A stretch of DNA of 48,019 bases, taken from IMG/VR virus record IMGVR_UViG_3300027976_000058. One strand, written 5' to 3'. This document shows, piece after piece, positions 1-48,019 of this stretch. How positions within the stretch are numbered: position 1 is the first letter of the stretch; each line of letters starts with the position of its first letter. The notes under the pieces were generated by a model. The model saw nothing but the letters and a program-made list of their open reading frames with translations, made no database searches and was not told the origin of the DNA. This DNA is from a virus. The translations under genes were made by a program, and so were the position numbers.

Positions 1-135
1 TCCGGCAGTAGTTCTTCTGGAAAAGATAATAAGAAAGGCGAATCGTCCGGCAGTAGTTCTTCTGGAAAAGATAATAAGAAAGGCGAATCGTCCGGCAGTA
101 GTTCTTCTGGAAAAGATAATAAGAAAGACGAATCG
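1..135 (+). repeat. 45-bp in-frame tandem repeat, 3 copies (third copy has G->A at 128). Bases 1..123 are identical to 47897..48019
   Basis: Direct reading: tccggcagtagttcttctggaaaagataataagaaaggcgaatcg x3. Confidence 0.95.
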
Positions 136-444
136 CCTAATAGTAAAGAAAAAAGCAATTCATCTTCTAAGGGTAATAAAGAAAAAGTCAAAGACCTTTC
201 CCAATCAGATCTCAAAGATAGAGTAGATCGAATGGAGTTGGAGAAAAGATACAACCAACTACAAGCAGATTCCTCTGGCGTAAGTCAATCAAAAGGAAAA
301 AAGCTTGTTAAAAAGTTAAGTAAGATTAGCCAAAACGTCTTGGAGCAGCAAGCTCAAAAAGCTCTTAACGATGTTGTTGGAAAATTGATAAACGACAAAC
401 TTGTCCAAAAAGGGTTGGTCAATACACCGAAAAATAAAAATTAA
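1..444 (+). CDS. 3' part of a wrap-around gene (5' part at 47804..48019). Ser/Gly/Lys-rich 15-aa-repeat protein with a coiled-coil C-terminus, function unknown, directly upstream of terL
   Basis: Frame 1 is open from base 1 to TAA 442-444. It uses the same frame and the same 45-bp repeat (SGSSSSGKDNKKGES) as the ORF that runs off the window end. Confidence 0.6.
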   Translation, partial: SGSSSSGKDNKKGESSGSSSSGKDNKKGESSGSSSSGKDNKKDESPNSKEKSNSSSKGNKEKVKDLSQSDLKDRVDRMELEKRYNQLQADSSGVSQSKGKKLVKKLSKISQNVLEQQAQKALNDVVGKLINDKLVQKGLVNTPKNKN

Positions 445-462
445 CCTAAGGAGGCGGTTTAA

Positions 463-2208
463 TTGGGTCTCTCCAACACAGCCGTCCCGCTATACTATGG
501 GCGCTTTAGAGAGTCTGTTCTTAGTGGTAAGATTCCAGTAAATCGCGAAGTCTCTCTAGAAATGAATCGAATTGACGATCTCATTGCAAATCCGGGAATC
601 TATTATGATGAGAAAGCCATCAACGGGTTTATTGAATATTGTGAGATGGAACTCACGCTAACTGATGGCAGCGATCTACACCTTTTAGATACATTTAAAC
701 TTTGGGCCGAACAAATTTTTGGTTGGTATTACTTTGTAGAAAGAAGTGTGTATCAACCAGCTAAAGATGGTCGCCAAGGAACGTTTATAAAGAAACAAGT
801 CAAGAAAAGACTAATTACTAAACAGTACCTTATTGTGGCACGTGGCGCAGCTAAGTCTATGTATGGAGCATGTATTCAAGGATATTTCCTTAATGTGGAC
901 ACTTCGACCACACACCAAGTTAGCACAGCTCCAACAATGAAACAAGCTGATGAGATAATGTCGCCAATAAGGACTGCTATCACAAGGGCAAGAGGGCCAT
1001 TATTCAAGTTCCTAACTGAAGGTTCGATTCGGAATACTTCTGGACCGTCGGCAAACAAACTAAAACTTGCTTCGACAAAAAAAGGTATTGAAAACTTTTT
1101 GACTGGGTCTTTACTTGAAGTCCGACCAATGGCAATAAATAAGCTTCAGGGACTCCGACCAAAAGTTTCAACTATTGACGAGTGGTTGTCCGGAGACATA
1201 AGAGAAGATGTTGTCGGTGCTATCGAGCAAGGCGCGTCTAAGATGGACGATTACCTGATTGTTGCAATTAGTTCAGAAGGTACTGTTCGGAATGGCTCTG
1301 GTGATACTATAAAAATGGAGCTGCAAAGTATTCTTCGAGGTGAGTATCAGGCGCCACATGTTTCTATCTGGCATTACAAACTAGACAACATCGAAGAAGT
1401 AAACGACCCATCCGCTTGGTTAAAAGCAAACCCAAACCTTGGTGCAACAATTACCTATGATGCATACCACCTCGATGTAGAACGAGCAGAGAAAGCCCCA
1501 GCGTCAAGGAATGATATCCTTGCTAAGAGATTTGGAATCCCAATGGAGGGATACACATATTTCTTTACTTACGAGGAAACTCTTCCCCACCGATCCAGAG
1601 AATTTTGGTCTATTCCATGTTCTCTTGGAGCCGACCTTTCACAAGGGGATGACTTCTGTGCATTCACGTTACTGTTTCCGCTTTCAAACGGATCATTCGG
1701 CGTAAAGACTCGTAGTTACATTACTACATTGACTCTAATGAAATTACCTGGGGCCATGCGAGCAAAGTACGAAGAGTTTATTAATGAGGGAAGTCTTCAG
1801 GTTCTTGAGGGAACTGTTCTGGACATGATGGAGGTCTATGAAGACCTTGACGCGTTTATCATTACAAACGAATACGATGTTCGTTGTTTTGGATTTGATC
1901 CATACAACGCCAAAGAATTTGTTGAGAGATGGGAAGCTGAAAATGGTCCATTTGGGATTGAGAAAGTCCAACAGGGTGCTCGAACCGAATCGGTCCCATT
2001 AGGTGAGTTAAAGATTCTTGCAGAACAAAGGGCTCTCATATTTGATCAAGACCTAATGACTTTTGCCATGGGTAATGCAGTCACGCTGGAAGACACAAAC
2101 GGAAACCGTAAACTTCTCAAAAAGCGTGCGGAAGAAAAGATTGATAATGTATCTGCACTTATGGACGCATACATTGCCTACAAGTCCAATAAAGAGGCAT
2201 TTGAATAA
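463..2208 (+). CDS. terL: terminase large subunit
   Basis: 581-aa ORF with TTG start after AAGGAGG. Has a Walker-A-like VARGAAKS and an ATPase N-half / nuclease C-half layout, and sits directly upstream of the portal gene. Confidence 0.85.
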   Translation: MGLSNTAVPLYYGRFRESVLSGKIPVNREVSLEMNRIDDLIANPGIYYDEKAINGFIEYCEMELTLTDGSDLHLLDTFKLWAEQIFGWYYFVERSVYQPAKDGRQGTFIKKQVKKRLITKQYLIVARGAAKSMYGACIQGYFLNVDTSTTHQVSTAPTMKQADEIMSPIRTAITRARGPLFKFLTEGSIRNTSGPSANKLKLASTKKGIENFLTGSLLEVRPMAINKLQGLRPKVSTIDEWLSGDIREDVVGAIEQGASKMDDYLIVAISSEGTVRNGSGDTIKMELQSILRGEYQAPHVSIWHYKLDNIEEVNDPSAWLKANPNLGATITYDAYHLDVERAEKAPASRNDILAKRFGIPMEGYTYFFTYEETLPHRSREFWSIPCSLGADLSQGDDFCAFTLLFPLSNGSFGVKTRSYITTLTLMKLPGAMRAKYEEFINEGSLQVLEGTVLDMMEVYEDLDAFIITNEYDVRCFGFDPYNAKEFVERWEAENGPFGIEKVQQGARTESVPLGELKILAEQRALIFDQDLMTFAMGNAVTLEDTNGNRKLLKKRAEEKIDNVSALMDAYIAYKSNKEAFE

Positions 2209-2282
2209 GTATAAATATTTAGAAACTTAAAACCTCATGGAACCAAATAAGAAATCAACACAAGCCTTAAGGAGGCTATATA

Positions 2283-2447
2283 GTGGATACCAACCAAAAG
2301 ACCACACAAGCTGTCGTTACAGCTCAGACTGAAATTGATTCAAATCAAAAGCTTGAACGATTCTCTCTATACCGTCAGGATGGCGCTAACCTTGTTGATG
2401 TTCTTGCAGACTATGAAGCTCGAATTGATGCGTTGGAGAACCCCTAA
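2283..2447 (+). CDS. hypothetical small protein (54 aa)
   Basis: Below the ORF-track size cutoff. GTG start about 7 nt after AAGGAGG. Fills the terL-portal gap. Translated by hand: MDTNQKTTQAVV...IDALENP. Confidence 0.45.
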   Translation: MDTNQKTTQAVVTAQTEIDSNQKLERFSLYRQDGANLVDVLADYEARIDALENP

Positions 2448-2485
2448 TCAAATCTAACAAGCCATAACTAAGGAGGTGATGCTAT

Positions 2486-3706
2486 GTGGCAGTTTTAGAT
2501 CGAGTACGAAGCGCATGGAATGCGTTTAGAAATAATGACGAAGATCCTTGGAAACAAGACCCCTCGTTTTATGGAAGTTCTCCTAGTTATGGTTCAGGTC
2601 GACCCGATAGAGTTAGACTTCGTTATAACAACGAGCGATCACTTGTCACATCAATTTATACTCGAATGGGTATTGACGTGTCTGGACTTAGCTTCAAACA
2701 TGTTCGTGTTGATGATCAAGGACGTTACACAAAAGATGTTAAGAGTGCTTTAAATAGTGCTCTAACTTTAGAGGCAAATATTGATCAAGGGCCTAGAGCT
2801 TTTCGTCAAGACATTGCTACAACTCTGTTTGATAAGGGTTCTTGTGCAATTGTTCCAGTTGATACAAACTACAATCCACAGACAAAAGAGCGGTTTGATA
2901 TATACACTCTTCGTGTTGGTGAGATTGTAGCTTGGTATCCAAGGCACGTCCGAGTAAATCTTTATAATGAAGCTAAAGGTGACCGAGAAGAAATTACGCT
3001 TGAAAAAAGGTTTGTTGCTATTGTAGAGAATCCTCTCTATGCAGTGATGAACGAGCCCAACTCAACACTGCAAAGGCTAATTCGAAAGTTGACGCTTTTG
3101 GATGCTGTTGACGAAGCATCAAGTTCTGGTAAGTTGGATCTTATTATTCAGCTCCCTTATGTAATTAAGTCTGAAGCTCGAAAGACCCAGGCAGAACAAC
3201 GCCGTAAAGACATCGAGTTCCAGCTTAAGGGCAGCCAGTATGGCATTGCCTATACTGATGGTACCGAAAAGATTACCCAGCTCAACCGTCCTGCAGAGAA
3301 CAATCTCCTAGGCCAGGTGGAATACCTAACCAACATGCTATATGGCCAACTTGGCATAACCGAGGCCATCATGGACGGCACTGCTGACGAAAAAGCAATG
3401 ATTAACTATTTCAATCGTTCTGTTGAGCCAATTGTGTCTGCTATTATTGAAGGAATGCAAAGAGCATTCCTTGGTCCACTTGGTGTTACAGAAGGGGAAA
3501 GAATTCAGTACTTCAAGGACCCATTCAAGCTTGTCTCTGCAAATGATTTGGCTAACATTGCAGACAAGTTTACTCGAAATGAGATTCTCACATCAAATGA
3601 GATCAGAGGATACATGGGAATTCCACCATCCATTGATCCTAAAGCCGACAAACTTATGAATAGCAACATGCCACAGCAAACAGATTCCGAAGTGGCTAAC
3701 TCTTAG
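2486..3706 (+). CDS. portal protein
   Basis: 406-aa ORF with GTG start 9 nt after AAGGAGG. Lies between terL and the prohead protease, and size and position are typical of HK97-type portals. Confidence 0.75.
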   Translation: MAVLDRVRSAWNAFRNNDEDPWKQDPSFYGSSPSYGSGRPDRVRLRYNNERSLVTSIYTRMGIDVSGLSFKHVRVDDQGRYTKDVKSALNSALTLEANIDQGPRAFRQDIATTLFDKGSCAIVPVDTNYNPQTKERFDIYTLRVGEIVAWYPRHVRVNLYNEAKGDREEITLEKRFVAIVENPLYAVMNEPNSTLQRLIRKLTLLDAVDEASSSGKLDLIIQLPYVIKSEARKTQAEQRRKDIEFQLKGSQYGIAYTDGTEKITQLNRPAENNLLGQVEYLTNMLYGQLGITEAIMDGTADEKAMINYFNRSVEPIVSAIIEGMQRAFLGPLGVTEGERIQYFKDPFKLVSANDLANIADKFTRNEILTSNEIRGYMGIPPSIDPKADKLMNSNMPQQTDSEVANS

Positions 3707-3720
3707 AAAGGAACTTCAAA

Positions 3721-5805
3721 ATGGAAGCAGATTTTAGCGGTTACGCCACTAAGGCGGGGCTGAAGTGCTCCGACGGTAGGACTATCATGCCAGGTGCCTT
3801 TGCGCACCAGGATAAAATGCAGGTTCCACTAGTCTGGCAGCACGGACACACCGACCCAGAGAATGTTCTTGGTCATGCAATTCTGGAACATCGTGAAGAT
3901 GGCGTTTACGCCTACGGTTTCTTCAACGAGTCCGCAAAAGCTAAGCACGTTGCTGGTCTTCTTGAGCACAAAGACATTACTCAGATGTCAATTTGGGCCA
4001 ACGACCTAATCGAGCGTGCAAAGCGGGTTATGCACGGAGCAATCCGTGAAGTGAGCCTAGTTCTTTCAGCAGCCAACCCTGGCGCATTGATTGACAGCGT
4101 CACGATTCGTCATTCTGACGGAGATCTTGAAGAAATTGAAGACGAGGCCATCATTTACACAGGGCTCGATCTTGATAAGATCAATATTAGTCATGCAGAA
4201 AATCCAGACCAGAAGTCCGAAGACGTCAAGTCCGAAGACGGTACGTCTAACGCTGATACATCAGAGCCTGGACAAGACGCAACCATCAGTAACACTAAAG
4301 ATGGTGGTGAAGAGTCTATTAAGGATATTTATGACACCATGAATGAAAAGCAGAAAGAAGTTCTTCATTACATGCTTGGAGAAGCGCTTAGCGTCTCTGA
4401 ACAAGAAGTTAAACCAGAAGTTAAACCAGAAGTTAAACCAGAAGATGTTATAGAAATAAAAGCTGGCGCCTCGGTTAAAGAGGAAGACGCTAAGCAAGAC
4501 AACACCACCATTGATCAGAAAGGTCAAGCAATGACGCACAACGTTTTCGAGAAAGGTGCCGAGGGCAGCAGCCCAAAGCACACGCTAACTCACTCTGAAA
4601 TTGAGGGTATCGTCTCCGACGCGACCAAGATGGGCTCTATGAAAGACGCTGTTGAGGCTTATGCCATTCAGCACGGAATCACAGACATCGATTTGATGTT
4701 CCCCGAAGCACAGACCCTTACCAGTGCTCCAGAGATGGACAAGCGACGCACCGAGTGGGTCGCTAAGGTCCTAAGTGGTGCCCGCAAGTCTCCGTTTACG
4801 CGGATCAAGACTATTTCGGCAGACCTAACTATTGAAGAGGCTCGTGCTCGTGGTTACGTAACTGGCGCAATGAAAAAAGACGAGTACTTTGGCGTCAAGA
4901 GCCGTGTAACTACCCCCACGACAATATACAAAAAGCAGAAGCTCGATCGTGATGACATGCTTGACATCACCGACTTCGACGTAGTGGCATGGCTGAAGTC
5001 TGAGATGCGTCTGATGCTGGATGAGGAACTCGCTCGCGCTATCCTATTTGGTGATGGTCGCGATGTAGCGCATGAGGATAAAATCAACGAACTAAACATT
5101 CGTCCAATTGCAACTGATCACTCTCTATACGCAACAACAGTTTCGGTCAACCTTGATGATGCAGGCTCCTCAATCCAGGAAGTTATTGATGCCATTGTTC
5201 AGAACCGAAAGTATTTCAAGGGTACTGGTCTTCCAACAATGTTTACCACTGAGACTCACATTTCCAGCATTCTCCTTCTCAAGGACACTGTTGGTCGACG
5301 GATCTACAAGAACCTAGACGAGCTGGCCGGAGAGCTTCGCGTTCAGGAGATTGTTCCAGTTGAGGCAATGGAGGGTGTTGACGATATTGTCGCCATCCTA
5401 GTTAACATGAATGATTACAACGTCGGCGCAGATGCTGGTGGGCAGATTTCCATGTTTGACGACTTTGACATTGACTATAACCAGCACAAGTACCTAATTG
5501 AGACTCGCGTCTCTGGCGCCCTTGCGAAACTGAAATCGGCTCTTGTCATTCGTAAAATTGCCGCTGGTCTAACTGCAGCTACTCCTGGTACACCCTCGTT
5601 CGATGGATCTGATGTTACGATCGTTAACCAGACTGGCGTTATCTATAAGAACGCCGCAACTGGTAATGTGATCAACGCCGCTGGTTCTCCGTACGAGGTT
5701 CAGGCTGGTGGCTCGTTTGTTGTTGAAGCAGAGGCCGACACCGGTTACTACTTCCCGACAACGGTTGGTACAAACTGGACGTTCCTAAACACAGCTAGCG
5801 CTTGA
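3721..5805 (+). CDS. prohead protease (HK97/S78-like) fused to an acidic scaffold-like linker, an HK97-fold major capsid protein and a C-terminal Ig-like module
   Basis: N-terminus has the S78 pattern (MPGAFA..VPLVWQHGH..MSIWAN..IREVSLVLSAANPGA). The middle is an E/D/K-rich linker with EVKPEVKPEVKPE. The C-half has a capsid pattern (KKQKLDRDDMLDITDFDVVAWLKSEMRLMLDEELARAILFGDGR). Confidence 0.8.
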   Translation: MEADFSGYATKAGLKCSDGRTIMPGAFAHQDKMQVPLVWQHGHTDPENVLGHAILEHREDGVYAYGFFNESAKAKHVAGLLEHKDITQMSIWANDLIERAKRVMHGAIREVSLVLSAANPGALIDSVTIRHSDGDLEEIEDEAIIYTGLDLDKINISHAENPDQKSEDVKSEDGTSNADTSEPGQDATISNTKDGGEESIKDIYDTMNEKQKEVLHYMLGEALSVSEQEVKPEVKPEVKPEDVIEIKAGASVKEEDAKQDNTTIDQKGQAMTHNVFEKGAEGSSPKHTLTHSEIEGIVSDATKMGSMKDAVEAYAIQHGITDIDLMFPEAQTLTSAPEMDKRRTEWVAKVLSGARKSPFTRIKTISADLTIEEARARGYVTGAMKKDEYFGVKSRVTTPTTIYKKQKLDRDDMLDITDFDVVAWLKSEMRLMLDEELARAILFGDGRDVAHEDKINELNIRPIATDHSLYATTVSVNLDDAGSSIQEVIDAIVQNRKYFKGTGLPTMFTTETHISSILLLKDTVGRRIYKNLDELAGELRVQEIVPVEAMEGVDDIVAILVNMNDYNVGADAGGQISMFDDFDIDYNQHKYLIETRVSGALAKLKSALVIRKIAAGLTAATPGTPSFDGSDVTIVNQTGVIYKNAATGNVINAAGSPYEVQAGGSFVVEAEADTGYYFPTTVGTNWTFLNTASA
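4405..4440 (+). repeat. 12-bp x3 tandem repeat (gaagttaaacca) encoding EVKP x3 in the protease-capsid linker
   Basis: Direct reading. Confidence 0.9.
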
Positions 5806-5818
5806 TTTAAGGAGTAAG

Positions 5819-6148
5819 ATGGCTAGGTTTCACGGAGAAGTCGGTTATGGAGAAGCAGTAGAAAACCCTCCGGATTCGGGTATCTGGTTGGATCGTATCG
5901 ATGAGTTTCCATATTTTGGAGATGTGATTCGAAATACCAGAAAGCTGGATTCAGGAGAGTCGATCAACGACAATATTTCCGTGGGTAACTCGATCAGTAT
6001 TGTTGCCGATCAGTACGCCATCGAGCACTTTTTTAAAATCAAGTATTTGCGATGGGCGGGGGTTCTCTGGACTGTTACATCAGTCGAGGTTAAGAGCCCC
6101 CGCCTAATCCTTAGTCTCGGGAGTGTGTATAATGGCCCCACGCCTTGA
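5819..6148 (+). CDS. hypothetical structural protein (head-tail joining position)
   Basis: 109-aa ORF with ATG after AAGGAG, between the capsid and tail-tube genes. Confidence 0.55.
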   Translation: MARFHGEVGYGEAVENPPDSGIWLDRIDEFPYFGDVIRNTRKLDSGESINDNISVGNSISIVADQYAIEHFFKIKYLRWAGVLWTVTSVEVKSPRLILSLGSVYNGPTP

Positions 6149-6437
6149 TCTACATGCAATTTTGTTAACAATTTTGGGTAGCGACAATGTTTATTACCAA
6201 CAGCCACCTTCTGTTCAAATGAAGTATCCATGCATCATCTACAAGAGAGATGATGAGACAACAATCTTTGCAGACAATTTCCCTTACATGCGAACAAGAC
6301 GATATCAAGTTACAATAATCGACCGAGACCCGGACAGTGAGATCCCAGACAAAGTGTCTGAGTTACCTTCCTGTGTCTACGACCGATTTTATACAGCTGA
6401 CAATCTTAACCACGACGTATACAAACTTTTCTTTTAG
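6132..6437 (+). CDS. hypothetical structural protein (head-tail joining position)
   Basis: The ORF track gives 6123..6437. ATG at 6132 overlaps the upstream stop. The start is uncertain. Confidence 0.5.
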   Translation: MAPRLDLHAILLTILGSDNVYYQQPPSVQMKYPCIIYKRDDETTIFADNFPYMRTRRYQVTIIDRDPDSEIPDKVSELPSCVYDRFYTADNLNHDVYKLFF

Positions 6438-6449
6438 AAGGAGAAAAAA

Positions 6450-7328
6450 ATGGCAGTCCTTGAATGGGACCCAGTTGGCGAACGGTTTTATGAGACCGGT
6501 GTTGACCGAGGCGTCCTTTACATACCTAATGCATCAGGCGTTTACGAAAACGGCGTTGCATGGAATGGTCTGATCTCGGTTTCCGAGACTCCGACCGGTG
6601 CTGAAGCCAGTGCTCAGTACGCAGACAATATTAAGTACCTTAACCTTTACTCTGTAGAGGAGTTCGGAGCAACTCTGGAAGCATTCACTTATCCAGATGA
6701 GTTTGCTCCGTTTGATGGGCTAGGAGTTCCTACAGAAGGAATTACAGTTGGCCAGCAGTCTCGAAACCAGTTTGGGCTTTCTTATCGAACCCGTGTTGGT
6801 AACGACCTGCAGGGCGATGACTACGGGTACAAGTTGCACCTTATCTATGGTGCAACAGCAAGCCCTTCCGAGAAGGGTTACACTACGGTCAATGACTCTC
6901 CAGAAGCAATTACGTTTAGCTGGGAAATTATGACGGTTCCGGTTTCGGTTCCTAACTTCCGCCCATCGTCGCTTCTTACCATCGACTCAAGTAAGGTCGA
7001 TGCTGGGCAGCTCACTACACTGGAGAACTTCCTCTACGGAACCGGTGGCGCCAATCCTTCATTGCCGCTCCCTGCAGCAGTGATTGCCCTCTTTAGTGGC
7101 ACCGCTACTGAGGTCACACCAGTCGTGCCCACCAATATTGGTAACAACGTTACCATCACAGAGACTACTGGTATCCTCTGGTATAGAAACGGCACACCAA
7201 TCACACTTGACGGTGACGGCAGCACTGGCTACACCATTACCGAAGACACAATTATCAGCGCAGCACCGGGTACTGGTTATTACTTCCCGGCATTTGTTGA
7301 TGATGATTGGCTATTTACTTTCATCTGA
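6450..7328 (+). CDS. major tail (tube) protein-like, paralog 1, with a C-terminal Ig-like module
   Basis: 292 aa with RBS GAAGGAGAAAAAAATG. The N-terminal pattern WDPVGERFYETGVDRGVLY..AWNGLISVSE..FGLSYRT..YKLHLIYG..NFRPSS is shared with 7913..8782. The position fits a tail tube. Confidence 0.7.
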   Translation: MAVLEWDPVGERFYETGVDRGVLYIPNASGVYENGVAWNGLISVSETPTGAEASAQYADNIKYLNLYSVEEFGATLEAFTYPDEFAPFDGLGVPTEGITVGQQSRNQFGLSYRTRVGNDLQGDDYGYKLHLIYGATASPSEKGYTTVNDSPEAITFSWEIMTVPVSVPNFRPSSLLTIDSSKVDAGQLTTLENFLYGTGGANPSLPLPAAVIALFSGTATEVTPVVPTNIGNNVTITETTGILWYRNGTPITLDGDGSTGYTITEDTIISAAPGTGYYFPAFVDDDWLFTFI

Positions 7329-7355
7329 TAGACTATTTGACTGGGAGGCCAAAGA

Positions 7356-7898
7356 ATGCTTACAATTATTATAGAAGGAGAAGAGTTCTACAACGAAACA
7401 ACAGAAGAGTTTGAAACTGTTGGTAGTGTTGAACTTTACTTAGAGCACTCTTTGGTCTCCCTTTCAAAATGGGAGTCGAAATACCATAAACCATTCTTGG
7501 GGTCAGGAGAAAAAACTTCCGAGGAAATTGCCTACTACATAATGTCTATGGTACAAGATCCAAATGCAACTTATGGGGCATTAAATAACTTATCAGAAAA
7601 AAACTTAGAAGAAATAAACAAGTACATAGAGTCTTCCCAGTCCGCAACAACGTTTGGTATAATGCCTGAACGAAAAGGCCGTGGGGAAATAATCACATCA
7701 GAGCTTATCTATTATTGGCTGGTTGCTTTCAAGATACCTTTTGAATGCGAGAGTTGGCATCTTAATCGGTTGTTCTCTTTGATTAGAATTTGCAACATTA
7801 AAAACTCTCCTGGTAAGAAGATGCCTCGACATGAGGTTGCAAATCGAAACAGAGAATTGAATGAGAAGCGGAAGGCCAAGTACGGCACAAAAGGGTAA
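7356..7898 (+). CDS. hypothetical protein. Possible tail assembly chaperone by position
   Basis: 180-aa ORF between the two tube-like genes with an acidic N-half. I saw no slippery-site frameshift. Confidence 0.4.
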   Translation: MLTIIIEGEEFYNETTEEFETVGSVELYLEHSLVSLSKWESKYHKPFLGSGEKTSEEIAYYIMSMVQDPNATYGALNNLSEKNLEEINKYIESSQSATTFGIMPERKGRGEIITSELIYYWLVAFKIPFECESWHLNRLFSLIRICNIKNSPGKKMPRHEVANRNRELNEKRKAKYGTKG

Positions 7899-7912
7899 CG
7901 AAAGAAGGCGTT

Positions 7913-8782
7913 ATGACAGAACTAACTTGGGGTGATGCTGGAACAAAACATTTTGAACAAGGTTTAGATCGCGGAGTCATATATCTCCCAAACGGAATTG
8001 CTGTTCCTTGGAATGGGTTGACCTCAGTTGCAGAAGAGATTAATCAAAATGTAGAGACCGTTAGTTATGATGGAGTAAAGATTCACGACATTGTTTCTTA
8101 CGGTAGTTTCTCAGCTAAAGTTTCAGCAATCACCTACCCAGATGCAATGCAAAAGCTTGAAGGTACAGCACAGGTTACCAGAGGCATTTACCTTTCTGAA
8201 CAACCATCAGTTCGTTTTGGTTTTTGCTATAGAACTAGTAAAGGTAACGATGTTGACCCAGAGGTAGGGTATAAGATTCATATAGTTTATAATGTTTCTG
8301 CAGTACCATCGGGCAGGACCTATTCAACAATGTCCGATGATCCAGAAGTTACTGAGTTTGAATGGGACATTACAGCCGTCCCACAATACGTAGGAAATTT
8401 CAGACCATCCTCACATCTCATTCTTGATTCAAACAAAATTGACCCATTGCTATTAGTACAGATTGAAGAAATTCTTTATGGAAATTCAACAGCTGACGCA
8501 TCGCTTCTTGATATGGAGGCTTTAGTCACTTATTTGAACGAATGGTTTAGAGTTAAGATCTTTGATAATGGAGACGGCACTTGGACAGCAACTTCTGACT
8601 ACGAAGGCTATATTTTCCCAAACATGCCGCCTAGTCCAGACTATAGTAACATTCGGATTCAGAACGTTGATTCATATTATATTGATCCATTCACATATGT
8701 TATTACTGATTCGTCAATCCAGGTTCCAGACGAAAACGACCCACCTAACGCATACACAGAAAATTACGGAAGTATTTACTAA
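7913..8782 (+). CDS. major tail (tube) protein-like, paralog 2
   Basis: 289 aa. TWGDAGTKHFEQGLDRGVIY..PWNGLTSVAEE..FGFCYRT..YKIHIVYN..NFRPSSHLILDSNKID aligns by eye with 6450..7328. Confidence 0.65.
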   Translation: MTELTWGDAGTKHFEQGLDRGVIYLPNGIAVPWNGLTSVAEEINQNVETVSYDGVKIHDIVSYGSFSAKVSAITYPDAMQKLEGTAQVTRGIYLSEQPSVRFGFCYRTSKGNDVDPEVGYKIHIVYNVSAVPSGRTYSTMSDDPEVTEFEWDITAVPQYVGNFRPSSHLILDSNKIDPLLLVQIEEILYGNSTADASLLDMEALVTYLNEWFRVKIFDNGDGTWTATSDYEGYIFPNMPPSPDYSNIRIQNVDSYYIDPFTYVITDSSIQVPDENDPPNAYTENYGSIY

Positions 8783-8791
8783 GGAGGATAA

Positions 8792-9487
8792 ATGGCTACA
8801 GTTACAGCTTTCACCGCAGAGCGAAGCAAGCAAATTGAAGATAACGCTATTATTGATGGGGTAGTAGTTGGCGATAATCTTATTCTTAAACGATTTAATG
8901 GTTTGAATGATGTTGATGCTGGAAATGTTCGTGGCCCTCAGGGAGATCAAGGTCCAATTGGTATTACCGAAATTCCAACAGGGTCTATTCAGGCTTTTGC
9001 TGGATCATCTCTTTCACTACCTCCAGCTTGGTTACTATGTAATGGCACATCTATTGAGAGAACTTCATATAACGACTTATTTACCGTAATCGGAACCGTT
9101 TATGGAGCAGTTGATATTGACCACTTCACTCTCCCAAACTTCGCTAACAGAGTTCCAGTAGGGGTTAGTATCACTAAGGCTCTCGGGTCTTTGGGTGGTT
9201 CTGAAAATGTGACGCTCGCTGCTTCGCAGTTGCCTCCTCACCAACACACAATTTGGCACGATCATCCAAATGTGTCAGTTAATGTTGATACAACAATTAT
9301 CAATGCTACTTCTGGTGGGTTTAACCGTCTTGCTGGTGGCAGCTTGGATGCATATTACAATTTACACCGACTTGAGGTTAATATTCCTGCTTTAGACGGA
9401 AACTCAGGTTACGGTAATGGCCTTTCCTCAAGCGCGCACACTAACATGCAGCCCTACGTTTCCATTAACTATCTCATCAAGACATAA
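8792..9487 (+). CDS. tail fibre protein with a phage tail-collar domain and a short collagen-like segment
   Basis: GPQGDQGPIG is followed by the collar pattern GSIQAFAGS..PPAWLLCNGTSIERTSYNDLFTVIGTVYG..FTLPNFANRVPVG. Confidence 0.8.
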   Translation: MATVTAFTAERSKQIEDNAIIDGVVVGDNLILKRFNGLNDVDAGNVRGPQGDQGPIGITEIPTGSIQAFAGSSLSLPPAWLLCNGTSIERTSYNDLFTVIGTVYGAVDIDHFTLPNFANRVPVGVSITKALGSLGGSENVTLAASQLPPHQHTIWHDHPNVSVNVDTTIINATSGGFNRLAGGSLDAYYNLHRLEVNIPALDGNSGYGNGLSSSAHTNMQPYVSINYLIKT

Positions 9488-9518
9488 GATATAAGACAAA
9501 CTCTGAAAGGAGACTCCC

Positions 9519-9896
9519 ATGGAAATGTCACTTTCATCAAGTGGTGATTTTAAAAACACCGAAAAATTCTTCAAAAAGATCCAGGACGGGAGTTACCTTT
9601 CGGATCTGAATCGTTACGGAAAAGAAGGCGTAGATGCCCTTGCTAAAGCAACTCCACGTGACAGTGGCTTGACCGCTCAGTCCTGGGGTTATCGCATAAT
9701 AAAAAGTAAAATCAACCCAGGAATTGAATGGTTTAACACAAACAAAAACAACGGAGCAAATGTGGCAATCCTTATTCAATATGGACATGGTACGGGAACT
9801 GGCGGCTATGTTTCTGGACGCGATTATATCAACCCGTCAATTAGACCATTATTCGACAGAATTGCAGACGATGTTTGGAAGCAGGTGAAGTCATGA
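9519..9896 (+). CDS. HK97 gp10-like head-tail/tail-completion protein
   Basis: 125 aa. The ..ATPRDSGLTAQSW.. pattern is typical of the gp10 family. The stop overlaps the TMP start (ATGA). Confidence 0.55.
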   Translation: MEMSLSSSGDFKNTEKFFKKIQDGSYLSDLNRYGKEGVDALAKATPRDSGLTAQSWGYRIIKSKINPGIEWFNTNKNNGANVAILIQYGHGTGTGGYVSGRDYINPSIRPLFDRIADDVWKQVKS

Positions 9897-12800
9897 GCGG
9901 AGTTGATGATCGCGTAGTTAAGTTAACATTCGATAACGCTTCTTTTCAAAAGAATACGTCTGACACCATGTCGACATTAGACAAGTTGAAGTCAAATCTA
10001 AACTTTAGCAATAGCACCGATAGCACGAATCAGCTGTCAGCGGCATTCCGGAACTTCAACCTCAACCCATTGTCGACGTCAGTCGAAGCGGTAAGTTCAA
10101 AGTTTCTTATTTTAGCTACTGTTGCTATCACCGCCTTGGCTAATATAACAAACAAAGCGGTTGACGCTGGAGCACAGATAATCAAGGCTCTTACAATCAC
10201 GCCAATCGTAGATGGTTATAAAGAGTACGAGACTAACATCAACTCAATCCAGACAATTCTGGCTAATACCTCGACAAAGGGAACAAACATTACTCAAGTT
10301 AACGATGCTCTTGACGAGTTGAACAGGTACGCGGACAAGACAATCTACAACTTCAGTGAGATGGCCAAAAACATTGGTACCTTTACGGCTGCTGGTGTTG
10401 ATTTGGATACATCGGTTAGATCAATCAAGGGTATTGCTAACCTCGCGGCAATTTCTGGTTCGTCTTCACAGCAAGCCTCTAACGCCATGTACCAGCTTTC
10501 ACAGGCTATTGCTAGTGGGACCGTTAGACTTCAGGACTGGATCTCGGTTAACAATGCCAACATGGGCGGCGAAGTTTTCCAGAATTCCTTGTTTGAAACT
10601 GGCAAAGCTTTGGGTACCCTTGTGGATGTTCCTATGGATCAAACATTTGGTGAATGGAAAGATGCTGGTAACCTGTTCCGAGAGTCACTTAAGGATGGGT
10701 GGCTAACCTCAGAAGTTCTTACCACTACCCTTGGCGGTCTGTCTGGAGAGATGGATGCCGCATCCCTTTCCGCGGCTGGATACTCAGACGAGCAGGTCGT
10801 AGCAATCCAGAAGATGGCGGATACTGCCGTTGCCGCAGCCACGGAAGTAAAGACCGCGACCCAGCTGGTAAGTGTTATCAAGGAAGCCATTGGATCCGGG
10901 TGGGCATCAACCTTCCGCATTATCATCGGCGACTTCATTGAGGCAAAGGGACTATTCTCTGGCATAGCCGCAGGCATCACTGGGCCAATCGAAAGTATAA
11001 CAACGGCCCGAAACGACCTTCTCTCGGCGTGGAAATTCCTTGGAGGGCGAGACATCATGCTGCAAGGATTTCTCTATGCACTTGCTGCAATTAAGTTAGT
11101 CATAAGGCCAATCATTGATGCATTCAGAGCTATCTTTCCACGGAAAACAGCGCAAGAGCTTGTTTCTATGACGGAAGGATTCAGAGATTTTGCTAAAGGG
11201 CTTATGATCTCAGAAGATGGTGCTTCTAAATTACAATCGGTGTTCCAAGGAATCTTCTCAATCTTCAAAATAGGAATAGAAGTTGTAAAAGGGATCTTTG
11301 GCGTCTTCATAAATCTTGGTAAAGTCCTATTTAGCATCATTGGCGGTTTTTCCGGGGGTGCTGCTGGAGTAGGGGGCTTTGTAACAAAAATCCAGCAACT
11401 TCTTGTCGAGAGCGGAGGAATTGAAAAGTTTTTTGCCGTAATAAACTCTGGAATCCAAAAGATTCCCGAGTTTATGTCAAAAGCTCAGCAAGAATTGGCG
11501 CCATTCTTTGATAAACTCAAGGAAGGCTTTGCAAAAGTTGCTGAGTTTGCCGAAAAAGCCAAAGATAAGATCGCCGGAGTGTTCGGTGGCGATGGCGGTG
11601 GCGGTGGCGGTGGCATCCCAGGGGCTGGGATTATTGCGTCTACAATAGAGAGAATTAGGGAAGTCTTTTCCGGCATTGGTGGTGCAGCTTCGTCTGTAGG
11701 AAATTCCCTGGGGGGATTTGGCTCAAAAGTTGCTGGATTTTTTACTACTGTGGCTGAGTCAGGAACCAAAATTGGATCAGCAATAATCACACTGTTTAAA
11801 GACGTTCTGAGTGGAATTGGCGGAGGCCTTGACTCGGGCTTCTTTATGAATCTTATGAAGAGTGTCGGCGCTGGTGCGTTAGCAGGAATTGCTGTAGCAC
11901 TTCTCAAGTTTGCTAAAGACGGGTTCAAACTTGATCTCGGATTTTCTGATGCTATTCAGGGTTTAATAGATGTCTTTAGCCAACTTAAGAAAAACCTAAA
12001 AGCAATGCAGAGAGAAGTCCAAGCAACGACGCTTCTTAAGATTGCTGCTGCGGTTGGAATACTTGCAGTGTCGCTTCTGGTTCTTTCTGGGATTGATGGC
12101 GCTAAGCTTGCCCAAGCCTTAGGATCGCTTGCTGGCGGTATGCTAGCCCTTGTTGGGTCTATTGCCTTACTAGATAAGGTCGAATCAGACCCAGCTAAAA
12201 TGCTTGCACTTTCCGTATCTCTTATTTTCATTGCTGCAGCAGCAGTACTGCTTTCTATTGGCTTAGCCAGACTCTCAAAAATGAGTTGGGCGGAAATTGG
12301 GAAAGGACTAGTTGGACTTGTAGGTATCCTTGCAGTCATGGCTGGCGCAAGTGCTGCGTTCTCAAAGGTTAATGGAAGCTTTATTCGTACCGGCCTTAGC
12401 CTAATTATCTTGTCGGCAGCTATTTGGGTGTTCAGCAAAGTCATTAGTTCTATTTCAAAAATTCCTTATAAAGACCTCGGAAAAGGTCTTTCCTTTGTTG
12501 CAGTAAGCCTTGGTATTATTGCTCTGTTCGCAAATCTTGTTGATAGCAAAGAACTTAATAAGATCAGCTTCGGATTCCTAATATTCTCTATCAGCCTTGG
12601 GGTCCTTCAAAAAGTCATTAAAGCCTTTGCTGAGATTAAAACTAGCGAGCTTATCAGAGGCTTGGCTGGAATGGCTTTGACTATGGGGGTTCTTATCATC
12701 TCGCTAAAGAGTCTTCCAGATAATAATGAGCTTATGGCGAAAGCCGCTGGTATTGTTATTCTTAGCGTTGCTCTGTATATTATGTCGGAAGCCATAAAAA

Positions 12801-14668
12801 GTATGGGTGCACTGTCTTGGGAAGAACTTGCAAAAGGTATCCTAGGACTTGGGATTGTATTATTTGGACTTGTCATTGCGGCAAAACTTATGACTGGTGC
12901 TGTTGCTGGCGCTGCCGCTATGGTAGTAATGGCTGGGGCTTTATTTATCTTAGGTAATGTTATTAAATCTATAGCCGAGCTAAGTTGGGGAGACCTCATC
13001 AAGGGTCTTGTCGGTATTGCCGCAGTTCTTCTTATTCTTGGACTAGCTGCTCTTTTAATGAAGCCAATTCTTCTACCACTTATGGGTCTTGGTGTTGCCC
13101 TAATCCTCGTTGGCATTGGTTTTGCCGCGTTCGGTCTTGGCGCAATGCTAGTTGCCAAGGCATTTATGCTGATCGCCGATGCTGGTAAGAAGGGTATTGA
13201 CACTATTATTAACATACTGAATACTCTCATTATGGCTCTTCCAGGATTTATAGAGTCATTTGCCAAAGGCATTGTCCGTATGATCAAGACTTTTCTTGAC
13301 TCTGGATCAGAACTAATCGATGGTTTCGGAAATATTATTGTTTCTATCTTGGATAAAATCATCGAGATTGCTCCTAAGATTGCCGAGGCTTTTGGTGCGA
13401 TTGGATCATTAATGATCACATATCTTCGTGAAAAAATTCCCGAGTTCATCACACTTGGTTTTGAAATTCTTGTGGCGTTTATGCAAGGACTTAGTAATAA
13501 CATTGAGCTTATTGTAACGCTTGCTCTTGAAATTATTGCCAACTTCATGGCTGGTATTACTGCAGGAATTCCTGCTCTAGCAATTGCCGCTACAGACCTG
13601 ATTGTCGCCTTTATTACCGCTATTGGAGCTAACATCCAGCGAGTCATAGATGCTGGTGCAGATCTTATTGTTAAAATTATTCAGGGTATTAGCGACAATA
13701 TAGAAAAGATTGTAGTAGCCGTAGGTGAACTTATTGTGAAATTTCTTAATGCAATCGCCGATCAGGCAGAACCAATCATAGCCGCTGGATTTGGTATTCT
13801 AGAAAACATCTTGACCGGTCTTGGCTCTGGAGCTGTAAATATTATTAAGACAGTTGGGGGCATTATTGGTGGAATAATTCTTCAACTTTTCATTGAAGGA
13901 AACAAGCTTATTGATGAAGGAATTAGACTTACAAAGCTGTTCCTGTCTGGTATGGTTGACAAGACAATTGACTTTGCATTCTTTATGGGCGAATTGATAT
14001 TGGAACTTCTTGTAGGGCTTAAAGCTGCTGTTGATACGTATGCTGATTCTATCCGAATTGCGTCTCTAGAGCTTGGTGTTGCTATCATTGATGGCATGAC
14101 TGGCGGAATGGCAACCAAAGCCCAAGAAGCGTACGACAAAATAAAAGAAATTGCGGGGAAAGTTATTGGTTTTGCCAAAGGAATCTTCCAAGAAAATTCA
14201 CCATCAAAGGTGTTTATTAAGATTGGTAAAGGTGTTGTTGGTGGTCTTGCGATTGGGCTCAACAATGATGCCGAGGTTGTTAAAGCTTCCGAGAATTTAG
14301 CTAACGGAACAATTAGTGGTTTTAAAGAAGCACTCAACAAGGCAGCGAAGGGAATGGAGTCCTCTCCAGACTTCACACCTAAGATTCGTCCTGTTCTGGA
14401 CTTATCTAACGTTCAGAAAGATGCGAAGAGTATTTCTTCCTTGTTTGATTCTAACTCTATCTCCACTATAGAATCCTTTGGTCGTGCTAACGCAATTTCA
14501 AGAATGCAGGTTCAATCGGAATCCACTAAACAATCTGCGCAGCAAGGACCAATGGAAATTAAGTTTGAGCAGAACAACTACTCACCTGCGGCATTATCTG
14601 CAAGTGATATTTACAGAAGCACCAAGAGTCAGATTGTCTTAGCTAAAGAGGAGTTGGGCGTACGATGA
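9893..14668 (+). CDS. tape measure protein
   Basis: About 1591 aa, the longest ORF in the window. Helical, Ala/Gly/Ile-rich, with a poly-Gly run and repeated hydrophobic segments, upstream of Dit. ATG 9893 is in frame with the track start at 9875. Confidence 0.9.
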   Translation: MSGVDDRVVKLTFDNASFQKNTSDTMSTLDKLKSNLNFSNSTDSTNQLSAAFRNFNLNPLSTSVEAVSSKFLILATVAITALANITNKAVDAGAQIIKALTITPIVDGYKEYETNINSIQTILANTSTKGTNITQVNDALDELNRYADKTIYNFSEMAKNIGTFTAAGVDLDTSVRSIKGIANLAAISGSSSQQASNAMYQLSQAIASGTVRLQDWISVNNANMGGEVFQNSLFETGKALGTLVDVPMDQTFGEWKDAGNLFRESLKDGWLTSEVLTTTLGGLSGEMDAASLSAAGYSDEQVVAIQKMADTAVAAATEVKTATQLVSVIKEAIGSGWASTFRIIIGDFIEAKGLFSGIAAGITGPIESITTARNDLLSAWKFLGGRDIMLQGFLYALAAIKLVIRPIIDAFRAIFPRKTAQELVSMTEGFRDFAKGLMISEDGASKLQSVFQGIFSIFKIGIEVVKGIFGVFINLGKVLFSIIGGFSGGAAGVGGFVTKIQQLLVESGGIEKFFAVINSGIQKIPEFMSKAQQELAPFFDKLKEGFAKVAEFAEKAKDKIAGVFGGDGGGGGGGIPGAGIIASTIERIREVFSGIGGAASSVGNSLGGFGSKVAGFFTTVAESGTKIGSAIITLFKDVLSGIGGGLDSGFFMNLMKSVGAGALAGIAVALLKFAKDGFKLDLGFSDAIQGLIDVFSQLKKNLKAMQREVQATTLLKIAAAVGILAVSLLVLSGIDGAKLAQALGSLAGGMLALVGSIALLDKVESDPAKMLALSVSLIFIAAAAVLLSIGLARLSKMSWAEIGKGLVGLVGILAVMAGASAAFSKVNGSFIRTGLSLIILSAAIWVFSKVISSISKIPYKDLGKGLSFVAVSLGIIALFANLVDSKELNKISFGFLIFSISLGVLQKVIKAFAEIKTSELIRGLAGMALTMGVLIISLKSLPDNNELMAKAAGIVILSVALYIMSEAIKSMGALSWEELAKGILGLGIVLFGLVIAAKLMTGAVAGAAAMVVMAGALFILGNVIKSIAELSWGDLIKGLVGIAAVLLILGLAALLMKPILLPLMGLGVALILVGIGFAAFGLGAMLVAKAFMLIADAGKKGIDTIINILNTLIMALPGFIESFAKGIVRMIKTFLDSGSELIDGFGNIIVSILDKIIEIAPKIAEAFGAIGSLMITYLREKIPEFITLGFEILVAFMQGLSNNIELIVTLALEIIANFMAGITAGIPALAIAATDLIVAFITAIGANIQRVIDAGADLIVKIIQGISDNIEKIVVAVGELIVKFLNAIADQAEPIIAAGFGILENILTGLGSGAVNIIKTVGGIIGGIILQLFIEGNKLIDEGIRLTKLFLSGMVDKTIDFAFFMGELILELLVGLKAAVDTYADSIRIASLELGVAIIDGMTGGMATKAQEAYDKIKEIAGKVIGFAKGIFQENSPSKVFIKIGKGVVGGLAIGLNNDAEVVKASENLANGTISGFKEALNKAAKGMESSPDFTPKIRPVLDLSNVQKDAKSISSLFDSNSISTIESFGRANAISRMQVQSESTKQSAQQGPMEIKFEQNNYSPAALSASDIYRSTKSQIVLAKEELGVR

Positions 14669-15534
14669 AAGTAACAAATGTAGATCTATATTGTTCGTGT
14701 TCAGAGCATGTCCTAAACTTAAGCTATCGAGATCCGGCTTCAACCAATAAGTATAATGTCAAATCTATCTATGGTTTGGATGCAGATGAGATTATATCAA
14801 GCTATTACGCAAGTGGGTCTATATCTAATGACCCATTTTATACAATGGCTAGTCCAAAACGCGACATCGTTGTAAGGCTTGTTCTCAATCCAGATTATCA
14901 AGCAGGGGAAACGGTGTCAGATTTGAGAGATAGACTTTACCGAGCTATTTCCTCAAATAGAACCGGAGTTGTAGAACTTCGGTTTAAAGACGGAGCAGTG
15001 GAACAAGCTAGTGTGAAGGGGTTTGTAAGTAAATTTGAGGCCGCCCACTTTTCGGAGGTTCCAGAACTTCAAATGACCATTACTTGCCAAGATCCAATGT
15101 TAAGGGCTCCACTAGACGAAATCATTTCTGGAGAAAGTCTAAACCAAGTATCACCATGGTTCCAGGATCTTGTTTCTACAGCCCCACATGGTGCTACCTT
15201 TATATTTAAGGTGGTTGCTGTGGCCAATTCGATTGAATTTACTCAATTTACAGAATCCGGAATCGATCCAGACTGGTCGTTTAAAATTCTACCACCAATA
15301 ACGGCCACAGAGACTACCTTTATTAATGACGACCTTGTGTATATCTCAAGTATTAATAAACAAAGATCCGTGAGTCTTATCCGAGGTGTTAATAAAATTC
15401 AATTGGCTGATAAAATTCAACCATTTTCTGTTTGGCCTGCTATATTTCCTGGAAATAATCAATTTACTATTATTGAATCAACAAAATACAAACTTCATGA
15501 AATTAACCACAGACACTCCTTCTGGGGGGTATAA
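14665..15534 (+). CDS. distal tail protein (Dit)-like
   Basis: 289 aa, immediately after the TMP with a 4-nt overlap. Call is positional. Confidence 0.55.
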   Translation: MKVTNVDLYCSCSEHVLNLSYRDPASTNKYNVKSIYGLDADEIISSYYASGSISNDPFYTMASPKRDIVVRLVLNPDYQAGETVSDLRDRLYRAISSNRTGVVELRFKDGAVEQASVKGFVSKFEAAHFSEVPELQMTITCQDPMLRAPLDEIISGESLNQVSPWFQDLVSTAPHGATFIFKVVAVANSIEFTQFTESGIDPDWSFKILPPITATETTFINDDLVYISSINKQRSVSLIRGVNKIQLADKIQPFSVWPAIFPGNNQFTIIESTKYKLHEINHRHSFWGV

Positions 15535-16721
15535 TGGACATATTTGTTTATAAACCATCATCTGTTGCAGCTGAAAACGAAGGTTTACTTCTTAAAAATG
15601 GTGAGCTTATTTCAGACTGGACAAGTTTAACCTGGATTGAGCGTTATCGTGATGCTTCTGAGTTTACCATAGTTTCGCCACTTGAATCAGGTTTAGTTGA
15701 TTTACTACCTCGTGGTTCAATTATAGCAAAAGTAAATTCATCAGAATTTATGATTGTTGAAAACCATGAAATCAGTATGACAAAAAACAACTCGCCAGAG
15801 ATTGTAATTACCGGACGAAGTTTTGACTCATTCTTTGAACACCGAACAATTGGCGATCGAAGTATGACAGACCCAGAACTAGTGGCTGAGTTTAGTGGGG
15901 AAAACTGGTATACTTCCGGTAGCCCTGAGGCTCATGCTGCTCAATTGCTTCAGAAATACTCAACTTCAACAACACATAGTGGCGAGACCTATAAAGTAGC
16001 AGGAGACAATGCCGGGGATTCTATAGAGAACTTACTAATTCGGTATGTCCCAATTGTTCCGGCTGACCCAGATCTTTCTGATGAGCGTACTCTATCCTGG
16101 GGGAGTGTCTATAAAGCTCTGAGTGAATTACTTGATCTTGGAGATCTCGGCATTAAAACTATCCGACCAAGGTGGACTGAAAATCCAGAGCTCGACTCTC
16201 TTATAAATCGAACAAGCAATTTCTGTTACGTAGTCATCCACCAGGGCATTGATAAAACTTCTTCGGTTGGATTTTCTGCCGAACGAGGGGAGATTGAAAC
16301 TGCAGATTACTTTGCATCCAATATTCCTGAAAAGAACTCAGTTATTGTTCAAGGTAAGATCGTTAAAAGAAGGCTCGACACACCTAAGCTTGGGTATTTT
16401 AGGCGATCAACACTTGTTGATGGTAGTGATATTGAAGAAGGTTGGACTGACTACCCAACAAACAAAGATAGGTATAAAAACTCTATGTACGCAAGGGCCA
16501 AGGCAAATCTTCGTGGAAGCAGTGCAATAGAGATATCAAATGTGGTTCTTGCCGCAAATCTAACGCAGTTTACCTATAGAAAAGACTTTAGCATTGGCGA
16601 TCTGGTCGGTGTTGAAGGCGAATTTGGCACATCTGGCGTTAGACGAGTTATAGAGTATGCAGAGGTTCAGGACGAGAATGGTTATGTTTCAACACCAACA
16701 CTGGGAATCACTGAGGAGTGA
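15534..16721 (+). CDS. minor tail protein (Siphovirus Gp37-like / Tal position)
   Basis: 395 aa. The N-terminal pattern SLTWIERYRDASEFTIVSP resembles the Gp37-like family. Position follows Dit. Confidence 0.5.
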   Translation: MDIFVYKPSSVAAENEGLLLKNGELISDWTSLTWIERYRDASEFTIVSPLESGLVDLLPRGSIIAKVNSSEFMIVENHEISMTKNNSPEIVITGRSFDSFFEHRTIGDRSMTDPELVAEFSGENWYTSGSPEAHAAQLLQKYSTSTTHSGETYKVAGDNAGDSIENLLIRYVPIVPADPDLSDERTLSWGSVYKALSELLDLGDLGIKTIRPRWTENPELDSLINRTSNFCYVVIHQGIDKTSSVGFSAERGEIETADYFASNIPEKNSVIVQGKIVKRRLDTPKLGYFRRSTLVDGSDIEEGWTDYPTNKDRYKNSMYARAKANLRGSSAIEISNVVLAANLTQFTYRKDFSIGDLVGVEGEFGTSGVRRVIEYAEVQDENGYVSTPTLGITEE

Positions 16722-16993
16722 AAATGTTAAATCTTTCAAATAAAATGTATGATGTTTCTAAAAAGGTTATTACCATTGGTTTTCCAGCTTTTGCAACGTT
16801 ATATTCTGCCCTTTCTATTTTATGGGGTTTTGGTTATGTTGCCGAAGTTGTTGGGACGTTAGGAGCAGTTGCTACTTTTGGTGGTGTTATTCTTGGCGTT
16901 AGTACTAACACTTTTCAATCAAATCACACAATTGTGCCTTGGACTGAAGAATCCTCATCCTATTCAAATACCTACAATTCGGAGTTTGAGTGA
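16718..16993 (+). CDS. small membrane protein, holin-like
   Basis: 91 aa with two hydrophobic helices (ITIGFPAFATLYSALSILWGFGYV, LGAVATFGGVILGV). Overlapping starts and stops with neighbouring genes. Confidence 0.45.
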   Translation: MKMLNLSNKMYDVSKKVITIGFPAFATLYSALSILWGFGYVAEVVGTLGAVATFGGVILGVSTNTFQSNHTIVPWTEESSSYSNTYNSEFE

Positions 16994-17349
16994 ATCAAAG
17001 CATCCTTGCCTTTAACCCACCAGATTCTTTCTTAGTCCTTTTAGCTGCTCTTGGCGGCGGTACTATAGCAACCCTGGTTACCGAGTGGTTTCGTAGAAGA
17101 AAAACTGGGGCCGAAACAGATGAACTTTCAGCAAAAGCGGTAGACATTATTACCAAGGCAGCAGTTCATTTAGTAGAAAGAACTACTGCATTGGCTGATG
17201 CTAGAGAGGCAAAACTTGAAACTAAAATTGCAAATTTAGAAACTCGTATCGATCATTTATCACTTGTGATTGACGGACTTACCGAACAGCTTGAAAGTCA
17301 CGACATTAAGCCAAAAACTATTCCAATTGTTATAAATCAAAAAAATTAA
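16990..17349 (+). CDS. membrane-anchored coiled-coil protein
   Basis: 119 aa with an N-terminal TM segment followed by a heptad-like region. GTGA overlap with the upstream gene. Confidence 0.55.
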   Translation: MNQSILAFNPPDSFLVLLAALGGGTIATLVTEWFRRRKTGAETDELSAKAVDIITKAAVHLVERTTALADAREAKLETKIANLETRIDHLSLVIDGLTEQLESHDIKPKTIPIVINQKN

Positions 17350-17360
17350 GGGGGATATTA

Positions 17361-17579
17361 ATGCATTCATACATTGGCGTATTATTGTTCATTCTTGGCA
17401 TGCTTATCGGAATGATTTTGATGTATCGCGTTAAAAAGAAATCTAAACCTGCTGGGACCTTGTATGCGACCGAATCCATAAAGGGGCGAATACTATACAC
17501 TTTAGAGCTTAACGAAGATCCCGAGGATTTATTAACAAAAACAAATGTTACGTTTCGAGTAGTCCCACCACACGAGTAG
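17361..17579 (+). CDS. small membrane protein
   Basis: 72 aa with RBS AAGGGGG and an N-terminal TM segment GVLLFILGMLIGMILMY. Confidence 0.55.
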   Translation: MHSYIGVLLFILGMLIGMILMYRVKKKSKPAGTLYATESIKGRILYTLELNEDPEDLLTKTNVTFRVVPPHE

Positions 17580-17596
17580 CTTAAACCAGATAGTTC

Positions 17597-17625
17597 TCGC
17601 AGCCAATACAACGCTTATAATGAGA
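17597..17625 (+). promoter_or_regulatory. 29-nt promoter-like element, copy 1
   Basis: tcgcagccaatacaacgcttataatgaga. Confidence 0.6.
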
Positions 17626-17643
17626 CTACCTGAAAGGACAGCA

Positions 17644-17934
17644 ATGTTTAGACTTATTAATAAAGATAGGGATGAAAGAGTTGACCGACTCATCGCCCGT
17701 GTTACTGACGATATGGAGATGTATGGTCCAGAATCCGAAGAATACTCCACCTCAATGGCATATTTGGAACGACTTCACGCACTCAAGGCTGAAAGCAAGC
17801 CTGAGCGCGTTAGCCGTGACACAATTGCACTTGTTGTTGGAAACATCATCGGAATCCTGGTCATCGTCGCCTACGAACAGAAGCACGTGATGACGAGCAA
17901 GGCTTTCGGAACAATCCTAAAGACGAGAAACTAA
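17644..17934 (+). CDS. hypothetical protein with a C-terminal TM segment
   Basis: The track start at 17620 is the ATG inside the TATAATGAGA promoter core. ATG 17644 follows GAAAGGA and is in frame. Confidence 0.55.
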   Translation: MFRLINKDRDERVDRLIARVTDDMEMYGPESEEYSTSMAYLERLHALKAESKPERVSRDTIALVVGNIIGILVIVAYEQKHVMTSKAFGTILKTRN

Positions 17935-17954
17935 ACAAGCAGACTTAAAGTAGT

Positions 17955-18009
17955 AAAAACACAAAGGCTGTGCGAGATTTAATAATCCCGCATAGCTTTT
18001 GTGTTTTTG
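17955..18009 (+). terminator. intrinsic terminator closing the late/structural unit
   Basis: About 19-bp stem (acacaaaggctgtgcgaga / tcccgcatagcttttgtgt, with G-U pairs) followed by TTTTT. Confidence 0.7.
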
Positions 18010-18083
18010 CTGTACTGTATACAACGATTGTTTATTTTTGAGTTTTTAAAAAAATTAAGCGGAGTTTCCTCAGAAAAACGAAT

Positions 18084-18112
18084 TCGCAAGAAATACAACG
18101 CTTATAATGAGA
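18084..18112 (+). promoter_or_regulatory. 29-nt promoter-like element, copy 2
   Basis: tcgcaagaaatacaacgcttataatgaga. Confidence 0.6.
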
Positions 18113-18164
18113 AGAAAGAATGGAGATTATAATATAGTGCTTAGCACCCATTCATTCTTTTTTT
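18113..18164 (+). ncRNA. candidate short (about 50-nt) transcript or attenuator: a hairpin plus U-run immediately after promoter copy 2
   Basis: agaaagaatgg ... ccattcattct stem (10 of 11 positions paired) followed by a T7 run. No ORF or RBS inside. Confidence 0.35.
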
Positions 18165-18222
18165 AAAAATTACTAACATGAATAAAGTATCTATTTACAA
18201 ATACAAAGGAGAAGCATTCACA

Positions 18223-18339
18223 ATGAGTAATCAAAACAATTACGGATGTGCTAATTTAATCTTGGACTGCGTCCTGACAATAATCACGGGAGGACTTTGG
18301 CTTATTTGGATTTTTGTTCGGGAGATGCGTAATCATTAA
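18223..18339 (+). CDS. small membrane protein (38 aa)
   Basis: Translated by hand. RBS AAAGGAGAAG lies 8 nt upstream. Sequence is MSNQNNYGCANLILDCVLTIITGGLWLIWIFVREMRNH. Confidence 0.5.
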   Translation: MSNQNNYGCANLILDCVLTIITGGLWLIWIFVREMRNH

Positions 18340-18468
18340 TCATGACTACATTTTTTCTCGTCCTAATCATCCTATTTAACTTACCATTTGTCTTCTTTAC
18401 GTCTGTGTATTTTTACGTGACGTTTAAAAAAAATATGTGTAAAAACCAAGAACTTTGAAAGGAAATAC

Positions 18469-19212
18469 ATGACGATCAATAATCTTATTCAACAAGCAAC
18501 GCAGCATATAACCAAAAACTCGCCTATTATTTTGACGGCTGCTGGTGTTACTGGTGTTGCAACAACTGCCTATTTGGCGGCAAAAGGATCGTTTAAAGCG
18601 GCTCGAATGATTGATGCCGTCAAAAATGAGTCTCATGACCCAAAAGAACGTATCAAAAACAACATTAAGCTTGTATGGCCGTGCTATGTTCCAGCAGTTC
18701 TTTCTGGAACCGTGACTGTAGGAGCAATTCTATTATCGCATAAAGTTGACACAAGCAGAACTGCGGCAGCGGTTAGTGCATATTCCATAACCGAGAAAGC
18801 CTTTACACAATACAAAGATAAGGTTGTCGAAGAGATTGGGCAGCACAAAGAGCAAATTATTGTAGACGATATTGCCCAAGAGCAAGTTGAGAAGAATCCT
18901 CCGGGAAAAAATAACCTAGTTATTGCAGGGAGTGGCGACGTGCTTTGTTGCGAGCGATACACCGGTAGGTATTTCAACTCAACCATGGAGACTCTTCGTA
19001 AAGCACAAAACGACATAAACCAAGAGATTGTAAACCATTTGTATGTACCGCTTGATTCTTTCTATGACATGGTAAAGCTTCCATCAACGGCACACTCATC
19101 CGAAATGGGTTGGGACTCATACGAGTTCTTGGAGTTTAAGTTCTCAACCGTTATGACCGAAGACGGACGGCCATGTTTGGCGTTTGATTATAACTACGTC
19201 AAGCCAATCTAA
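18469..19212 (+). CDS. N-terminally membrane-anchored protein, paralog of 20817..21689
   Basis: 247 aa. ..TKNSPIILTAAGVTGVATTAYLAAKGSFKAARMID.. resembles ..TKKQSPHIFFAAGVIGIVGATVMACRATLKLDETLND.. Confidence 0.65.
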   Translation: MTINNLIQQATQHITKNSPIILTAAGVTGVATTAYLAAKGSFKAARMIDAVKNESHDPKERIKNNIKLVWPCYVPAVLSGTVTVGAILLSHKVDTSRTAAAVSAYSITEKAFTQYKDKVVEEIGQHKEQIIVDDIAQEQVEKNPPGKNNLVIAGSGDVLCCERYTGRYFNSTMETLRKAQNDINQEIVNHLYVPLDSFYDMVKLPSTAHSSEMGWDSYEFLEFKFSTVMTEDGRPCLAFDYNYVKPI

Positions 19213-19215
19213 GTA

Positions 19216-19244
19216 ACGCATATTATACAACGCTTATAATGAGA
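19216..19244 (+). promoter_or_regulatory. 29-nt promoter-like element, copy 3
   Basis: acgcatattatacaacgcttataatgaga. Confidence 0.6.
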
Positions 19245-19264
19245 AACTATTGAAGGAGTGATCC

Positions 19265-19465
19265 ATGCAAAACTTAAAAGAGTTTTATGCCGTAGATAAA
19301 CCTGAAGATGAAGACGACTTGCACATTCGGTTTGTGAAAGGTATTCTCGGCTCAATCGCCGGAATACTTGCCGCAATAACTGTAAATGCTATTGTTGATC
19401 TATACATTGACAGGTCTAACAACGATAAAGACAAAGACGAAGATAATAACACGATAACTCAGTAA
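19265..19465 (+). CDS. small membrane protein with an acidic tail
   Basis: 66 aa with RBS GAAGGAG. Bracketed by promoter copy 3 and a terminator. Confidence 0.6.
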   Translation: MQNLKEFYAVDKPEDEDDLHIRFVKGILGSIAGILAAITVNAIVDLYIDRSNNDKDKDEDNNTITQ

Positions 19466-19473
19466 TAGCCATC

Positions 19474-19520
19474 AAACCTAAGCATATGCCCTAACCGGCA
19501 TGTGTTTAGGTTTTTCTTTT
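19474..19520 (+). terminator. intrinsic terminator
   Basis: 17-bp stem aaacctaagcatatgcc / ggcatgtgtttaggttt (G-U pairs) followed by a T-run. Confidence 0.7.
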
Positions 19521-19533
19521 CAAGAAGGAAATC

Positions 19534-19974
19534 ATGCTTAAGAAAGAAATAAAGTACACAACCTTTGACGATGAAGAAGTCTCAGACATCTTCTACTTCA
19601 ATATTTCAAAGGCCGAGCTTGTTGAGCTTCAGGTCGATTACGTCGAAGGTTTCGACAAAGCTATAAACCGTATTGTCGAAGCTGAAGACACTCAAAAGCT
19701 TATAAAAGAGTTTAAGCGCCTTGTATTGTTCTCCTATGGAGAAAAGTCTCCTGATGGAAAGCGGTTCATCAAAAACGACCAGCTCCGTGAAGAATTCGCT
19801 CAAAGCGCGGCATATTCTGAGCTATTCATGCAGCTTGCTACCAATGCAAACGCTGCTTCTGAGTTCATAAATAGTGTAATCCCTAAGGGATTAGGAGAAG
19901 CTCTGGATCAAGACAAACCGAATGGCCCACCCCCAGCCCCTATCGCACCGATTCAAAACAACCCTAACTTATAA
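19534..19974 (+). CDS. hypothetical protein
   Basis: 146-aa ORF with RBS GAAGGAA and a Pro-rich C-terminus. Confidence 0.6.
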   Translation: MLKKEIKYTTFDDEEVSDIFYFNISKAELVELQVDYVEGFDKAINRIVEAEDTQKLIKEFKRLVLFSYGEKSPDGKRFIKNDQLREEFAQSAAYSELFMQLATNANAASEFINSVIPKGLGEALDQDKPNGPPPAPIAPIQNNPNL

Positions 19975-19985
19975 AGGAATCTTAT

Positions 19986-20663
19986 ATGGATTATCAAGGG
20001 AATACTAATAAAGATAAAGAAAAAAACCAGGAAACAAACAAAGATGTTACTGAAAAGGTAAAGGCTCCTAAAGACGAATCAGATCGAGAAACAAAGCTCG
20101 AAAAGGTTGTATCTGGAGAGGTTGTTACTCGAAAGAAGCCTCTTGGAAAGCGCTTTAAGGAACTCTTCCTTGGAGGGGAGTTCAAGTCTGCTGGGCAGTA
20201 CTTGGCAGCCGAAGTTCTTCTTCCTGCGTTCCGTAATCTCTTGGTTGATGCAACTACAAAGGGTGTTGAGCGCGTAGTCTATGGAGATTCTTCTCTTGCA
20301 AGAGGGAGAGCTCCTTCGGGATATTCTCCTAAGGTTACTTACAATACCCCGATAAATCGTGGATATTCTCGAAATGAAATGACTAGGGCTAATCTCCCAG
20401 ATCAACCTAGTCGACCACGACCACGGAATGACGGAACCGAACTTATTCTTGCTTCGCGCAGTGATGCAGAAATGGTTCTTGAAAGGCTTCAGGATGTAAT
20501 TGATCGTTATCAGGTCGCATCGTTGGCTGACCTACACGAGCTTGCTGGAATTCCAACTACGTATTTGGATAACAAATTGGGTTGGGAGTCTTTGCGATTT
20601 GCAGAGATTCGTCAGGTTAGAGAAGGATATTTATTGGATCTTCCGCCCACCGAACACATCTAA
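19986..20663 (+). CDS. hypothetical protein (Lys/Glu-rich N-terminus)
   Basis: 225-aa ORF with RBS AAGGAA. Confidence 0.6.
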   Translation: MDYQGNTNKDKEKNQETNKDVTEKVKAPKDESDRETKLEKVVSGEVVTRKKPLGKRFKELFLGGEFKSAGQYLAAEVLLPAFRNLLVDATTKGVERVVYGDSSLARGRAPSGYSPKVTYNTPINRGYSRNEMTRANLPDQPSRPRPRNDGTELILASRSDAEMVLERLQDVIDRYQVASLADLHELAGIPTTYLDNKLGWESLRFAEIRQVREGYLLDLPPTEHI

Positions 20664-20670
20664 AGGAGGT

Positions 20671-20814
20671 ATGATGGGTGGTAATGTAGAAAGAGAACAA
20701 CTAAAAAAAGTATACCCATCTAAGACGTGGGCTAAAAAAGTAGACAACATGTCCGATCAACAAATCACGGCGATTTATATTCGTCTCCAATCTGAAAGAA
20801 AGCTAGGGAGGTAG
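20671..20814 (+). CDS. hypothetical small protein (47 aa)
   Basis: ATG follows AAAGGAGG. The longer track ORF starting at 20500 overlaps the previous gene and lacks an RBS. Confidence 0.5.
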   Translation: MMGGNVEREQLKKVYPSKTWAKKVDNMSDQQITAIYIRLQSERKLGR

Positions 20815-20816
20815 TT

Positions 20817-21689
20817 ATGAAATTTATTCCAAACTCAGTAACTCGATCTGTGGCAAACAAAGTTTTGACCACAAAAAAGCAGTCCCCGCATATTTTCTTT
20901 GCTGCGGGTGTAATTGGTATTGTTGGTGCAACTGTTATGGCTTGTCGTGCAACACTAAAGCTTGATGAAACTCTGAATGATATTCAGAGGGACATAGAAG
21001 CAATTAAACCGGACGAAGTTACTAACAAAAATGCGGATTACTATAAAGACGTTGGATACGTTTATAGTAAGAATCTTATCCGTGTTGGTCGTCTGTATGG
21101 CCCTTCAGTGGCTCTTGGTGCGGTATCTATCGCAGCCCTAACTGGGTCGCACGTCAGTCTTGCCCGGCGCAACACAGCGCTAAGTGCTACTGCAGTAACT
21201 CTTGCTCAGGCATTTGACAACTACCGTGTTCGGGTCAAGGCAGAACTTGGCAACGAGCGTGAGTTAGATATTTACCATTCTGTTGAAAACAAGATTATCT
21301 CGAAAGTTGATGGCTCAAAAGAGATTGTAAAAGTAGCAGATCCAAACACATGGTCCCCGTATGCACGATTCTTTGATGAGTACTCGCCCTATTGGGAGAA
21401 AAATGCTGAGTTGAATCGAGTCTATGTCAACTGTCAACAAAACTACTTCAATCATCGACTACAAGCACATGGGCACGTCTTCTTGAACGAAGTGTACGAC
21501 ACGTTTGGTATTAAACGAACTAAAGCTGGTCAGGTTGTCGGCTGGATCATTGGCAAAGACGGTGATAACTATATAGACTTTGGTATGTATGCCTGCCATA
21601 ACAGAGACTTTATTAACGCAAGTGAACGTTCAATTCTTCTAGACTTTAATGTTGACGGAGTTATCTATGATAAGCTGGGAGGCGCGTAA
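20817..21689 (+). CDS. N-terminally membrane-anchored protein, paralog of 18469..19212
   Basis: 290 aa with RBS GGGAGG. Shares N-terminal architecture with 18469..19212. Confidence 0.65.
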   Translation: MKFIPNSVTRSVANKVLTTKKQSPHIFFAAGVIGIVGATVMACRATLKLDETLNDIQRDIEAIKPDEVTNKNADYYKDVGYVYSKNLIRVGRLYGPSVALGAVSIAALTGSHVSLARRNTALSATAVTLAQAFDNYRVRVKAELGNERELDIYHSVENKIISKVDGSKEIVKVADPNTWSPYARFFDEYSPYWEKNAELNRVYVNCQQNYFNHRLQAHGHVFLNEVYDTFGIKRTKAGQVVGWIIGKDGDNYIDFGMYACHNRDFINASERSILLDFNVDGVIYDKLGGA

Positions 21690-22474
21690 TGAATGAACAA
21701 TTAAAAGTGCTTGTAATGCCGGTTACGGTCGGGGTGGTTGCGTTCTGCGGAGGCCTAAGCCTTGGATACATGTTTGGAGCTCGACGTAAAGTCACAGTTT
21801 ATGTGGATCGTAAAGAACCAATTCGCCCACAAAAAGTTGTTATCGAGCCAAAAACAGAAATGGAAATTGACAAACCAGCCTTTGTTGAAAAACGTCAAAT
21901 CGTACTCACGCCTAACCCAGATCCGGCGGATATAAAGGTTGATCATGAAGCAAAAAAGCTTCGTGAAAGATTGACCGCAGACCACGGGTATTCAGAAGCA
22001 AACAAAATTATTGAAGATATGAAGCGCGCTTGGGTAGACGAGTATGCCGAGTCAGATGAAGAAAGAGTAGTCAATGTGTTTGCTGGAACTTCAGAAAAAT
22101 GGAATTACGACGAAGAGTTAAGGAATAGGACAAAAACTGCTCCGTACGTCTTACACAAAGACGAGTTTTGGGCAGAAGAGTCTGGGTATGAGCAATCAAC
22201 TCTGACATATTTTCAAGGAGATGATATCCTTGTTGACGATAAAGATGTGCCAATCTACAACCACAACATTGTTATTGGTGAATTGAAGTTTGGGCATGGA
22301 TCCGGAGATCTTAACGTGTTCTATGTCCGAAACGTTGGGCATCAAGCAGAGTATGAAATTCTAATGGATCGTGGAAGTTACGCGATTGAAATACTCGGAC
22401 TTGATGCAGACCAATTCCAGGAAAAAGAAGAGTCAATTCGTCATTCTTCGACAAAGTTCCGACCGGATGATTGA
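21689..22474 (+). CDS. hypothetical protein with an N-terminal TM segment
   Basis: 261 aa. ATGA-type overlap with the upstream gene. Confidence 0.6.
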   Translation: MNEQLKVLVMPVTVGVVAFCGGLSLGYMFGARRKVTVYVDRKEPIRPQKVVIEPKTEMEIDKPAFVEKRQIVLTPNPDPADIKVDHEAKKLRERLTADHGYSEANKIIEDMKRAWVDEYAESDEERVVNVFAGTSEKWNYDEELRNRTKTAPYVLHKDEFWAEESGYEQSTLTYFQGDDILVDDKDVPIYNHNIVIGELKFGHGSGDLNVFYVRNVGHQAEYEILMDRGSYAIEILGLDADQFQEKEESIRHSSTKFRPDD

Positions 22475-22998
22475 TTATGTCGGAATCGGTCGATGATCTA
22501 TATTTGGGTTGGCTCCAATCAAAAGTGTTGCTTCGTAATCAACCATGGTATAACTACAGCAATCTTATAAACACCTTACATAATGTAGAGTATATTTGGT
22601 TAATTTTGGGAGATGATAACCGAGCGGATGATGGTGTAGATCTAAGATTTGAGTTTCTAAGAGACTCAAAGATTATTGTAAACTCCGTCTGGCTTAAACA
22701 AAGTTGCTCTGTCCTTGAGATGTTTGTGTCCTTCTCAAGGCGGGCAAACTTTCAAACGGATAAAGACCCTTGTCACTGGTTTTGGGAATTTATATCGAAC
22801 TTGGAGCTATCGCATCTGCATAATGATAATTTTGTTATGGATGAGTTTTTAGATAAAATTAACACTTTTGTGTGGAGAACATACGAATACAACGGAAAAG
22901 GAGGTATATTACCTTTGACAAATCCTCAAAGCGATCAACGCGAAGTTCAAATCTGGGATCAATTCTTTGCCTATCTTGAAGAAAATAATTGTGAATGA
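22471..22998 (+). CDS. hypothetical protein
   Basis: 175 aa. Overlaps both neighbours by 4 nt. Confidence 0.6.
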   Translation: MIMSESVDDLYLGWLQSKVLLRNQPWYNYSNLINTLHNVEYIWLILGDDNRADDGVDLRFEFLRDSKIIVNSVWLKQSCSVLEMFVSFSRRANFQTDKDPCHWFWEFISNLELSHLHNDNFVMDEFLDKINTFVWRTYEYNGKGGILPLTNPQSDQREVQIWDQFFAYLEENNCE

Positions 22999-25900
22999 CG
23001 GGAGGTTCTGTGGATTTTTATAAGATTGTCGTTAAAGAAACTAAAGAAGGAACACTACAGATCCGCCCTGACTGGAAAGTTGGGCGTTCTAAAGATCTTA
23101 TGACTCGTGGTGGCACATTCTACGCCATTTGGAATGAAGAGCTTAGTCTCTGGTCAACGGATATTTATGACGTTCAACGCCTTGTAGACGATGACTTAAG
23201 GCGATATGCTACAGAGTTAGAGTCTAAAAGTGGAAACACGTACAAAGTGGCAACTATCGAATCCAATTCAACAAGATTGTGGGATGAATTCCAGAGGTTC
23301 ATTAGAAACAGTGGTAACAACAGCAACAACCTCGATGATAAGTTAACATTTGCTAATACTGAAGTAAAAAAGTCGGATCACGTCAGTAAAAGATTGCCCT
23401 ATTCTTTAGGGTCGACTAAATGTAATGCTTGGGAAACTATTGTTAGTACGCTATATTCTGAAGAGGAACGTGCTAAAATTGAGTGGGCTATTGGCGCAGT
23501 GGTCTCGGGGGACTCAAAACATATTCAGAAGTTTCTGGTGTTTTATGGTCCTCCGGGAAGCGGTAAGTCGACAATCCTAAACATCATCGGAGATTTGTTT
23601 ACTGGTTATACTTCAGTGTTTGACGCCCGAGAACTTGCGGGCAACAACAATGCGTTTGCTACGGCAGCGTTTAAATCCAATCCTCTTGTCGCAATCCAGC
23701 ATGATGGAGATCTATCAAGGATTTATGACAACACCAAACTAAACTCAATTGTAGCACATGAAACAATGACCGTTAACGAAAAGTATAGAACACCGTTTGA
23801 ATCTAAGTCTAATTCCTTCTTATTTATGGGTACTAACCTGCCAGTTAAGATAACAGACGCAAAGTCAGGTATCATTAGAAGATTGATTGACGTCGTCCCA
23901 ACACAAAGAACTATTGAGCATGATCTATATCACGAGTTAATGGATAGGATCAAGTTTGAATTGGGCGGGATTGCATATCACTGTTTAGAAAAGTATATTT
24001 CAATGGGTTCTAACTACTATAGCAATTACAAGCCCACAGAGATGATGCTTCAAACCGACGTATTTTACAACTTTATTGAAGCGTATTTTGATATTTTCAA
24101 AGACAATGACGGCGTTACTTTAAAAAAAGCTTGGTCTTTGTATAAAGAGTTCTGTTCTGAGACTGGCATTGAAAAGATGCTACCTCAGTACAAGCTTCGC
24201 GAACAGTTGAAAGATTACTTCTTTGAATTCCATGAAAGATACCGTGAGGATGGAGTCGACTTGAGGAGCTATTATAAAGGGTTTAAGCATATGTCACCGA
24301 ACCCACCACAACCTGGGTTCCCTATCAAGACGGATAAACCAAACCACATTGATCTAAGTGAAACTGTATCTGTCTTTGATCAGTTGCAATCTAACATGCC
24401 AGCTCAGTATGCCAACGAGCAAGGTATTCCTGAAAAGAAGTGGGAGAATGTAACCTCAACTCTAGTTGACCTGGACACAACGAAGCTCCACTACGTTAAG
24501 ATTCCAGAAACCTACATTGTCATAGACTTCGATCTTACGGACGAAAATGGCGAAAAGTCTTTGGAAAAGAACTTGGATGAAGCAAACAAGTGGCCAGCGA
24601 CTTATACTGAGTTAAGTAAAAGTGGTCGCGGACTGCATCTACACTATGAGTACACTGGTGGAAATGTACATGAGCTTTCTAATATTTACAGCGTTGGTAT
24701 CGAGATCAAAACTCTACTCGGAGACTCATCACTTCGCCGAAAGCTGACTTTTTGTAATGACGTAAACTTGACGCCGCTTAACAGTGGTCTCCCAAAAAAG
24801 GAGAAGAAGATGCTTAATGCCCAGAGTATTAAGAGCGAAAAAGGGCTTCGTGATATAATAACAAGGAACCTTCGGAAAGAGATTCATCCAGGGACAAAGC
24901 CCTCCGTGGATTTCATTCACAAAATTCTTGATGATGCTCACGAGTCTGATCTGTCCTATGATGTTAGAGATCTCCGAGGGGATATTCTTGGGTTTGCCTC
25001 TAAAAGCACAAATCATTCCTTGGACTGCATCAAAGTTGTTCAAAAAATGCAGTTCGTAGGAAAGAAAGAAATGCCTGAAATTACAGACATGGCAAATAAA
25101 CCCATCGTATTCTATGACGTTGAAGTTTACCCAAACTTGTTCGTTGTGTGTTGGAAAGTCAAAGACACTGATGAAGTAGTAAAGATGGTTAATCCAGAAC
25201 CTAAAGATATTGAACCACTACTTTCGCAAAAGCTTGTCGGATTCAACAATCGTCGGTATGACAATCATATTTTATATGCGCGGTTCCTTGGTTACTCAAA
25301 CGAGGAACTTTACCATCTAAGTCACAAAATCATAAATGGGGCAAATTCTCGTCAGGTATTGTTTGGAGAGGCATACAACCTCTCTTATGCGGATATTTAT
25401 GACTTTAGTTCTAAAAAACAAGGGCTTAAAAAGTTCATGATCGAACTTGGTATTCGTCATATGGAAATGGATATTCCTTGGGATGAGCCTGTAGATGAAG
25501 CCCTTTGGGACAAGGTTGTTGAGTATTGCGAAAACGATGTCATTGCTACCGAAGCTGTATTCAACAGCAGAAAGCAAGATTTTGTTGCAAGAGAAATTCT
25601 ATCGGAACTATCTGGGCTTTCCGTCAATCATACTACTCAAGCCCAGACATCTAAAATCATATTTGGAGATGCCAAACGTCCTCAAAACTCGTTTATTTAT
25701 ACCGATTTGAGTAACCAATTTCCGGGATATAAGTTTAATGGAAAAGAAAGCACCTATCGCGGAGAAGTAACAGGAGAAGGAGGTTATGTTTATGCAGAAC
25801 CAGGAATATACAAGAACGTTGCCCTTTTGGACGTTGCGAGTATGCATCCAACGAGTATCGAAGCCTTACATTTGTTTGGACAATACACGGAGGCCTTTTC

Positions 25901-26756
25901 AGAACTCAAGAAAGCACGTATGGCGATTAAACGTGAGGACTACACAGAAGCCAGGACTTTACTTGGAGGTAAACTTGAAAAGCATCTGGGGGATACTCAG
26001 GATGCTAAGGCATTGTCCTACGCTCTTAAGATTGTCATCAACAGCGTTTACGGGCTTACTAGTGCACGATTCGAAAATCCATTCAGGGATAACCGTAACA
26101 AGGATAACATCGTAGCTAAACGCGGAGCCTTATTTATGGTAGACCTAAAACACGCTGTTAAAGAGCAAGGGTTTACTGTTGCACACATCAAAACGGATTC
26201 GATCAAGATTCCCAATGCAACGTCAGATATTATCGAATTTGTAGTAAATTTTGGGAAGAAGTATGGCTATGACTTTGAGCATGAAGAAACTTACGATAAG
26301 CTTTGTCTTATCAACGATGCGGTCTATATTGCTAAGAATGGTCCTGAGTGGACTACTGTTGGTGCTCGTTTCCAGCATCCATACGTCTACAAAAAACTTC
26401 TCTCAAAAGAACCCATAGAATTCAATGACTACTGCGAAGCAAGAAGCGTCATGCAAGGAATAATGTACCTTGACTTTGTTGGTGACGGCGACCAAAACAA
26501 TTTTAGACACGTTGGTAGGACTGGAGTTTTTGTTCCCGTTGTTGAAGGAGGAGGAACCCTTCTTCGAGTAAAGGATAATAAATCCTATGCAGTAACAGGA
26601 ACAAAAGGATATTTGTGGATTGAAAAAGAAGTTGCAGAAAACCGTGTACAGAATGGTGAAGATCCACACATTGACCAATCATATTTTAGAAAGTTAGTGG
26701 ATTCGGCAATTGAATCTATCGAGAAATTTGGATCATACAAAGAGTTTATTTCATAA
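22995..26756 (+). CDS. replicase fusion: SF3/D5-like P-loop helicase, then a prim-pol-like domain, then a family-B DNA polymerase with 3'-5' exonuclease
   Basis: Walker A is FYGPPGSGKST. Prim-pol-like signature is YIVIDFDLTDE...SGRGLHLHY. Exonuclease motifs are FYDVEVYPN, NNRRYDNHIL and YCENDV. Polymerase-B motifs are LLDVASMHPTS (A), KIVINSVYG (B) and HIKTDSI (C). Confidence 0.8.
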   Translation: MTGGSVDFYKIVVKETKEGTLQIRPDWKVGRSKDLMTRGGTFYAIWNEELSLWSTDIYDVQRLVDDDLRRYATELESKSGNTYKVATIESNSTRLWDEFQRFIRNSGNNSNNLDDKLTFANTEVKKSDHVSKRLPYSLGSTKCNAWETIVSTLYSEEERAKIEWAIGAVVSGDSKHIQKFLVFYGPPGSGKSTILNIIGDLFTGYTSVFDARELAGNNNAFATAAFKSNPLVAIQHDGDLSRIYDNTKLNSIVAHETMTVNEKYRTPFESKSNSFLFMGTNLPVKITDAKSGIIRRLIDVVPTQRTIEHDLYHELMDRIKFELGGIAYHCLEKYISMGSNYYSNYKPTEMMLQTDVFYNFIEAYFDIFKDNDGVTLKKAWSLYKEFCSETGIEKMLPQYKLREQLKDYFFEFHERYREDGVDLRSYYKGFKHMSPNPPQPGFPIKTDKPNHIDLSETVSVFDQLQSNMPAQYANEQGIPEKKWENVTSTLVDLDTTKLHYVKIPETYIVIDFDLTDENGEKSLEKNLDEANKWPATYTELSKSGRGLHLHYEYTGGNVHELSNIYSVGIEIKTLLGDSSLRRKLTFCNDVNLTPLNSGLPKKEKKMLNAQSIKSEKGLRDIITRNLRKEIHPGTKPSVDFIHKILDDAHESDLSYDVRDLRGDILGFASKSTNHSLDCIKVVQKMQFVGKKEMPEITDMANKPIVFYDVEVYPNLFVVCWKVKDTDEVVKMVNPEPKDIEPLLSQKLVGFNNRRYDNHILYARFLGYSNEELYHLSHKIINGANSRQVLFGEAYNLSYADIYDFSSKKQGLKKFMIELGIRHMEMDIPWDEPVDEALWDKVVEYCENDVIATEAVFNSRKQDFVAREILSELSGLSVNHTTQAQTSKIIFGDAKRPQNSFIYTDLSNQFPGYKFNGKESTYRGEVTGEGGYVYAEPGIYKNVALLDVASMHPTSIEALHLFGQYTEAFSELKKARMAIKREDYTEARTLLGGKLEKHLGDTQDAKALSYALKIVINSVYGLTSARFENPFRDNRNKDNIVAKRGALFMVDLKHAVKEQGFTVAHIKTDSIKIPNATSDIIEFVVNFGKKYGYDFEHEETYDKLCLINDAVYIAKNGPEWTTVGARFQHPYVYKKLLSKEPIEFNDYCEARSVMQGIMYLDFVGDGDQNNFRHVGRTGVFVPVVEGGGTLLRVKDNKSYAVTGTKGYLWIEKEVAENRVQNGEDPHIDQSYFRKLVDSAIESIEKFGSYKEFIS

Positions 26757-26843
26757 AAAGAAAACTTCAAATACTTTAAATAAGGAGATAATAATGAATA
26801 ATGACATATTCGAGGAAAGTTCTACTATTGAGGAGAAAATTAA

Positions 26844-27308
26844 ATGAGTAACGAAGCTAAGACCTTTATGGTTGAAGATGCACAAATCATTTTCCGTAAC
26901 TTCACAGGTAAGGAAGGGCAGTACAATAGGGAAGGTGATCGAAACTTCGCTGTTATTCTTGACAAAGAAGTTGCGGTGAAGATGTTGGAGGACGGGTGGA
27001 ACGTCCGATACCTTGACCCTAGGGAAGAAGGGGATTTACCTACACCCTATATTCAGGTGGCAGTAAACTTCAATGTCCGTCCCCCACGAGTTATTATGAT
27101 CTCCGCCAACAGTCGTACGCAGTTAGATGAGGATAGTGTTGAGGTTTTGGATTGGGCCGATGTTGAGTTTGCAGACCTAATTGCTCGTGGGTATGACTGG
27201 AATGTTAATGGTAAAACGGGAACAAAGGCATATTTGCAGTCTCTCTTTATCACGATACATGAAGATGAACTAGAGCGTAAGTACTCCAAAAATCAGGACC
27301 CAAGCTGA
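26844..27308 (+). CDS. hypothetical protein. Possible ssDNA-binding protein by position
   Basis: 154-aa ORF with RBS GAGGAG, immediately after the replicase. The function is a guess. Confidence 0.3.
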   Translation: MSNEAKTFMVEDAQIIFRNFTGKEGQYNREGDRNFAVILDKEVAVKMLEDGWNVRYLDPREEGDLPTPYIQVAVNFNVRPPRVIMISANSRTQLDEDSVEVLDWADVEFADLIARGYDWNVNGKTGTKAYLQSLFITIHEDELERKYSKNQDPS

Positions 27309-27412
27309 TGAATTGGGATATTCTGTTAGGAGCTTGTATCATGCTGTTTGGCGTCTTGTCGGGATACGGAATTTCGCAAGCAGCTACCAACCCAATTTCG
27401 AAGGAGAATTAA
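27308..27412 (+). CDS. small membrane peptide (34 aa)
   Basis: Translated by hand. TGATG coupling to the upstream gene. Sequence is MNWDILLGACIMLFGVLSGYGISQAATNPISKEN. Confidence 0.35.
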   Translation: MNWDILLGACIMLFGVLSGYGISQAATNPISKEN

Positions 27413-27415
27413 AGT

Positions 27416-27838
27416 ATGGAATTTCAGACGTTTGTCCGTAAGCCTTTTGTTGTAGAGGCAATTGAAGTAACCGTTGAGAACATCAATGATATTTCTGAGT
27501 TCGTAGGCACTATGCGTACAAAGGATGACGGAACACCTTATATTCAAGTTGATCGTCGTCTCATCCCGAATGTTTTCCGAGTCTACCCAGGGTTCTGGAT
27601 GACTAAGATGGGTGACAACATTCGTTGTTATTCGGAAAGAATCTTTAACGAGCAGTTTATTGCAATAGAACCTGAAACACAGTCTTGGGTTGACTTCCTA
27701 AACAAAGAAGAGGATGAAAGTGTTCGCGAGGTCATTAAAATTCCTGGTGATGCACAGTTCGCAGTAGATGAAGAAGAGATTTTATACGTTAAGCTTGAGG
27801 CTATTGCGGAAAGTATTGCGGAGATTGTATCAGATTGA
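27416..27838 (+). CDS. hypothetical protein. Its C-terminal 24 aa duplicate the N-terminus of 28722..28958
   Basis: 140 aa with RBS AAGGAGAA. Confidence 0.65.
   Translation: MEFQTFVRKPFVVEAIEVTVENINDISEFVGTMRTKDDGTPYIQVDRRLIPNVFRVYPGFWMTKMGDNIRCYSERIFNEQFIAIEPETQSWVDFLNKEEDESVREVIKIPGDAQFAVDEEEILYVKLEAIAESIAEIVSD
27734..27806 (+). repeat. 73-bp direct repeat, copy A (partner 28734..28806, about 4 mismatches)
   Basis: attaaaattcctggtgatgcacagttcgcagtagatgaagaagagattttatacgttaagcttgaggctattg. Confidence 0.9.
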
Positions 27839-27945
27839 TAATAAGTTAGACGCAGGTAGTTAATATTTTAGGGCGCTAGAACCTATTGCGAGAGTTCTAC
27901 AGTCTGCGGAGAGTAACCCTATGACTCCCGGTCAGGCCGCCCAGT

Positions 27946-27974
27946 TCGCAATTAATACAATGCTTATAATGAGA
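27946..27974 (+). promoter_or_regulatory. 29-nt promoter-like element, copy 4
   Basis: tcgcaattaatacaatgcttataatgaga. Confidence 0.55.
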
Positions 27975-28114
27975 GAAGAGGTAAGATACGAAGGTGTATA
28001 AGAGAAAACTTATACCTACCTGGCGGCACCTGAAAAAGTGCTTAACGACTAGTTTTCGATAGGCTAGTAACCCACGCTTCTCTTTTTTTCTTTACCAACT
28101 AATTAGGAGAATAA

Positions 28115-28345
28115 ATGATATTAACCTGTGCTATTGGAAAGCTTGAGTTTGATGACAACATCAACATCAGCACGGCAAAACTTATTCGAGACGCAATCAT
28201 GGGATCTATCTTAAATCCAAGAGATGGAACCAAGCTTAAGACTCAAGAAGATTGCTTCAGGTATGCAAAAGACTATCACCCAGAAGGGTATAAGTTAAGT
28301 TCGGTAATAATACTATCAAGAACCAATAATGGAGGAAAGCAATGA
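28115..28345 (+). CDS. hypothetical protein
   Basis: 76 aa with RBS TAGGAGAA. Preceded by an about 140-nt hairpin-rich leader after promoter copy 4. Confidence 0.55.
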   Translation: MILTCAIGKLEFDDNINISTAKLIRDAIMGSILNPRDGTKLKTQEDCFRYAKDYHPEGYKLSSVIILSRTNNGGKQ

Positions 28346-28485
28346 GTAAAGTTATAGAGGTAAAAATTTCTATAAAACCAGCGATTTTTATAAAAACAAC
28401 GTTAAGGCTTTGGTCTATAGCACTCGTTATGGCAGCAAGTGCCTACGCGTTACAGGATGTTATAACTACCGTTACAAAAGAGTAA
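28342..28485 (+). CDS. small membrane protein (47 aa)
   Basis: Translated by hand. ATGA overlap with the upstream gene and RBS GGAGGA. Contains a TM segment LRLWSIALVMAASAYAL. Confidence 0.45.
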   Translation: MSKVIEVKISIKPAIFIKTTLRLWSIALVMAASAYALQDVITTVTKE

Positions 28486-28721
28486 CTCTTTTATATTTCC
28501 TCTGGCCCGGAGGAAAGTGACCTAGATCGCTCGCGTAACATAACCGGGTTTACATCTAATCGTCACACAAACTGATAACTGTCCCTTTTTTAGAGTGGCA
28601 GAAAAACAGTAAGGTAGTGCGGAAACCACTGCTGGGTACCTTTCGCTCCTGTGGGCGTCTCCCCGCCTGAGCACGCGGGATACAAACTGCTCCTATTCGC
28701 AAACAACTAATGGAGGAAATA

Positions 28722-28958
28722 ATGCGTAAGTTCATTAAAATTCGTGGTGATGCACAGTTCGCAGTAGATGCAGAAGAGATTTTATACGTTAGGATTGAGG
28801 CTATTGATTCAACAAAGCCATTGCCAAGGTATCACATTCATCTTAAGCTCCGTAATGGAGACGACTTCTATGGTCTTGACAGCTTTGCTGGAGAAGCCCA
28901 AAAAGAACTAAATAGTATTATTCAAGAGCTTGGTGAAGTTGTAGACCTAGATATATAA
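28722..28958 (+). CDS. hypothetical protein (78 aa)
   Basis: ATG 28722 follows TGGAGGAAATA. The track start at 28710 lies within the RBS. Confidence 0.55.
   Translation: MRKFIKIRGDAQFAVDAEEILYVRIEAIDSTKPLPRYHIHLKLRNGDDFYGLDSFAGEAQKELNSIIQELGEVVDLDI
28734..28806 (+). repeat. 73-bp direct repeat, copy B
   Basis: attaaaattcgtggtgatgcacagttcgcagtagatgcagaagagattttatacgttaggattgaggctattg. Confidence 0.9.
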
Positions 28959-28982
28959 TACATCTAACTCGTAGGAGTAATA

Positions 28983-29114
28983 ATGCTTAAATTATTTAAA
29001 TGCCGAAGTACTTACGGTGAAGACTTTAAATGTGAACGCTTTTTATTCCATCGTGGGCTTCATTACAAGAAGTCTTCTCGATACCCATATGTAAAACTCC
29101 GTTGGACTAGGTAA
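28983..29114 (+). CDS. small basic Cys/His-containing protein (43 aa)
   Basis: Translated by hand. RBS is TAGGAGTAATA. Sequence is MLKLFKCRSTYGEDFKCERFLFHRGLHYKKSSRYPYVKLRWTR. Confidence 0.4.
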   Translation: MLKLFKCRSTYGEDFKCERFLFHRGLHYKKSSRYPYVKLRWTR

Positions 29115-29117
29115 AAC

Positions 29118-29146
29118 TCGCAGAATTTACAACGCGTATAATGAGA
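29118..29146 (+). promoter_or_regulatory. 29-nt promoter-like element, copy 5
   Basis: tcgcagaatttacaacgcgtataatgaga. The 65 bp at 29116..29180 are identical to 31278..31342. Confidence 0.6.
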
Positions 29147-29173
29147 ACAAACCCACTAATCATTGGAGAAATT

Positions 29174-29428
29174 ATGAATGGCAACCTAATGAATGCTTTG
29201 GCAAAGAGCCCAACAAGTGGTAAAAGAGAGTTCGCAATCACAACAGTAGAATTAACATCCAAAGCCTTAATAGGCATCATGGCTGTTGAAGCCGTACTTG
29301 TTGCATGTGCGCGGGACTGGCTTTTATCATTAATGAGCGACAGCCCATATAATTCAATTTGGAATGAATCCACTACATTACTTAAAGATGTAATAGTAGA
29401 GTTTGATCAAAAACAAAACTGCGAGTAA
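29174..29428 (+). CDS. small membrane protein, cassette family A (84 aa)
   Basis: ATG follows TGGAGAA. The track start at 29141 is the ATG inside the promoter core. The C-terminus ..QKQNCE is shared with 29906..30148. Confidence 0.6.
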   Translation: MNGNLMNALAKSPTSGKREFAITTVELTSKALIGIMAVEAVLVACARDWLLSLMSDSPYNSIWNESTTLLKDVIVEFDQKQNCE

Positions 29429-29437
29429 AAACGCAAA

Positions 29438-29467
29438 GAAGGAGACCCACACGGGTTTCCTTTTTTT
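29438..29467 (+). terminator. intrinsic terminator (type 1: ggagaccc-acac-gggtttcc + T7)
   Basis: Direct reading. Confidence 0.75.
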
Positions 29468-29602
29468 GTCGTATAAGGATAACTACTAAGAATGTGTAAT
29501 GAAGACTTAAAGAGTAACATTCTGTAGGTGTTATACATGTTAAGATTAAATCCAATATATGGCACGACTTATATTTACCAACTAATTAAGGAGTAATAAA
29601 CA

Positions 29603-29848
29603 ATGCATCCTGGAATGAAGTGCAACGTATGTAATTTGGTTTGTACAGAAAACGAAAGAACTGAAGATGGTTATTATGCAGACCCATGTCTAGGTGTGCT
29701 CCCCGGAGTTATATTTGCTTGCTGTGGTCATGGGAAAAAAGATTACGGGTACGTGGCCTTTGAAAACGGAGCCACGATTAGATTTGATCTTATTATAAGT
29801 GAGTTTCAAAAGTTTTCCAAGCACAATAACTTCATAGGACGTGAGTGA
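29603..29848 (+). CDS. Cys-rich small protein (putative zinc-binding)
   Basis: 81 aa with RBS TAAGGAG. Contains CNVCNLVC..C..ACCGH. Confidence 0.55.
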   Translation: MHPGMKCNVCNLVCTENERTEDGYYADPCLGVLPGVIFACCGHGKKDYGYVAFENGATIRFDLIISEFQKFSKHNNFIGRE

Positions 29849-29849
29849 A

Positions 29850-29878
29850 TCGCAGAATTTACAACGCCTATAATGAGA
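29850..29878 (+). promoter_or_regulatory. 29-nt promoter-like element, copy 6
   Basis: tcgcagaatttacaacgcctataatgaga. Confidence 0.6.
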
Positions 29879-29905
29879 CAACTCACCTACCAAGGAGACT
29901 TAACC

Positions 29906-30148
29906 ATGAATGACAACCACATCAATACTATGACCGAGACCACCGAAGATGATACGAGTGAGTTTCCAACCACAGCAATGACATTAGTAGCTTGCGCCGT
30001 AATAGGCGCTACGCTTCCAACAGTCGCGCGCTTTGGATGGAACTATATTCGTACCGGATTTGAGAGCTTGCGTCCTAATAAAGATTTGGAAGCGGTTTAT
30101 TACATAAGTGAATCTGACGAAGATGAGAATAATCAAAACTGCGAGTAA
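29906..30148 (+). CDS. small membrane protein, cassette family A (80 aa)
   Basis: ATG follows CAAGGAGAC. The N-terminus MNDNHINTMTETTEDD resembles MNDNQVDTMTETTENG of 31336..31557. Confidence 0.6.
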   Translation: MNDNHINTMTETTEDDTSEFPTTAMTLVACAVIGATLPTVARFGWNYIRTGFESLRPNKDLEAVYYISESDEDENNQNCE

Positions 30149-30160
30149 AAACGCAAAGGA

Positions 30161-30187
30161 GGAGACCCCACAAGGGTCTCCTTTTTT
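30161..30187 (+). terminator. intrinsic terminator (perfect 8-bp stem ggagaccc/gggtctcc + T6)
   Basis: Direct reading. Confidence 0.8.
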
Positions 30188-30243
30188 GTCGTATAGGGAT
30201 ACTATTTATAATAAAACAACCAACTTCATAGGACGTAAGTAAA

Positions 30244-30272
30244 TCGTATATAATACAACGCTTATAATGAGA
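30244..30272 (+). promoter_or_regulatory. 29-nt promoter-like element, copy 7
   Basis: tcgtatataatacaacgcttataatgaga. Confidence 0.6.
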
Positions 30273-30289
30273 CAACTACTGGAGGAATT

Positions 30290-30469
30290 ATGAAATTTAC
30301 ATCAGGATATATGTTGGGCGCAATTACCGTAATTGCACTCGGAGGATCATTCCTAGCTGGAATCATTGCCAAGATGGCAATTGATGAAAAGATAGAAGAA
30401 ACTCTGACGCAAACTCGGACAAATGCAACCAACTCAGTTCTGAATATGTTCAAAACCAAAAGTAACTGA
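30290..30469 (+). CDS. small membrane protein (59 aa)
   Basis: Translated by hand. RBS is TGGAGGAA. Sequence begins MKFTSGYMLGAITVIALGGSFLAGIIAKMAIDEK... Confidence 0.55.
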   Translation: MKFTSGYMLGAITVIALGGSFLAGIIAKMAIDEKIEETLTQTRTNATNSVLNMFKTKSN

Positions 30470-30476
30470 CTAAAAA

Positions 30477-30506
30477 GGGGGAGCCTAACATGGCTTCTTC
30501 TTTTTT
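30477..30506 (+). terminator. hairpin plus T-run (type 2: gagcc-taacat-ggctt) overlapping the ATG at 30490
   Basis: Same element as 31015..31046. Confidence 0.45.
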
Positions 30507-30762
30507 CATAAATGCCTTAGAAAGAGGACAAATGTTTCAGTTTATAAATGGACAATATGGTTATGTGGTAGAGCTTGGTGAGAAGTTTCCACCGTTGCCT
30601 GTCACTGGAGTTGGTGACGAGATTCCATTTGCGGCGGCTTTGACTAACTCGATTCAGAATGGAACAATCAAAGAGCCGGGTAAGTATTTTATTCACTTTA
30701 CGAATGATGATTTAACCTCATTGAACTATGAAGTTTCTCGTGTATATGAACGTGACCAATAA
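30490..30762 (+). CDS. hypothetical protein (90 aa; start uncertain, alternative ATG at 30532)
   Basis: Track ORF. The first ATG sits in the loop of the hairpin. Confidence 0.5.
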   Translation: MASSFFINALERGQMFQFINGQYGYVVELGEKFPPLPVTGVGDEIPFAAALTNSIQNGTIKEPGKYFIHFTNDDLTSLNYEVSRVYERDQ

Positions 30763-30764
30763 AA

Positions 30765-30793
30765 TCGCAGAATCTACAATGCCTATAATGAGA
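30765..30793 (+). promoter_or_regulatory. 29-nt promoter-like element, copy 8
   Basis: tcgcagaatctacaatgcctataatgaga. Confidence 0.6.
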
Positions 30794-30812
30794 CAACCTA
30801 TAAGGAGACATT

Positions 30813-31010
30813 ATGAACAAAATCAAAGAAGTTGCTATCAACACCAAGAACCATCTGAAGCGTAACACCGTTTCTTATGCCTTAGGAGCACTTGCTATTT
30901 CAGCAATTGCCCTACAGCAAAAGAACGCAAAATCCTTCTATACGTTCCTGGAAAGTGAAGGCATTGACGTGATGAAGTACCTTAATGACGAACAATATGA
31001 AGAACTCTAA
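30813..31010 (+). CDS. small membrane protein (65 aa)
   Basis: RBS is TAAGGAGAC. Contains a TM segment VSYALGALAISAIAL. Confidence 0.6.
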   Translation: MNKIKEVAINTKNHLKRNTVSYALGALAISAIALQQKNAKSFYTFLESEGIDVMKYLNDEQYEEL

Positions 31011-31014
31011 AAAA

Positions 31015-31046
31015 GGAAGGAGCCTAACATGGCTTCTTCTTTTTTT
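31015..31046 (+). terminator. intrinsic terminator (type 2)
   Basis: ggaaggagcc-taacat-ggcttcttc followed by a T-run. Confidence 0.7.
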
Positions 31047-31048
31047 AA

Positions 31049-31077
31049 TCGCAGATAATACAACGTCTATAATGAGC
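31049..31077 (+). promoter_or_regulatory. 29-nt promoter-like element, copy 9
   Basis: tcgcagataatacaacgtctataatgagc. Confidence 0.55.
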
Positions 31078-31094
31078 CTACCAAGGAGACATAA

Positions 31095-31229
31095 ATGTTT
31101 GAAATCTTTCTATTAATCATTTTATTCATCCCTCTCGCAATTGCAGCTATCGCCATTTGGGCGATGAGTGTACTTGTGGGACGGATGTTTCGACTGATCT
31201 CAGGAATATTTGGACTAAGTGCCCGATAA
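31095..31229 (+). CDS. hydrophobic peptide (44 aa)
   Basis: Translated by hand. RBS is CAAGGAGAC. Sequence is MFEIFLLIILFIPLAIAAIAIWAMSVLVGRMFRLISGIFGLSAR. Confidence 0.5.
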   Translation: MFEIFLLIILFIPLAIAAIAIWAMSVLVGRMFRLISGIFGLSAR

Positions 31230-31238
31230 AGCTTTAAA

Positions 31239-31267
31239 GAAGGAGACCCACACGGGTTTCCTTTTTT
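31239..31267 (+). terminator. intrinsic terminator (type 1)
   Basis: gaaggagaccc-acac-gggtttcc + T6. Confidence 0.75.
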
Positions 31268-31279
31268 GTCTTGATTTAC

Positions 31280-31308
31280 TCGCAGAATTTACAACGCGTA
31301 TAATGAGA
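31280..31308 (+). promoter_or_regulatory. 29-nt promoter-like element, copy 10
   Basis: tcgcagaatttacaacgcgtataatgaga. Confidence 0.6.
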
Positions 31309-31335
31309 ACAAACCCACTAATCATTGGAGAAATT

Positions 31336-31557
31336 ATGAATGACAACCAAGTTGATACTATGACCGAGACCACAGAAAATGGTACAAAAGAGGTCGCAAT
31401 CACAGCGGCGACATTTGCAGCAGGCGCATTAATATTCGTCGTGCTTAAAAGAGTCGTACGGTATGTGAGGCGAGACTCTATTACACCATTAATGTGGAGC
31501 CGGCAATTTAACCCAGTTTGGCAAGAATCCACTAAAGTAATTCAAGATATGGATTGA
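31336..31557 (+). CDS. small membrane protein, cassette family A (73 aa)
   Basis: ATG follows TGGAGAA and is in frame with track ORF 31219..31557, whose 5' part runs through the terminator and promoter. Confidence 0.6.
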   Translation: MNDNQVDTMTETTENGTKEVAITAATFAAGALIFVVLKRVVRYVRRDSITPLMWSRQFNPVWQESTKVIQDMD

Positions 31558-31570
31558 AAACTCGTAGAAG

Positions 31571-31599
31571 GAGGGGACCCCACAAGGGTCTCCTTTTTT
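31571..31599 (+). terminator. intrinsic terminator
   Basis: gaggggaccc-cacaa-gggtctcc + T6. Confidence 0.75.
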
Positions 31600-31611
31600 G
31601 TCTTGATTTAC

Positions 31612-31640
31612 TCGCAGAATTTACAACGCCTATAATGAGA
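31612..31640 (+). promoter_or_regulatory. 29-nt promoter-like element, copy 11
   Basis: tcgcagaatttacaacgcctataatgaga. Confidence 0.6.
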
Positions 31641-31659
31641 CTACCAACAAGGAGTAATC

Positions 31660-31827
31660 ATGATCTGGACTATCGGATATCTCATCATTGCATTCGCTGC
31701 TATAGCGACTCTAGCCAAAGTTCTATGGAATCTTTATACGATTATCACAGAGCTTGAGCATGAGTTAGACTATGTGTACGAACTCATTGGTGAGCACATC
31801 GTTAACCTATCAGAAAACAACGAGTAG
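31660..31827 (+). CDS. small membrane protein (55 aa)
   Basis: Translated by hand. RBS is CAAGGAGTAA. Sequence begins MIWTIGYLIIAFAAIATLAKVLWNLYTIITELEHELDYVYE... Confidence 0.55.
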   Translation: MIWTIGYLIIAFAAIATLAKVLWNLYTIITELEHELDYVYELIGEHIVNLSENNE

Positions 31828-31836
31828 GAGTTAAAA

Positions 31837-31866
31837 GAAGGAGACCCACACGGGTTTCCTTTTTTT
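31837..31866 (+). terminator. intrinsic terminator (type 1)
   Basis: gaaggagaccc-acac-gggtttcc + T7. Confidence 0.75.
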
Positions 31867-31878
31867 GTCTTGATTTAG

Positions 31879-31907
31879 TCGCATATTATACAATGCTTAT
31901 AATGAGA
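31879..31907 (+). promoter_or_regulatory. 29-nt promoter-like element, copy 12
   Basis: tcgcatattatacaatgcttataatgaga. Confidence 0.6.
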
Positions 31908-31924
31908 CCAATAAGGAGCAAATA

Positions 31925-32071
31925 ATGATAAAAAAATTCCTAGACCTTGTAAACGCCAATAAACAACGAGCAGAAGATAGACGTCGAGAACGAAACAAAA
32001 ACTTCGTGATCGGCGGAATTATCCTAGCTATTGTATTAGCAACAAAAGACAAAGGAAAACGTAATCATTAA
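31925..32071 (+). CDS. small basic membrane protein (48 aa)
   Basis: Translated by hand. RBS is TAAGGAGCAAA. Sequence begins MIKKFLDLVNANKQRAEDRRRERNKNFVIGGIILAIVLATKDKGKRNH. Confidence 0.5.
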   Translation: MIKKFLDLVNANKQRAEDRRRERNKNFVIGGIILAIVLATKDKGKRNH

Positions 32072-32093
32072 AAACAATTTATTTCGACTCAAG

Positions 32094-32125
32094 ACCGAGG
32101 CCCTACACAAGGGCTTAGGTTTTTT
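32094..32125 (+). terminator. intrinsic terminator (type 3: accgaggccc-tacacaa-gggcttaggt + T-run)
   Basis: Direct reading. The same element recurs 300 bp downstream. Confidence 0.7.
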
Positions 32126-32137
32126 GACCCGTATACG

Positions 32138-32166
32138 TTGCATACTATAAAATACCTTTAATGAGA
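32138..32166 (+). promoter_or_regulatory. 29-nt promoter-like element, copy 13 (degenerate; TATAAT replaced by TTTAAT)
   Basis: ttgcatactataaaatacctttaatgaga aligns position-for-position with the consensus. Confidence 0.35.
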
Positions 32167-32189
32167 CAACTACCTACCAAGGAGTAATT

Positions 32190-32387
32190 ATGTTAGAACA
32201 AGACGTGATAAATATGTTGTACGGAATTATGAACGCGATTAAGACCACTCAACCAAAGACTGATCGAGAAATAAAATTTTTTAATAGTCTGACAAAAGAG
32301 CTGGACAAGATTAAGGACAACCACCCAAAACTGTACATGAGCGCACGCGCTCATTACATCCAAGATTACATCGACGAGCAGAACTGA
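32190..32387 (+). CDS. hypothetical small protein (65 aa)
   Basis: RBS is CAAGGAGTAA. Confidence 0.6.
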   Translation: MLEQDVINMLYGIMNAIKTTQPKTDREIKFFNSLTKELDKIKDNHPKLYMSARAHYIQDYIDEQN

Positions 32388-32393
32388 CTCAAG

Positions 32394-32427
32394 ACCGAGG
32401 CCCTACACAAGGGCTTAGGTTTTTTTT
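32394..32427 (+). terminator. intrinsic terminator (type 3)
   Basis: Same hairpin as 32094..32125, followed by T8. Confidence 0.7.
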
Positions 32428-32455
32428 GTCGTATAGTGTAACCAAAGGAGAAATA

Positions 32456-32746
32456 ATGATACCAATCTCAGGTGAGCCACTATCAGTAGAGCATGCGTTA
32501 TCTATTGCGGAACAAGTTGAGTATCGCCAAAATCATTTTCGGGATGAAATGTTGTATACCAGCATTGCTGTGATTCTTATGAACTATGGGGAACAATTCC
32601 GAGAACTACGCTGTATCAATGGAGAATGGGGTGGTGTAAAAAGAGATATTGATGCTAGTGGAGGTATCCCGACTTGTCCGGACGGTCACCCCATATTCGA
32701 AGAAGCAAATCGAGTTGCCCTTGGGTGGGTTGGTGAGGAGTTTTGA
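32456..32746 (+). CDS. hypothetical protein (96 aa)
   Basis: ATG follows AAAGGAGAAATA. The track start at 32426 lies in the terminator T-run. Confidence 0.6.
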   Translation: MIPISGEPLSVEHALSIAEQVEYRQNHFRDEMLYTSIAVILMNYGEQFRELRCINGEWGGVKRDIDASGGIPTCPDGHPIFEEANRVALGWVGEEF

Positions 32747-32833
32747 TGGAGGAGTTTGAGCCACAAGAATTATTTGACTTTTGGATGCTTATTTACTTTG
32801 CTAAAAATTTTGGTACTATAGATAGTAAGGATT

Positions 32834-34033
32834 ATGATGATAAAACTCATGGACCACCAGACAGAAGCAATAGAAAGGCTCGGTAATGGAAAGATATTGT
32901 GGGGAGGAGTTGGAAGTGGAAAGTCACTTACGGCACTTGCTTACTACGCTAAAAGAGAATCTCCAAAAGACATCGTAGTCATCACTACTGCAAAAAAAAG
33001 AGACACTCTTGATTGGGAACGAGAAGCTGCTAAACTTACTATTTCCACAAATAAAGAATATACTGTAGATGGTGCTCTCATTGTTGAATCCTGGAACAAC
33101 ATTGGTAAGTTTGAAGATTATGAAGATTGTTTTTTCATTTTTGATGAGCAACGACTTGTTGGTAATGGCTCTTGGGTTAAATCATTTATAAAGATTGCTA
33201 AGCGAAACAAATGGATTATGCTCAGTGCCACACCAGGAGACAACTGGTTAGACTACGCTCCGGTATTCATTGCAAATGGATTCTTTAAGAACATAACTGA
33301 GTTCAAGATGAAGCATGTACTGTATGCGTCATATTCCAAGTACCCAAAGATTCGTGGCTATCTTAACGAGCGTCACCTAGAGGTACTACGCAATGATATT
33401 CTCATTGAGATGCCTTTTATCAAACATACCGAGAGAATGCTAAATTATATTGAAGTGGGCTTCGACCGTAAGAAGTTTGATGTAGTCCTGAAAAATCGTT
33501 GGAACCCATACAAAGATCAACCCATTCGCGATATTTCAGAAGTCTTTCGACTAATGCGTAGAGTTGTAAATGAAGATACATCACGACTAGATATGATTCG
33601 TAAGCTAATGACGTGCCACAATAGGTTAATCATATTCTACACATTTAACTACGAACTAGAACTACTAAGAACGTTAGGTGGTTGTATTGAGATTGGTGAA
33701 TGGAATGGTCATCGTAAGAATCCTATACCGGATAGTGAAAGGTGGGTTTATCTTGTTCAGTATACTGCAGGTGCTGAAGGTTGGAATTGCACGTCCACGG
33801 ACGCTATGGTCCTCTACTCCCTAACATATTCTTGGAAGAACTTTACTCAGGCTCAAGGTAGAATAGACCGTCTTGATACCCCTTTCACAACACTTTACTA
33901 CTATATCTTGTGGGCAAATTCGGAGATTGATAGAGCTATACGCGATGCACTTGACTCTAAGGAAACCTTTAACGAGAGAAAATACATAGCTAAAATGCTT
34001 GAAAACGAGCCACTTGAAATCGATGAATGTTAA
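32834..34033 (+). CDS. SF2 (DEAD/SNF2-like) helicase
   Basis: Walker A is GGVGSGKS, motif II is FIFDEQR, and the motif VI-like sequence is QAQGRIDR. The start may instead be the Met at 32849. Confidence 0.75.
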   Translation: MMIKLMDHQTEAIERLGNGKILWGGVGSGKSLTALAYYAKRESPKDIVVITTAKKRDTLDWEREAAKLTISTNKEYTVDGALIVESWNNIGKFEDYEDCFFIFDEQRLVGNGSWVKSFIKIAKRNKWIMLSATPGDNWLDYAPVFIANGFFKNITEFKMKHVLYASYSKYPKIRGYLNERHLEVLRNDILIEMPFIKHTERMLNYIEVGFDRKKFDVVLKNRWNPYKDQPIRDISEVFRLMRRVVNEDTSRLDMIRKLMTCHNRLIIFYTFNYELELLRTLGGCIEIGEWNGHRKNPIPDSERWVYLVQYTAGAEGWNCTSTDAMVLYSLTYSWKNFTQAQGRIDRLDTPFTTLYYYILWANSEIDRAIRDALDSKETFNERKYIAKMLENEPLEIDEC

Positions 34034-34308
34034 AAAAGCGAAATATTTGGTCAGATTTGACGGACGAACAAGGTGTGTGAATGTGTATGAAAGTGTGTTA
34101 AATTATACGAAACAACCAAATTTATTATGCGTTTTTAGTGATAACCAACTTTGTGGTGATCGTCAAATCTAAAACTCAAAAAGTACTACGTATTTATACC
34201 CCCCTCTATACGACTTAATATATGAAGAGAGTATAGAGGTATGACATTTTACCCACAACTCTTTGTTACCCAAAACTGGTCAAATCTGGCCAAAAGGAGA
34301 ATTAGACA
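34034..34308. other. 275-bp non-coding region with iteron-like and inverted repeats (candidate origin or operator region)
   Basis: GTCAAATCT occurs at 34162 and 34279, with its inverse AGATTTGAC at 34053. There are three GTGTRTGAA-like units at 34072..34100. A 9-bp inverted repeat is cctctatac (34203) / gtatagagg (34231). Confidence 0.35.
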
Positions 34309-34824
34309 ATGCAAGAGGTCTGGAAACCAATCGAAAGATTTCCAAGTTACAGTATAAGTTCGTTTGGAGAAGTCTTAAACCACCGAACAGATAAGCTAAT
34401 GGCAAAAAGCCGAACAATGCAGGGCGACTACAAAGTAACACTCGTACAGTATGGTGTAAGACTAACTAGATCCATAAGAGTTCTTGTGGCAGAAGCATTT
34501 GTTGATCCTCCATATTTTGGCCCAAGCGATTATGGAGTATTCTGTGATACCGTCATTATGCTGGATAATAACAAAGAGAACACGTTTGCACCAAACCTAG
34601 CATGGCGACCTTCTTGGTTTGCATGGAAGTATTCTCGACAGTTTGTAGAAGATCAACCAGAAAGCTATTACATAAAAAGAGTTAGTAATGTAGACAATAG
34701 TAAAGGATATCCGTCAATCATTGATGCGGCTATTAAGGATGGGCTTCTATTTGAAGATGTCTGGAAATCAGCTACAATGGGAACCGCAGTATACCCAACA
34801 GGAGCACACTACATATTTGGATAA
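34309..34824 (+). CDS. NUMOD4/HNH_3-like homing-endonuclease homolog, apparently lacking the catalytic histidines
   Basis: EVWKPIERFPSYSISSFGEV is NUMOD4-like. The ..RVLVAEAFV.. and ..VIMLDNNKENTFAPNLAW.. stretches occupy the positions where HNH_3 proteins have vHRLVaeaF and vdHiDgnkxNN. Confidence 0.55.
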   Translation: MQEVWKPIERFPSYSISSFGEVLNHRTDKLMAKSRTMQGDYKVTLVQYGVRLTRSIRVLVAEAFVDPPYFGPSDYGVFCDTVIMLDNNKENTFAPNLAWRPSWFAWKYSRQFVEDQPESYYIKRVSNVDNSKGYPSIIDAAIKDGLLFEDVWKSATMGTAVYPTGAHYIFG

Positions 34825-34833
34825 CGTATACTC

Positions 34834-34862
34834 TCGTTAAGAATACAACGCTTATAATAGAG
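34834..34862 (+). promoter_or_regulatory. 29-nt promoter-like element, copy 14 (variant ...TATAATAGAG)
   Basis: tcgttaagaatacaacgcttataatagag. Confidence 0.5.
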
Positions 34863-34911
34863 AGACTCTGGATATGCAAACGCATTTCTTTACTTTTTCA
34901 ATTGGAGGGAC

Positions 34912-35232
34912 ATGCAAGAAAGTAAATATCAGAACGACATCATAGTACGTCTTGGTAGGCTTCTACCTGGATGTTTTGTTATTAAGAATGATCCGTCTTA
35001 TATACAAGGGATTCCAGATCTTCTTATTTTGTTTGAGGATAAGTGGGCAATGCTTGAGGTTAAGTGCTCCGCTGATGCTCAAACTCAACCAAATCAACCG
35101 TACTATATCGAATGGTTTAATAGACTGTCTTTTGCGGCATTCATATACCCAGAAAACGAGGAGAATGTTTTAAATGCTCTTCAACAAACATTCAGAGTTG
35201 CAAGGCAAGCACGCCTTTTTGAGCCCGAGTAG
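34912..35232 (+). CDS. VRR-NUC/PD-(D/E)XK-type nuclease
   Basis: 106 aa. GIPDLLILFEDKWAMLEVK fits a D...E-x-K nuclease core. Confidence 0.55.
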   Translation: MQESKYQNDIIVRLGRLLPGCFVIKNDPSYIQGIPDLLILFEDKWAMLEVKCSADAQTQPNQPYYIEWFNRLSFAAFIYPENEENVLNALQQTFRVARQARLFEPE

Positions 35233-35734
35233 TAACAGTTGGTTAAATTATGACGACCAAAAGCTAAAGCTTAGATTTCAATCTGCTCAAGCTTCTCGTA
35301 GAGGAACTGATTTACACGACTTAGCTCATGAAGCAATTCGACTAGGCGTCAAGCTAGCAAAAAGTAATCAGGCGTTATCAACATACGTTAATGACGCTAT
35401 TAGCTACAAGATGTTTTGTGAGCAACTTTTATATTTCTCTGAAAACTGTTTTGGCAGCGCAGATACAATTTCTTTTAGAAGAAACAAACTACGAATCCAT
35501 GATCTAAAAACTGGAATTATAGCCGCCAAAGAAAAACAGTTGGAAGTGTATGCTGCATTATTCTGTTTAGAATATAGCATATCTCCGTATGATATTGACA
35601 CCGAATTAAGGATCTATCAAAGAGATGAGATTCGAGTATACGAGGCGATTCCTGAATCTATTGACACAATCATGGAAACAATTGTCCGTCACGATGCACG
35701 ACTCAGAGAAATTAGAAACGATGATAACCTATAA
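35174..35734 (+). CDS. PD-(D/E)XK (Cas4/DUF2800-like) nuclease
   Basis: 186 aa. Contains HAFLSPSSNSWLNY, GTDLHD and GSADT...IHDLKTG. Overlaps the upstream gene by 59 nt. Confidence 0.5.
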   Translation: MLFNKHSELQGKHAFLSPSSNSWLNYDDQKLKLRFQSAQASRRGTDLHDLAHEAIRLGVKLAKSNQALSTYVNDAISYKMFCEQLLYFSENCFGSADTISFRRNKLRIHDLKTGIIAAKEKQLEVYAALFCLEYSISPYDIDTELRIYQRDEIRVYEAIPESIDTIMETIVRHDARLREIRNDDNL

Positions 35735-35755
35735 AATTAGAAAGAAGTTTTTCTG

Positions 35756-38437
35756 ATGGAATTAGAAACAACGGAATATTTAGTACACTATGGAATTATC
35801 CGTCGATCAGGAAGGTATCCTTGGGGATCTGGTGGTAATAACGAAGGAAGCACCTATGTTACCGAGAATAATAGAACTTTCTTAGATTACGTAAAGTCGT
35901 TGTTTAAAAAAGGTATGACTGAGTCCCAAATTGCAGAGGGATTCGGAATGTCAACAACTCAATTACGGGCAGCCCGTACCTTGGCTAAGTCCGAGCAAAG
36001 AGCGTCTGATATTTCTATGATTGAGCGTCTAAAAGAAAAGGGAATGTCAAACACCGCTATTGGCGAGCGCATTGGCATGCCTGAGGCTACAGTTCGATCA
36101 CTACTTAAACCCTCAGCTAAGCTTAGTAGTGACTCTATTCAGTTATCTGTGGATGCTCTTAAAGCACAAGTCGATGAGAAAGGTTACCTCGATGTTGGTG
36201 TAGGCACTGAGAACTTACTTAACATCAGTAAAGAACGACTTAATGTCTCCCTAGAAATTCTTCGTGCTGATGGATATCAAGTGTACTCTAACATTAAAGC
36301 ACCACGTCTAAATACCGCATTCGACACAAGGCTTAAGGTACTTACAACTCCAGACAAGACCTTTATTGATGTTATTAAAAATAAAGATAAGATTTCACAG
36401 GTCAACGAAAGACTTAACGATACCGGCGAAACATTGCTTGGTATCGAAAAACCTTTAGCACTCAACTTAAAGAGAGTTGATATTGTCTATGGGCCTGACG
36501 GTGGAGCTCTAAATGATGGTGTAATGTATGTCCGTCCTGGAGTAGACGACGTTAATCTTGGAGGGTCAAGTTATGCACAAGTAAGAATTCAGGTTGGTGC
36601 TGGACACTACATAAAGGGTATGGCTATCTATAAGGATGGGCTTCCTGATGGTGTAGATGTACAGTTTAACACTAACAAAAAGGATACAGGAAATAAGCTT
36701 GATTCACTAAAGGAACTTACCCGAGATGACAAAGGTGCCGTAGACAAAGACAACCCGTTTGGCACGGTGATCAGTAGACAGATTGGTACAGAGCTTCCTA
36801 ATGGGAGGGTAAAGGTTACGTCAGTAGTAAACATTGTGAATGAAGCGGGTGATTGGTCTAACTGGTCCGACACTATAGCATCCCAGGTTCTGTCTAAGCA
36901 GCCACCAAAGCTTGCTAAAGAACAACTGGATATGACGTATGAGGCTCGTAAGAACCAGCTTGATGAGATAATGACATTGACTAACCCTACTGTAAAAAGG
37001 AAGATGCTTGAAGACTTTGCTTCAGATGTTGATGCAGCAGCCGTACATCTAAAGGCATCTAAGCTTCCTAGGCAGTCATGGCACGCCATCCTTCCAGTTA
37101 ACAGCTTGAAAGACACAGAGATCTATGCACCTAACTACAATGATGGCGAACGAGTTGCGTTGATTCGTTATCCACATGGTGGAACGTTTGAGATCCCTGA
37201 GCTTACAGTAAACAATAAGAACCGTGAAGCCAAGAAGTACCTAGATAATGCGCGAGATGCCGTTGGTATTAATTCAAAGGTAGCTGAGCGCCTGTCTGGT
37301 GCCGACTTTGATGGTGACACAGTACTTGTAGTGCCAAATAATTCAGGTAAGCTTAAGTCAACGCCAGCGTTGGAAGGCCTAAAAAACTTTAATCCTCGCG
37401 AACAGTATCGAGGATTCAAAGGCATGCCAGTAATGAAAAACACGGGAGCCGAAATGGGTAGCATATCCAATCTAATAACCGACATGACTATCGCTGGTGC
37501 ATCTAGGGATGAGTTAGTTAGAGCGGTACGTCATTCAATGGTTGTTATTGATGCTGAAAAGCATGCGCTGAACTACAAAGAATCAGCTAAGGTTAACGCT
37601 ATCAAGCAGCTTAAAGCTAAGTACCAGCCTACAGGTGGATCATCCACTATCATCTCAAGGGCCCAGAGTCCAAGGTATCAAGAGAAGATGAAGGCTCGCC
37701 CAATGTCTGAAGGTGGGCCAATCAATAAAAAGACTGGTGAGCTTGAGTTTGTACCATCAGGCCAAACTAACTATAAGACTGGGCAGCCTAAGCAAGAGAG
37801 GAAGGCGCTCCTTGAAGTAACCCGAGACGCACGGGAGATCACGTCTGGTAAAGACCGACGCATAGAAAATCTCTATGCCGACCACTCTAACAGACTTAAG
37901 AGTATGGCCAACGCGGCTAGGCTGGAGGCAATTAATACCCCCCGTTCAAACTGGTCACCCTCTGCCAAGAAGACATACTCAAAGGAAGTTAAGGAACTTA
38001 ACTCAGCCTTGGCCCTGGCTAAGTCCAACGCCCCTCGCGAGAGGCGTGCTCAAAACATTGCTGAGGCAACATACAAAGCTAAGTTAGAATCAAGCGTAGA
38101 AATGCAAACTAACATAGCACTTCAGAAGAAGGTAAAGCATCAAGCTCTTGCTGCAGCACGCAATAGAACTGGTGCTTCTAAAGAAAAAATTGTGATCACG
38201 GCAAAGCACTGGGAAGCTATTCAAGCTGGTGCTATCAGTGACAGTAACCTTAAGCAGATACTTACTAATTCTGATATGGATTCTGTTAAAGAGTTTGCTA
38301 GACCGAAGTCATCGAAGACAATGACATCAAGTAAGACCCGCCGAGCCGAGGCTATGCTAGCACAAGGTTACACTCGTGCTGACATTTCTAAGCAGTTGGG
38401 AGTACCACTTGGTACTCTCGATGAGGCACTCTACTAG
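35756..38437 (+). CDS. candidate single-subunit two-barrel RNA polymerase (YonO / crAss gp66 / RDR-like) with two N-terminal and one C-terminal HTH modules
   Basis: 893 aa. ERVALIRYPHGGTFEIPEL...DAVGINSKVAERLSGADFDGDTVLVVPN (DFDGD codons 37304..37318) mirrors beta-prime VLLNRAPTLHRLGIQAF...NADFDGDQMAVH. The HTH-like segments are GMTESQIAEGFGMSTTQLRAARTL, GMSNTAIGERIGMPEATVRSLL and GYTRADISKQLGVPLGTLDEAL. Confidence 0.55.
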   Translation: MELETTEYLVHYGIIRRSGRYPWGSGGNNEGSTYVTENNRTFLDYVKSLFKKGMTESQIAEGFGMSTTQLRAARTLAKSEQRASDISMIERLKEKGMSNTAIGERIGMPEATVRSLLKPSAKLSSDSIQLSVDALKAQVDEKGYLDVGVGTENLLNISKERLNVSLEILRADGYQVYSNIKAPRLNTAFDTRLKVLTTPDKTFIDVIKNKDKISQVNERLNDTGETLLGIEKPLALNLKRVDIVYGPDGGALNDGVMYVRPGVDDVNLGGSSYAQVRIQVGAGHYIKGMAIYKDGLPDGVDVQFNTNKKDTGNKLDSLKELTRDDKGAVDKDNPFGTVISRQIGTELPNGRVKVTSVVNIVNEAGDWSNWSDTIASQVLSKQPPKLAKEQLDMTYEARKNQLDEIMTLTNPTVKRKMLEDFASDVDAAAVHLKASKLPRQSWHAILPVNSLKDTEIYAPNYNDGERVALIRYPHGGTFEIPELTVNNKNREAKKYLDNARDAVGINSKVAERLSGADFDGDTVLVVPNNSGKLKSTPALEGLKNFNPREQYRGFKGMPVMKNTGAEMGSISNLITDMTIAGASRDELVRAVRHSMVVIDAEKHALNYKESAKVNAIKQLKAKYQPTGGSSTIISRAQSPRYQEKMKARPMSEGGPINKKTGELEFVPSGQTNYKTGQPKQERKALLEVTRDAREITSGKDRRIENLYADHSNRLKSMANAARLEAINTPRSNWSPSAKKTYSKEVKELNSALALAKSNAPRERRAQNIAEATYKAKLESSVEMQTNIALQKKVKHQALAAARNRTGASKEKIVITAKHWEAIQAGAISDSNLKQILTNSDMDSVKEFARPKSSKTMTSSKTRRAEAMLAQGYTRADISKQLGVPLGTLDEALY

Positions 38438-38456
38438 AAGGAAAGGAAAGACATAG

Positions 38457-38711
38457 ATGACACTAAGATTAGCAATGCTTTCTACTATTGACAATCCTTA
38501 CAATCCTTTTGATGAGTACCGTCGGTGGTATGAGTTTGACACTAGAGCAGGTTACCATACTGCCTCTTTCCTAGCTAGGATCACCTTCAACTCATATGAA
38601 ATGTCTGAAGCTGATCAAGCTCTTGCGGTTGAGCAAGCAGTTGATGAAGCAGTATTTGAAAACCTCCCAGGTAATTATATAAAAATTTTACGAGAGGTAG
38701 ATGAAGATTAA
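38457..38711 (+). CDS. hypothetical protein
   Basis: 84-aa ORF with RBS GAAAGGAAAG. Confidence 0.55.
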   Translation: MTLRLAMLSTIDNPYNPFDEYRRWYEFDTRAGYHTASFLARITFNSYEMSEADQALAVEQAVDEAVFENLPGNYIKILREVDED

Positions 38712-38714
38712 AGC

Positions 38715-38790
38715 TGTGGCGGAATGGGCAAGGGGGGGGAGGGGGGCCTCGCAAGATCACCCCCCCCTCTGCATCGCCCTCCTCTCTATA
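38715..38790 (+). other. G8-A-G6 ... C8 GC-rich stem-loop / G-quadruplex-capable element
   Basis: gggcaaggggggggaggggggcctcgcaagatcacccccccctct sits in an otherwise AT-rich intergenic region. Confidence 0.6.
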
Positions 38791-38953
38791 TTTTCCCCGC
38801 AGGGATATTTTCAGGAAAGTTTTTGGATTCTCGGAGGACAAACCAAGAAACGTTACGCTTTAGGAATGAGATGAGTGACTTTATAGATCACTATGGCGTA
38901 AAAGTTATACAGTTCTTAGAAATAAAGCACGAACTATAAAGTTGGAGACTTAA

Positions 38954-39385
38954 ATGGACGAATATAACGAATCAATCATGGTTGCAATGCTCCCAACAAC
39001 CAATGATTGGTGTAAAATTGAGCTTCCACACACTACTTTGGTGTATGCGGGCGAAATAAAGGACAGTTCCGTAACAGAGTTCAATAAGATGGCAAAAGAA
39101 GTTTCCGATTTAGCGGTTCTAAGCCGTCCTTTGGCCATTGATACCTTTGGCATTGAGGTTTTTGGTAACGAAGAAAAAGTCGACGTTATCAGATTACTGG
39201 CAACCCCAGAGCTTATGGCTATTCGGAATACTTTAGTTAAATATGACGTAAGTGAACACCCATTCCACCCACACGTAACTGTCGGGCCGGTTGGTTCTGC
39301 AAATTACCCAATACCAACAAGACTATTCTTTGATCGATTCTTAATTAAGTACGGTCAAGAATCGATGGTATTCAATCTACGATAA
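38954..39385 (+). CDS. 2H phosphoesterase superfamily protein (LigT / Acb1-like)
   Basis: 143 aa with two H-x-T motifs, LPHTTLVY (H26) and HPHVTVGP (H107). RBS is TTGGAGAC. Confidence 0.6.
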   Translation: MDEYNESIMVAMLPTTNDWCKIELPHTTLVYAGEIKDSSVTEFNKMAKEVSDLAVLSRPLAIDTFGIEVFGNEEKVDVIRLLATPELMAIRNTLVKYDVSEHPFHPHVTVGPVGSANYPIPTRLFFDRFLIKYGQESMVFNLR

Positions 39386-39401
39386 CTAAGGAAGGTTAAA
39401 A

Positions 39402-39539
39402 ATGCCGGAAGATACTGAAAACCAGGAACCAGAAGATGCTGGGTCTGACATGGATCTAGAAACTCCAGTAGACTTGTTAGAATTACACGAAGTTGGCGAA
39501 TGGCTGACAGCCGTTGCAAAAGCGGAGGATCGCTCATGA
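39402..39539 (+). CDS. small acidic protein (45 aa)
   Basis: Translated by hand. RBS is AAGGAAGG. ATGA overlap with the endolysin start. Confidence 0.45.
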   Translation: MPEDTENQEPEDAGSDMDLETPVDLLELHEVGEWLTAVAKAEDRS

Positions 39540-40363
39540 GCACACCATTTCATAGTCGTACCGAAGTTGGGCTACGCCAACCAAAGAACCAGTCAGGCAG
39601 CATCAACCCAAAACATCTCACGGCACATTGGGCCGGTCCTTCACCATGGCGAAACCAACTACCAGACCACAGTCGGTGTGCGTCTATATGGCGCGGCTTC
39701 CAAGCATTCCATATGGATAGTCGTGGTTGGTCAGATATTGCGTATACTTCTGGCGTGTGTCCTCACGGCCATCGTTACGAAGGCCGTGGTGTCGGTGTTC
39801 GAACCGCCGCAAATGGAACCAATATTGGTAACGAATTGTCTTACGCAACGTGTTATATAGCTGGTGATGGCGATCCGCTTACTCAGGCAGCAAAGACCGC
39901 TTTTGTTGACGAAGCGTTGCGTCTTAGTGTTCTTTTAAATAAAGTCCATTCAGATTGGAAGCCCACCAGTTGTCCCGGAAGCGAACTAAAGCATTGGGTT
40001 AACAACGGAGCTTCTGCTCCTCCATGGGGAAACTCAACTTCTCCTCCGTCACCGACAAAGCCTCCATCAACCATCGACTGGGCTGCAGTACGACGAATGG
40101 TAGCCAAACAAACCGCCGATACACTTCGGAGCCAGGAAACCATCCGCAATGGGTCGAATTGGTTGTCGATTACTCTTCTACAGTCAGCAATAAACATAGT
40201 TGATCCCAGCAGAGGACTCAAAATTGACGGTAGATGGGGTCCTAACACACACAACGCGGTTCTAGATTTCCAAAAATACCTTGGTCTTACAGCCGACGGA
40301 ATTGTTGGTGACCTGACTCGGTTCTGGCTCATCGTAACGCTGGAAAACATCTGGAAAGGATGA
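39536..40363 (+). CDS. endolysin: N-acetylmuramoyl-L-alanine amidase (Amidase_2/PGRP) with a C-terminal PG_binding_1 domain
   Basis: Contains TAHWAG..FHMDSRGWSDIAYT..EGRG. The C-terminus is LKIDGRWGPNTHNAVLDFQKYLGLTADGIVG. ATG 39536 follows GGAGGA and is in frame with the track start at 39500. Confidence 0.85.
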   Translation: MSTPFHSRTEVGLRQPKNQSGSINPKHLTAHWAGPSPWRNQLPDHSRCASIWRGFQAFHMDSRGWSDIAYTSGVCPHGHRYEGRGVGVRTAANGTNIGNELSYATCYIAGDGDPLTQAAKTAFVDEALRLSVLLNKVHSDWKPTSCPGSELKHWVNNGASAPPWGNSTSPPSPTKPPSTIDWAAVRRMVAKQTADTLRSQETIRNGSNWLSITLLQSAINIVDPSRGLKIDGRWGPNTHNAVLDFQKYLGLTADGIVGDLTRFWLIVTLENIWKG

Positions 40364-40364
40364 C

Positions 40365-41279
40365 ATGGAAGTAAAAATTATTAACCTAACTTTGTTGGAT
40401 AAGTTTGTTCAGAGCTTGCCTTGGAATCAGTGGCAAAAATTCCGTCTTCCAATTGGTGAGACTATTCCTTGTTGGAAAGATCGATCTATGATTCAAAAAG
40501 TTGGGCGAGTAATTGATTGGCATGGAACACCAGAACTCACGCACAAAACGGATCCATCAAAAGTTGGCCGAGATGGTGTCGGTGTTGGAACACCTATGCA
40601 GCTTGGAAATAATTTTTACAGGGCAGTCACGTGGGGAAGTGGTTATGGTAGGTTTAATCAATTTGTAATTGGAATACCAAAACCGTTTGCTGGTGGAAGA
40701 TACTGGATCACTGGGTATCCTTCTACAGCTTTTGACAAACGCTGTATTATTCATAGTCTTGATGATCAACATACCTTTGAATTGATCCAGTACGATCAAG
40801 ATCTACCTGTTTTACCTGCGGGGTTCCCACAGCAAGCTTTAAATGCTGGAGAATGGTTTATGGGCAAGCTGATTGATGGAGTTTCGGTGTCCGCGTCAGG
40901 TCTTCCGGGTCACTCCATGATCTGGGGTCCGGGTTCTTTGGATAACCCACATGTTCAATCAATGACCGTTATAAACTACCATGGAGGAGATGGAGAAAGA
41001 GTAGACCATAAAAACCCAGAATCCGACTTTGTCATTCCAGAAACTGGGGTTACATGTGGTGACTGGTATGTATTACCGGTTGACTCGGAATCCTATAAAA
41101 CAATGGTGGCTAACGGTGGAGAATGCGCAGCCAGAGCAAAAGCTATGTCAGTCTATGGAGTTAAAAACGTAGATCGTGGAAACATGGTCCACTTCTTGAC
41201 ACAAGCTGGAACTTGGGCTTTAGGAACCAACATTAGCGAATTCCAGATCAACATTAATGATCTAAGAATGGCTAGTTAA
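40365..41279 (+). CDS. hypothetical protein (304 aa)
   Basis: Long ORF adjacent to the endolysin. No motif recognised. Confidence 0.6.
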   Translation: MEVKIINLTLLDKFVQSLPWNQWQKFRLPIGETIPCWKDRSMIQKVGRVIDWHGTPELTHKTDPSKVGRDGVGVGTPMQLGNNFYRAVTWGSGYGRFNQFVIGIPKPFAGGRYWITGYPSTAFDKRCIIHSLDDQHTFELIQYDQDLPVLPAGFPQQALNAGEWFMGKLIDGVSVSASGLPGHSMIWGPGSLDNPHVQSMTVINYHGGDGERVDHKNPESDFVIPETGVTCGDWYVLPVDSESYKTMVANGGECAARAKAMSVYGVKNVDRGNMVHFLTQAGTWALGTNISEFQININDLRMAS

Positions 41280-41282
41280 ATC

Positions 41283-41347
41283 GTGGGCCTGGCTAGGTCA
41301 ATGTGATCGCCTGCCCTCCCGGGTTGAGCCTTCTTAGTCAGGCCCAC
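41283..41347 (+). other. GC-rich long hairpin upstream of the first gene of the late unit (candidate terminator, late regulatory site, or cos/pac-associated structure)
   Basis: gtgggcctggctagg ... cttagtcaggcccac forms about 15 bp including G-U pairs, enclosing cgcctgccctcccggg. There is no T-run. Confidence 0.4.
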
Positions 41348-41373
41348 ATTTCTACAGTTGAAAGGAGGAATAA

Positions 41374-41706
41374 GTGGCTTCTAAGCGAACTGGACGTCGT
41401 CGGGGTCGTCCCGCGTCTACGCCGGAGAACCGAGAAAACCAACTTGTTTCTCTAGCCGTAGATCTTGCAGAAAGACAAATGATAGAAGGATCAGCTTCGG
41501 CACAGATAATAACACATTATCTGAAGTTGGGCTCTTCAAGAGAAAACCTTGAACAAGAACGTTTAAGAAATGAAAATGAACTTCTAAATGCCAAGGTAGA
41601 GCAACTTGCTTCGGCTAAGCGCGTTGAGGAGCTATATTCTGAAGCGCTTAATGCTATGCGCTCTTACGCCGGACAAGATAACGAAGACCACAAAGATAGG
41701 AGGTAG
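41374..41706 (+). CDS. Arg-rich DNA-binding-like / coiled-coil protein (small terminase is one possibility)
   Basis: 110 aa with GTG start after AAAGGAGGAATAA. Has KRTGRRRGRPAS at the N-terminus and a heptad-rich C-half. Confidence 0.3.
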   Translation: MASKRTGRRRGRPASTPENRENQLVSLAVDLAERQMIEGSASAQIITHYLKLGSSRENLEQERLRNENELLNAKVEQLASAKRVEELYSEALNAMRSYAGQDNEDHKDRR

Positions 41707-41708
41707 AT

Positions 41709-42029
41709 ATGAACAACCAACTTGTTGTACACAAGAATCGCACAAACATTGTTCCAGTTAGCCTTGGTATAGATTTGTCTGCTGACACAATTACTAGTGA
41801 GATTCGAGTTAGCGAAGATCCAACCTCAACTCTCATTGCCACATGGGCAGTAACATTCAACACTGACGGAACTGACGGTAAGGTTGTCTTAACTTTGCCC
41901 GTAGCTGATGTGGAAAATATTACTAGGACCACGGGGTTTATGGACTTAAAAAGAGTTAGTGGGGGAGAGCCTCTCTCAGTATTTCGCGAGCCACTGGAAG
42001 TAGTATTCCAAGGAGTTGTAACAGCATGA
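41709..42029 (+). CDS. hypothetical structural protein (Ig-like?)
   Basis: 106 aa with RBS TAGGAGGTAGAT. Overlaps the fibre gene by 4 nt. Confidence 0.5.
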   Translation: MNNQLVVHKNRTNIVPVSLGIDLSADTITSEIRVSEDPTSTLIATWAVTFNTDGTDGKVVLTLPVADVENITRTTGFMDLKRVSGGEPLSVFREPLEVVFQGVVTA

Positions 42030-44281
42030 GTACTTTCTTTGATAATACTGAAACTCCAAAAATTGTTGTCGGAACTCAGACGATTGTTGTCGATCCAGCA
42101 ACTGGTTCTACACATATGCTTGGTTCTGGCCTTGTAGGGCCGCGTGGGTTTTCGGGTGATGTAGGAACCGGCAGTGGTACTAGCGACCATGGCGCACTTA
42201 CTGGTAGAAACGACGACGATCACACGCAGTATCATACCGATGCTCGTGGTGACGCTCGCTACTCTCTGGTGGAACATGCCCATCCCGAGTACGCAGACTT
42301 TATCTACTCGTTTGGATTTCACGATGATCTTGCTCCAGCAGGAGGGGTCTACAATATTGATGAGACGATTACACTGAACTTTATGGCGGACTTTGGTATT
42401 TCCCCGTCAACGACTCTGAAAATCCTTGTTGATGGGTCACCAAATTCCAGTTACGACAAGGGCTACATCTACACGACAACGGCCAATCCGGTTGATGACA
42501 CATGGATTATAGTCCCTATTAACACTCCATTCAGCTTTACCAATGTTGGAAAGATTGTTAGCATAGGCTTCGACTTTGGCATCCAAGACGCTATACTCGG
42601 CATGGTTATCTATAACGGATCTTTCAGCATTAAAAATGTTTCCTGGGCAACAAATGATACTGGCGATTACCAAATCGACGTGCGTGAGTCGGCGCAAGAA
42701 TACCTCCGTGCCGATTGGGAGGAGCGAACTGCCCCGCTAATGACGACAAATCCGACGCCTGCAGTCACTTCTAGTGACTATTCAGCAGCATGGAACATCA
42801 CCGATGGGTCCTCTCGTGGAACGCTTCGACATATGCCGAATGGTATTGACATCCAGTGGTTCGGCAAAGTCAAGCGCCCGTGGACAGACCAAGAACTTGT
42901 CGACGCCGGGCAACCGGATACCGTTTGGCCGTTCCAAAGGTTCTACGAACTGTTCACACTAACAAGACCCAGCATCCAAAACGATTGGTGGGAATGGGCT
43001 CGCCACAACAACGATTTCTCTAACACCGGTGGGCGGGCCTCCTACTTCTTGGAAAACACCCTTCCTGGATCACCAGCAGAAGAATCGCACAGCATCAGCT
43101 GGGACACTGGAGTTGAGGTTGGGCAACCCGAGCGTGCTCGACTGACACTAGACACACTAAATTCCACGGTCACGCTTTGGAATTGGGTACCTTATGATAA
43201 CGACGATCCATCGCTTGACCAATGTCCTCGTGGCCTGTGGTGGAAGCCAGTGTTCAGTGACATCGACGATGCGTGGGGTGCTATGCCAAACCCAGAAGTA
43301 GAGTTTGTTCCAGCTAGCCCAGCAATGGGATATACCGAGGGTGACCCAGAAGTTATCATTCCATGGCACATTGGAATCCAAGCATCCCTTGAGATTGCAG
43401 AGTTTTTTGTCTATGAGTTTGGTAACACCACTCCAGAACTCCAGATCGATGGCGACTGCCTTGCCGCCGTGGGCGAAGGTGCAACTACATTCCTCGACAG
43501 CACTGGGGTTTTCACTGTTGCAACTACCAATGCGTACATAATCAAAGGTCCAGCCTCTCACTACGAACCTGCTGATGGTGCTGATGGTGCTGATGGTGCT
43601 GACGGTGCTGTTGGTGCTGACGGTGCTGATGGTGCTGATGGTGCTGTTGGTGCTGATGGTGCTGATGGTGCTGACGGTGCTGTTGGTGCTGACGGTGCTG
43701 TTGGTGCGCCTGTATACACAAAAGCGCTTCCGACATCAGAGTTGGCGTACTCAAACCTCGGCGCTTCTCATGGAAACAGCAGCACCTTAAGCGGAATGAC
43801 AGCTATAAATCGTAGAGTCTGGGTTCCAATTTATGTTCGTAGCGACTCCTTCACACGCATAAGCGTCAACGTAGTCACCGGAGCGGTGTCGACGTGGCAA
43901 TTGGGACTCCACGCGGATGACGGCGGGTGGCCTGCGTCAGAACTTATCTCCGACTACGGAACTATCGATATGAGTGGAGCGGCAGGGTTCCGAACTATCA
44001 ACATCAGCGAAGTTCTCGCTACTGGTTGGTACTGGGCACAGATGCAAGTAAATGCCTACACGTCGACACCAACCGTGACCGGAGTGTTGGCTCAGTCAAA
44101 TAGCCCTGCCCAAATGCCCCTTGGTATCCCGACTCAACGCTCTAGTTTTAATCGAGGAACCGCTGCAGTTGGAGATACGGCAGGAACTGGTAGTGCATTG
44201 ACTGTTGCTCCCAATAGCCTTGCTGTTGCTGGGGTTGGGTTAAACGCTGAAGCTCCAAGAGTGTGGTTATGGAGGCCATAA
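42026..44281 (+). CDS. tail fibre protein with collagen-like Gly-X-Y segments
   Basis: 751 aa. Contains GLVGPRGFSGDVGTGSG and a 45-residue (GAD)n/(GAV) run at 43571..43706. Confidence 0.75.
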   Translation: MSTFFDNTETPKIVVGTQTIVVDPATGSTHMLGSGLVGPRGFSGDVGTGSGTSDHGALTGRNDDDHTQYHTDARGDARYSLVEHAHPEYADFIYSFGFHDDLAPAGGVYNIDETITLNFMADFGISPSTTLKILVDGSPNSSYDKGYIYTTTANPVDDTWIIVPINTPFSFTNVGKIVSIGFDFGIQDAILGMVIYNGSFSIKNVSWATNDTGDYQIDVRESAQEYLRADWEERTAPLMTTNPTPAVTSSDYSAAWNITDGSSRGTLRHMPNGIDIQWFGKVKRPWTDQELVDAGQPDTVWPFQRFYELFTLTRPSIQNDWWEWARHNNDFSNTGGRASYFLENTLPGSPAEESHSISWDTGVEVGQPERARLTLDTLNSTVTLWNWVPYDNDDPSLDQCPRGLWWKPVFSDIDDAWGAMPNPEVEFVPASPAMGYTEGDPEVIIPWHIGIQASLEIAEFFVYEFGNTTPELQIDGDCLAAVGEGATTFLDSTGVFTVATTNAYIIKGPASHYEPADGADGADGADGAVGADGADGADGAVGADGADGADGAVGADGAVGAPVYTKALPTSELAYSNLGASHGNSSTLSGMTAINRRVWVPIYVRSDSFTRISVNVVTGAVSTWQLGLHADDGGWPASELISDYGTIDMSGAAGFRTINISEVLATGWYWAQMQVNAYTSTPTVTGVLAQSNSPAQMPLGIPTQRSSFNRGTAAVGDTAGTGSALTVAPNSLAVAGVGLNAEAPRVWLWRP
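43571..43706 (+). repeat. 9-bp (ggtgctgay/ggtgctgtt) tandem array encoding GAD/GAV collagen-like triplets
   Basis: Direct reading. Confidence 0.9.
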
Positions 44282-44310
44282 AAAATCGTACAATTTAGTT
44301 AGGAGAAAGT

Positions 44311-44727
44311 ATGCCAATTCCACCAGATGACGTAGATGTTGGTGATGGCTTTCATGTAAACCATCACCGAGACTTTTCTACAGTCCTACAAGGACACAGA
44401 GATAGGATTAGTATTTCTGAAAGTACATTAACCAGCCACGAGCCAAGGATTACGGCAGTTGAATCATTAGCTAACAGCCTTAATACCCAGTCTGGTAATA
44501 ATATTGTAAATGCATATCTTCATGTTGATGGGACAACATTAGTTCTTGTACAAAAAAACGGGACTGAAATACCGTTTCCAAATACTGCGGGTGCTGATGG
44601 TGCTGATGGTGCTGATGGTGCTGATGGTGCTGTTGGGATAGATGGAGATGGAATTGTGTTTCTAGACGCGGCAGAATCTTCGGCCGGTCTTCCCGACGGA
44701 ACAAAGATTTGTAGGCGATATCCATGA
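44311..44727 (+). CDS. tail fibre-associated protein with collagen-like repeat
   Basis: 138 aa with RBS TAGGAGAAAG. Contains GADGADGADGADGAVGIDGDG. Confidence 0.6.
   Translation: MPIPPDDVDVGDGFHVNHHRDFSTVLQGHRDRISISESTLTSHEPRITAVESLANSLNTQSGNNIVNAYLHVDGTTLVLVQKNGTEIPFPNTAGADGADGADGADGAVGIDGDGIVFLDAAESSAGLPDGTKICRRYP
44590..44655 (+). repeat. second GAD collagen-like 9-bp array, same DNA unit as 43571..43706
   Basis: Direct reading. Confidence 0.9.
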
Positions 44728-46658
44728 CAAAACTTCTTGGACTTCACCCAGAAGGTGGGTCTGATGGGTTGGTATTTCTTTACCCAGGATCATCTCTTTC
44801 AAGATGTCCAAATCCGGTAGAAGGATATCAAACTAATCCGACGGTTAATGGTTTTATTGGTTCAACAAAAGTAATCCTTGGAAGTAACCCTCGGGGCTAT
44901 CCCGCAAAGAGAAACCCAATGCATCGTGGAATGTTCTACAACGACTATATTGGTAGGGCTGTTTCTGCAAGAAATTATTGGAAGCTTGGTTCATTTCCAA
45001 ATGCCAGCCGGGCCATGCCGATCGACACATATTCGTGTCGCTTTTATCACACTCCAAGAAATAACGATCTTACTGCGTTTACAGGTAATGATTCTTTCCC
45101 ACACCTAATTACCTTTATGTTGGCTAATGGCATGGACTACATTAACAATAGCACAACTGATCGTTTTAGCATGATGCTAAGTAATGTAACAACGGATGGG
45201 GTTTACAATTTTCGAGATCGTCCATTTGTAAAGCATAACACCAACACTACATTATTTAGCATTGCGCCAGTTGGAAAACAAATGAACGCCATTAAAACTT
45301 GGAGAGTTCAAATCCAAGTTAAACCAACAGCATCTCCCTATAAAGTAGTAATTAAAATCTGGGAACTTGACAATATCGGCACACCATGGTACACTATGGA
45401 ATGTAATCCAACAAATGTATCCATGAATACAATCATGCTTGGTAGGCATACTGGAAAGTGTGGTGCTGGCTATTTAACAGATCAGTGGATCGGCGATCTT
45501 GAGATTTGGGACACCTACAATCTTGATGGACAAGCAGATCTACCATATGATCCACCAAAACCCAAATTCTTTGAGATTGTTAATGGGATTGAAGAACCAG
45601 TAATTGAAGAAGGAATAATGTCTGGGGGATCTGTCAATACGGTTGATAAAGAAAATTGGACTGAGGGTGTAAACAATCGAGAGTATGTTTACGATGCATC
45701 CAACTTTGTCTATGTTAATCAAATTTTCTATGATAATCCAAGTCGCTCCGCCAGAGTTGGTTCTCTATGGTATCCATCAAGAACGGCTCCACCAGATGGT
45801 TGGAAGACTATCATTCTTGTCCATGGTGGGTTCTTCTCAGCAGGAACAAGACATTTTGTTGGGCAAGAAAATCCATTGTGGATGATTAAATGGTTGTTAA
45901 AACTTGGTTATGCGGTCTTTAGTGTGGATTACATTTATGCGTGGTATTTATCTCTATATGACATCGCAAAGCCTGCATGGCCCGAACAAGGATCTGGTCT
46001 TTATCCAAGCTTTATTGTTGACATAAAACTTGCCCTTCTTTGGCTTGAAGAACAGTCAACATATCCTTTAGATGGCGTAAATAAAATGGTCTGTGGACAC
46101 TCGGCAGGTTCTTACCTAGCTCATGCTGCAGCTATTAGTCGAGATTTGAATAATCATGAAGGAAAAGATTTAACTGTTAATAGCAGTTGGGGTTATCGAA
46201 CGGCCACAGCTGACCCGTCTGTTCTTGGAGTGTACGGGTGGGCAACGCCAACCGACATGCAATGGGCTTATGACAATGATATTACGCACCCTGAGTTTGG
46301 GCCTAAGTATGACTACAATAAAGGCGCTTTAAAAGTCACAGCCAATCTTTTCTTTGGAAAAGATTATTCATACAATCTAACTAGCGCAGATTCAATTGGT
46401 TCAAGTCTTGCTGAAATGGTTTTGGTACAAGATCTAGCAAAGATTCCTCCAGTTGGTCTTGCTCACGGTAGGTTTGATGGGGTTGTTTCTCCTGAGCATA
46501 TATCTCTATATAAGGATGCGTTAAATATACGCCTTACTAATGGGTATGATGTTGGCAATAGTATTTTAACAAATAGAGATCATGATACGCCGTTTACCCA
46601 CATGCCTGAGCAACACTTCAAAAACTTCTTAGAATCTATTGGTATGCCTGGTGGTTGA
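44724..46658 (+). CDS. tail-module protein with a C-terminal alpha/beta-hydrolase (esterase/lipase) domain
   Basis: 644 aa. Oxyanion-hole-type VHGGFFSAG (about 45819) and nucleophile elbow GHSAGS (46095..46109). Confidence 0.6.
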   Translation: MTKLLGLHPEGGSDGLVFLYPGSSLSRCPNPVEGYQTNPTVNGFIGSTKVILGSNPRGYPAKRNPMHRGMFYNDYIGRAVSARNYWKLGSFPNASRAMPIDTYSCRFYHTPRNNDLTAFTGNDSFPHLITFMLANGMDYINNSTTDRFSMMLSNVTTDGVYNFRDRPFVKHNTNTTLFSIAPVGKQMNAIKTWRVQIQVKPTASPYKVVIKIWELDNIGTPWYTMECNPTNVSMNTIMLGRHTGKCGAGYLTDQWIGDLEIWDTYNLDGQADLPYDPPKPKFFEIVNGIEEPVIEEGIMSGGSVNTVDKENWTEGVNNREYVYDASNFVYVNQIFYDNPSRSARVGSLWYPSRTAPPDGWKTIILVHGGFFSAGTRHFVGQENPLWMIKWLLKLGYAVFSVDYIYAWYLSLYDIAKPAWPEQGSGLYPSFIVDIKLALLWLEEQSTYPLDGVNKMVCGHSAGSYLAHAAAISRDLNNHEGKDLTVNSSWGYRTATADPSVLGVYGWATPTDMQWAYDNDITHPEFGPKYDYNKGALKVTANLFFGKDYSYNLTSADSIGSSLAEMVLVQDLAKIPPVGLAHGRFDGVVSPEHISLYKDALNIRLTNGYDVGNSILTNRDHDTPFTHMPEQHFKNFLESIGMPGG

Positions 46659-47061
46659 CAAAACTTACTCCGAACTAAGTCGAATTGAAACCTTTGATGA
46701 TCGGTTTGAGTATCTCAAACTCTTTGGTGGAGTTGGTAAATCAACCTTCGGATTTGACCGCCATTTAAATCAACAGTTTTACAGATCTGTGGAATGGCGG
46801 TATATTAGAGATCATGTAATTGTTAGAGACAATGGGTGTGACTTAGGTGTCGAGGGTTATGAAATTAATGCTAAAATTATGATTCACCACATTAATCCAA
46901 TAGCCGTTGACGACATTATTCATCGATCGGACTGGATCACAGATCCAGAGTACCTAATAACCACAACACACAATACCCATAACGCCATTCACTATGGAGA
47001 TAAAAGTTTATTAGTGCACCCAAATAAACCACGAACGCCTGGAGATACCAAGCTTTGGTAA
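46639..47061 (+). CDS. HNH endonuclease (packaging-associated type)
   Basis: Contains MIHHINPI...THNTHNAIH. The start is uncertain (TTG 46639 or GTG 46651). Confidence 0.7.
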   Translation: MVCLVVDKTYSELSRIETFDDRFEYLKLFGGVGKSTFGFDRHLNQQFYRSVEWRYIRDHVIVRDNGCDLGVEGYEINAKIMIHHINPIAVDDIIHRSDWITDPEYLITTTHNTHNAIHYGDKSLLVHPNKPRTPGDTKLW

Positions 47062-47080
47062 CTAGAAAGGAGGTCGACTA

Positions 47081-47446
47081 ATGGATGATAGCATTCTTAT
47101 TAGTACAAAAAAGATTCTTGGTCTAGGCGAAGCTTATACACCATTTGATCCAGACATCATAACACATATAAACGCAATATTCTCAACTCTTAATCAGATT
47201 GGTATCGGACCAATCGAAGGGTTCTTTATAGTGGATGAAACTGCAGTATGGACCGACTTTGATGTCTCTTCTGTACAGATCAACATGATCAAGACGTACA
47301 GTTACCTTAAAGTAAGAAGTCTGTTTGACCCACCAACAACTGGGTTCCTTATTGAAGCAACTAACAAACAGATTCAAGAGTATGAATGGCGCCTAAGTAC
47401 TTTTCGTGAAGAAGAAGTTATTGCAGCAACGGAGGTAATCCTATGA
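47081..47446 (+). CDS. gp6-like head-tail connector / DNA-packaging protein
   Basis: 121 aa with RBS AAAGGAGG. The pattern is by-eye only. Confidence 0.4.
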   Translation: MDDSILISTKKILGLGEAYTPFDPDIITHINAIFSTLNQIGIGPIEGFFIVDETAVWTDFDVSSVQINMIKTYSYLKVRSLFDPPTTGFLIEATNKQIQEYEWRLSTFREEEVIAATEVIL

Positions 47447-47754
47447 CGGTAACTACAAACGAATTTCTTGAGAATTACGATGTACAAGGACAAGAGTTAA
47501 ATGTTAGTCGAAAAGGTTGGTCTAAAGAGATGGTAGTCAAAGCGAACGCTGGAGAAGAAAAAACCAAAGAAGTTCTAAAACAAAATGGTACTGTATTTGT
47601 TAACGAAGCTTCCACTAAGAAGTTTTCTTCTATAGGAAACAAGATTGCAAATAGCATCATCAATACTGTTGGCAACACTACGGCGGCACGTCTTTTCTCA
47701 ACTGTGGTAGAGAACGAAACAAACACGGATGGAGAAGCTGTCATCTTGCTATAA
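47443..47754 (+). CDS. hypothetical protein
   Basis: 103 aa. ATGA overlap with the upstream gene. Confidence 0.55.
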   Translation: MTVTTNEFLENYDVQGQELNVSRKGWSKEMVVKANAGEEKTKEVLKQNGTVFVNEASTKKFSSIGNKIANSIINTVGNTTAARLFSTVVENETNTDGEAVILL

Positions 47755-47803
47755 GACCGTACTAATTAATAAAACCAAAAGCTCAACTATGTTAGGAGGT
47801 AAA

Positions 47804-48019
47804 ATGCCAGAAACTAGTAAACCAAAAATCGATAACTTTCTTGAGCATTATGGTATAAAAGGACAGCGGTGGGGTGTTCGTCGAAAAAGCGGATCGTCCG
47901 GCAGTAGTTCTTCTGGAAAAGATAATAAGAAAGGCGAATCGTCCGGCAGTAGTTCTTCTGGAAAAGATAATAAGAAAGGCGAATCGTCCGGCAGTAGTTC
48001 TTCTGGAAAAGATAATAAG
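47804..48019 (+). CDS. 5' part of the wrap-around repeat protein (continues at base 1, or at base 124 if the ends overlap)
   Basis: ATG follows TAGGAGGTAAA. Sequence is MPETSKPKIDNFLEHYGIKGQRWGVRRKSGS followed by SGSSSSGKDNKKGES repeats. There is no stop before the window end. Confidence 0.6.
   Translation, partial: MPETSKPKIDNFLEHYGIKGQRWGVRRKSGSSGSSSSGKDNKKGESSGSSSSGKDNKKGESSGSSSSGKDNK
47897..48019 (+). repeat. 45-bp tandem repeat, 2.7 copies, identical to 1..123
   Basis: Direct comparison of the two window ends. Confidence 0.95.

Follow-up and report, generated by a model that had tools for sequence, protein, structure and literature searches.

Introduction

YonO of the Bacillus prophage SPbeta is a characterized relative of the enzyme considered here: it too is a phage-encoded transcription enzyme, one chain of about 100 kDa with a DxDGD catalytic loop. 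YonO serves a single late operon, which it transcribes from one start; the sequence of its promoter was left undetermined (PMC5467207). The Thermus phage P23-45 uses an AT-rich motif that is found only in relatives encoding its enzyme (PMC10770324). Across the whole phage supercluster relevant to this study, the polymerase described below is the sole conserved DNA-binding protein (10.1101/842583).

Here we analyzed the window, a stretch of 48,019 nucleotides of viral DNA (IMG/VR record IMGVR_UViG_3300027976_000058), in which an earlier note had listed fourteen copies of a promoter-like element and left host, phage or dual use open. Our findings strengthen its suspicion of the phage polymerase and, in place of an open choice, favor a phage-specific reading: the fourteen elements are probably promoters for the phage’s own QDE-1/YonO-type polymerase rather than standard sigma-A promoters. 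They would thus offer the first testable promoter sequence for a large uncharacterized polymerase family, and the signal recurs in phages of very different bacteria. We found no description of the element in the searchable literature.

Results

A bounded element in intergenic DNA

The 19-nt core TACAAYGCYTATAATGAGA, allowing up to 3 mismatches, matched 13 times in the window, always on the + strand, from 17607 to 32148. Shuffled sequence is expected to yield 0.05 such matches (sd 0.22), and 0 of 100 shuffles reached 13. A variant at 34834 (TCGTT...TATAAT-AGAG), outside these core matches, completes the fourteen, all of which lie where the earlier note had placed them (Table 1). Every copy is non-coding, on the + strand and sharply bounded, with the layout TCGCA-N5-TACAAYGC-N-TATAAT-GAGA (29 nt). 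High information content is confined to positions 0-4 (TCGCA), 10-17 (TACAAYGC) and 19-28 (TATAATGAGA), the blocks reported before, together with an A 7 nt beyond the hexamer (position 31). Fourteen bases, not the 13 counted previously, lie between TCGCA and TATAAT. The hexamer is TATAAT in 13 of the 14 copies and TTTAAT in one. We also confirmed that sigma-70 landmarks beyond the hexamer are missing: the 20 nt upstream of the 14 copies are unconserved, including the would-be -35 position, and TG before the hexamer is absent from all of them.

Table 1. Coordinates of the element copies and associated features in the window.
Feature	Coordinates	Strand	Context
Copy 1 (TCGCAGCCAATACAACGCTTATAATGAGA)	17597..17625	+	Precedes 96-aa ORF 17644-17934
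Copy 2	18084..18112	+	Followed by 56-nt hairpin RNA ending in a U-run, 18109-18164
Copy 3, ACGCA variant of box A	19216..19244	+	Heads replication operon 19265-27838
Copy 4	27946..27974	+	Upstream of conserved structured RNA
Conserved ~115-nt structured RNA	27971..28091	+	Helix P1 pairs GAGAGAAG directly after TATAAT with CTTCTC before the U-run
Copy 5	29118..29146	+	Precedes small membrane-like ORF 29174-29428
Copy 6	29850..29878	+	Precedes ORF 29906-30148
Copy 7, TCGTA variant of box A	30244..30272	+	Precedes ORF 30290-30469
Copy 8	30765..30793	+	Precedes ORF 30813-31010
Copy 9, ends GAGC	31049..31077	+	Just after hairpin and T-run; precedes ORF 31095-31229
Copy 10	31280..31308	+	After terminator 31235-31268; promoter and leader identical to copy 5
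Copy 11	31612..31640	+	After terminator 31567-31599
Copy 12	31879..31907	+	After terminator 31832-31867
Copy 13, degenerate (TTGCA...TAAAATACC-TTTAAT-GAGA)	32138..32166	+	After terminator 32098-32116; hexamer without A at position 2
Copy 14, variant (TCGTT...TATAAT-AGAGAG)	34834..34862	+	Heads operon of 106-aa ORF, exonuclease and RNA polymerase
893-aa predicted single-subunit two-barrel RNA polymerase	35756..38437	+	DFDGD at residues 517-521

Many copies directly follow hairpin and U-run terminators. The claim that every copy stands 15-35 nt upstream of a Shine-Dalgarno sequence (SD) and ATG fails for three: the 27946 copy precedes a structured RNA, the 18084 copy a hairpin RNA (the next convincing SD-preceded ATG is at 18223, about 110 nt downstream of TATAAT), and the 34834 copy lies about 53 nt from its ATG. 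The 106-aa ORF behind the last (34912-35232) is a nuclease in relatives, where a variant copy occupies the same place. As anticipated, the ATG within TATA-ATG-AGA artificially lengthens the ORFs called at 17620, 29141 and 29873; in the 31280 copy this ATG is in frame with the ORF at 31219, which reads through it.

The promoter-like character first ascribed to the element is borne out. Its copies flank short paralogous gene cassettes, and the proteins behind copies 5 and 10 are only 30% identical despite the shared promoter and leader, as might be seen if the element were instead a cassette-shuffling boundary, a stoperator-like operator or a start-associated translation sequence. We regard such roles as very improbable: the copies keep strictly to one strand, just after terminators and just before SD and ATG or small RNAs; an AT-rich, meltable hexamer is followed by a purine run; and conservation is confined to 29 nt between unrelated flanks. 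Since the element also precedes non-coding RNAs, it is not a translation signal.

The element in relatives

The three-part element, with identical spacing, is present in every examined relative that encodes the polymerase, including 7 of 7 sequenced phages checked: this window, Streptomyces phage Rima (12 copies, 60% GC DNA), Gordonia phage Petito (13), Arthrobacter phage Gordon (about 10), Lactococcus phages 1706 (11) and P118 (about 9, 33% GC DNA), and Faecalibacterium phage FP_oengus (11). It also occurs in about 20 IMG/VR contigs among those with the polymerase gene. Genome GC of the element-bearing relatives ranges over 33-60%, and wherever we checked both strands the copies proved to be on the coding one. 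Element and polymerase gene thus co-occur across phyla, whatever the host, which upholds the earlier view: conservation of 29 nt across the start speaks for a phage polymerase and not for a plain sigma-A promoter.

Conservation of TACAAYGC as a whole holds in the window; across the family only TCGCA and TACA are kept. Box A itself varies by lineage (TCGCA, TCGCG, CCRCA, TAACA, TTTTA, ACGCG), which fits a co-evolving phage-encoded reader and not host sigma region 4.

Hexamer and start site

TATAAT is the exact sigma-A -10 consensus, and the A 7 nt downstream of it in 13 of the 14 window copies sits at a sigma-type start position; both observations count against a phage-polymerase reading. They would be accounted for if the elements were “-10 only” promoters of host sigma-A, starting about 7 nt downstream, with a phage factor at TCGCA and TACA replacing the -35 contact as in the middle promoters of T4 (MotA/AsiA). 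Many actinobacterial promoters do function with a -10 element alone, the -35 element often being missing, and the distance from box A to the hexamer resembles MotA box spacing. The HTH portion of the 893-aa protein could even be this factor, in the role of an activator, with the phage polymerase then employed elsewhere, for instance in late transcription or in priming.

The family-wide data make this sigma-A scheme unlikely in our judgment. In 190 instances anchored without using the hexamer, position 2 was the least conserved (A in 74%), and T1, T3 and T6 reached 91-96%; variants included TGTAAT, TTTTAT, TTTAAT and CTTTAT, and whole lineages use CTTTAT or TTTTAT. Sigma-70-family factors cannot do without the A at -11, which hardly ever varies in their promoters. 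A generic sigma-70 scan picked up just 3 of the 14 copies, and sigma-70-type sites in the 17-36 kb region numbered 48 against 49.9 expected. No enrichment of such promoters appeared anywhere in the genome, where matches were at or below chance.

The RNA behind the 27946 copy bears most directly on the start. It has 22 homologues, of which 20 entered alignment A7 and 2 were found later, and no match in Rfam. In A7, 97% of pair cells were paired, and the observed covariation was reached by 0 of 500 shuffles. Positions +1 to +6 after the hexamer (GAGARG) pair in helix P1 with CYTCTC just before the U-run, with a compensatory A-U to G-C change at +5. In 17 of the 20 aligned homologues, and likewise in the 2 later ones, P1 opens with the base right behind the hexamer; in L108, L160 and L189, where the model put it a few bases further in, outer pairing traced by eye gives the same flush P1. 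Homologues found without the hexamer (L012, L108, L160, L189, L207 and L223) fit this arrangement as well. Similarly, in the RNA that follows the 18084 copy, the 5′ end pairs with the 3′ U-run to close the structure (z -4.05).

Because the covarying P1 begins there, the start site is probably the G of GAGA directly after TATAAT, not a base 7 nt downstream. P1 could form in an upstream read-through transcript too, so it shows that GAGA is transcribed, not strictly where the 5′ end lies. The actinophage leaders point the same way: they read TATAAT-GAGACCCCTAC, with CCCC at the expected sigma start, so that a sigma-type start 6-8 nt downstream would land in a pyrimidine run. The earlier note had expected initiation 6-8 nt downstream of TATAAT, and the position it proposed to test was probably aimed wrongly.

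The polymerase

The ORF at 35756-38437, previously proposed as the phage polymerase, is by its predicted structure a two-barrel RNA polymerase of the QDE-1/YonO type, not a T7-like one. Its AlphaFold2 model (pLDDT 82, pTM 0.70) retrieved QDE-1 as the top Foldseek hit in the PDB (E 4e-10, probability 1.0), then RDR2, then beta-prime subunits. The ORF matches phrog_4291 (E = 0) and has no match to Pfam RNA_pol; SGADFDGD is invariant across the aligned homologues. HTH modules lie at both ends (residues about 43-70, 88-118 and 858-892), with HTH_23 and Sigma70_r4-like matches, and the N-terminus is invariant but disordered. When compared with the box A variants, the HTH recognition helices did not covary cleanly, which counts against the phage-specific reading.

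Among 39 non-structural ORFs we detected no further sigma or HTH protein, leaving no other candidate reader. Nor did we find a MotA-, AsiA- or sigma-like gene, which argues against host sigma-A with a phage coactivator. That scheme would also leave the phage polymerase in need of its own promoter, and we found no second conserved motif able to serve as one, nor is there room for it before the late genes. In its favor, YonO transcribes late, not early, genes (PMC5467207). FP_oengus and many Lachnospiraceae relatives are prophages, and after induction they must start transcription without a virion enzyme; this need for the host polymerase in temperate relatives counts against the phage-specific reading.

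The polymerase gene adjoins the late genes and, in relatives, lies at the genome end. Its homologue in phage 1706, orf75, is annotated “structural protein” in GenBank, a label that we could not trace to its source data. The polymerase may be produced late, go into the virion and enter the next cell together with the DNA, ready to begin a new round of infection.

Discussion

If the phage’s own polymerase reads the elements, as we consider probable, their anatomy counted from the proposed start would be box A (TCGCA) at -25 to -21, box B (TACA(AYGC)) at -15 to -8, the AT-rich hexamer TATAAT at -6 to -1 and an initiating purine run, GAGA, at +1 to +4. Box A, box B and the hexamer are about one helical turn apart and would therefore all face the same side of the DNA. 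Boxes A and B may be read by the HTH modules of the polymerase (two N-terminal, one of them sigma-region-4-like, and one C-terminal), with the AT-rich hexamer melted beside the active site and RNA beginning at the G right after it. The thirteen consensus copies would then drive short early units, many of them insulated by hairpin and U-run terminators: small membrane-like proteins, the replication operon and two small RNAs, with the conserved structured RNA driven by the 27946 copy. The 34834 variant would head the operon of the polymerase gene, continuing into lysis and structural genes.

That variant keeps TATAAT without box A and GAGA, as a division of labor would predict in which sigma-A weakly uses TATAAT as a bootstrap, at the polymerase operon or on prophage induction, and the phage polymerase uses the full 29-nt element with its own start. 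Such dual use would reconcile the perfect TATAAT and the +7 A with the non-sigma features of the family, and temperate relatives do exist. We nevertheless think it quite improbable: two start sites per element are without direct support, the route is closed to lineages with a CTTTAT hexamer, and it is less economical than the virion delivery hinted at by the 1706 annotation.

Among known systems, sigma-70/sigma-A promoters share the TATAAT hexamer, and T4 middle promoters likewise have an upstream box that stands in for the -35 element but sits closer to the hexamer. Here, however, neither a -35 element nor TGn is present, conservation within the hexamer is lowest and not highest at position 2, RNA probably starts right beside the hexamer, MotA- or AsiA-like genes were not found, and phages of different phyla share the conserved element.

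Promoters of the T7/T3/SP6 type offer a formal parallel, being contiguous, phage-specific consensus sequences of 23-29 bp that run through the start site, in many copies of one orientation, with the polymerase gene in the same genome. Their AT-rich “TATA” likewise abuts a purine-rich start (TATA-GGGAGA in T7, TATAAT-GAGA here). The present enzyme differs in its predicted two-barrel QDE-1/YonO fold, which has no relation to the Pol I-like right hand. The element for its part consists of three blocks repeating about every 10 bp, and its recognition presumably falls to HTH modules and not to a specificity loop with an AT-rich recognition loop.

The virion RNA polymerases (N4 vRNAP, phi14:2 gp66 and P23-45 gp96) are injected and read phage-specific motifs upstream of early genes, a likeness for which virion location is here only hinted at by the 1706 annotation. 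The P23-45 and crAss-like phi14:2 enzymes are two-barrel too, whereas N4 uses hairpin promoters; none of the three enzymes carries fused HTH modules, and none of their promoters resembles TCGCA-N5-TACA-N5-TATAAT. From YonO, finally, the present family is set apart by its N- and C-terminal HTH modules and by 10-14 conserved copies of the proposed promoter among the early and replication genes.

Architecture and placement of the element

The window holds the complete genome, at 42% GC, of a siphophage from a metagenome (JGI 3300007516), with every gene on the + strand, and its circular assembly follows from an ORF that spans the window junction. When 12 kb were compared by megablast with the phage collection, no near-identical relatives came up, and relatives of this phage are detectable at the protein level only. 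The protein sequence of the large terminase shares ~80% identity with its counterparts in Gordonia and Streptomyces phages, compared with only about 50% for the 893-aa polymerase. Rfam and tRNA scans of the window gave no match. The elements are confined to the non-structural block (17.6-35 kb), which contains small ORFs, primase/polymerase, annealing protein, helicase and exonuclease; lysis and late genes come after the polymerase gene.

The 19-nt core of the element, TACAAYGCYTATAATGAGA, has 13 matches at ≤3 mismatches, all on the + strand between 17607 and 32148, against a mean of 0.05 matches in 100 dinucleotide-preserving shuffles, none of which reached 13. Together with a variant at 34834, these matches bear out the fourteen + strand copies described in the earlier note. 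Per-position information content across the 14 copies is high at four places only: TCGCA (element positions 0-4; box A), TACAAYGC (10-17; box B), TATAATGAGA (19-28), which includes the TATAAT hexamer, and a single A (31). The 20 nt 5' of the element, including the place for a -35 hexamer, carry no information in the 14 copies, and none of them has TG before the hexamer; the absence of a conserved -35 position and of a TGn extended -10, both claimed earlier, thus hold. A generic sigma-70 scan was passed by three copies only.

Because the upstream 20 nt are uninformative and the blocks sharp, we regard the element as a bounded functional motif and not as the remnant of a duplication; a duplication relic was likewise rejected on the unrelated flanks of the copies. 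Most copies lie 20-35 nt upstream of the SD and ATG of a small ORF, and several are directly 3' of a hairpin and T-run terminator. An SD and ATG 15-35 nt downstream had been claimed for all copies, which stands for most and fails for three: the 27946 copy leads into a non-coding RNA and the 18084 copy into a short RNA ending in a hairpin, and from the 34834 copy the ATG is ~53 nt away. That the element is not a promoter at all strikes us as very improbable. A start-associated sequence or operator was rejected as a reading of the element, as was TACAAY as the true -10, for which the spacing to the start would be wrong and no -35 would match.

Copies 5 and 10, together with a ~45-nt leader, are identical, though their small membrane-like products are only ~30% identical. 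The regulatory part is here either homogenised or constrained much more than the coding part.

Coordinates of features in the window
Feature	Position	Strand	Remarks
Structural genes	about 0.4-17.5 kb	+	
Large terminase	463-2208	+	
56-nt RNA after the 18084 element	18109-18164	+	no ORF; 5' end pairs with 3' U-run; MFE -14.8 kcal/mol, z -4.05
Conserved ~115-nt structured RNA	27971-28091	+	four helices; downstream of the 27946 element
Paralogous small membrane-like proteins	29174-29428, 29906-30148, 31336-31557		mutual identity ~30%
Fourteenth copy of the element, variant	34834	+	
Polymerase gene	35756-38437	+	893 aa
143-aa ORF	38954-39385	+	shortly 3' of the polymerase gene; 2'-5' RNA ligase / LigT phosphoesterase matches
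9-nt tandem repeats TGCTGATGG	43570-43707	+	about 15 copies; inside collagen-like 751-aa ORF
Shorter repeat array GGTGCTGAT	44590-44645	+	in the ORF following the collagen-like ORF
ORF across the window junction	47804-48019, continuing at 1-444	+	45-nt tandem repeat (SSGSSSSGKDNKKGE)n

The element accompanies the polymerase across phages

The element, with its spacing unchanged, is present in every examined relative that encodes the polymerase, and its copies lie on the coding strand wherever both strands were checked. Box A varies by lineage (TCGCA, TCGCG, CCRCA, TAACA, TTTTA and ACGCG); the deep core across the family consists of TACA, the hexamer and a purine run after the hexamer, which is universal. 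In most of 160 loci, few copies fall within 10 kb of the polymerase gene, which is no evidence of absence because the small-gene array lies further upstream.

Forms of the element in phages encoding the polymerase
Phage	Copies	Element
Streptomyces phage Rima (60% GC)	12	TCGCA-N5-TACA-N5-TATA(G/A)T-GAGACCCCTAC
Gordonia phage Petito	13	unchanged architecture
Arthrobacter phage Gordon	about 10	unchanged architecture
Lactococcus phage 1706	11	YYRCA-N5-TACA-N5-TATAGT-AGAAAG
Lactococcus phage P118 (33% GC)	about 9	TTTTA-N5-TACAYACCC-TATAAT-GAAAGG
Faecalibacterium phage FP_oengus	11	ACGCG-AAAAA-TnCA-N5-CTTTAT-GGAAG
About 20 IMG/VR contigs	several each	variants

Since the element is conserved across phyla, its reader must be a factor conserved over the same range. 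The polymerase is the sole DNA-binding protein among those shared across its supercluster of phages (10.1101/842583), and no other sigma or HTH protein was detectable among the 39 non-structural ORFs of the window. A comparison of box A with the HTH helix in 16 polymerases revealed PTSTYKTLL in the TAACA lineage where most have ESSVRALL; two of the loci, L080 and L015, share one helix but differ in their boxes, and no clean covariation emerged.

Other repeated sequences were seen in the relatives. In Gordon, three copies lie in a gene-free stretch (~31513-31800) followed by tRNA-like sequence (e.g., GGTTCGAATCC) and no ORFs. In positions 1-35000 of the FP_oengus locus, all 31 occurrences of the 8-mer TGATATTT are on the coding strand, both within genes and between SD and ATG. 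Similar strand-specific oligomers, e.g., TGCCCACTTTT and TTATATTTG, are found in related prophage loci.

The hexamer appears to depart from the sigma-70 pattern

To describe the hexamer, we collected 190 distinct family instances anchored on box A, box B and GAGA, leaving the hexamer itself out of the selection. From the first to the sixth position, the preferred bases were T (94%), A (74%), T (91%), A (81%), A (88%) and T (96%). A2 is thus absent in a quarter of the instances (e.g., TGTAAT, TTTTAT, TTTAAT and TCTAAT), and FP_oengus has CTTTAT in all copies. In -10 elements of the sigma-70 family, A2 and T6 hardly ever vary and position 3 is only weakly conserved; A2 is so constrained because the A at -11 flips into a pocket of sigma region 2. 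Judged from its composition, the family hexamer would follow the opposite pattern. The element falls outside the sigma-70 class on the -35 and TGn criterion, and hexamer conservation and start position lean against membership.

These patterns bear on the possibility that host sigma-A reads the element with the help of a phage activator. TATAAT matches the sigma-A consensus exactly, an A at +7 of the window copies suits a start 6-8 nt downstream of the hexamer (a sigma-type start), and a -10 element is often sufficient in actinobacterial promoters. Host sigma-A could account for TATAAT and cannot account for TCGCA and TACA or for their lineage-specific drift, and hexamer position 2 is variable. 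We consider sigma-A with a phage activator an unlikely explanation.

In none of the three parts of the genome do sigma-70-type matches exceed chance; at 17-36 kb there are 48 against 49.9 expected. In the late regions (1-17600 and 36000-48019), they fall below the shuffles, at 20 versus 31.5 (sd 6.1) and 16 versus 20.5; this deficit may reflect avoidance of host-type promoters.

Structured RNAs point to a start directly after the hexamer

The ~115-nt RNA, which matched no Rfam family, appears from its position and structure to be transcribed from the 27946 element. Six homologues served to build a covariance model, which recovered 20 homologues in the loci examined, and a scan independent of the hexamer added two true homologues among 80 loci, both fitting the pattern, the rest being mostly chance matches. 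The resulting 22 homologues reside in related phage contigs, including Petito and Lachnospiraceae prophages. Standard pairs fill 97.4% of the pair cells of the 20 aligned sequences, and in 21 of 27 pairs both partners have changed; none of 500 shuffles and no slid register came near the observed covariation.

In the closing helix, P1, GAGARG pairs with CYTCTC one base 5' of the terminal U-run, and the changes compensate: GAGAGG pairs with CCTCTC and GAGAAG with CTTCTC, position 5 being A-U in 13 sequences and G-C in 6. Of the 20 aligned homologues, 17 have the 5' arm of P1 starting immediately 3' of the hexamer, as do both homologues from the promoter-independent scan. For the other three, from Petito and two Lachnospiraceae prophages, the model set P1 slightly inward by a few bases; when paired by eye, their GAGA still pairs with the last bases before the U-run. 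The 56-nt RNA, whose ends also pair, may act as a small RNA or serve the 18223 ORF as an attenuator-like leader.

As the ends of the RNA pair and a terminator fixes its 3' end, the predicted 5' end is the G following TATAAT. Were transcription to begin 7 nt further on, as at a sigma-type start, the 5' arm of P1 would be missing, and the actinophage copies have CCCC where such a start is expected. The evidence is indirect: a transcript reading through from upstream could contain the helix too. The start 6-8 nt after TATAAT anticipated in the earlier note does not appear to be borne out, as the P1 arm begins at the first post-hexamer base.

A candidate mechanism centered on the polymerase

By its sequence and modeled fold, the 893-aa protein is evidently a two-barrel-type RNA polymerase. 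SGADFDGD at residues 514-521 is invariant throughout the aligned homologues, and the best PDB match of the AlphaFold2 model (pLDDT 82, pTM 0.70) was QDE-1 (E 4e-10, probability 1.0), followed by RDR2 and then the beta-prime subunits of cellular polymerases. Pfam matches are to HTH modules only (residues 43-70 and 88-118), the second resembling HTH_23 and Sigma70_r4, and a third HTH lies at the C-terminus. The protein is assigned to phrog_4291, and its very large family numbers at least 8000 protein clusters, with members on at least 600 IMG/VR contigs. Reference genomes hold 312 loci, many of them prophages of (gut) Lachnospiraceae. Existing annotations of the family go no further than "HTH DNA-binding protein" and "RNA-dependent RNA polymerase". 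Both the DxDGD motif and the HTH ends had been pointed out in a preprint, which described the polymerase as a signature protein for a supercluster of phages of Actinobacteria and Firmicutes and is silent on promoters (10.1101/842583).

We think it probable that the elements are promoters for the phage polymerase only. Numbered from the start G, TATAAT would occupy -6 to -1, TACA -15 to -12 and TCGCA -25 to -21, which places three blocks about one helical turn apart for a polymerase with three HTH modules. Boxes A and B would be read by these modules, and the AT-rich hexamer would melt next to the active site, in the manner of the TATA of T7-type promoters. Consensus copies would drive the replication operon as well as short early units insulated by terminators, and the variant copy at 34834 would head a nuclease-exonuclease-polymerase operon; Gordon and Petito have variant copies at the same position. 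The window has no promoter or gap between the polymerase gene and the late genes, and no second, late-specific motif emerged from repeated k-mers, the few late-region gaps inspected or sigma-70-type scans.

With the polymerase gene itself behind such an element, either the enzyme arrives in the virion or the host enzyme fires at least one copy. Temperate relatives, which must begin transcription without a virion enzyme, speak for host use. We judge dual use of the element by sigma-A and the phage polymerase quite improbable. Three pointers suggest delivery in the virion: the homologue in Lactococcus phage 1706 carries the label "structural protein", relatives have the gene at the late end of their genomes, and the N-terminal peptide YLVHYGIIRRSGRYPWGSG is invariant, yet predicted disordered. 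This peptide resembles the DUF7211 motif (E 8e-10) at the N-terminus of the junction-spanning ORF, FLEHYGIKGQRWGVRR, just before the terminase gene, and the two may share a packaging or ejection signal.

Implications and relation to known systems

Text searches, covering literature outside subscription, retrieved no prior description of the motif strings or of promoters for this polymerase family. What is new is a probable promoter for an uncharacterised polymerase family, with a three-part architecture matching the HTH modules. The evidence is evenly poised on the broader reading that this is the first promoter code of HTH-fused single-chain two-barrel polymerases: a virion-carried enzyme would recognize dsDNA promoters unaided through a built-in sigma-region-4-like HTH and start right after an AT-rich hexamer, the code extending from phages of Lactococcus to those of Streptomyces, with upstream boxes that vary by lineage. 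On this reading, the family would form a natural set of orthogonal, sigma-independent transcription systems for Gram-positive bacteria.

How single-chain two-barrel polymerases find promoters becomes testable through the window and its relatives, which supply a precise 29-nt candidate, a predicted start and natural variants, and Streptomyces, Gordonia, Arthrobacter and Lactococcus phages offer culturable test systems. If confirmed, the promoter would change how transcription is annotated in several hundred sequenced actinophages and in many gut prophages, and would provide an evolutionary model of promoter specificity built into a minimal polymerase through HTH fusion. It would also yield compact orthogonal expression parts for Gram-positive hosts.

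YonO, the sole characterised relative of this type, has no determined promoter sequence (PMC5467207). As far as sequence can tell, the element functions like the promoters of T7-type phage polymerases and the early promoters of virion polymerases (N4, crAss-like gp66 and P23-45 gp96; PMC10770324). It differs from both in its enzyme, which is of the QDE-1/YonO type.

Follow-up and report, generated by a model that had tools for sequence, protein, structure and literature searches.

Organization of the mini-gene array

The window, that is, the whole 48,019-nt stretch of viral DNA that was analysed, carries 11 small ORFs within positions 29118-32427 (about 3.3 kb). Nine of them are complete units, in which a 30-nt putative promoter element is followed by a 21-31-nt leader with a Shine-Dalgarno sequence, an ORF of 44-84 aa and a hairpin with a T-run; the predicted unit RNAs measure 194-325 nt, and terminator-promoter junctions are repeated every 250-400 bp along the array. 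A first-pass annotation had described about 10 cassettes, with a promoter and a terminator for almost every ORF. This is accurate for 9 of the 11 ORFs, the exceptions being c2 (29603-29848) and c5 (30532-30762), which possess neither signal. Its other concrete statements on the array sequence hold with small corrections, and so does its picture of independent units lined up between stereotyped expression signals. The features are as follows, in order along the array (P, putative promoter element; c, ORF; T, predicted hairpin/T-run terminator):

P1, 29118..29147, + strand: TCGCAGAATTTACAACGCGTATAATGAGAA; 46.1 bits; identical to P8 including the leader; within a 65-bp exact repeat
c1, 29174..29428, + strand: 84 aa with one hydrophobic helix; paralogous to c8 and c3
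T1, 29436..29467, + strand: type A, GGAGACCC-ACAC-GGGTTTCC then seven T; -17.7 kcal/mol, z -5.66
c2, 29603..29848, + strand: 81 aa, including 6 Cys; lacks its own promoter and terminator; stop codon abuts P3
P3, 29850..29879, + strand: 47.7 bits
c3, 29906..30148, + strand: 80 aa; one hydrophobic helix; N-terminus c8-like, 3' end c1-like
T3, 30156..30187, + strand: type A', GGAGACCCC-ACAA-GGGTCTCC then six T; -22.0 kcal/mol including an upstream stem
Orphan c2-like 3' end, 30222..30243, + strand: fused to P4; 86% identical to 29828-29883 over 56 nt
P4, 30244..30273, + strand: upstream box TCGTA; 44.3 bits
c4, 30290..30469, + strand: 59 aa; N-terminal hydrophobic helix
T4, 30478..30506, + strand: type B, GGAGCC-TAACAT-GGCTTC then a T-run; -10.6 kcal/mol, z -2.96
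c5, 30532..30762, + strand: 76 aa from Met15, or 90 aa from an ATG in the T4 loop; soluble; no promoter or terminator
P6, 30765..30794, + strand: 44.7 bits
c6, 30813..31010, + strand: 65 aa
T6, 31015..31046, + strand: type B; -17.1 kcal/mol
P7, 31049..31078, + strand: 41.9 bits
c7, 31095..31229, + strand: 44 aa; very hydrophobic; pI 11.7
T7, 31236..31267, + strand: type A; opens a 73-nt terminator-plus-promoter composite unit
P8, 31280..31309, + strand: 46.1 bits
c8, 31336..31557, + strand: 73 aa with one hydrophobic helix; paralogous to c1 and c3
T8, 31570..31599, + strand: type A'; -17.0 kcal/mol
P9, 31612..31641, + strand: 47.7 bits
c9, 31660..31827, + strand: 55 aa; N-terminal hydrophobic helix
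T9, 31834..31866, + strand: type A
P10, 31879..31908, + strand: 46.2 bits
c10, 31925..32071, + strand: 48 aa; basic, pI 11.0; short hydrophobic segment
T10, 32093..32125, + strand: type C, GACCGAGGCCC-TACACAA-GGGCTTAGGT then six T
P11, 32138..32167, + strand: degenerate element TTGCATACTATAAAATACCTTTAATGAGAC; 25.2 bits
c11, 32190..32387, + strand: 65 aa; soluble
T11, 32393..32427, + strand: type C; end of the array

Beyond T11 begins a polycistronic helicase-to-RNAP operon. The peptides had been characterized as mostly single-pass membrane or very basic; the first part is borne out by one hydrophobic helix in seven or eight of the 11, while only c4, c7 and c10 are basic. None of the array peptides received a Pfam or PHROG assignment at significance or curated cut-off. 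The roles first suggested for them (host takeover, superinfection exclusion or anti-defence) are candidate functions. Detectable homologs in the nearest relatives exist for only two or three of the 11 ORFs, at about 40% identity: c4 has counterparts in other arrays (40-42% identity to loci L057, L032 and L024), and c6 in L057, L032 and L008 (40-42%, E down to 2e-14). At the other extreme, c2 is an ORFan with only three distant homologs among 5.8 billion proteins, and the best score of the element's position weight matrix (PWM) upstream of it (-3.1) is within background.

The repeated element and its terminators

The element reads TCGCA-N5-TACAAYGCNTATAATGAGA, and its information profile gives a conserved span of 30 nt, where 29 nt had been proposed. 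In the window, the pattern TACAAYGYNTATAATGAG has 12 exact and three near matches, every one on the + strand, versus 0.47 expected by chance; nine lie within 29118-32167. The PWM likewise returns 14 hits on the + strand, none on the - strand and 0.1 in shuffles, with scores of 25 bits for the degenerate copy at 32138 and 40-48 bits for the others. The leader that had been noted as a conserved stretch of about 20 nt is present: counted from the G that follows TATAAT up to the ATG, it measures 21-31 nt, and its C/A-rich sequence finishes with AAGGAG or GGAG.

The three stereotyped terminator types announced earlier were all found among the nine hairpin/T-run sites of the array (five copies of type A, two of B and two of C). 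Four folded examples have minimum free energies of -10 to -18 kcal/mol and z-scores of -2.5 to -5.7. On the + strand of the whole 48 kb, about 13 T-run sites have a stem-loop of -10 kcal/mol or better, nine of them in the array, and such a site lies about 60-420 nt past each of the 13 strong element copies (13/13). These terminators are of the generic bacterial intrinsic type, which is uninformative as to the polymerase.

Four further strong copies of the element (17597, 18084, 19216 and 27946) and a weak match (34834) lie outside the coordinates given at first. Two of the strong copies belong to units of the same kind, and the other two are followed by a hairpin or structured RNA with no ORF:

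17597..18008, + strand: promoter element at 17597-17626; g17644, conserved in 21 related loci and encoding 96 aa with one TM helix; strong terminator with its end at 18008
18084..18164, + strand: promoter element directly followed by a hairpin/T-run, no ORF; predicted RNA of about 55 nt; z -4.05
19216..19515, + strand: promoter element, g19265 (66 aa, one TM helix), terminator
27946..28089, + strand: promoter element followed by a structured RNA of about 120 nt with a terminal T-run, no ORF; z -2.28

The long operons, including the polymerase gene and all structural genes, carry no copy, so they must be transcribed by other means or by terminator read-through.

The element does not have sigma-70 geometry. 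Its information profile contains no conserved sequence at the location of a -35 hexamer; the TCGCA box lies 13-14 nt from TATAAT, and the intervening 'spacer' is itself conserved, with boxes at -25 to -21 and -15 to -8. Could it nevertheless be a strong promoter of the host primary sigma factor, the extra positions serving as a phage-regulator site, an UP-like or a discriminator element? The array would then resemble the ordinary host-transcribed early regions of T7, T5 and SPO1. In well-studied phages it is typically the host polymerase that transcribes small early genes, which agrees with this idea, as do the perfect TATAAT, the generic intrinsic terminators and a 4/6 match to TTGACA at 18-nt spacing in four of the nine array copies. 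These matches come from the preceding terminator tail or gene end, the conserved boxes fall inside the would-be spacer, and generic sigma-70-type sites show no enrichment in the region (34 found versus 29.2 +/- 5.7 expected). Together with the distribution of the motif among phages described below, this makes a host promoter an unlikely explanation of the element as a whole. Many Actinobacteria tolerate promoters with only a -10 element and, given the perfect TATAAT, the host RNA polymerase could still use the element, alone or additionally.

A candidate cognate polymerase and the element in related phages

The proposed reader of the element is encoded 3.3 kb downstream of the array:

35756..38437, + strand: HTH-fused two-barrel RNA polymerase, 893 aa

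On sequence and model evidence, its product is an HTH-fused two-barrel RNA polymerase. It matches the profile phrog_4291 (E = 0), carries GADFDGD at residues 515-521, invariant in 35 homologs, and shows Pfam HTH hits at about residues 43-127 and at the C-terminus. Its AlphaFold model (pLDDT 79) has RDR2 as its first fold match (E 3e-5, probability 1.0), followed only by beta'/Rpb1 chains; it also matches phage RdRP-like proteins and a protein of Thermus phage P23-45. These matches have low TM-scores (at most 0.25), which is expected of a protein with several domains, and the fold assignment therefore leans on the catalytic motif and the profile match. A preprint independently calls such a protein a polymerase (10.1101/842583).

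A PWM built from the window sites only finds 12 sites in Streptomyces phage Rima (GC 59%), all on the + strand, with none on the - strand and none in shuffles; 10 in Arthrobacter phage Gordon, all on the + strand; and 8-11 in the metagenomic relatives L075, L057 and L024. In all five, the sites precede small genes and alternate with stereotyped hairpins. A nearly identical 30-nt motif is found in Streptomyces and Arthrobacter phages and also in a phage of 42% GC whose ribosome-binding sites are Firmicutes-like, which speaks against the host-promoter explanation. Its near-invariant positions are kept across genomes without other nucleotide similarity and 17 points of GC apart. An exact 18-mer match occurs in 65 IMG/VR stretches, at least 35 of them kin of the window, and the CGCA box, which was not part of that search, accompanies 33 of 49 sites in kin versus 4 of 31 elsewhere. 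Across 80 RNAP-encoding loci from named genomes, hits lie in the same orientation as the RNAP gene by 40 versus 1 and 90 versus 7.

Rima, whose RNAP is 50.6% identical to that of the window, has a recognisably similar motif (21-38 bits). Faecalibacterium phage FP_oengus (42.6%) and Lactococcus phage 1706 (35.3%) have diverged motifs in the same layout, in about 12 and at least 10 copies, respectively. Judged qualitatively from the sequences of this handful of lineages, the motif diverges in step with the phage polymerase and not with the host, a further point against host recognition. This co-divergence with ORF 35756-38437, the strict co-orientation with the genes and the lack of sigma-70 geometry lead us to read the element as probably the promoter of the two-barrel RNA polymerase that the phage itself encodes. 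Such an architecture is found beyond this genome and characterises a large cross-phylum group, among whose members are Streptomyces BI, Arthrobacter AM/AU, Gordonia DJ, Lactococcus 1706-like and Faecalibacterium FP_oengus phages as well as many Clostridia prophages, some members being temperate.

Recombination at the junctions

Scars of recombination are visible at the junctions within the window, in line with the initial description. Positions 29116-29180 and 31278-31342 are identical (65 bp), and the composite terminator-plus-promoter unit, described as about 75 bp, recurs as 73 nt at 31236, 31568 and 31835 (71-89% identity). As reported, c1 shares its 3' end with c3 and an orphan c2 remnant is present (30222-30243), and protein comparison agrees with the paralogy of c1, c3 and c8 (c1-c8, 30% identity, E 6e-11; c3-c8, 51% over 43 aa, E 2e-11). 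In the nearest relatives the flanking SSB and helicase keep 68-78% identity, whereas most cassette ORFs have no detectable homolog there. This supports the proposed accessory-gene locus, a hypervariable region.

The comparison with related phages that had been suggested revealed cassette gain, loss and swaps in cluster BI relatives, which share the motif and are densely sampled. Cassette-sized indels and replacements end in terminator-promoter junctions, and 18 of 19 homology-block ends fall within intergenic space +/-15 nt versus 34% expected (p = 5e-8). Cassette exchange is seen only in this sister clade because no relatives of intermediate distance were found for the lineage of the present phage, whose near-identical assemblies have an invariant array. 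A comparable report exists for cluster AU (10.1101/2020.01.10.891226).

The 32-bp repeat of cluster AU phages was interpreted there as a recombination boundary, and the mosaic paralogs, the orphan remnant and the BI breakpoints would fit repeats that are primarily 'boundary sequences' for cassette shuffling. Yet a recombination site needs neither strict orientation, nor a fixed 21-31 nt to the Shine-Dalgarno/ATG, nor a position after a terminator, nor near-invariance across otherwise dissimilar genomes of such different GC content. A primarily recombinational role is very improbable, and recombination at the repeats is better seen as the consequence of a repeated functional signal. In the earlier view of boundary elements as both expression signals and recombination linkers, the second part is matched by the junction breakpoints.

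Discussion

Our favoured reading, which we hold with fair confidence, is an insulated mini-gene array driven by the phage polymerase and recombining at its junctions. The array would comprise nine insulated monocistronic transcription units and two ORFs without signals. Each unit would open with the 30-nt promoter (about -25 to +4), made of the upstream box TCGCA, TACAAYGC one helical turn on, the A/T-rich segment TATAAT and, in the initially transcribed stretch, a conserved GAGAC. The single-subunit polymerase of the phage, rather than a host sigma factor, would recognise it, its HTH domains reading both upstream boxes. What the sequences show directly is the anatomy, the conservation and co-divergence across phyla, the motif and fold of the polymerase and, in relatives, where the junction breakpoints lie. 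We infer the promoter activity and polymerase use, a transcription start at or near the G after TATAAT, and likewise terminator efficiency, expression timing and peptide function. An unstructured C/A-rich leader of 21-31 nt with a strong Shine-Dalgarno sequence precedes the 44-84-aa ORF, usually for a single-pass membrane peptide, and a GC-rich hairpin with U-run follows, which would close the unit. Since the junctions recur every 250-400 bp, they would also be substrates for homologous recombination, by which cassettes may be duplicated, deleted and swapped.

A tentative refinement, modelled on N4 and the crAss-like phage phi14:2, is that virions carry the polymerase and inject it, so that the array would be an immediate-early regulon read before phage protein synthesis. 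The 1706 homolog, orf75, is annotated 'structural protein' (GenBank EU081845), and the polymerase gene, itself without an element copy, is the last before the lysis and structural block in the window and lies at the extreme right genome end in actinophages. The disordered, conserved N-terminal peptide of the polymerase loosely resembles an N-terminal DUF7211 motif, although below significance. That motif is carried by the protein encoded immediately upstream of terminase. Against injection, it would complicate lysogeny in the temperate members of the group, and the matched P23-45 protein may be the non-virion polymerase of that phage.

Returning to the phage-polymerase promoter proposed here, the array itself is partly known in kind: arrays of small membrane-protein genes have been described in cluster AM/AU phages (PMC5513430). 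The promoter-polymerase link appears to be unpublished. Phage P23-45 offers a precedent for two-barrel RNAPs with promoters of their own, each having a mapped motif (10.1101/2022.12.01.518664).

A member of the AM/AU/BI phage supergroup

The window amounts to a whole phage genome, or nearly so: 48 kb, 42% GC, all genes on the + strand. Since its ends overlap (47804-48019 into 1 to ~445), the assembly is circular or terminally redundant. It has a counterpart in a 47.7-kb contig of JGI metagenome 3300007516, and several other samples yielded essentially the same phage assembly. The gene blocks follow each other in this order:

Up to ~17.5 kb, + strand: terminase, portal, protease-capsid fusion and tail genes
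After the tail genes, + strand: small genes, including two DUF6353 genes
Third block, + strand: 1253-aa primase-polymerase, then SSB
After SSB, + strand: small-gene region with the array (29118-32427)
Fifth block, + strand: SNF2-type helicase, NUMOD4 endonuclease, DUF2800 nuclease and an 893-aa protein (35756-38437)
Sixth block, + strand: lysin, fibre, esterase and connector genes

For the 893-aa protein, counterparts in Streptomyces BI, Gordonia DJ and Arthrobacter AM/AU phages share ~50% identity; those in Lactococcus phage 1706 and Faecalibacterium phage FP_oengus share 35-43%. Helicase homologs in the supergroup show 45-69% identity, and the protease-capsid fusion and primase-polymerase were assigned by profile matches. 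By these shared core genes, the phage belongs to the AM/AU/BI supergroup, a cross-phylum group that is the subject of bioRxiv 10.1101/842583. The large terminase (463-2208) shares 80% protein identity with Gordonia and Streptomyces phage terminases, despite 42% GC here against about 60-68% GC in those phages; the other core proteins compared with them are only ~50% identical. A megablast with the region found no match in 50,697 phage records, the best relatives retrieved from IMG/VR with the 893-aa protein were just 48-53% identical, and a metagenome scan with the helicase returned relatives at ~50% identity only.

A tail-assembly-chaperone-like protein (19534-19974; Phage_TAC_17, E 3e-40) and the two DUF6353 paralogs (18469-19212 and 20817-21689) are encoded on the replication side, far from the tape-measure gene, and the DUF6353 genes keep the same position in FP_oengus and many related loci. 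Before the NUMOD4/HNH-type endonuclease gene (34309-34824) lies a 275-nt AT-rich gap with an inverted repeat, and after the gene, at 34834, comes the sole weak promoter-like copy (16.5 bits) beyond the small-gene regions; this arrangement (34034-34911) looks like an inserted homing-endonuclease unit. A LigT / 2',5'-RNA-ligase-like phosphoesterase gene (38954-39385; Pfam matches sub-threshold) lies 517 nt downstream of the gene of the 893-aa protein, with two small ORFs in between. Finally, the 236-nt GC-rich intergenic gap at 28486-28721 (-72.7 kcal/mol, z -2.97, 0/200 shuffles as good) is a candidate structured RNA; across the window, neither Rfam at gathering thresholds nor a tRNA scan gave a match.

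Small genes in an array of short units

The array is a row of small genes, many encoding one transmembrane helix, with an intergenic repeat of ~30 bp between them, and its overall description in the first-pass annotation was accurate. The claim that almost every ORF carries its own signals holds for nine of the 11 ORFs (c1 to c11). The two exceptions, c2 and c5, have neither promoter nor terminator, and a degenerate promoter in front of either was rejected on PWM scores within background (the PWM being the matrix built from the copies of the repeat in the window). The peptides had been characterized as mostly single-pass membrane or very basic: a single hydrophobic helix is indeed present in seven or eight, only three are basic, and c5 and c11 are apparently soluble. 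Predicted cassette transcripts measure 194-325 nt.

The 65-bp identity that had been pointed out is exact, and the proposed terminator-plus-promoter composite is a 73-nt unit that occurs three times. Also recovered were the 3' end that c1 and c3 share and the orphan c2 3' end, a copy fused to the next promoter. Likewise, c1, c3 and c8 are paralogs as claimed, and their relationship is a patchwork: c1 and c8 have promoter, leader and first codons in common, c3 and c8 the N-terminal coding sequence and terminator subtype, and c1 and c3 the 3' end.

Pfam and PHROG scans of 10 proteins (g32456, encoded downstream, and the products of nine of the 11 cassette ORFs) returned two sub-threshold matches only, DUF7786 for c5 and phrog_12653 for c6. 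A deep search with c2, whose product contains six cysteines, retrieved three distant homologs, none annotated. The longest-ORF start of c5 (30490) sits in the loop of the preceding terminator (30478-30506; TAACATGGC), a hairpin that recurs at 31015-31046 and is followed there by a promoter. Judging by the sequence, translation more probably begins at Met15 (30532), which has an AGAGGA ribosome-binding site.

A 30-nt element without sigma-70 geometry

The pattern TACAAYGYNTATAATGAG occurs in the window as 12 exact and three near matches, on the + strand only, where 0.47 are expected. Its information profile delineates a 30-nt element made of TCGCA, five variable A/T-rich bases and TACAAYGC-N-TATAATGAG-A; upstream of the TCGCA box there is no conservation (information <=0.6 bit, average ~0.3). 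The PWM detects 14 copies, all on the + strand and none on the - strand, nine of them in the array (29118-32167, the last being degenerate). The element ends up 21-31 nt from the start codon, which is preceded by a strong Shine-Dalgarno sequence.

TATAAT is invariant in the 12 strong copies and agrees with a sigma-70 -10 hexamer. Where a -35 hexamer (TTGACA-like, 16-18 nt upstream) would mostly fall there is no conservation, and no TG of an extended -10 precedes the hexamer. The distance from TCGCA to TATAAT is 13-14 nt, and this would-be spacer is itself conserved; generic sigma-70-type sites show no enrichment. The element lacks sigma-70 geometry, and its traits (long, strand-specific, upstream of genes and extending into the transcribed region) are consistent with a phage-polymerase promoter. 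If the host polymerase were the reader instead, the array would be an ordinary, if unusually tidy, early region. A scan of 185,579 bacterial genomes (one representative per species) with the full-length element gave 0 hits for this variant.

Strong copies are also found outside the array, at 17597, 18084, 19216 and 27946. Two of them head small single-pass membrane proteins and two head no ORF. As a T-run after a stable stem-loop closes each of the four, all 13 strong copies head short insulated units. The long operons, including the polymerase gene and all structural genes, contain no copy of the element; they could be transcribed by terminator read-through or by the host polymerase.

Some of these outlying units have features of their own. 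The gene g17644 (17644-17934), with its own promoter and a very strong terminator, encodes a 96-aa protein with a C-terminal transmembrane helix. Its conservation (47-57% in 21 related loci) sets it apart from the main array with its ORFan cassettes, and it occupies the position where relatives annotate a holin. At 18084-18164, a full-strength promoter runs directly into a hairpin and T7 run without an ORF; the predicted RNA (~55 nt, -14.8 kcal/mol, z -4.05) may represent a small RNA, or else gene loss may have left an "empty" cassette here. At 27946-28089, a promoter is followed by ~120 nt of structured sequence (z -2.28) up to a T7 run, again without an ORF, and g28115 starts 25 nt past this unit.

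Predicted terminators concentrated in the array

Nine hairpin/T-run sites of three stereotyped forms lie 7-24 nt after stop codons, and the four that were folded reach -10 to -18 kcal/mol in minimum free energy. Since T-runs after a stable stem-loop number only ~13 on the + strand genome-wide, their nine occurrences in the 3.3 kb amount to a strong concentration. Their anatomy (hairpin plus U-run) is that of intrinsic terminators, as which they are predicted to act.

Three terminators without a following promoter (29464-29475, 30184-30195 and 32424-32435) each lead into a TTTTGTCGTATA junction, found in 3 copies versus 0.37 expected, which may be a second signal or the scar of promoter loss. 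Three promoter-followed terminators have GTCTTGATTTA in common. Hairpins are stereotyped within each genome and different between genomes, as seen in Streptomyces phage Rima, FP_oengus and two metagenomic loci (L024 and L057), and many terminator loops in these four share a CACAAG / GCAAG / ACATG-like sequence. Given this loop likeness, the hairpins could be targets of the phage polymerase or of a phage factor, beyond serving as generic terminators.

The 893-aa protein as a two-barrel RNA polymerase

The 893-aa protein is matched over its full length by phrog_4291. It contains a DxDGD loop, GADFDGD (residues 515-521), which is invariant among 35 homologs. N-terminal HTH units correspond to Pfam HTH_23, Xre-like and Sigma70_r4 at or just below threshold, and the C-terminus has HTH-like helices. 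As a search of its sequence against PDB chains gave nothing meaningful, a fold search was needed. The AlphaFold model (pLDDT 79, pTM 0.65) has one significant match in the PDB, Arabidopsis RDR2 (7eu1_M; E 3.3e-5, probability 1.0), the weaker matches being only beta'/Rpb1 chains, the largest subunits of multisubunit RNA polymerases. In a viral fold library, it matched phage "RNA-dependent RNA polymerase" proteins and a protein of Thermus phage P23-45. Because TM-scores of the PDB matches are low (<=0.25), the assignment leans on profile, motif and fold combined. On these grounds, the protein is best classified as an HTH-fused two-barrel (YonO / QDE-1 / RDR-like) RNA polymerase, with predicted DNA-dependent synthesis. 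A T7-like polymerase was rejected, there being no PF00940 match. The family is large, with at least 8000 database proteins and at least 312 loci in named bacterial genomes.

The motif follows the polymerase lineage

An 18-mer scan of 2.9 million viral contigs retrieved 65 stretches; at least 35 of them come from the window's kin and preserve the synteny that surrounds its array. The CGCA box, which was not part of the search, is present at the exact offset in 33 of 49 sites in kin versus 4 of 31 in the rest. With a PWM built from the window's 12 sites only, 12 sites were found in Streptomyces phage Rima (59% GC; 0 on the other strand and 0 in shuffles), 10 in Arthrobacter phage Gordon and 8-11 in three metagenomic relatives. 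These sites all lie on the coding strand, with hairpins in between. In Rima, repeats, leaders (GAGACCCCTAC...) and stereotyped terminators (CCCGACCCCGCAAGGGGTTTGGGTTT) reproduce the same promoter-gene-terminator rhythm.

The two phages with the most distant homologs of the 893-aa protein, 1706 and FP_oengus, gave no PWM match. Each has its own motif of the same layout: tcCACAwGTTTTACAyayrCTATAGTAGAAAG in at least 10 copies in 1706, and aCGCGAAAAAtnCAnnntgCTTTATGGArG in ~12 copies in FP_oengus. Three versions are thus known (TCGCA..TACAACGC..TATAAT; CACA..TTTACA..CTATAGT; CGCGA..CA..CTTTATGG), and polymerase identity is 35-43% where the motif has diverged. Around 80 homologs of the polymerase in named bacterial genomes (chiefly prophages of Lachnospiraceae and other Clostridia), sites are co-oriented with the polymerase gene in 40 versus 1 cases with the window matrix and in 90 versus 7 with the FP_oengus matrix. 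On a qualitative comparison of lineages, the motif appears to track the polymerase lineage and not the host.

The conserved core contains a single transcription-related gene, that of the 893-aa protein. Together with a motif that is kept across phyla and drifts with this protein, this argues for the element being its promoter, which is the most economical reading. The HTH domains would read the two upstream boxes, and initiation would take place near the G of GAGAC. The complete picture, towards which we lean slightly, is that the element is the first promoter consensus for the large family of HTH-fused single-subunit two-barrel RNA polymerases, that polymerases and promoters form orthogonal, co-diverging pairs working in phages of Actinobacteria and Firmicutes, that the enzyme may be virion-delivered, and that the insulated mini-gene arrays are its dedicated regulon. 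Occurrence of the same pair in phages of both phyla would make it independent of host sigma factors.

Taken by itself, delivery of the polymerase in the virion, with the array as an immediate-early regulon as in N4 and crAss-like phages, appears rather doubtful to us. The polymerase gene adjoins the late block, a location in keeping with such delivery, as is the lack of an element copy in front of it; in addition, the 1706 homolog (orf75) is labelled "structural protein" in GenBank. A further hint is the conserved disordered N-terminus of the polymerase, which loosely resembles a motif of the DUF7211 protein encoded just before the terminase, but this resemblance falls short of significance. 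The ORF of the DUF7211 protein spans the junction of the window ends (47804-48019 to ~445) and contains tandem 45-nt repeats (15 aa, Ser/Gly/Lys-rich). The likeness between its N-terminal motif FLEHYGIKGQRWGVRR and the polymerase N-terminus YLVHYGIIRRSGRYPWGSGG may reflect a common particle-targeting signal.

Cassette exchange at the junctions in cluster BI

Terminator-promoter junctions provide 60-110 bp of homology every 250-400 bp, and mosaic paralogs and an orphan gene end are traces of recombination in the window. Compared with its nearest relatives, the flanks are 68-78% identical and the cassette content is almost wholly different. Contigs with an identical c2 protein are the same phage (5-8 SNPs in 12 kb, array identical). 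Relatives of this lineage are either near-identical, with an invariant array, or at ~60% identity, with cassettes almost wholly different; searches of IMG/VR with the polymerase and of metagenomes with the helicase found none at intermediate distance. For this reason, exchange was examined in cluster BI.

Rima and OlympicHelado differ by one cassette-sized indel and Rima and DrGrey by three, all ending in the terminator-promoter-leader repeat, and several replacements distinguish Rima from GirlPower. Ends of homology blocks in BI are strictly intergenic in 12 of 19 cases (25% expected, p = 5e-4) and within intergenic space +/-15 nt in 18 of 19 (34% expected, p = 5e-8); narrowly drawn junction zones had given p = 0.025 before the criterion was changed to annotated intergenic space, and functional conservation of junctions also makes alignments stop there. 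Indels with duplicated junctions are cleaner evidence than the block ends. Gain, loss and swap of cassettes at the repeats are found in the BI clade, and the same has been reported for cluster AU, where the repeat was read as a boundary sequence (bioRxiv 10.1101/2020.01.10.891226). An integron-type array was rejected: no integrase match among the ORFs scanned, no attC, and cassettes that carry their own promoters; the repeats are direct, in contrast to the imperfect inverted repeats of attC.

Novelty and implications

An array of this kind was already known, and the new, testable part is the promoter-polymerase reading. In the literature on motif, promoters and transcriptomics of these phages, subscription papers aside, the element is not described as a promoter, and the searchable literature reports no paired terminators, cross-phylum conservation or polymerase link for the repeat. 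Our model joins three separate published observations (small membrane-protein arrays, a 32-bp "boundary" repeat, and an HTH protein with an RdRP-like core) into a scheme in which a phage polymerase uses a defined promoter and has insulated mini-genes as its regulon. With an explicit consensus at hand, where the promoter of YonO is undefined, this polymerase class would be opened to experiment in culturable systems such as Streptomyces phage Rima, Arthrobacter phage Gordon and Lactococcus phage 1706, and natural motif variants offer ready-made specificity swaps. A polymerase of ~100 kDa with a 30-nt promoter and matching terminators would also be useful as an orthogonal expression tool in high- and low-GC Gram-positives. 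Besides, a terminator-promoter junction every 300 bp supplies homology for cassette gain and loss, and with it a mechanism for fast accessory-gene turnover.

Comparison with known systems

In the host-takeover module of Bacillus phage SPO1 and the T5 pre-early region, small early genes are also densely clustered, and strong promoters and terminators serve them individually. There, promoters match the consensus recognised by a host sigma factor, a geometry that is absent from the window. T7 offers a closer parallel at the level of signals: its promoter is ~23-30 nt long, reaches into the transcribed region (TATAG-GGAGA in T7, TATAAT-GAGAC here), is strand-specific, co-diverges with the phage polymerase and is paired with hairpin/U-run terminators (class I). 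The differences lie in the enzyme, here two-barrel and not of the T7/Pol I-like fold, and in the units, which are monocistronic and encode tiny peptides where T7 has long operons of middle and late genes.

The polymerase class has YonO of the Bacillus subtilis prophage SPbeta as its founding member. This enzyme serves one long late operon whose transcription begins at a single mapped site, the promoter sequence being undefined (PMC5467207). Set side by side by description, both enzymes are single chains of ~100 kDa with distant homology to multisubunit RNA polymerases and a DxDGD loop, and both would be phage polymerases dedicated to a subset of phage genes. Unlike YonO, the window enzyme has N- and C-terminal HTH domains, and its proposed regulon consists of many short insulated units. 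P23-45 encodes two two-barrel polymerases, virion and non-virion, each with a mapped motif (bioRxiv 10.1101/2022.12.01.518664). As proposed for the window, they use short conserved motifs upstream of pre-early/early genes, and the window model matches the P23-45 protein by fold; sequence similarity is undetectable and promoter sequences differ. To our knowledge, the P23-45 polymerases are without fused HTH domains. Their promoters were mapped experimentally where ours are predicted, and an array of monocistronic units, as in the window, is not described there.

The closest counterparts are the arrays of small membrane-protein genes in cluster AM/AU Arthrobacter phages (PMC5513430, PMC5679793), with their 32-bp intergenic "boundary" repeat read as a recombination site (bioRxiv 10.1101/2020.01.10.891226); the same has also been noted for Rhodococcus phages Pepy6 and Poco6. 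The HTH protein had likewise been described as a putative polymerase (10.1101/842583). In the AM/AU papers, unlike here, the repeat is a recombination sequence and never a promoter, and neither the terminators nor a link to the HTH protein is mentioned. The window further differs as a 42%-GC metagenomic lineage with conserved proteins only ~50% identical, and its main array lies between SSB and helicase, that of AM/AU directly after the tail and lysis genes. Both nevertheless fall in the same supergroup, with a core of terminase, protease-capsid fusion, primase-polymerase, helicase and HTH protein; both have an array of small, mostly single-pass membrane proteins in a rearrangement-prone region, and the motif of the AU phage Gordon agrees with the window PWM.

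Follow-up and report, generated by a model that had tools for sequence, protein, structure and literature searches.

The polymerase gene, its family and its neighbourhood

The analysed window is a stretch of 48,019 nt of viral DNA (IMG/VR record IMGVR_UViG_3300027976_000058), and all features described below lie on its + strand. An ORF with an ATG start (35756..38437) encodes a protein of 893 aa, predicted to be a single-chain two-barrel polymerase with HTH modules at its termini. It is preceded in the same operon by genes for a VRR-NUC-type endonuclease (34912..35232; phrog_93) and a PD-(D/E)XK exonuclease (35174..35734; DUF2800; phrog_3953, E 2e-73). It is followed by a small conserved gene (84 aa, 38457..38711; phrog_4303), which holds this place in the relatives examined, cultured and metagenomic alike, and by a cos-like genome-end element (38732..38790) composed of a G-run, TCGCAAG, a C-run and CTCTGCATCGCC. 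The cos-like element follows the polymerase and small genes in 20 fetched loci from 16 distinct related contigs and is the literal right end of the genome records of Arthrobacter phage Mudcat and Lactococcus phage P092. The position of the polymerase gene as the penultimate gene before cos is conserved, and the order endonuclease, exonuclease, polymerase, small gene, genome end is the same in Mudcat and P092. The window phage differs in carrying about 9.5 kb of lysis and tail-fibre genes between cos and terminase. The loop of the cos hairpin holds TCGCAAA, which resembles box 1 of the promoter-like element described below.

Over its entire length the polymerase matches PHROG 4291 (E = 0, 1160 bits), a family found in approximately 250 cultured phages and 2000 representative clusters and named 'RNA-dependent RNA polymerase' in GenBank records. 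Cultured members include Mudcat (gp94), P092 (gp75), Rhodococcus phage ReqiPoco6 and Faecalibacterium phage FP_oengus ('putative RNA polymerase'); according to the literature, Lactococcus phage 1706 belongs to the family too. The cultured-phage homologues are equal in length and homologous over the full length (37–52% identity), and they share with the window protein the N- and C-terminal HTH modules, the DxDGD loop and the promoter-like element. No cultured-phage homologue exceeds 52% identity to the window protein, and the closest metagenomic relative reaches 64%. The family was known before: an RdRP-like core, the DxDGD motif and HTH at both termini were reported by Koert et al. (bioRxiv 10.1101/842583); the family-wide spread of the promoter-like element is added here. 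The searchable literature yielded no biochemical or genetic study of a family member, whether of its activity, its template preference or its binding to DNA.

A sister lineage carries, within a head-assembly module, a portal protein fused to a core that is 48% identical to that of the window protein and retains the motifs. These relatives lack both the HTH modules and the N-terminal peptide (residues 1–38), so the core can exist without HTH modules. The fusions suggest that some family members are also carried in the virion.

Conserved motifs, predicted fold and HTH modules

The polymerase carries the motifs IRYPHGG and SGADFDGD. The stretches ERVALIRYPHGGTFEIPELTV (residues 465–485) and DAVGINSKVAERLSGADFDGDTVLVVPN (residues 501–528) are separated by 15 aa (NNKNREAKKYLDNAR) and not by 21 aa, as the initial annotation had it. 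The putative metal-binding loop DFDGD (residues 517–521, 37304..37318) contains D517, D519 and D521. In an alignment of homologues with 54–64% overall identity, R471, P473, H474, G476 and S514-G-A-D-F-D-G-D521 are kept in 76 of 76 sequences. The same alignment shows a strongly conserved N-terminal peptide (residues 1–38, 35756..35869) with the invariants H11, G13 and S18-G-R-Y-P-W-G-S25, which is predicted to be disordered (pLDDT <50).

According to the AF2 strand pattern and the alignment invariants (D254-G255, Q275, R277, K287-G-M289), a first, beta-like barrel (DPBB-B) probably spans residues ~241–365 (36476..36850). By eye, its motifs parallel FSDGIGKIS...AFQIRYGGYKGV of Arabidopsis RDR2, with the pattern xxDGxGxI ... 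QxR ... KG(V/M); sequence statistics give this barrel no support against RDR2, and its support comes from the whole-chain fold match. The second, beta'-like barrel (DPBB-A, residues ~441–530, 37076..37345) is recognised by six strands in the model and by alignment invariants, and holds IRYPHGG (37163–37183) together with the catalytic loop. The hhalign program sets this region on GERVIFNRRP...TGADYDGD of Thermus phage P23-45 gp64. A weak profile match of the DPBB-A region (E 2.4e-7) was found with phrog_8308 (847 positions, function unknown), which may be the YonO family. HMMER gave no match between the Pfam RdRP family (PF05183) and the window polymerase.

The AF2 model (pLDDT 81.4) was compared with the PDB in the Foldseek program. 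The matches were QDE-1 (E 6.6e-11), P74-26 gp62 (E 3.6e-8), maize RDR2 (E 1.8e-6) and Arabidopsis RDR2 (E 2.4e-4), whereas multisubunit Rpb1/beta' chains matched more weakly and ranked after the single-chain two-barrel polymerases. The matches with QDE-1 and RDR2 had a probability of 1.0, yet the identity was ~11–12% and the TM-score only ~0.3. In the BFVD, P23-45 gp64 was matched with E 1e-7, and crAss-like proteins more weakly. Because this fold match is accompanied by invariant DbDGD and (R/K)xP motifs and by HTH modules at both ends, the ORF is predicted to encode a single-chain nucleotide polymerase of the two-double-psi-beta-barrel superfamily, with the architecture of the cellular RNAP active centre; the modelled fold appears nearest to the QDE-1/RDR enzymes and the Thermus phage non-virion RNA polymerase. 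The two-barrel identity proposed in the initial annotation is thereby supported by the matches to QDE-1, P74-26 gp62 and RDR2 and by the invariant motifs.

Three-helix units occur in the AF2 model at every HTH position. Module 1 (residues ~39–70, 35870..35965; model helices 39–51, 56–62 and 67–94) has a weak HTH_7 match at 43–70, and its counterpart in the P092 homologue is Sigma70_r3-like (E 1.9e-5). Module 2 (residues ~85–121, 36008..36118; helices 99–106 and 110–117) exceeds the Pfam cut-off with HTH_23 and Xre-like-HTH. The N-terminal HTH_23 match scores 31.5 bits (cut-off 24.6) over two stretches, residues 43–70 and 88–118, and Sigma70_r4_2 falls just under its cut-off there (25.5 vs. 25.7). 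Module 3 (residues ~858–892, GYTRADISKQLGVPLGTL, 38327..38431; model helices 858–869, 874–881 and 885–892) shows an HTH_23 match with E 0.017 in the window protein; the homologues gave HTH_24 with E 3.5e-4 (Mudcat) and HTH_23 with E 2.3e-5 (P092), the HTH matches in three diverged members being sub-threshold. A profile match of module 3 to a designed HTH repeat had E 1.9e-5. We regard the two N-terminal modules and the one C-terminal module as real. Their earlier description as sigma-region-4/LuxR-like finds no specific support, since the isolated N-terminal module searched alone gave generic HTH matches only (best E 0.17).

As previously proposed for this DNA, a scan of 37 ORFs revealed neither a T7-like RNAP nor a sigma factor; it took in all ORFs of at least 125 aa except a 1597-aa tape-measure candidate and ORF 8792–9487, together with a minority of the smaller ones.

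A promoter-like element shared across the family

The stereotyped promoter-like element mentioned in the initial annotation proved to be strongly over-represented, with 12 near-perfect copies on the + strand of the window vs. 0.32 expected by chance. Its consensus, tTCGCA-N5-TACA-N5-TATAAT-G(A/G)GA, covers ~30 bp, and its three boxes are ~10 bp, or one helical turn, apart. Copies are located at 17592..17629 (hexamer TATAAT at 17616), 18079..18116 (hexamer at 18103) and 19211..19248 (19235), the latter upstream of a replication gene block, and further at 27941..27978 (27965), 29113..29150 (29137), 29845..29882 (29869), 30239..30276 (30263), 30760..30797 (30784) and 31044..31081 (31068). Three more are each preceded by a terminator: 31275..31312 (hexamer at 31299; hairpin-T terminator at 31235–31268), 31607..31644 (31631; 31567–31599) and 31874..31911 (31898; 31832–31867). 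A degenerate copy (GTTGCATACTATAAAATACCTTTAATGAGA, 32133..32170) is found upstream of a helicase block, and an operon-class copy (TCGTTAAGAATACAACGCTTATAAT-AGAGAG, 34829..34866) precedes the endonuclease-exonuclease-polymerase operon.

A PWM search of 86 polymerase loci found the element in 64 of them, with 150 matches on the + strand and 2 on the – strand, and no match within or downstream of the polymerase gene. Of 79 related loci, 49 have an equivalent of the operon-class copy 840–1113 nt ahead of the polymerase start. There are 7 copies in Mudcat and 9 in P092. The phages in which the element and the polymerase gene occur together infect Actinobacteria, Firmicutes or uncultured hosts, and the element points in the direction of the genes. 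At least 119 IMG/VR stretches contain the strict pattern, and 56 of the 80 that were fetched contain signature genes of this phage group in their short flanks. Control phages sk1, L5 and P23-45 gave no element matches, and the host promoters annotated in Lactococcus phage sk1 scored between –18 and –53 bits when compared with the element.

The element does not look like a sigma-70 promoter: 14 nt separate the end of TCGCA from the hexamer, there is no TG, and no –35 is present at 16–18 nt. Sigma-70-type matches are enriched nowhere in the window and are depleted in 1–20 kb. A comparison of promoter boxes with HTH sequences in 15 genomes revealed no clear co-variation.

Possible function of the polymerase and comparison with known systems

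On balance, we lean towards the polymerase being a phage DNA-dependent RNA polymerase that would read the promoter-like elements through its HTH modules. The initial annotation had already proposed promoter reading by fused HTH modules; the comparative evidence strengthens this suggestion, which is plausible but still an inference. The fused modules would dock the polymerase on the upstream boxes, the AT-rich TATAAT would be melted, and RNA would begin at or just past the conserved G. The enzyme could in this way drive many short early/middle units (17.6–19.2 kb and 27.9–32 kb) as well as its own endonuclease-exonuclease-polymerase operon, and, once the cos ends are joined, read-through from the operon could reach the promoter-less structural genes. 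YonO, P23-45 gp64/gp96 and phi14:2 gp66, phage enzymes with this two-barrel fold, are DNA-dependent transcriptases (PMC10770324; PMC5467207). Several observations count against this reading. The perfect TATAAT with GAGA resembles a sigma-A –10 plus discriminator, so the element could be read by host holoenzyme, with or without help from a phage activator. An element of this type also precedes the polymerase operon, and a promoter used by the polymerase only would therefore call for a bootstrap; the first molecules might come from host RNAP weakly reading the operon copy or from virion-carried polymerase. In addition, YonO, the stand-alone relative studied best, uses one late promoter and not many early ones (PMC5467207), and the first barrel is undetected by sequence statistics, as is the Pfam RdRP family by HMMER. 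The missing co-variation between promoter boxes and HTH sequences and the existence of portal fusions devoid of HTH modules point the same way.

A possible but clearly less probable explanation is that host RNAP reads the elements, with TATAAT as the –10 and possibly a small phage activator on TCGCA/TACA, while the enzyme, a middle protein, transcribes only the structural/lysis block (38.5 kb via cos to ~17.3 kb) from a start other than the elements. The late genes of SPbeta indeed form one operon, which YonO transcribes from a single start beside its own gene (PMC5467207), and the window polymerase gene lies directly upstream of a ~27-kb late block with zero elements. The perfect sigma-A hexamer with its GAGA discriminator-like sequence, the hairpin-T terminators of the type used by host RNAP that flank the small units, and the element on the polymerase operon, expected if the host enzyme makes the polymerase, agree with this explanation as well. 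However, TCGCA and TACA are conserved across phages of different phyla, which, with no –35 at 16–18 nt and no TG, makes unaided recognition by host sigma unlikely; the promoters of sk1, which has the same host species as P092, contrast with the element. No small activator conserved across the group was identified, and no conserved candidate late promoter follows the polymerase gene, the conserved non-coding block there being cos.

It is improbable that the protein is a replication enzyme supplying the phage DNA polymerase with RNA primers or an origin transcript, with the HTH modules directing it to the origin or the genome end. QDE-1-type enzymes copy single-stranded DNA without promoters, and replication is primed by RNA polymerases in T7, M13 and mitochondria. 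The gene belongs to a replication/recombination block, in a conserved operon with the VRR-NUC endonuclease and the Cas4-like exonuclease; a 1253-aa replication protein combines a D5-type helicase with a DNA polymerase, and the cos hairpin loop carries the box 1-like TCGCAAA. No primase domain was recognised in any scanned ORF of the window, nor is a primase annotated in the parts of Mudcat and P092 examined (tail genes to right end), although this is weak evidence because many ORFs are unannotated. The portal-fused homologues in head-assembly modules are hard to square with a primase and better fit a transcriptase delivered with DNA. Moreover, characterised phage two-barrel enzymes are transcriptases, and a role in replication would leave the family-wide promoter-like element without a link to the protein.

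Very unlikely is an RNA-dependent RNA polymerase converting phage or host transcripts into double-stranded RNA, as many GenBank/PHROG names imply, even though QDE-1 and RDR2 are the closest solved structures. The annotation stems from an HHpred match to Pfam RdRP PF05183 (bioRxiv 10.1101/842583). This name is a homology label, and the three dsDNA-type HTH modules and the dsDNA phage context favour a DNA template. No role for dsRNA is known in tailed phages. Every characterised phage member of the superfamily is DNA-dependent, and QDE-1 also uses DNA (PMC9508822). It is just as implausible that the core is catalytically dead and the HTH modules activate or repress host RNAP at the elements: many SEA-PHAGES records say 'HTH DNA-binding protein', routine Pfam searches see HTH domains only, and the element, with its –10 hexamer and possible activator boxes near –30 and –20, has a layout recalling T4 MotA-type middle promoters. 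However, all 76 homologues share the three aspartates, RxP and the D, Q, R and K residues of the first barrel, the portal-fused relatives retain these residues too despite an identity of 48%, and ~700 strongly conserved core residues are not expected of a dead domain.

If the polymerase does transcribe from the elements, the phage would transcribe its own genes from a 30-bp signal common to the group across very different hosts. Among known systems, Neurospora QDE-1 and plant RDR2 (PF05183) are similar in their DbDGD loop and in their single chain, in which the beta-like barrel comes first and the beta'-like one second, but these eukaryotic enzymes are devoid of HTH modules, function in RNA silencing and use RNA as template. 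The DPBB-A of Thermus phage P23-45 gp64/P74-26 gp62 (PDB 8F5M) aligns residue by residue with that of the window polymerase, sequence similarity being undetectable outside the catalytic loop. P23-45 gp64 is a phage-encoded single-chain enzyme using its own conserved promoter motif (PMC10770324); it differs in its size (~616 aa), the absence of HTH modules and its GC-rich promoters, and it is a pre-early gene product transcribed by a second, tape-measure-fused virion polymerase.

YonO of the Bacillus subtilis phage SPbeta, a stand-alone protein of ~100 kDa, likewise unites two barrels in a single chain. It is a processive, DNA-dependent enzyme, and its gene adjoins the late block that it transcribes (PMC5467207). 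It differs in that no HTH modules are reported and one start site is known, with the promoter undefined. The virion RNAPs crAss-like phi14:2 gp66 and P23-45 gp96 (a tape-measure fusion) belong to the same superfamily but are parts of very large structural proteins, whereas the window polymerase, at 893 aa, stands alone and has its gene in the replication block. T7-type RNAP offers a functional analogy only, since its right-hand PolA-like fold is unrelated to the two-barrel one. The analogy lies in one polypeptide with a long stereotyped phage-specific promoter (proposed here), in an AT-rich TATA followed by a purine-rich start (GGGAGA in T7, GAGA at the start predicted here), and in many short units bounded by terminators.

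Fold, catalytic residues and HTH modules of the polymerase

The polymerase ORF was found where the initial annotation had placed it, at positions 35756–38437 of the window (+ strand), with an ATG start and a length of 893 aa. The two sequence stretches quoted there are present at residues 465–485 and 501–528, but the spacer between them is 15 aa and not 21 aa long. The proposed identity as a two-barrel RNA polymerase was borne out by the fold match and the catalytic residues. In an alignment of 76 metagenomic homologues (54–64% identity to the query), all eight residues of the SGADFDGD motif (residues 514–521) are invariant. The motif includes the metal-binding loop DFDGD (residues 517–521, nt 37304–37318, + strand), which has the DbDGD form of the beta'-like barrel and aligns with ADYDGD of P23-45 gp64, an experimentally proven phage RNA polymerase (PMC10770324). 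Upstream of the loop, in the same barrel, a basic residue and a proline lie in the invariant segment L-I-R471-Y-P473-H-G-G (R471, P473, H474 and G476 in the alignment of 76 homologues). This segment aligns to FNRRP of gp64 and is the counterpart of NRxP in beta' and of R446 and P448 in Rpb1; the list of eight universal residues of two-barrel RNA polymerases was that of PMC2919709. The upstream beta-rich region contains further residues that are invariant in the same alignment, namely, D254, G255, Q275, R277 and K287-G-M-A290. The conservation of the catalytic and upstream residues far exceeds chance.

The AlphaFold2 model built from the 76-sequence alignment (mean pLDDT 81.4, pTM 0.67) shows disorder only in residues 1–38. 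It contains a six-strand module (residues 441–527) bearing both RxP and DFDGD, long helices after this catalytic barrel, and a second beta-rich module (residues 241–365) located N-terminal to it. The Foldseek comparison proposed in the initial annotation matched the model to QDE-1 (E 6.6e-11), P74-26 gp62 (3.6e-8), maize RDR2 (1.8e-6) and Arabidopsis RDR2 (2.4e-4) in the PDB, in each case with a probability of 1.0 and over approximately 500–950 alignment columns; dozens of Rpb1/beta' chains rank next (E 5e-3 to 3e-2). The overall fold of the two-barrel superfamily is thus present, though the TM-scores are low (~0.3), so that the relative arrangement of domains either differs from that of the solved members or was mis-modelled. 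Among predicted viral structures, the best named matches were P23-45 gp64, proteins annotated as RdRP and crAss-like proteins. In addition, the match of the polymerase to phrog_8308 may be taken as an indirect hint of homology to SPbeta YonO, for which we know of no structure in the PDB.

According to hhalign, the family profile aligns sensibly with gp64 (GERVALIRYP...SGADFDGDTVLVVPN on GERVIFNRRP...TGADYDGDIGYVFP) with a negligible probability (1.8%), because the gp64 template was a single sequence. In the superfamily, the beta-like barrel supplies an acidic and two basic residues (D837, K979 and K987 of Rpb2), for which D254, R277 and K287 are candidate counterparts. The first-barrel sequence of RDR2 taken from the PDB, FSDGIGKISLAFAKQVAQKCGLSHVPSAFQIRYGGYKGVIAVD, resembles by eye the stretch LNDGVMYVRPGVDDVNLGGSSYAQVRIQVGAGHYIKGMAI of the polymerase, the shared D, G, Q, R, K and G being invariants of the family; D254, R277 and K287 parallel FSDGIGKIS / QIRYGGYKG of RDR2, again by eye, which is a lead only and carries no statistical support. 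In the comparison of the first barrel with RDR2, hhalign aligned an unrelated stretch, and the Smith-Waterman score was 27 against a shuffle mean of 29; neither result was significant. Both statistical tests having failed, the barrel besides the catalytic one is argued for by the fold match and by conservation, not by sequence statistics. Searches of PDB sequences with the whole protein and with the 76-sequence profile gave weak HTH-type or spurious matches and no polymerase, so the core is visible only by fold. Likewise, a Pfam search of the window protein found no RdRP or RNA polymerase domain and only HTH near the N-terminus.

HTH modules are present at both termini around the DxDGD core, as is characteristic of PHROG 4291, the family of the polymerase. 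The tandem N-terminal HTH (residues ~39–70 and ~85–121) noted initially is established above the Pfam thresholds (HTH_23 on the two stretches, 31.5 bits, cut-off 24.6; Xre-like-HTH, 26.6 bits, cut-off 25.8), but its likeness to sigma region 4/LuxR is not. Sigma70_r4_2 scores 25.5 bits in the window protein against a cut-off of 25.7. In the homologue of Lactococcus phage P092 (gp75), Sigma70_r3 (E 1.9e-5) and r4_2 (E 5.5e-5) fall on the two N-terminal units in the right order; many other HTH families score equal to or above the sigma-70 models on this pair. The N-terminal module modelled alone (pLDDT 78) had no PDB neighbour below E 0.17, and its match list was mixed (IstA, NarL/DosR, ECF sigma-4, Tc3). 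The third, C-terminal HTH (residues ~858–892) claimed in the initial annotation forms a clean three-helix unit in the model; it is sub-threshold in the window protein (E 0.017) and recurs in the homologues of Arthrobacter phage Mudcat (gp94; E 3.5e-4) and P092 (E 2.3e-5). The extreme N-terminal peptide YLxHYGIxRRSGRYPWGSG (residues 1–38, window 35756–35869) is near-invariant across the family and predicted to be disordered (pLDDT <50); it might be a docking or targeting signal.

Distribution of the family and its portal-fused lineage

The polymerase matches PHROG 4291 over its full length (E = 0, 1160 bits; residues 3–892 on profile positions 6–905 of 909), and phrog_4291 is labelled 'RNA-dependent RNA polymerase'. 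The polymerase is thus a new member of a family that bioinformatic work had already described and that public databases list by name. Koert et al. (bioRxiv 10.1101/842583) treated the protein as a signature of an actinophage 'supercluster' and of Lactococcus and Faecalibacterium phages. They obtained an HHpred probability of 95.7% to Pfam RdRP, recognised the DxDGD loop and HTH at both ends, proposed RNA polymerase activity, and noted the low GC and the cross-phylum spread of the phage group; their paper mentions neither promoters nor transcription. Earlier, Ruprich-Robert and Thuriaux (PMC2919709) had listed a protein of Lactococcus phage 1706 among YonO-like families. Literature searches found no experimental study or published assay of any member of PHROG 4291, and the supplements of the P23-45 paper do not name phages of this family.

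The Pfam family PF05183 gave no match in the window protein at its gathering score or even at E ≤ 1, and it appears in the precomputed Pfam column of 0 of 120 homologues. Together with the HHpred value of 95.7% obtained with the family alignment, this indicates remote homology to the eukaryotic-type RdRP and not membership. In tblastn, the protein was detected in 250 deposited phage genomes, always with an identity below 60%, the hosts being mainly Arthrobacter (95), Gordonia (55), Streptomyces (54) and Lactococcus (13), along with Curtobacterium, Rhodococcus, Microbacterium and Faecalibacterium. In these 250, the protein is annotated as 'RNA-dependent RNA polymerase', as 'HTH DNA-binding domain protein' or as hypothetical; both the RNA-dependent polymerase label and the HTH label are probably misleading. 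A word-indexed protein search returned at least 8000 matches, and an exhaustive search of 1.84 billion representatives gave 1982 clusters at E ≤ 1e-3 (811 at 1e-30), that is, ~2000 representative clusters counted at 50% identity. Nearly all of the best 150 of the 1982 clusters are 870–1000 aa long and matched end to end.

Two representatives of 1789 and 1809 aa, from different samples, bear the polymerase core at their C-terminal end. They are encoded on GC-rich contigs (0.69–0.71) at L211:1866-7235 (P0180) and L212:229-5658 (P0154). P0180 is 48% identical to residues 107–847 of the window protein, with every catalytic motif intact, and its N-terminus matches Phage_portal (E 2.9e-29); no portal match was obtained for P0154. 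Neither protein has the conserved N-terminal peptide or any of the three HTH modules, and both genes lie in head-assembly modules. The longer contig encodes, in order, a 533-aa gene, the portal::polymerase, a small gene, the prohead protease and the capsid protein; the prohead protease/PG-binding protein of this phage (L211:7919-10117) has a faint match to the LigT/2H superfamily. In the portal-fused lineage, the polymerase is almost certainly built into the capsid, like the virion polymerases of N4, crAss-like phages and P23-45.

Genome organization and the promoter-like element

The window is a circularised assembly in which bases 1–123 are identical (100%) to 47897–48019 as an assembly overlap; inside these terminal stretches, a 45-bp direct repeat was noted (1–123 vs 46–168, 80% identical). 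The genome is that of a siphovirus, with every gene on one strand. The first part encodes the terminase, portal, protease-capsid fusion, two major tail paralogues (6450–7328 and 7913–8782, both phrog_2645), tape measure and minor tail proteins, and DUF6353 paralogues were observed at 18469–19212 and 20817–21689. The middle part contains small genes, a D5-helicase/DNA-polymerase fusion, SSB, more small genes, an SF2 helicase and an HNH endonuclease. It is followed by the VRR-NUC endonuclease, the Cas4-like exonuclease, the polymerase and a conserved 84-aa gene. The latter (38457–38711; phrog_4303) has no Pfam match, and in the relatives examined, both cultured and metagenomic, it lies 3' of the polymerase gene; its product could be a cofactor or a cos-associated protein. 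No tRNA or Rfam family was found in the window.

Mudcat and P092 share the endonuclease-exonuclease-polymerase-small gene order, and in both it closes the genome. Directly after the small gene of the window is a conserved block, GGGGGGGGAGGGGGGCCTCGCAAGATCACCCCCCCCTCTGCATCGCC, which is cos-like (38732–38790; G-run, TCGCAAG, C-run, CTCTGCATCGCC). It recurs 3' of the polymerase–small gene pair in 20 fetched loci, corresponding to 16 distinct related contigs, and the Mudcat and P092 genome records literally end with it on the right. The physical genome end therefore falls at ~38.78 kb, with the polymerase as the penultimate gene at the right end, the position typical of PHROG 4291. The cos hairpin-loop TCGCAAA resembles box 1 of the promoter-like element (TCGCAgaa), a likeness that may reflect either a common binding site or chance. 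The first gene after cos (38954–39385) is LigT/2H-phosphoesterase-like (2_5_RNA_ligase2, E 7.3e-6; LigT_PEase, E 1.8e-5). Further on, nine-base tandem repeats (GGTGCTGAT/GGTGCTGTT) encoding collagen-like Gly-Ala-Asp/Val occur at 43543–43734 and 44565–44666, in a tail-fibre-like gene (42026–44281) and the next gene; these are followed by a 644-aa protein (44724–46658) with a BD-FAE esterase domain.

The stereotyped promoter-like element reported in the initial annotation was recovered as 12 near-identical + strand copies, TCGCAgaatTACAAYGCnTATAATGAGA, against 0.32 expected. There is also a degenerate copy at 32.15 kb and a variant at 34.85 kb, before the endonuclease-exonuclease-polymerase operon. 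Several copies are directly preceded by hairpin-plus-T-run terminator-like sequences, which points to one-gene transcription units; members of this near-identical family (GGAGACCCACACGGGTTTCCTTTTTT and AGGCCCTACACAAGGGCTT) are located at 29404–29481, 30124–30201, 31235–31268, 31567–31599, 31832–31867, 32098–32116 and 32398–32416. In the small-gene region, duplications with 62–87% identity were seen (27712–27806 vs 28712–28806; 29116–29281 vs 29848–30013 vs 31278–31443); they include promoter-plus-gene cassettes, and the small early genes appear to form paralogous families.

A weight matrix built from the window copies and related copies gave 150 gene-strand matches versus 2 on the opposite strand in 86 polymerase-bearing loci (0.93 Mb), 64 of which were positive. 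All matches lie 5' of the polymerase, with none inside the gene or up to 13 kb downstream. In 49 of the 79 loci with enough upstream sequence, a copy, usually TATAAT-AGAAGG, is located 840–1113 nt before the polymerase start, and this operon copy is kept even by lineages that have few copies of the multi-copy class. The two portal-fusion contigs gave no matrix match; they consist mostly of structural genes, and none was expected. Mudcat, with an actinobacterial host, has 7 copies (TCGCGtAAAtTACAnGGGCTATAATgaga), and P092, with a Firmicutes host, has 9 (TTTTACAyACCCTATAATGArAG). Across 16 genomes, TCG(C/T)A, TACA, TATAAT and the next G are universally conserved, with centres ~10 bp apart. The strict 18-base form of the pattern is present in at least 119 IMG/VR stretches, and 56 of the 80 fetched carry signature genes of the phage group in their short flanks. 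Thus, the element is characteristic of the phage group for which the polymerase is the signature DNA-binding protein.

The arrangement of its boxes is not that of a sigma-70 promoter: the end of TCGCA is 14 nt from the hexamer, TTTACA lies just 5 nt ahead of the hexamer, and TG is absent. Lactococcus phage sk1 infects the same host species as P092, and its annotated host promoters score -18 to -53 bits; in 113 kb comprising sk1, L5 and a P23-45 segment, the element had no match. Sigma-70-type matches show no enrichment over the window (35 vs 30.2 and 9 vs 11.8) and are depleted in its structural half (1–20000; 22 vs 39.3 ± 6.3 from shuffles). Leaderless mRNA, with the ATG of TATAATG as the start codon and hence an RNA start within the hexamer, was also considered and rejected: an open frame of 40 codons or more follows in only 27 of 99 cases, roughly as expected by chance, and the other usable frame does equally well. 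Co-variation of the promoter consensus with the HTH recognition helices gave no clear pattern in 15 genomes, and the 5-nt spacer is only modestly better conserved within genomes than between them.

Proposed mode of transcription

The link between polymerase and element suggested in the initial annotation is worth pursuing. The joint proposal, to which we give slightly better than an even chance, is that the polymerase initiates at the elements under guidance of its HTH modules and transcribes the early/middle units and its own operon, possibly with read-through. The HTH modules would bind the upstream boxes from one helix face, and initiation would occur at the TATAAT/G junction or just after it. 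The polymerase would then transcribe its own operon and the short early/middle units. The structural genes, which have neither the element nor enriched sigma-70 sites, could be transcribed by read-through after the cos ends have joined. In agreement with the initial annotation, no sigma factor or T7-type polymerase was recognised in any of the 37 ORFs scanned.

A distinctly less probable scheme follows the YonO pattern, in which the elements are read by host RNAP, probably assisted by a phage factor, and the polymerase transcribes only the late block. When a conserved late promoter was sought 3' of the polymerase, the conserved non-coding block there proved to be the cos site. It is improbable that the polymerase serves as a primase or as the maker of an origin transcript: its replication-module context and the missing primase speak for such a role, and the portal fusions speak against it. 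No primase domain was recognised in any of the 37 ORFs scanned, the 1253-aa replication protein (22995–26756) being a D5-type helicase (DUF5906, Pox_D5) fused to a DNA polymerase, and none is annotated in the examined parts of Mudcat and P092 (tail genes to right end). Very unlikely are a transcription factor with a dead core, the catalytic motifs being invariant, and a true RNA-dependent polymerase, as the dsDNA-phage context and the HTH modules argue for a DNA template.

Taken further, HTH-guided initiation would make the polymerase and the 30-bp element a self-contained, host-independent transcription system with a portable promoter read by fused HTH, a reading we hold tentatively, at somewhat less than even chance. 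Such a polymerase would need no sigma factor, since it would have its own promoter-recognition modules. The proposed promoter is recognisably unchanged in phages of Actinobacteria, Firmicutes and uncultured hosts, and a conserved system of this kind could explain how the phage group spread across phyla with genomes 20–30% below their hosts in GC. In some lineages, the same core would be delivered in the virion as a portal fusion. The interest lies in the size of the family and in a concrete promoter hypothesis for proteins with no experimental study found in the literature. The family comprises ~2000 clusters and occurs in ~250 cultured phages, several of which are easy to grow, so that the hypothesis is directly testable; Arthrobacter, Gordonia and Streptomyces are SEA-PHAGES hosts, and the Lactococcus phages are dairy phages.

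To our knowledge, all characterised two-barrel RNA polymerases either use separate specificity factors (sigma, TFB/TBP, gp68/gp226-type) or, like YonO, have undefined promoter recognition. If the self-contained reading is true, the polymerase would be the first of them with defined, fused promoter recognition and, like T7 RNA polymerase, a candidate tool for orthogonal expression; fused recognition modules and an easily recognised promoter would provide the simplest model of how this ancient polymerase fold finds its start sites.
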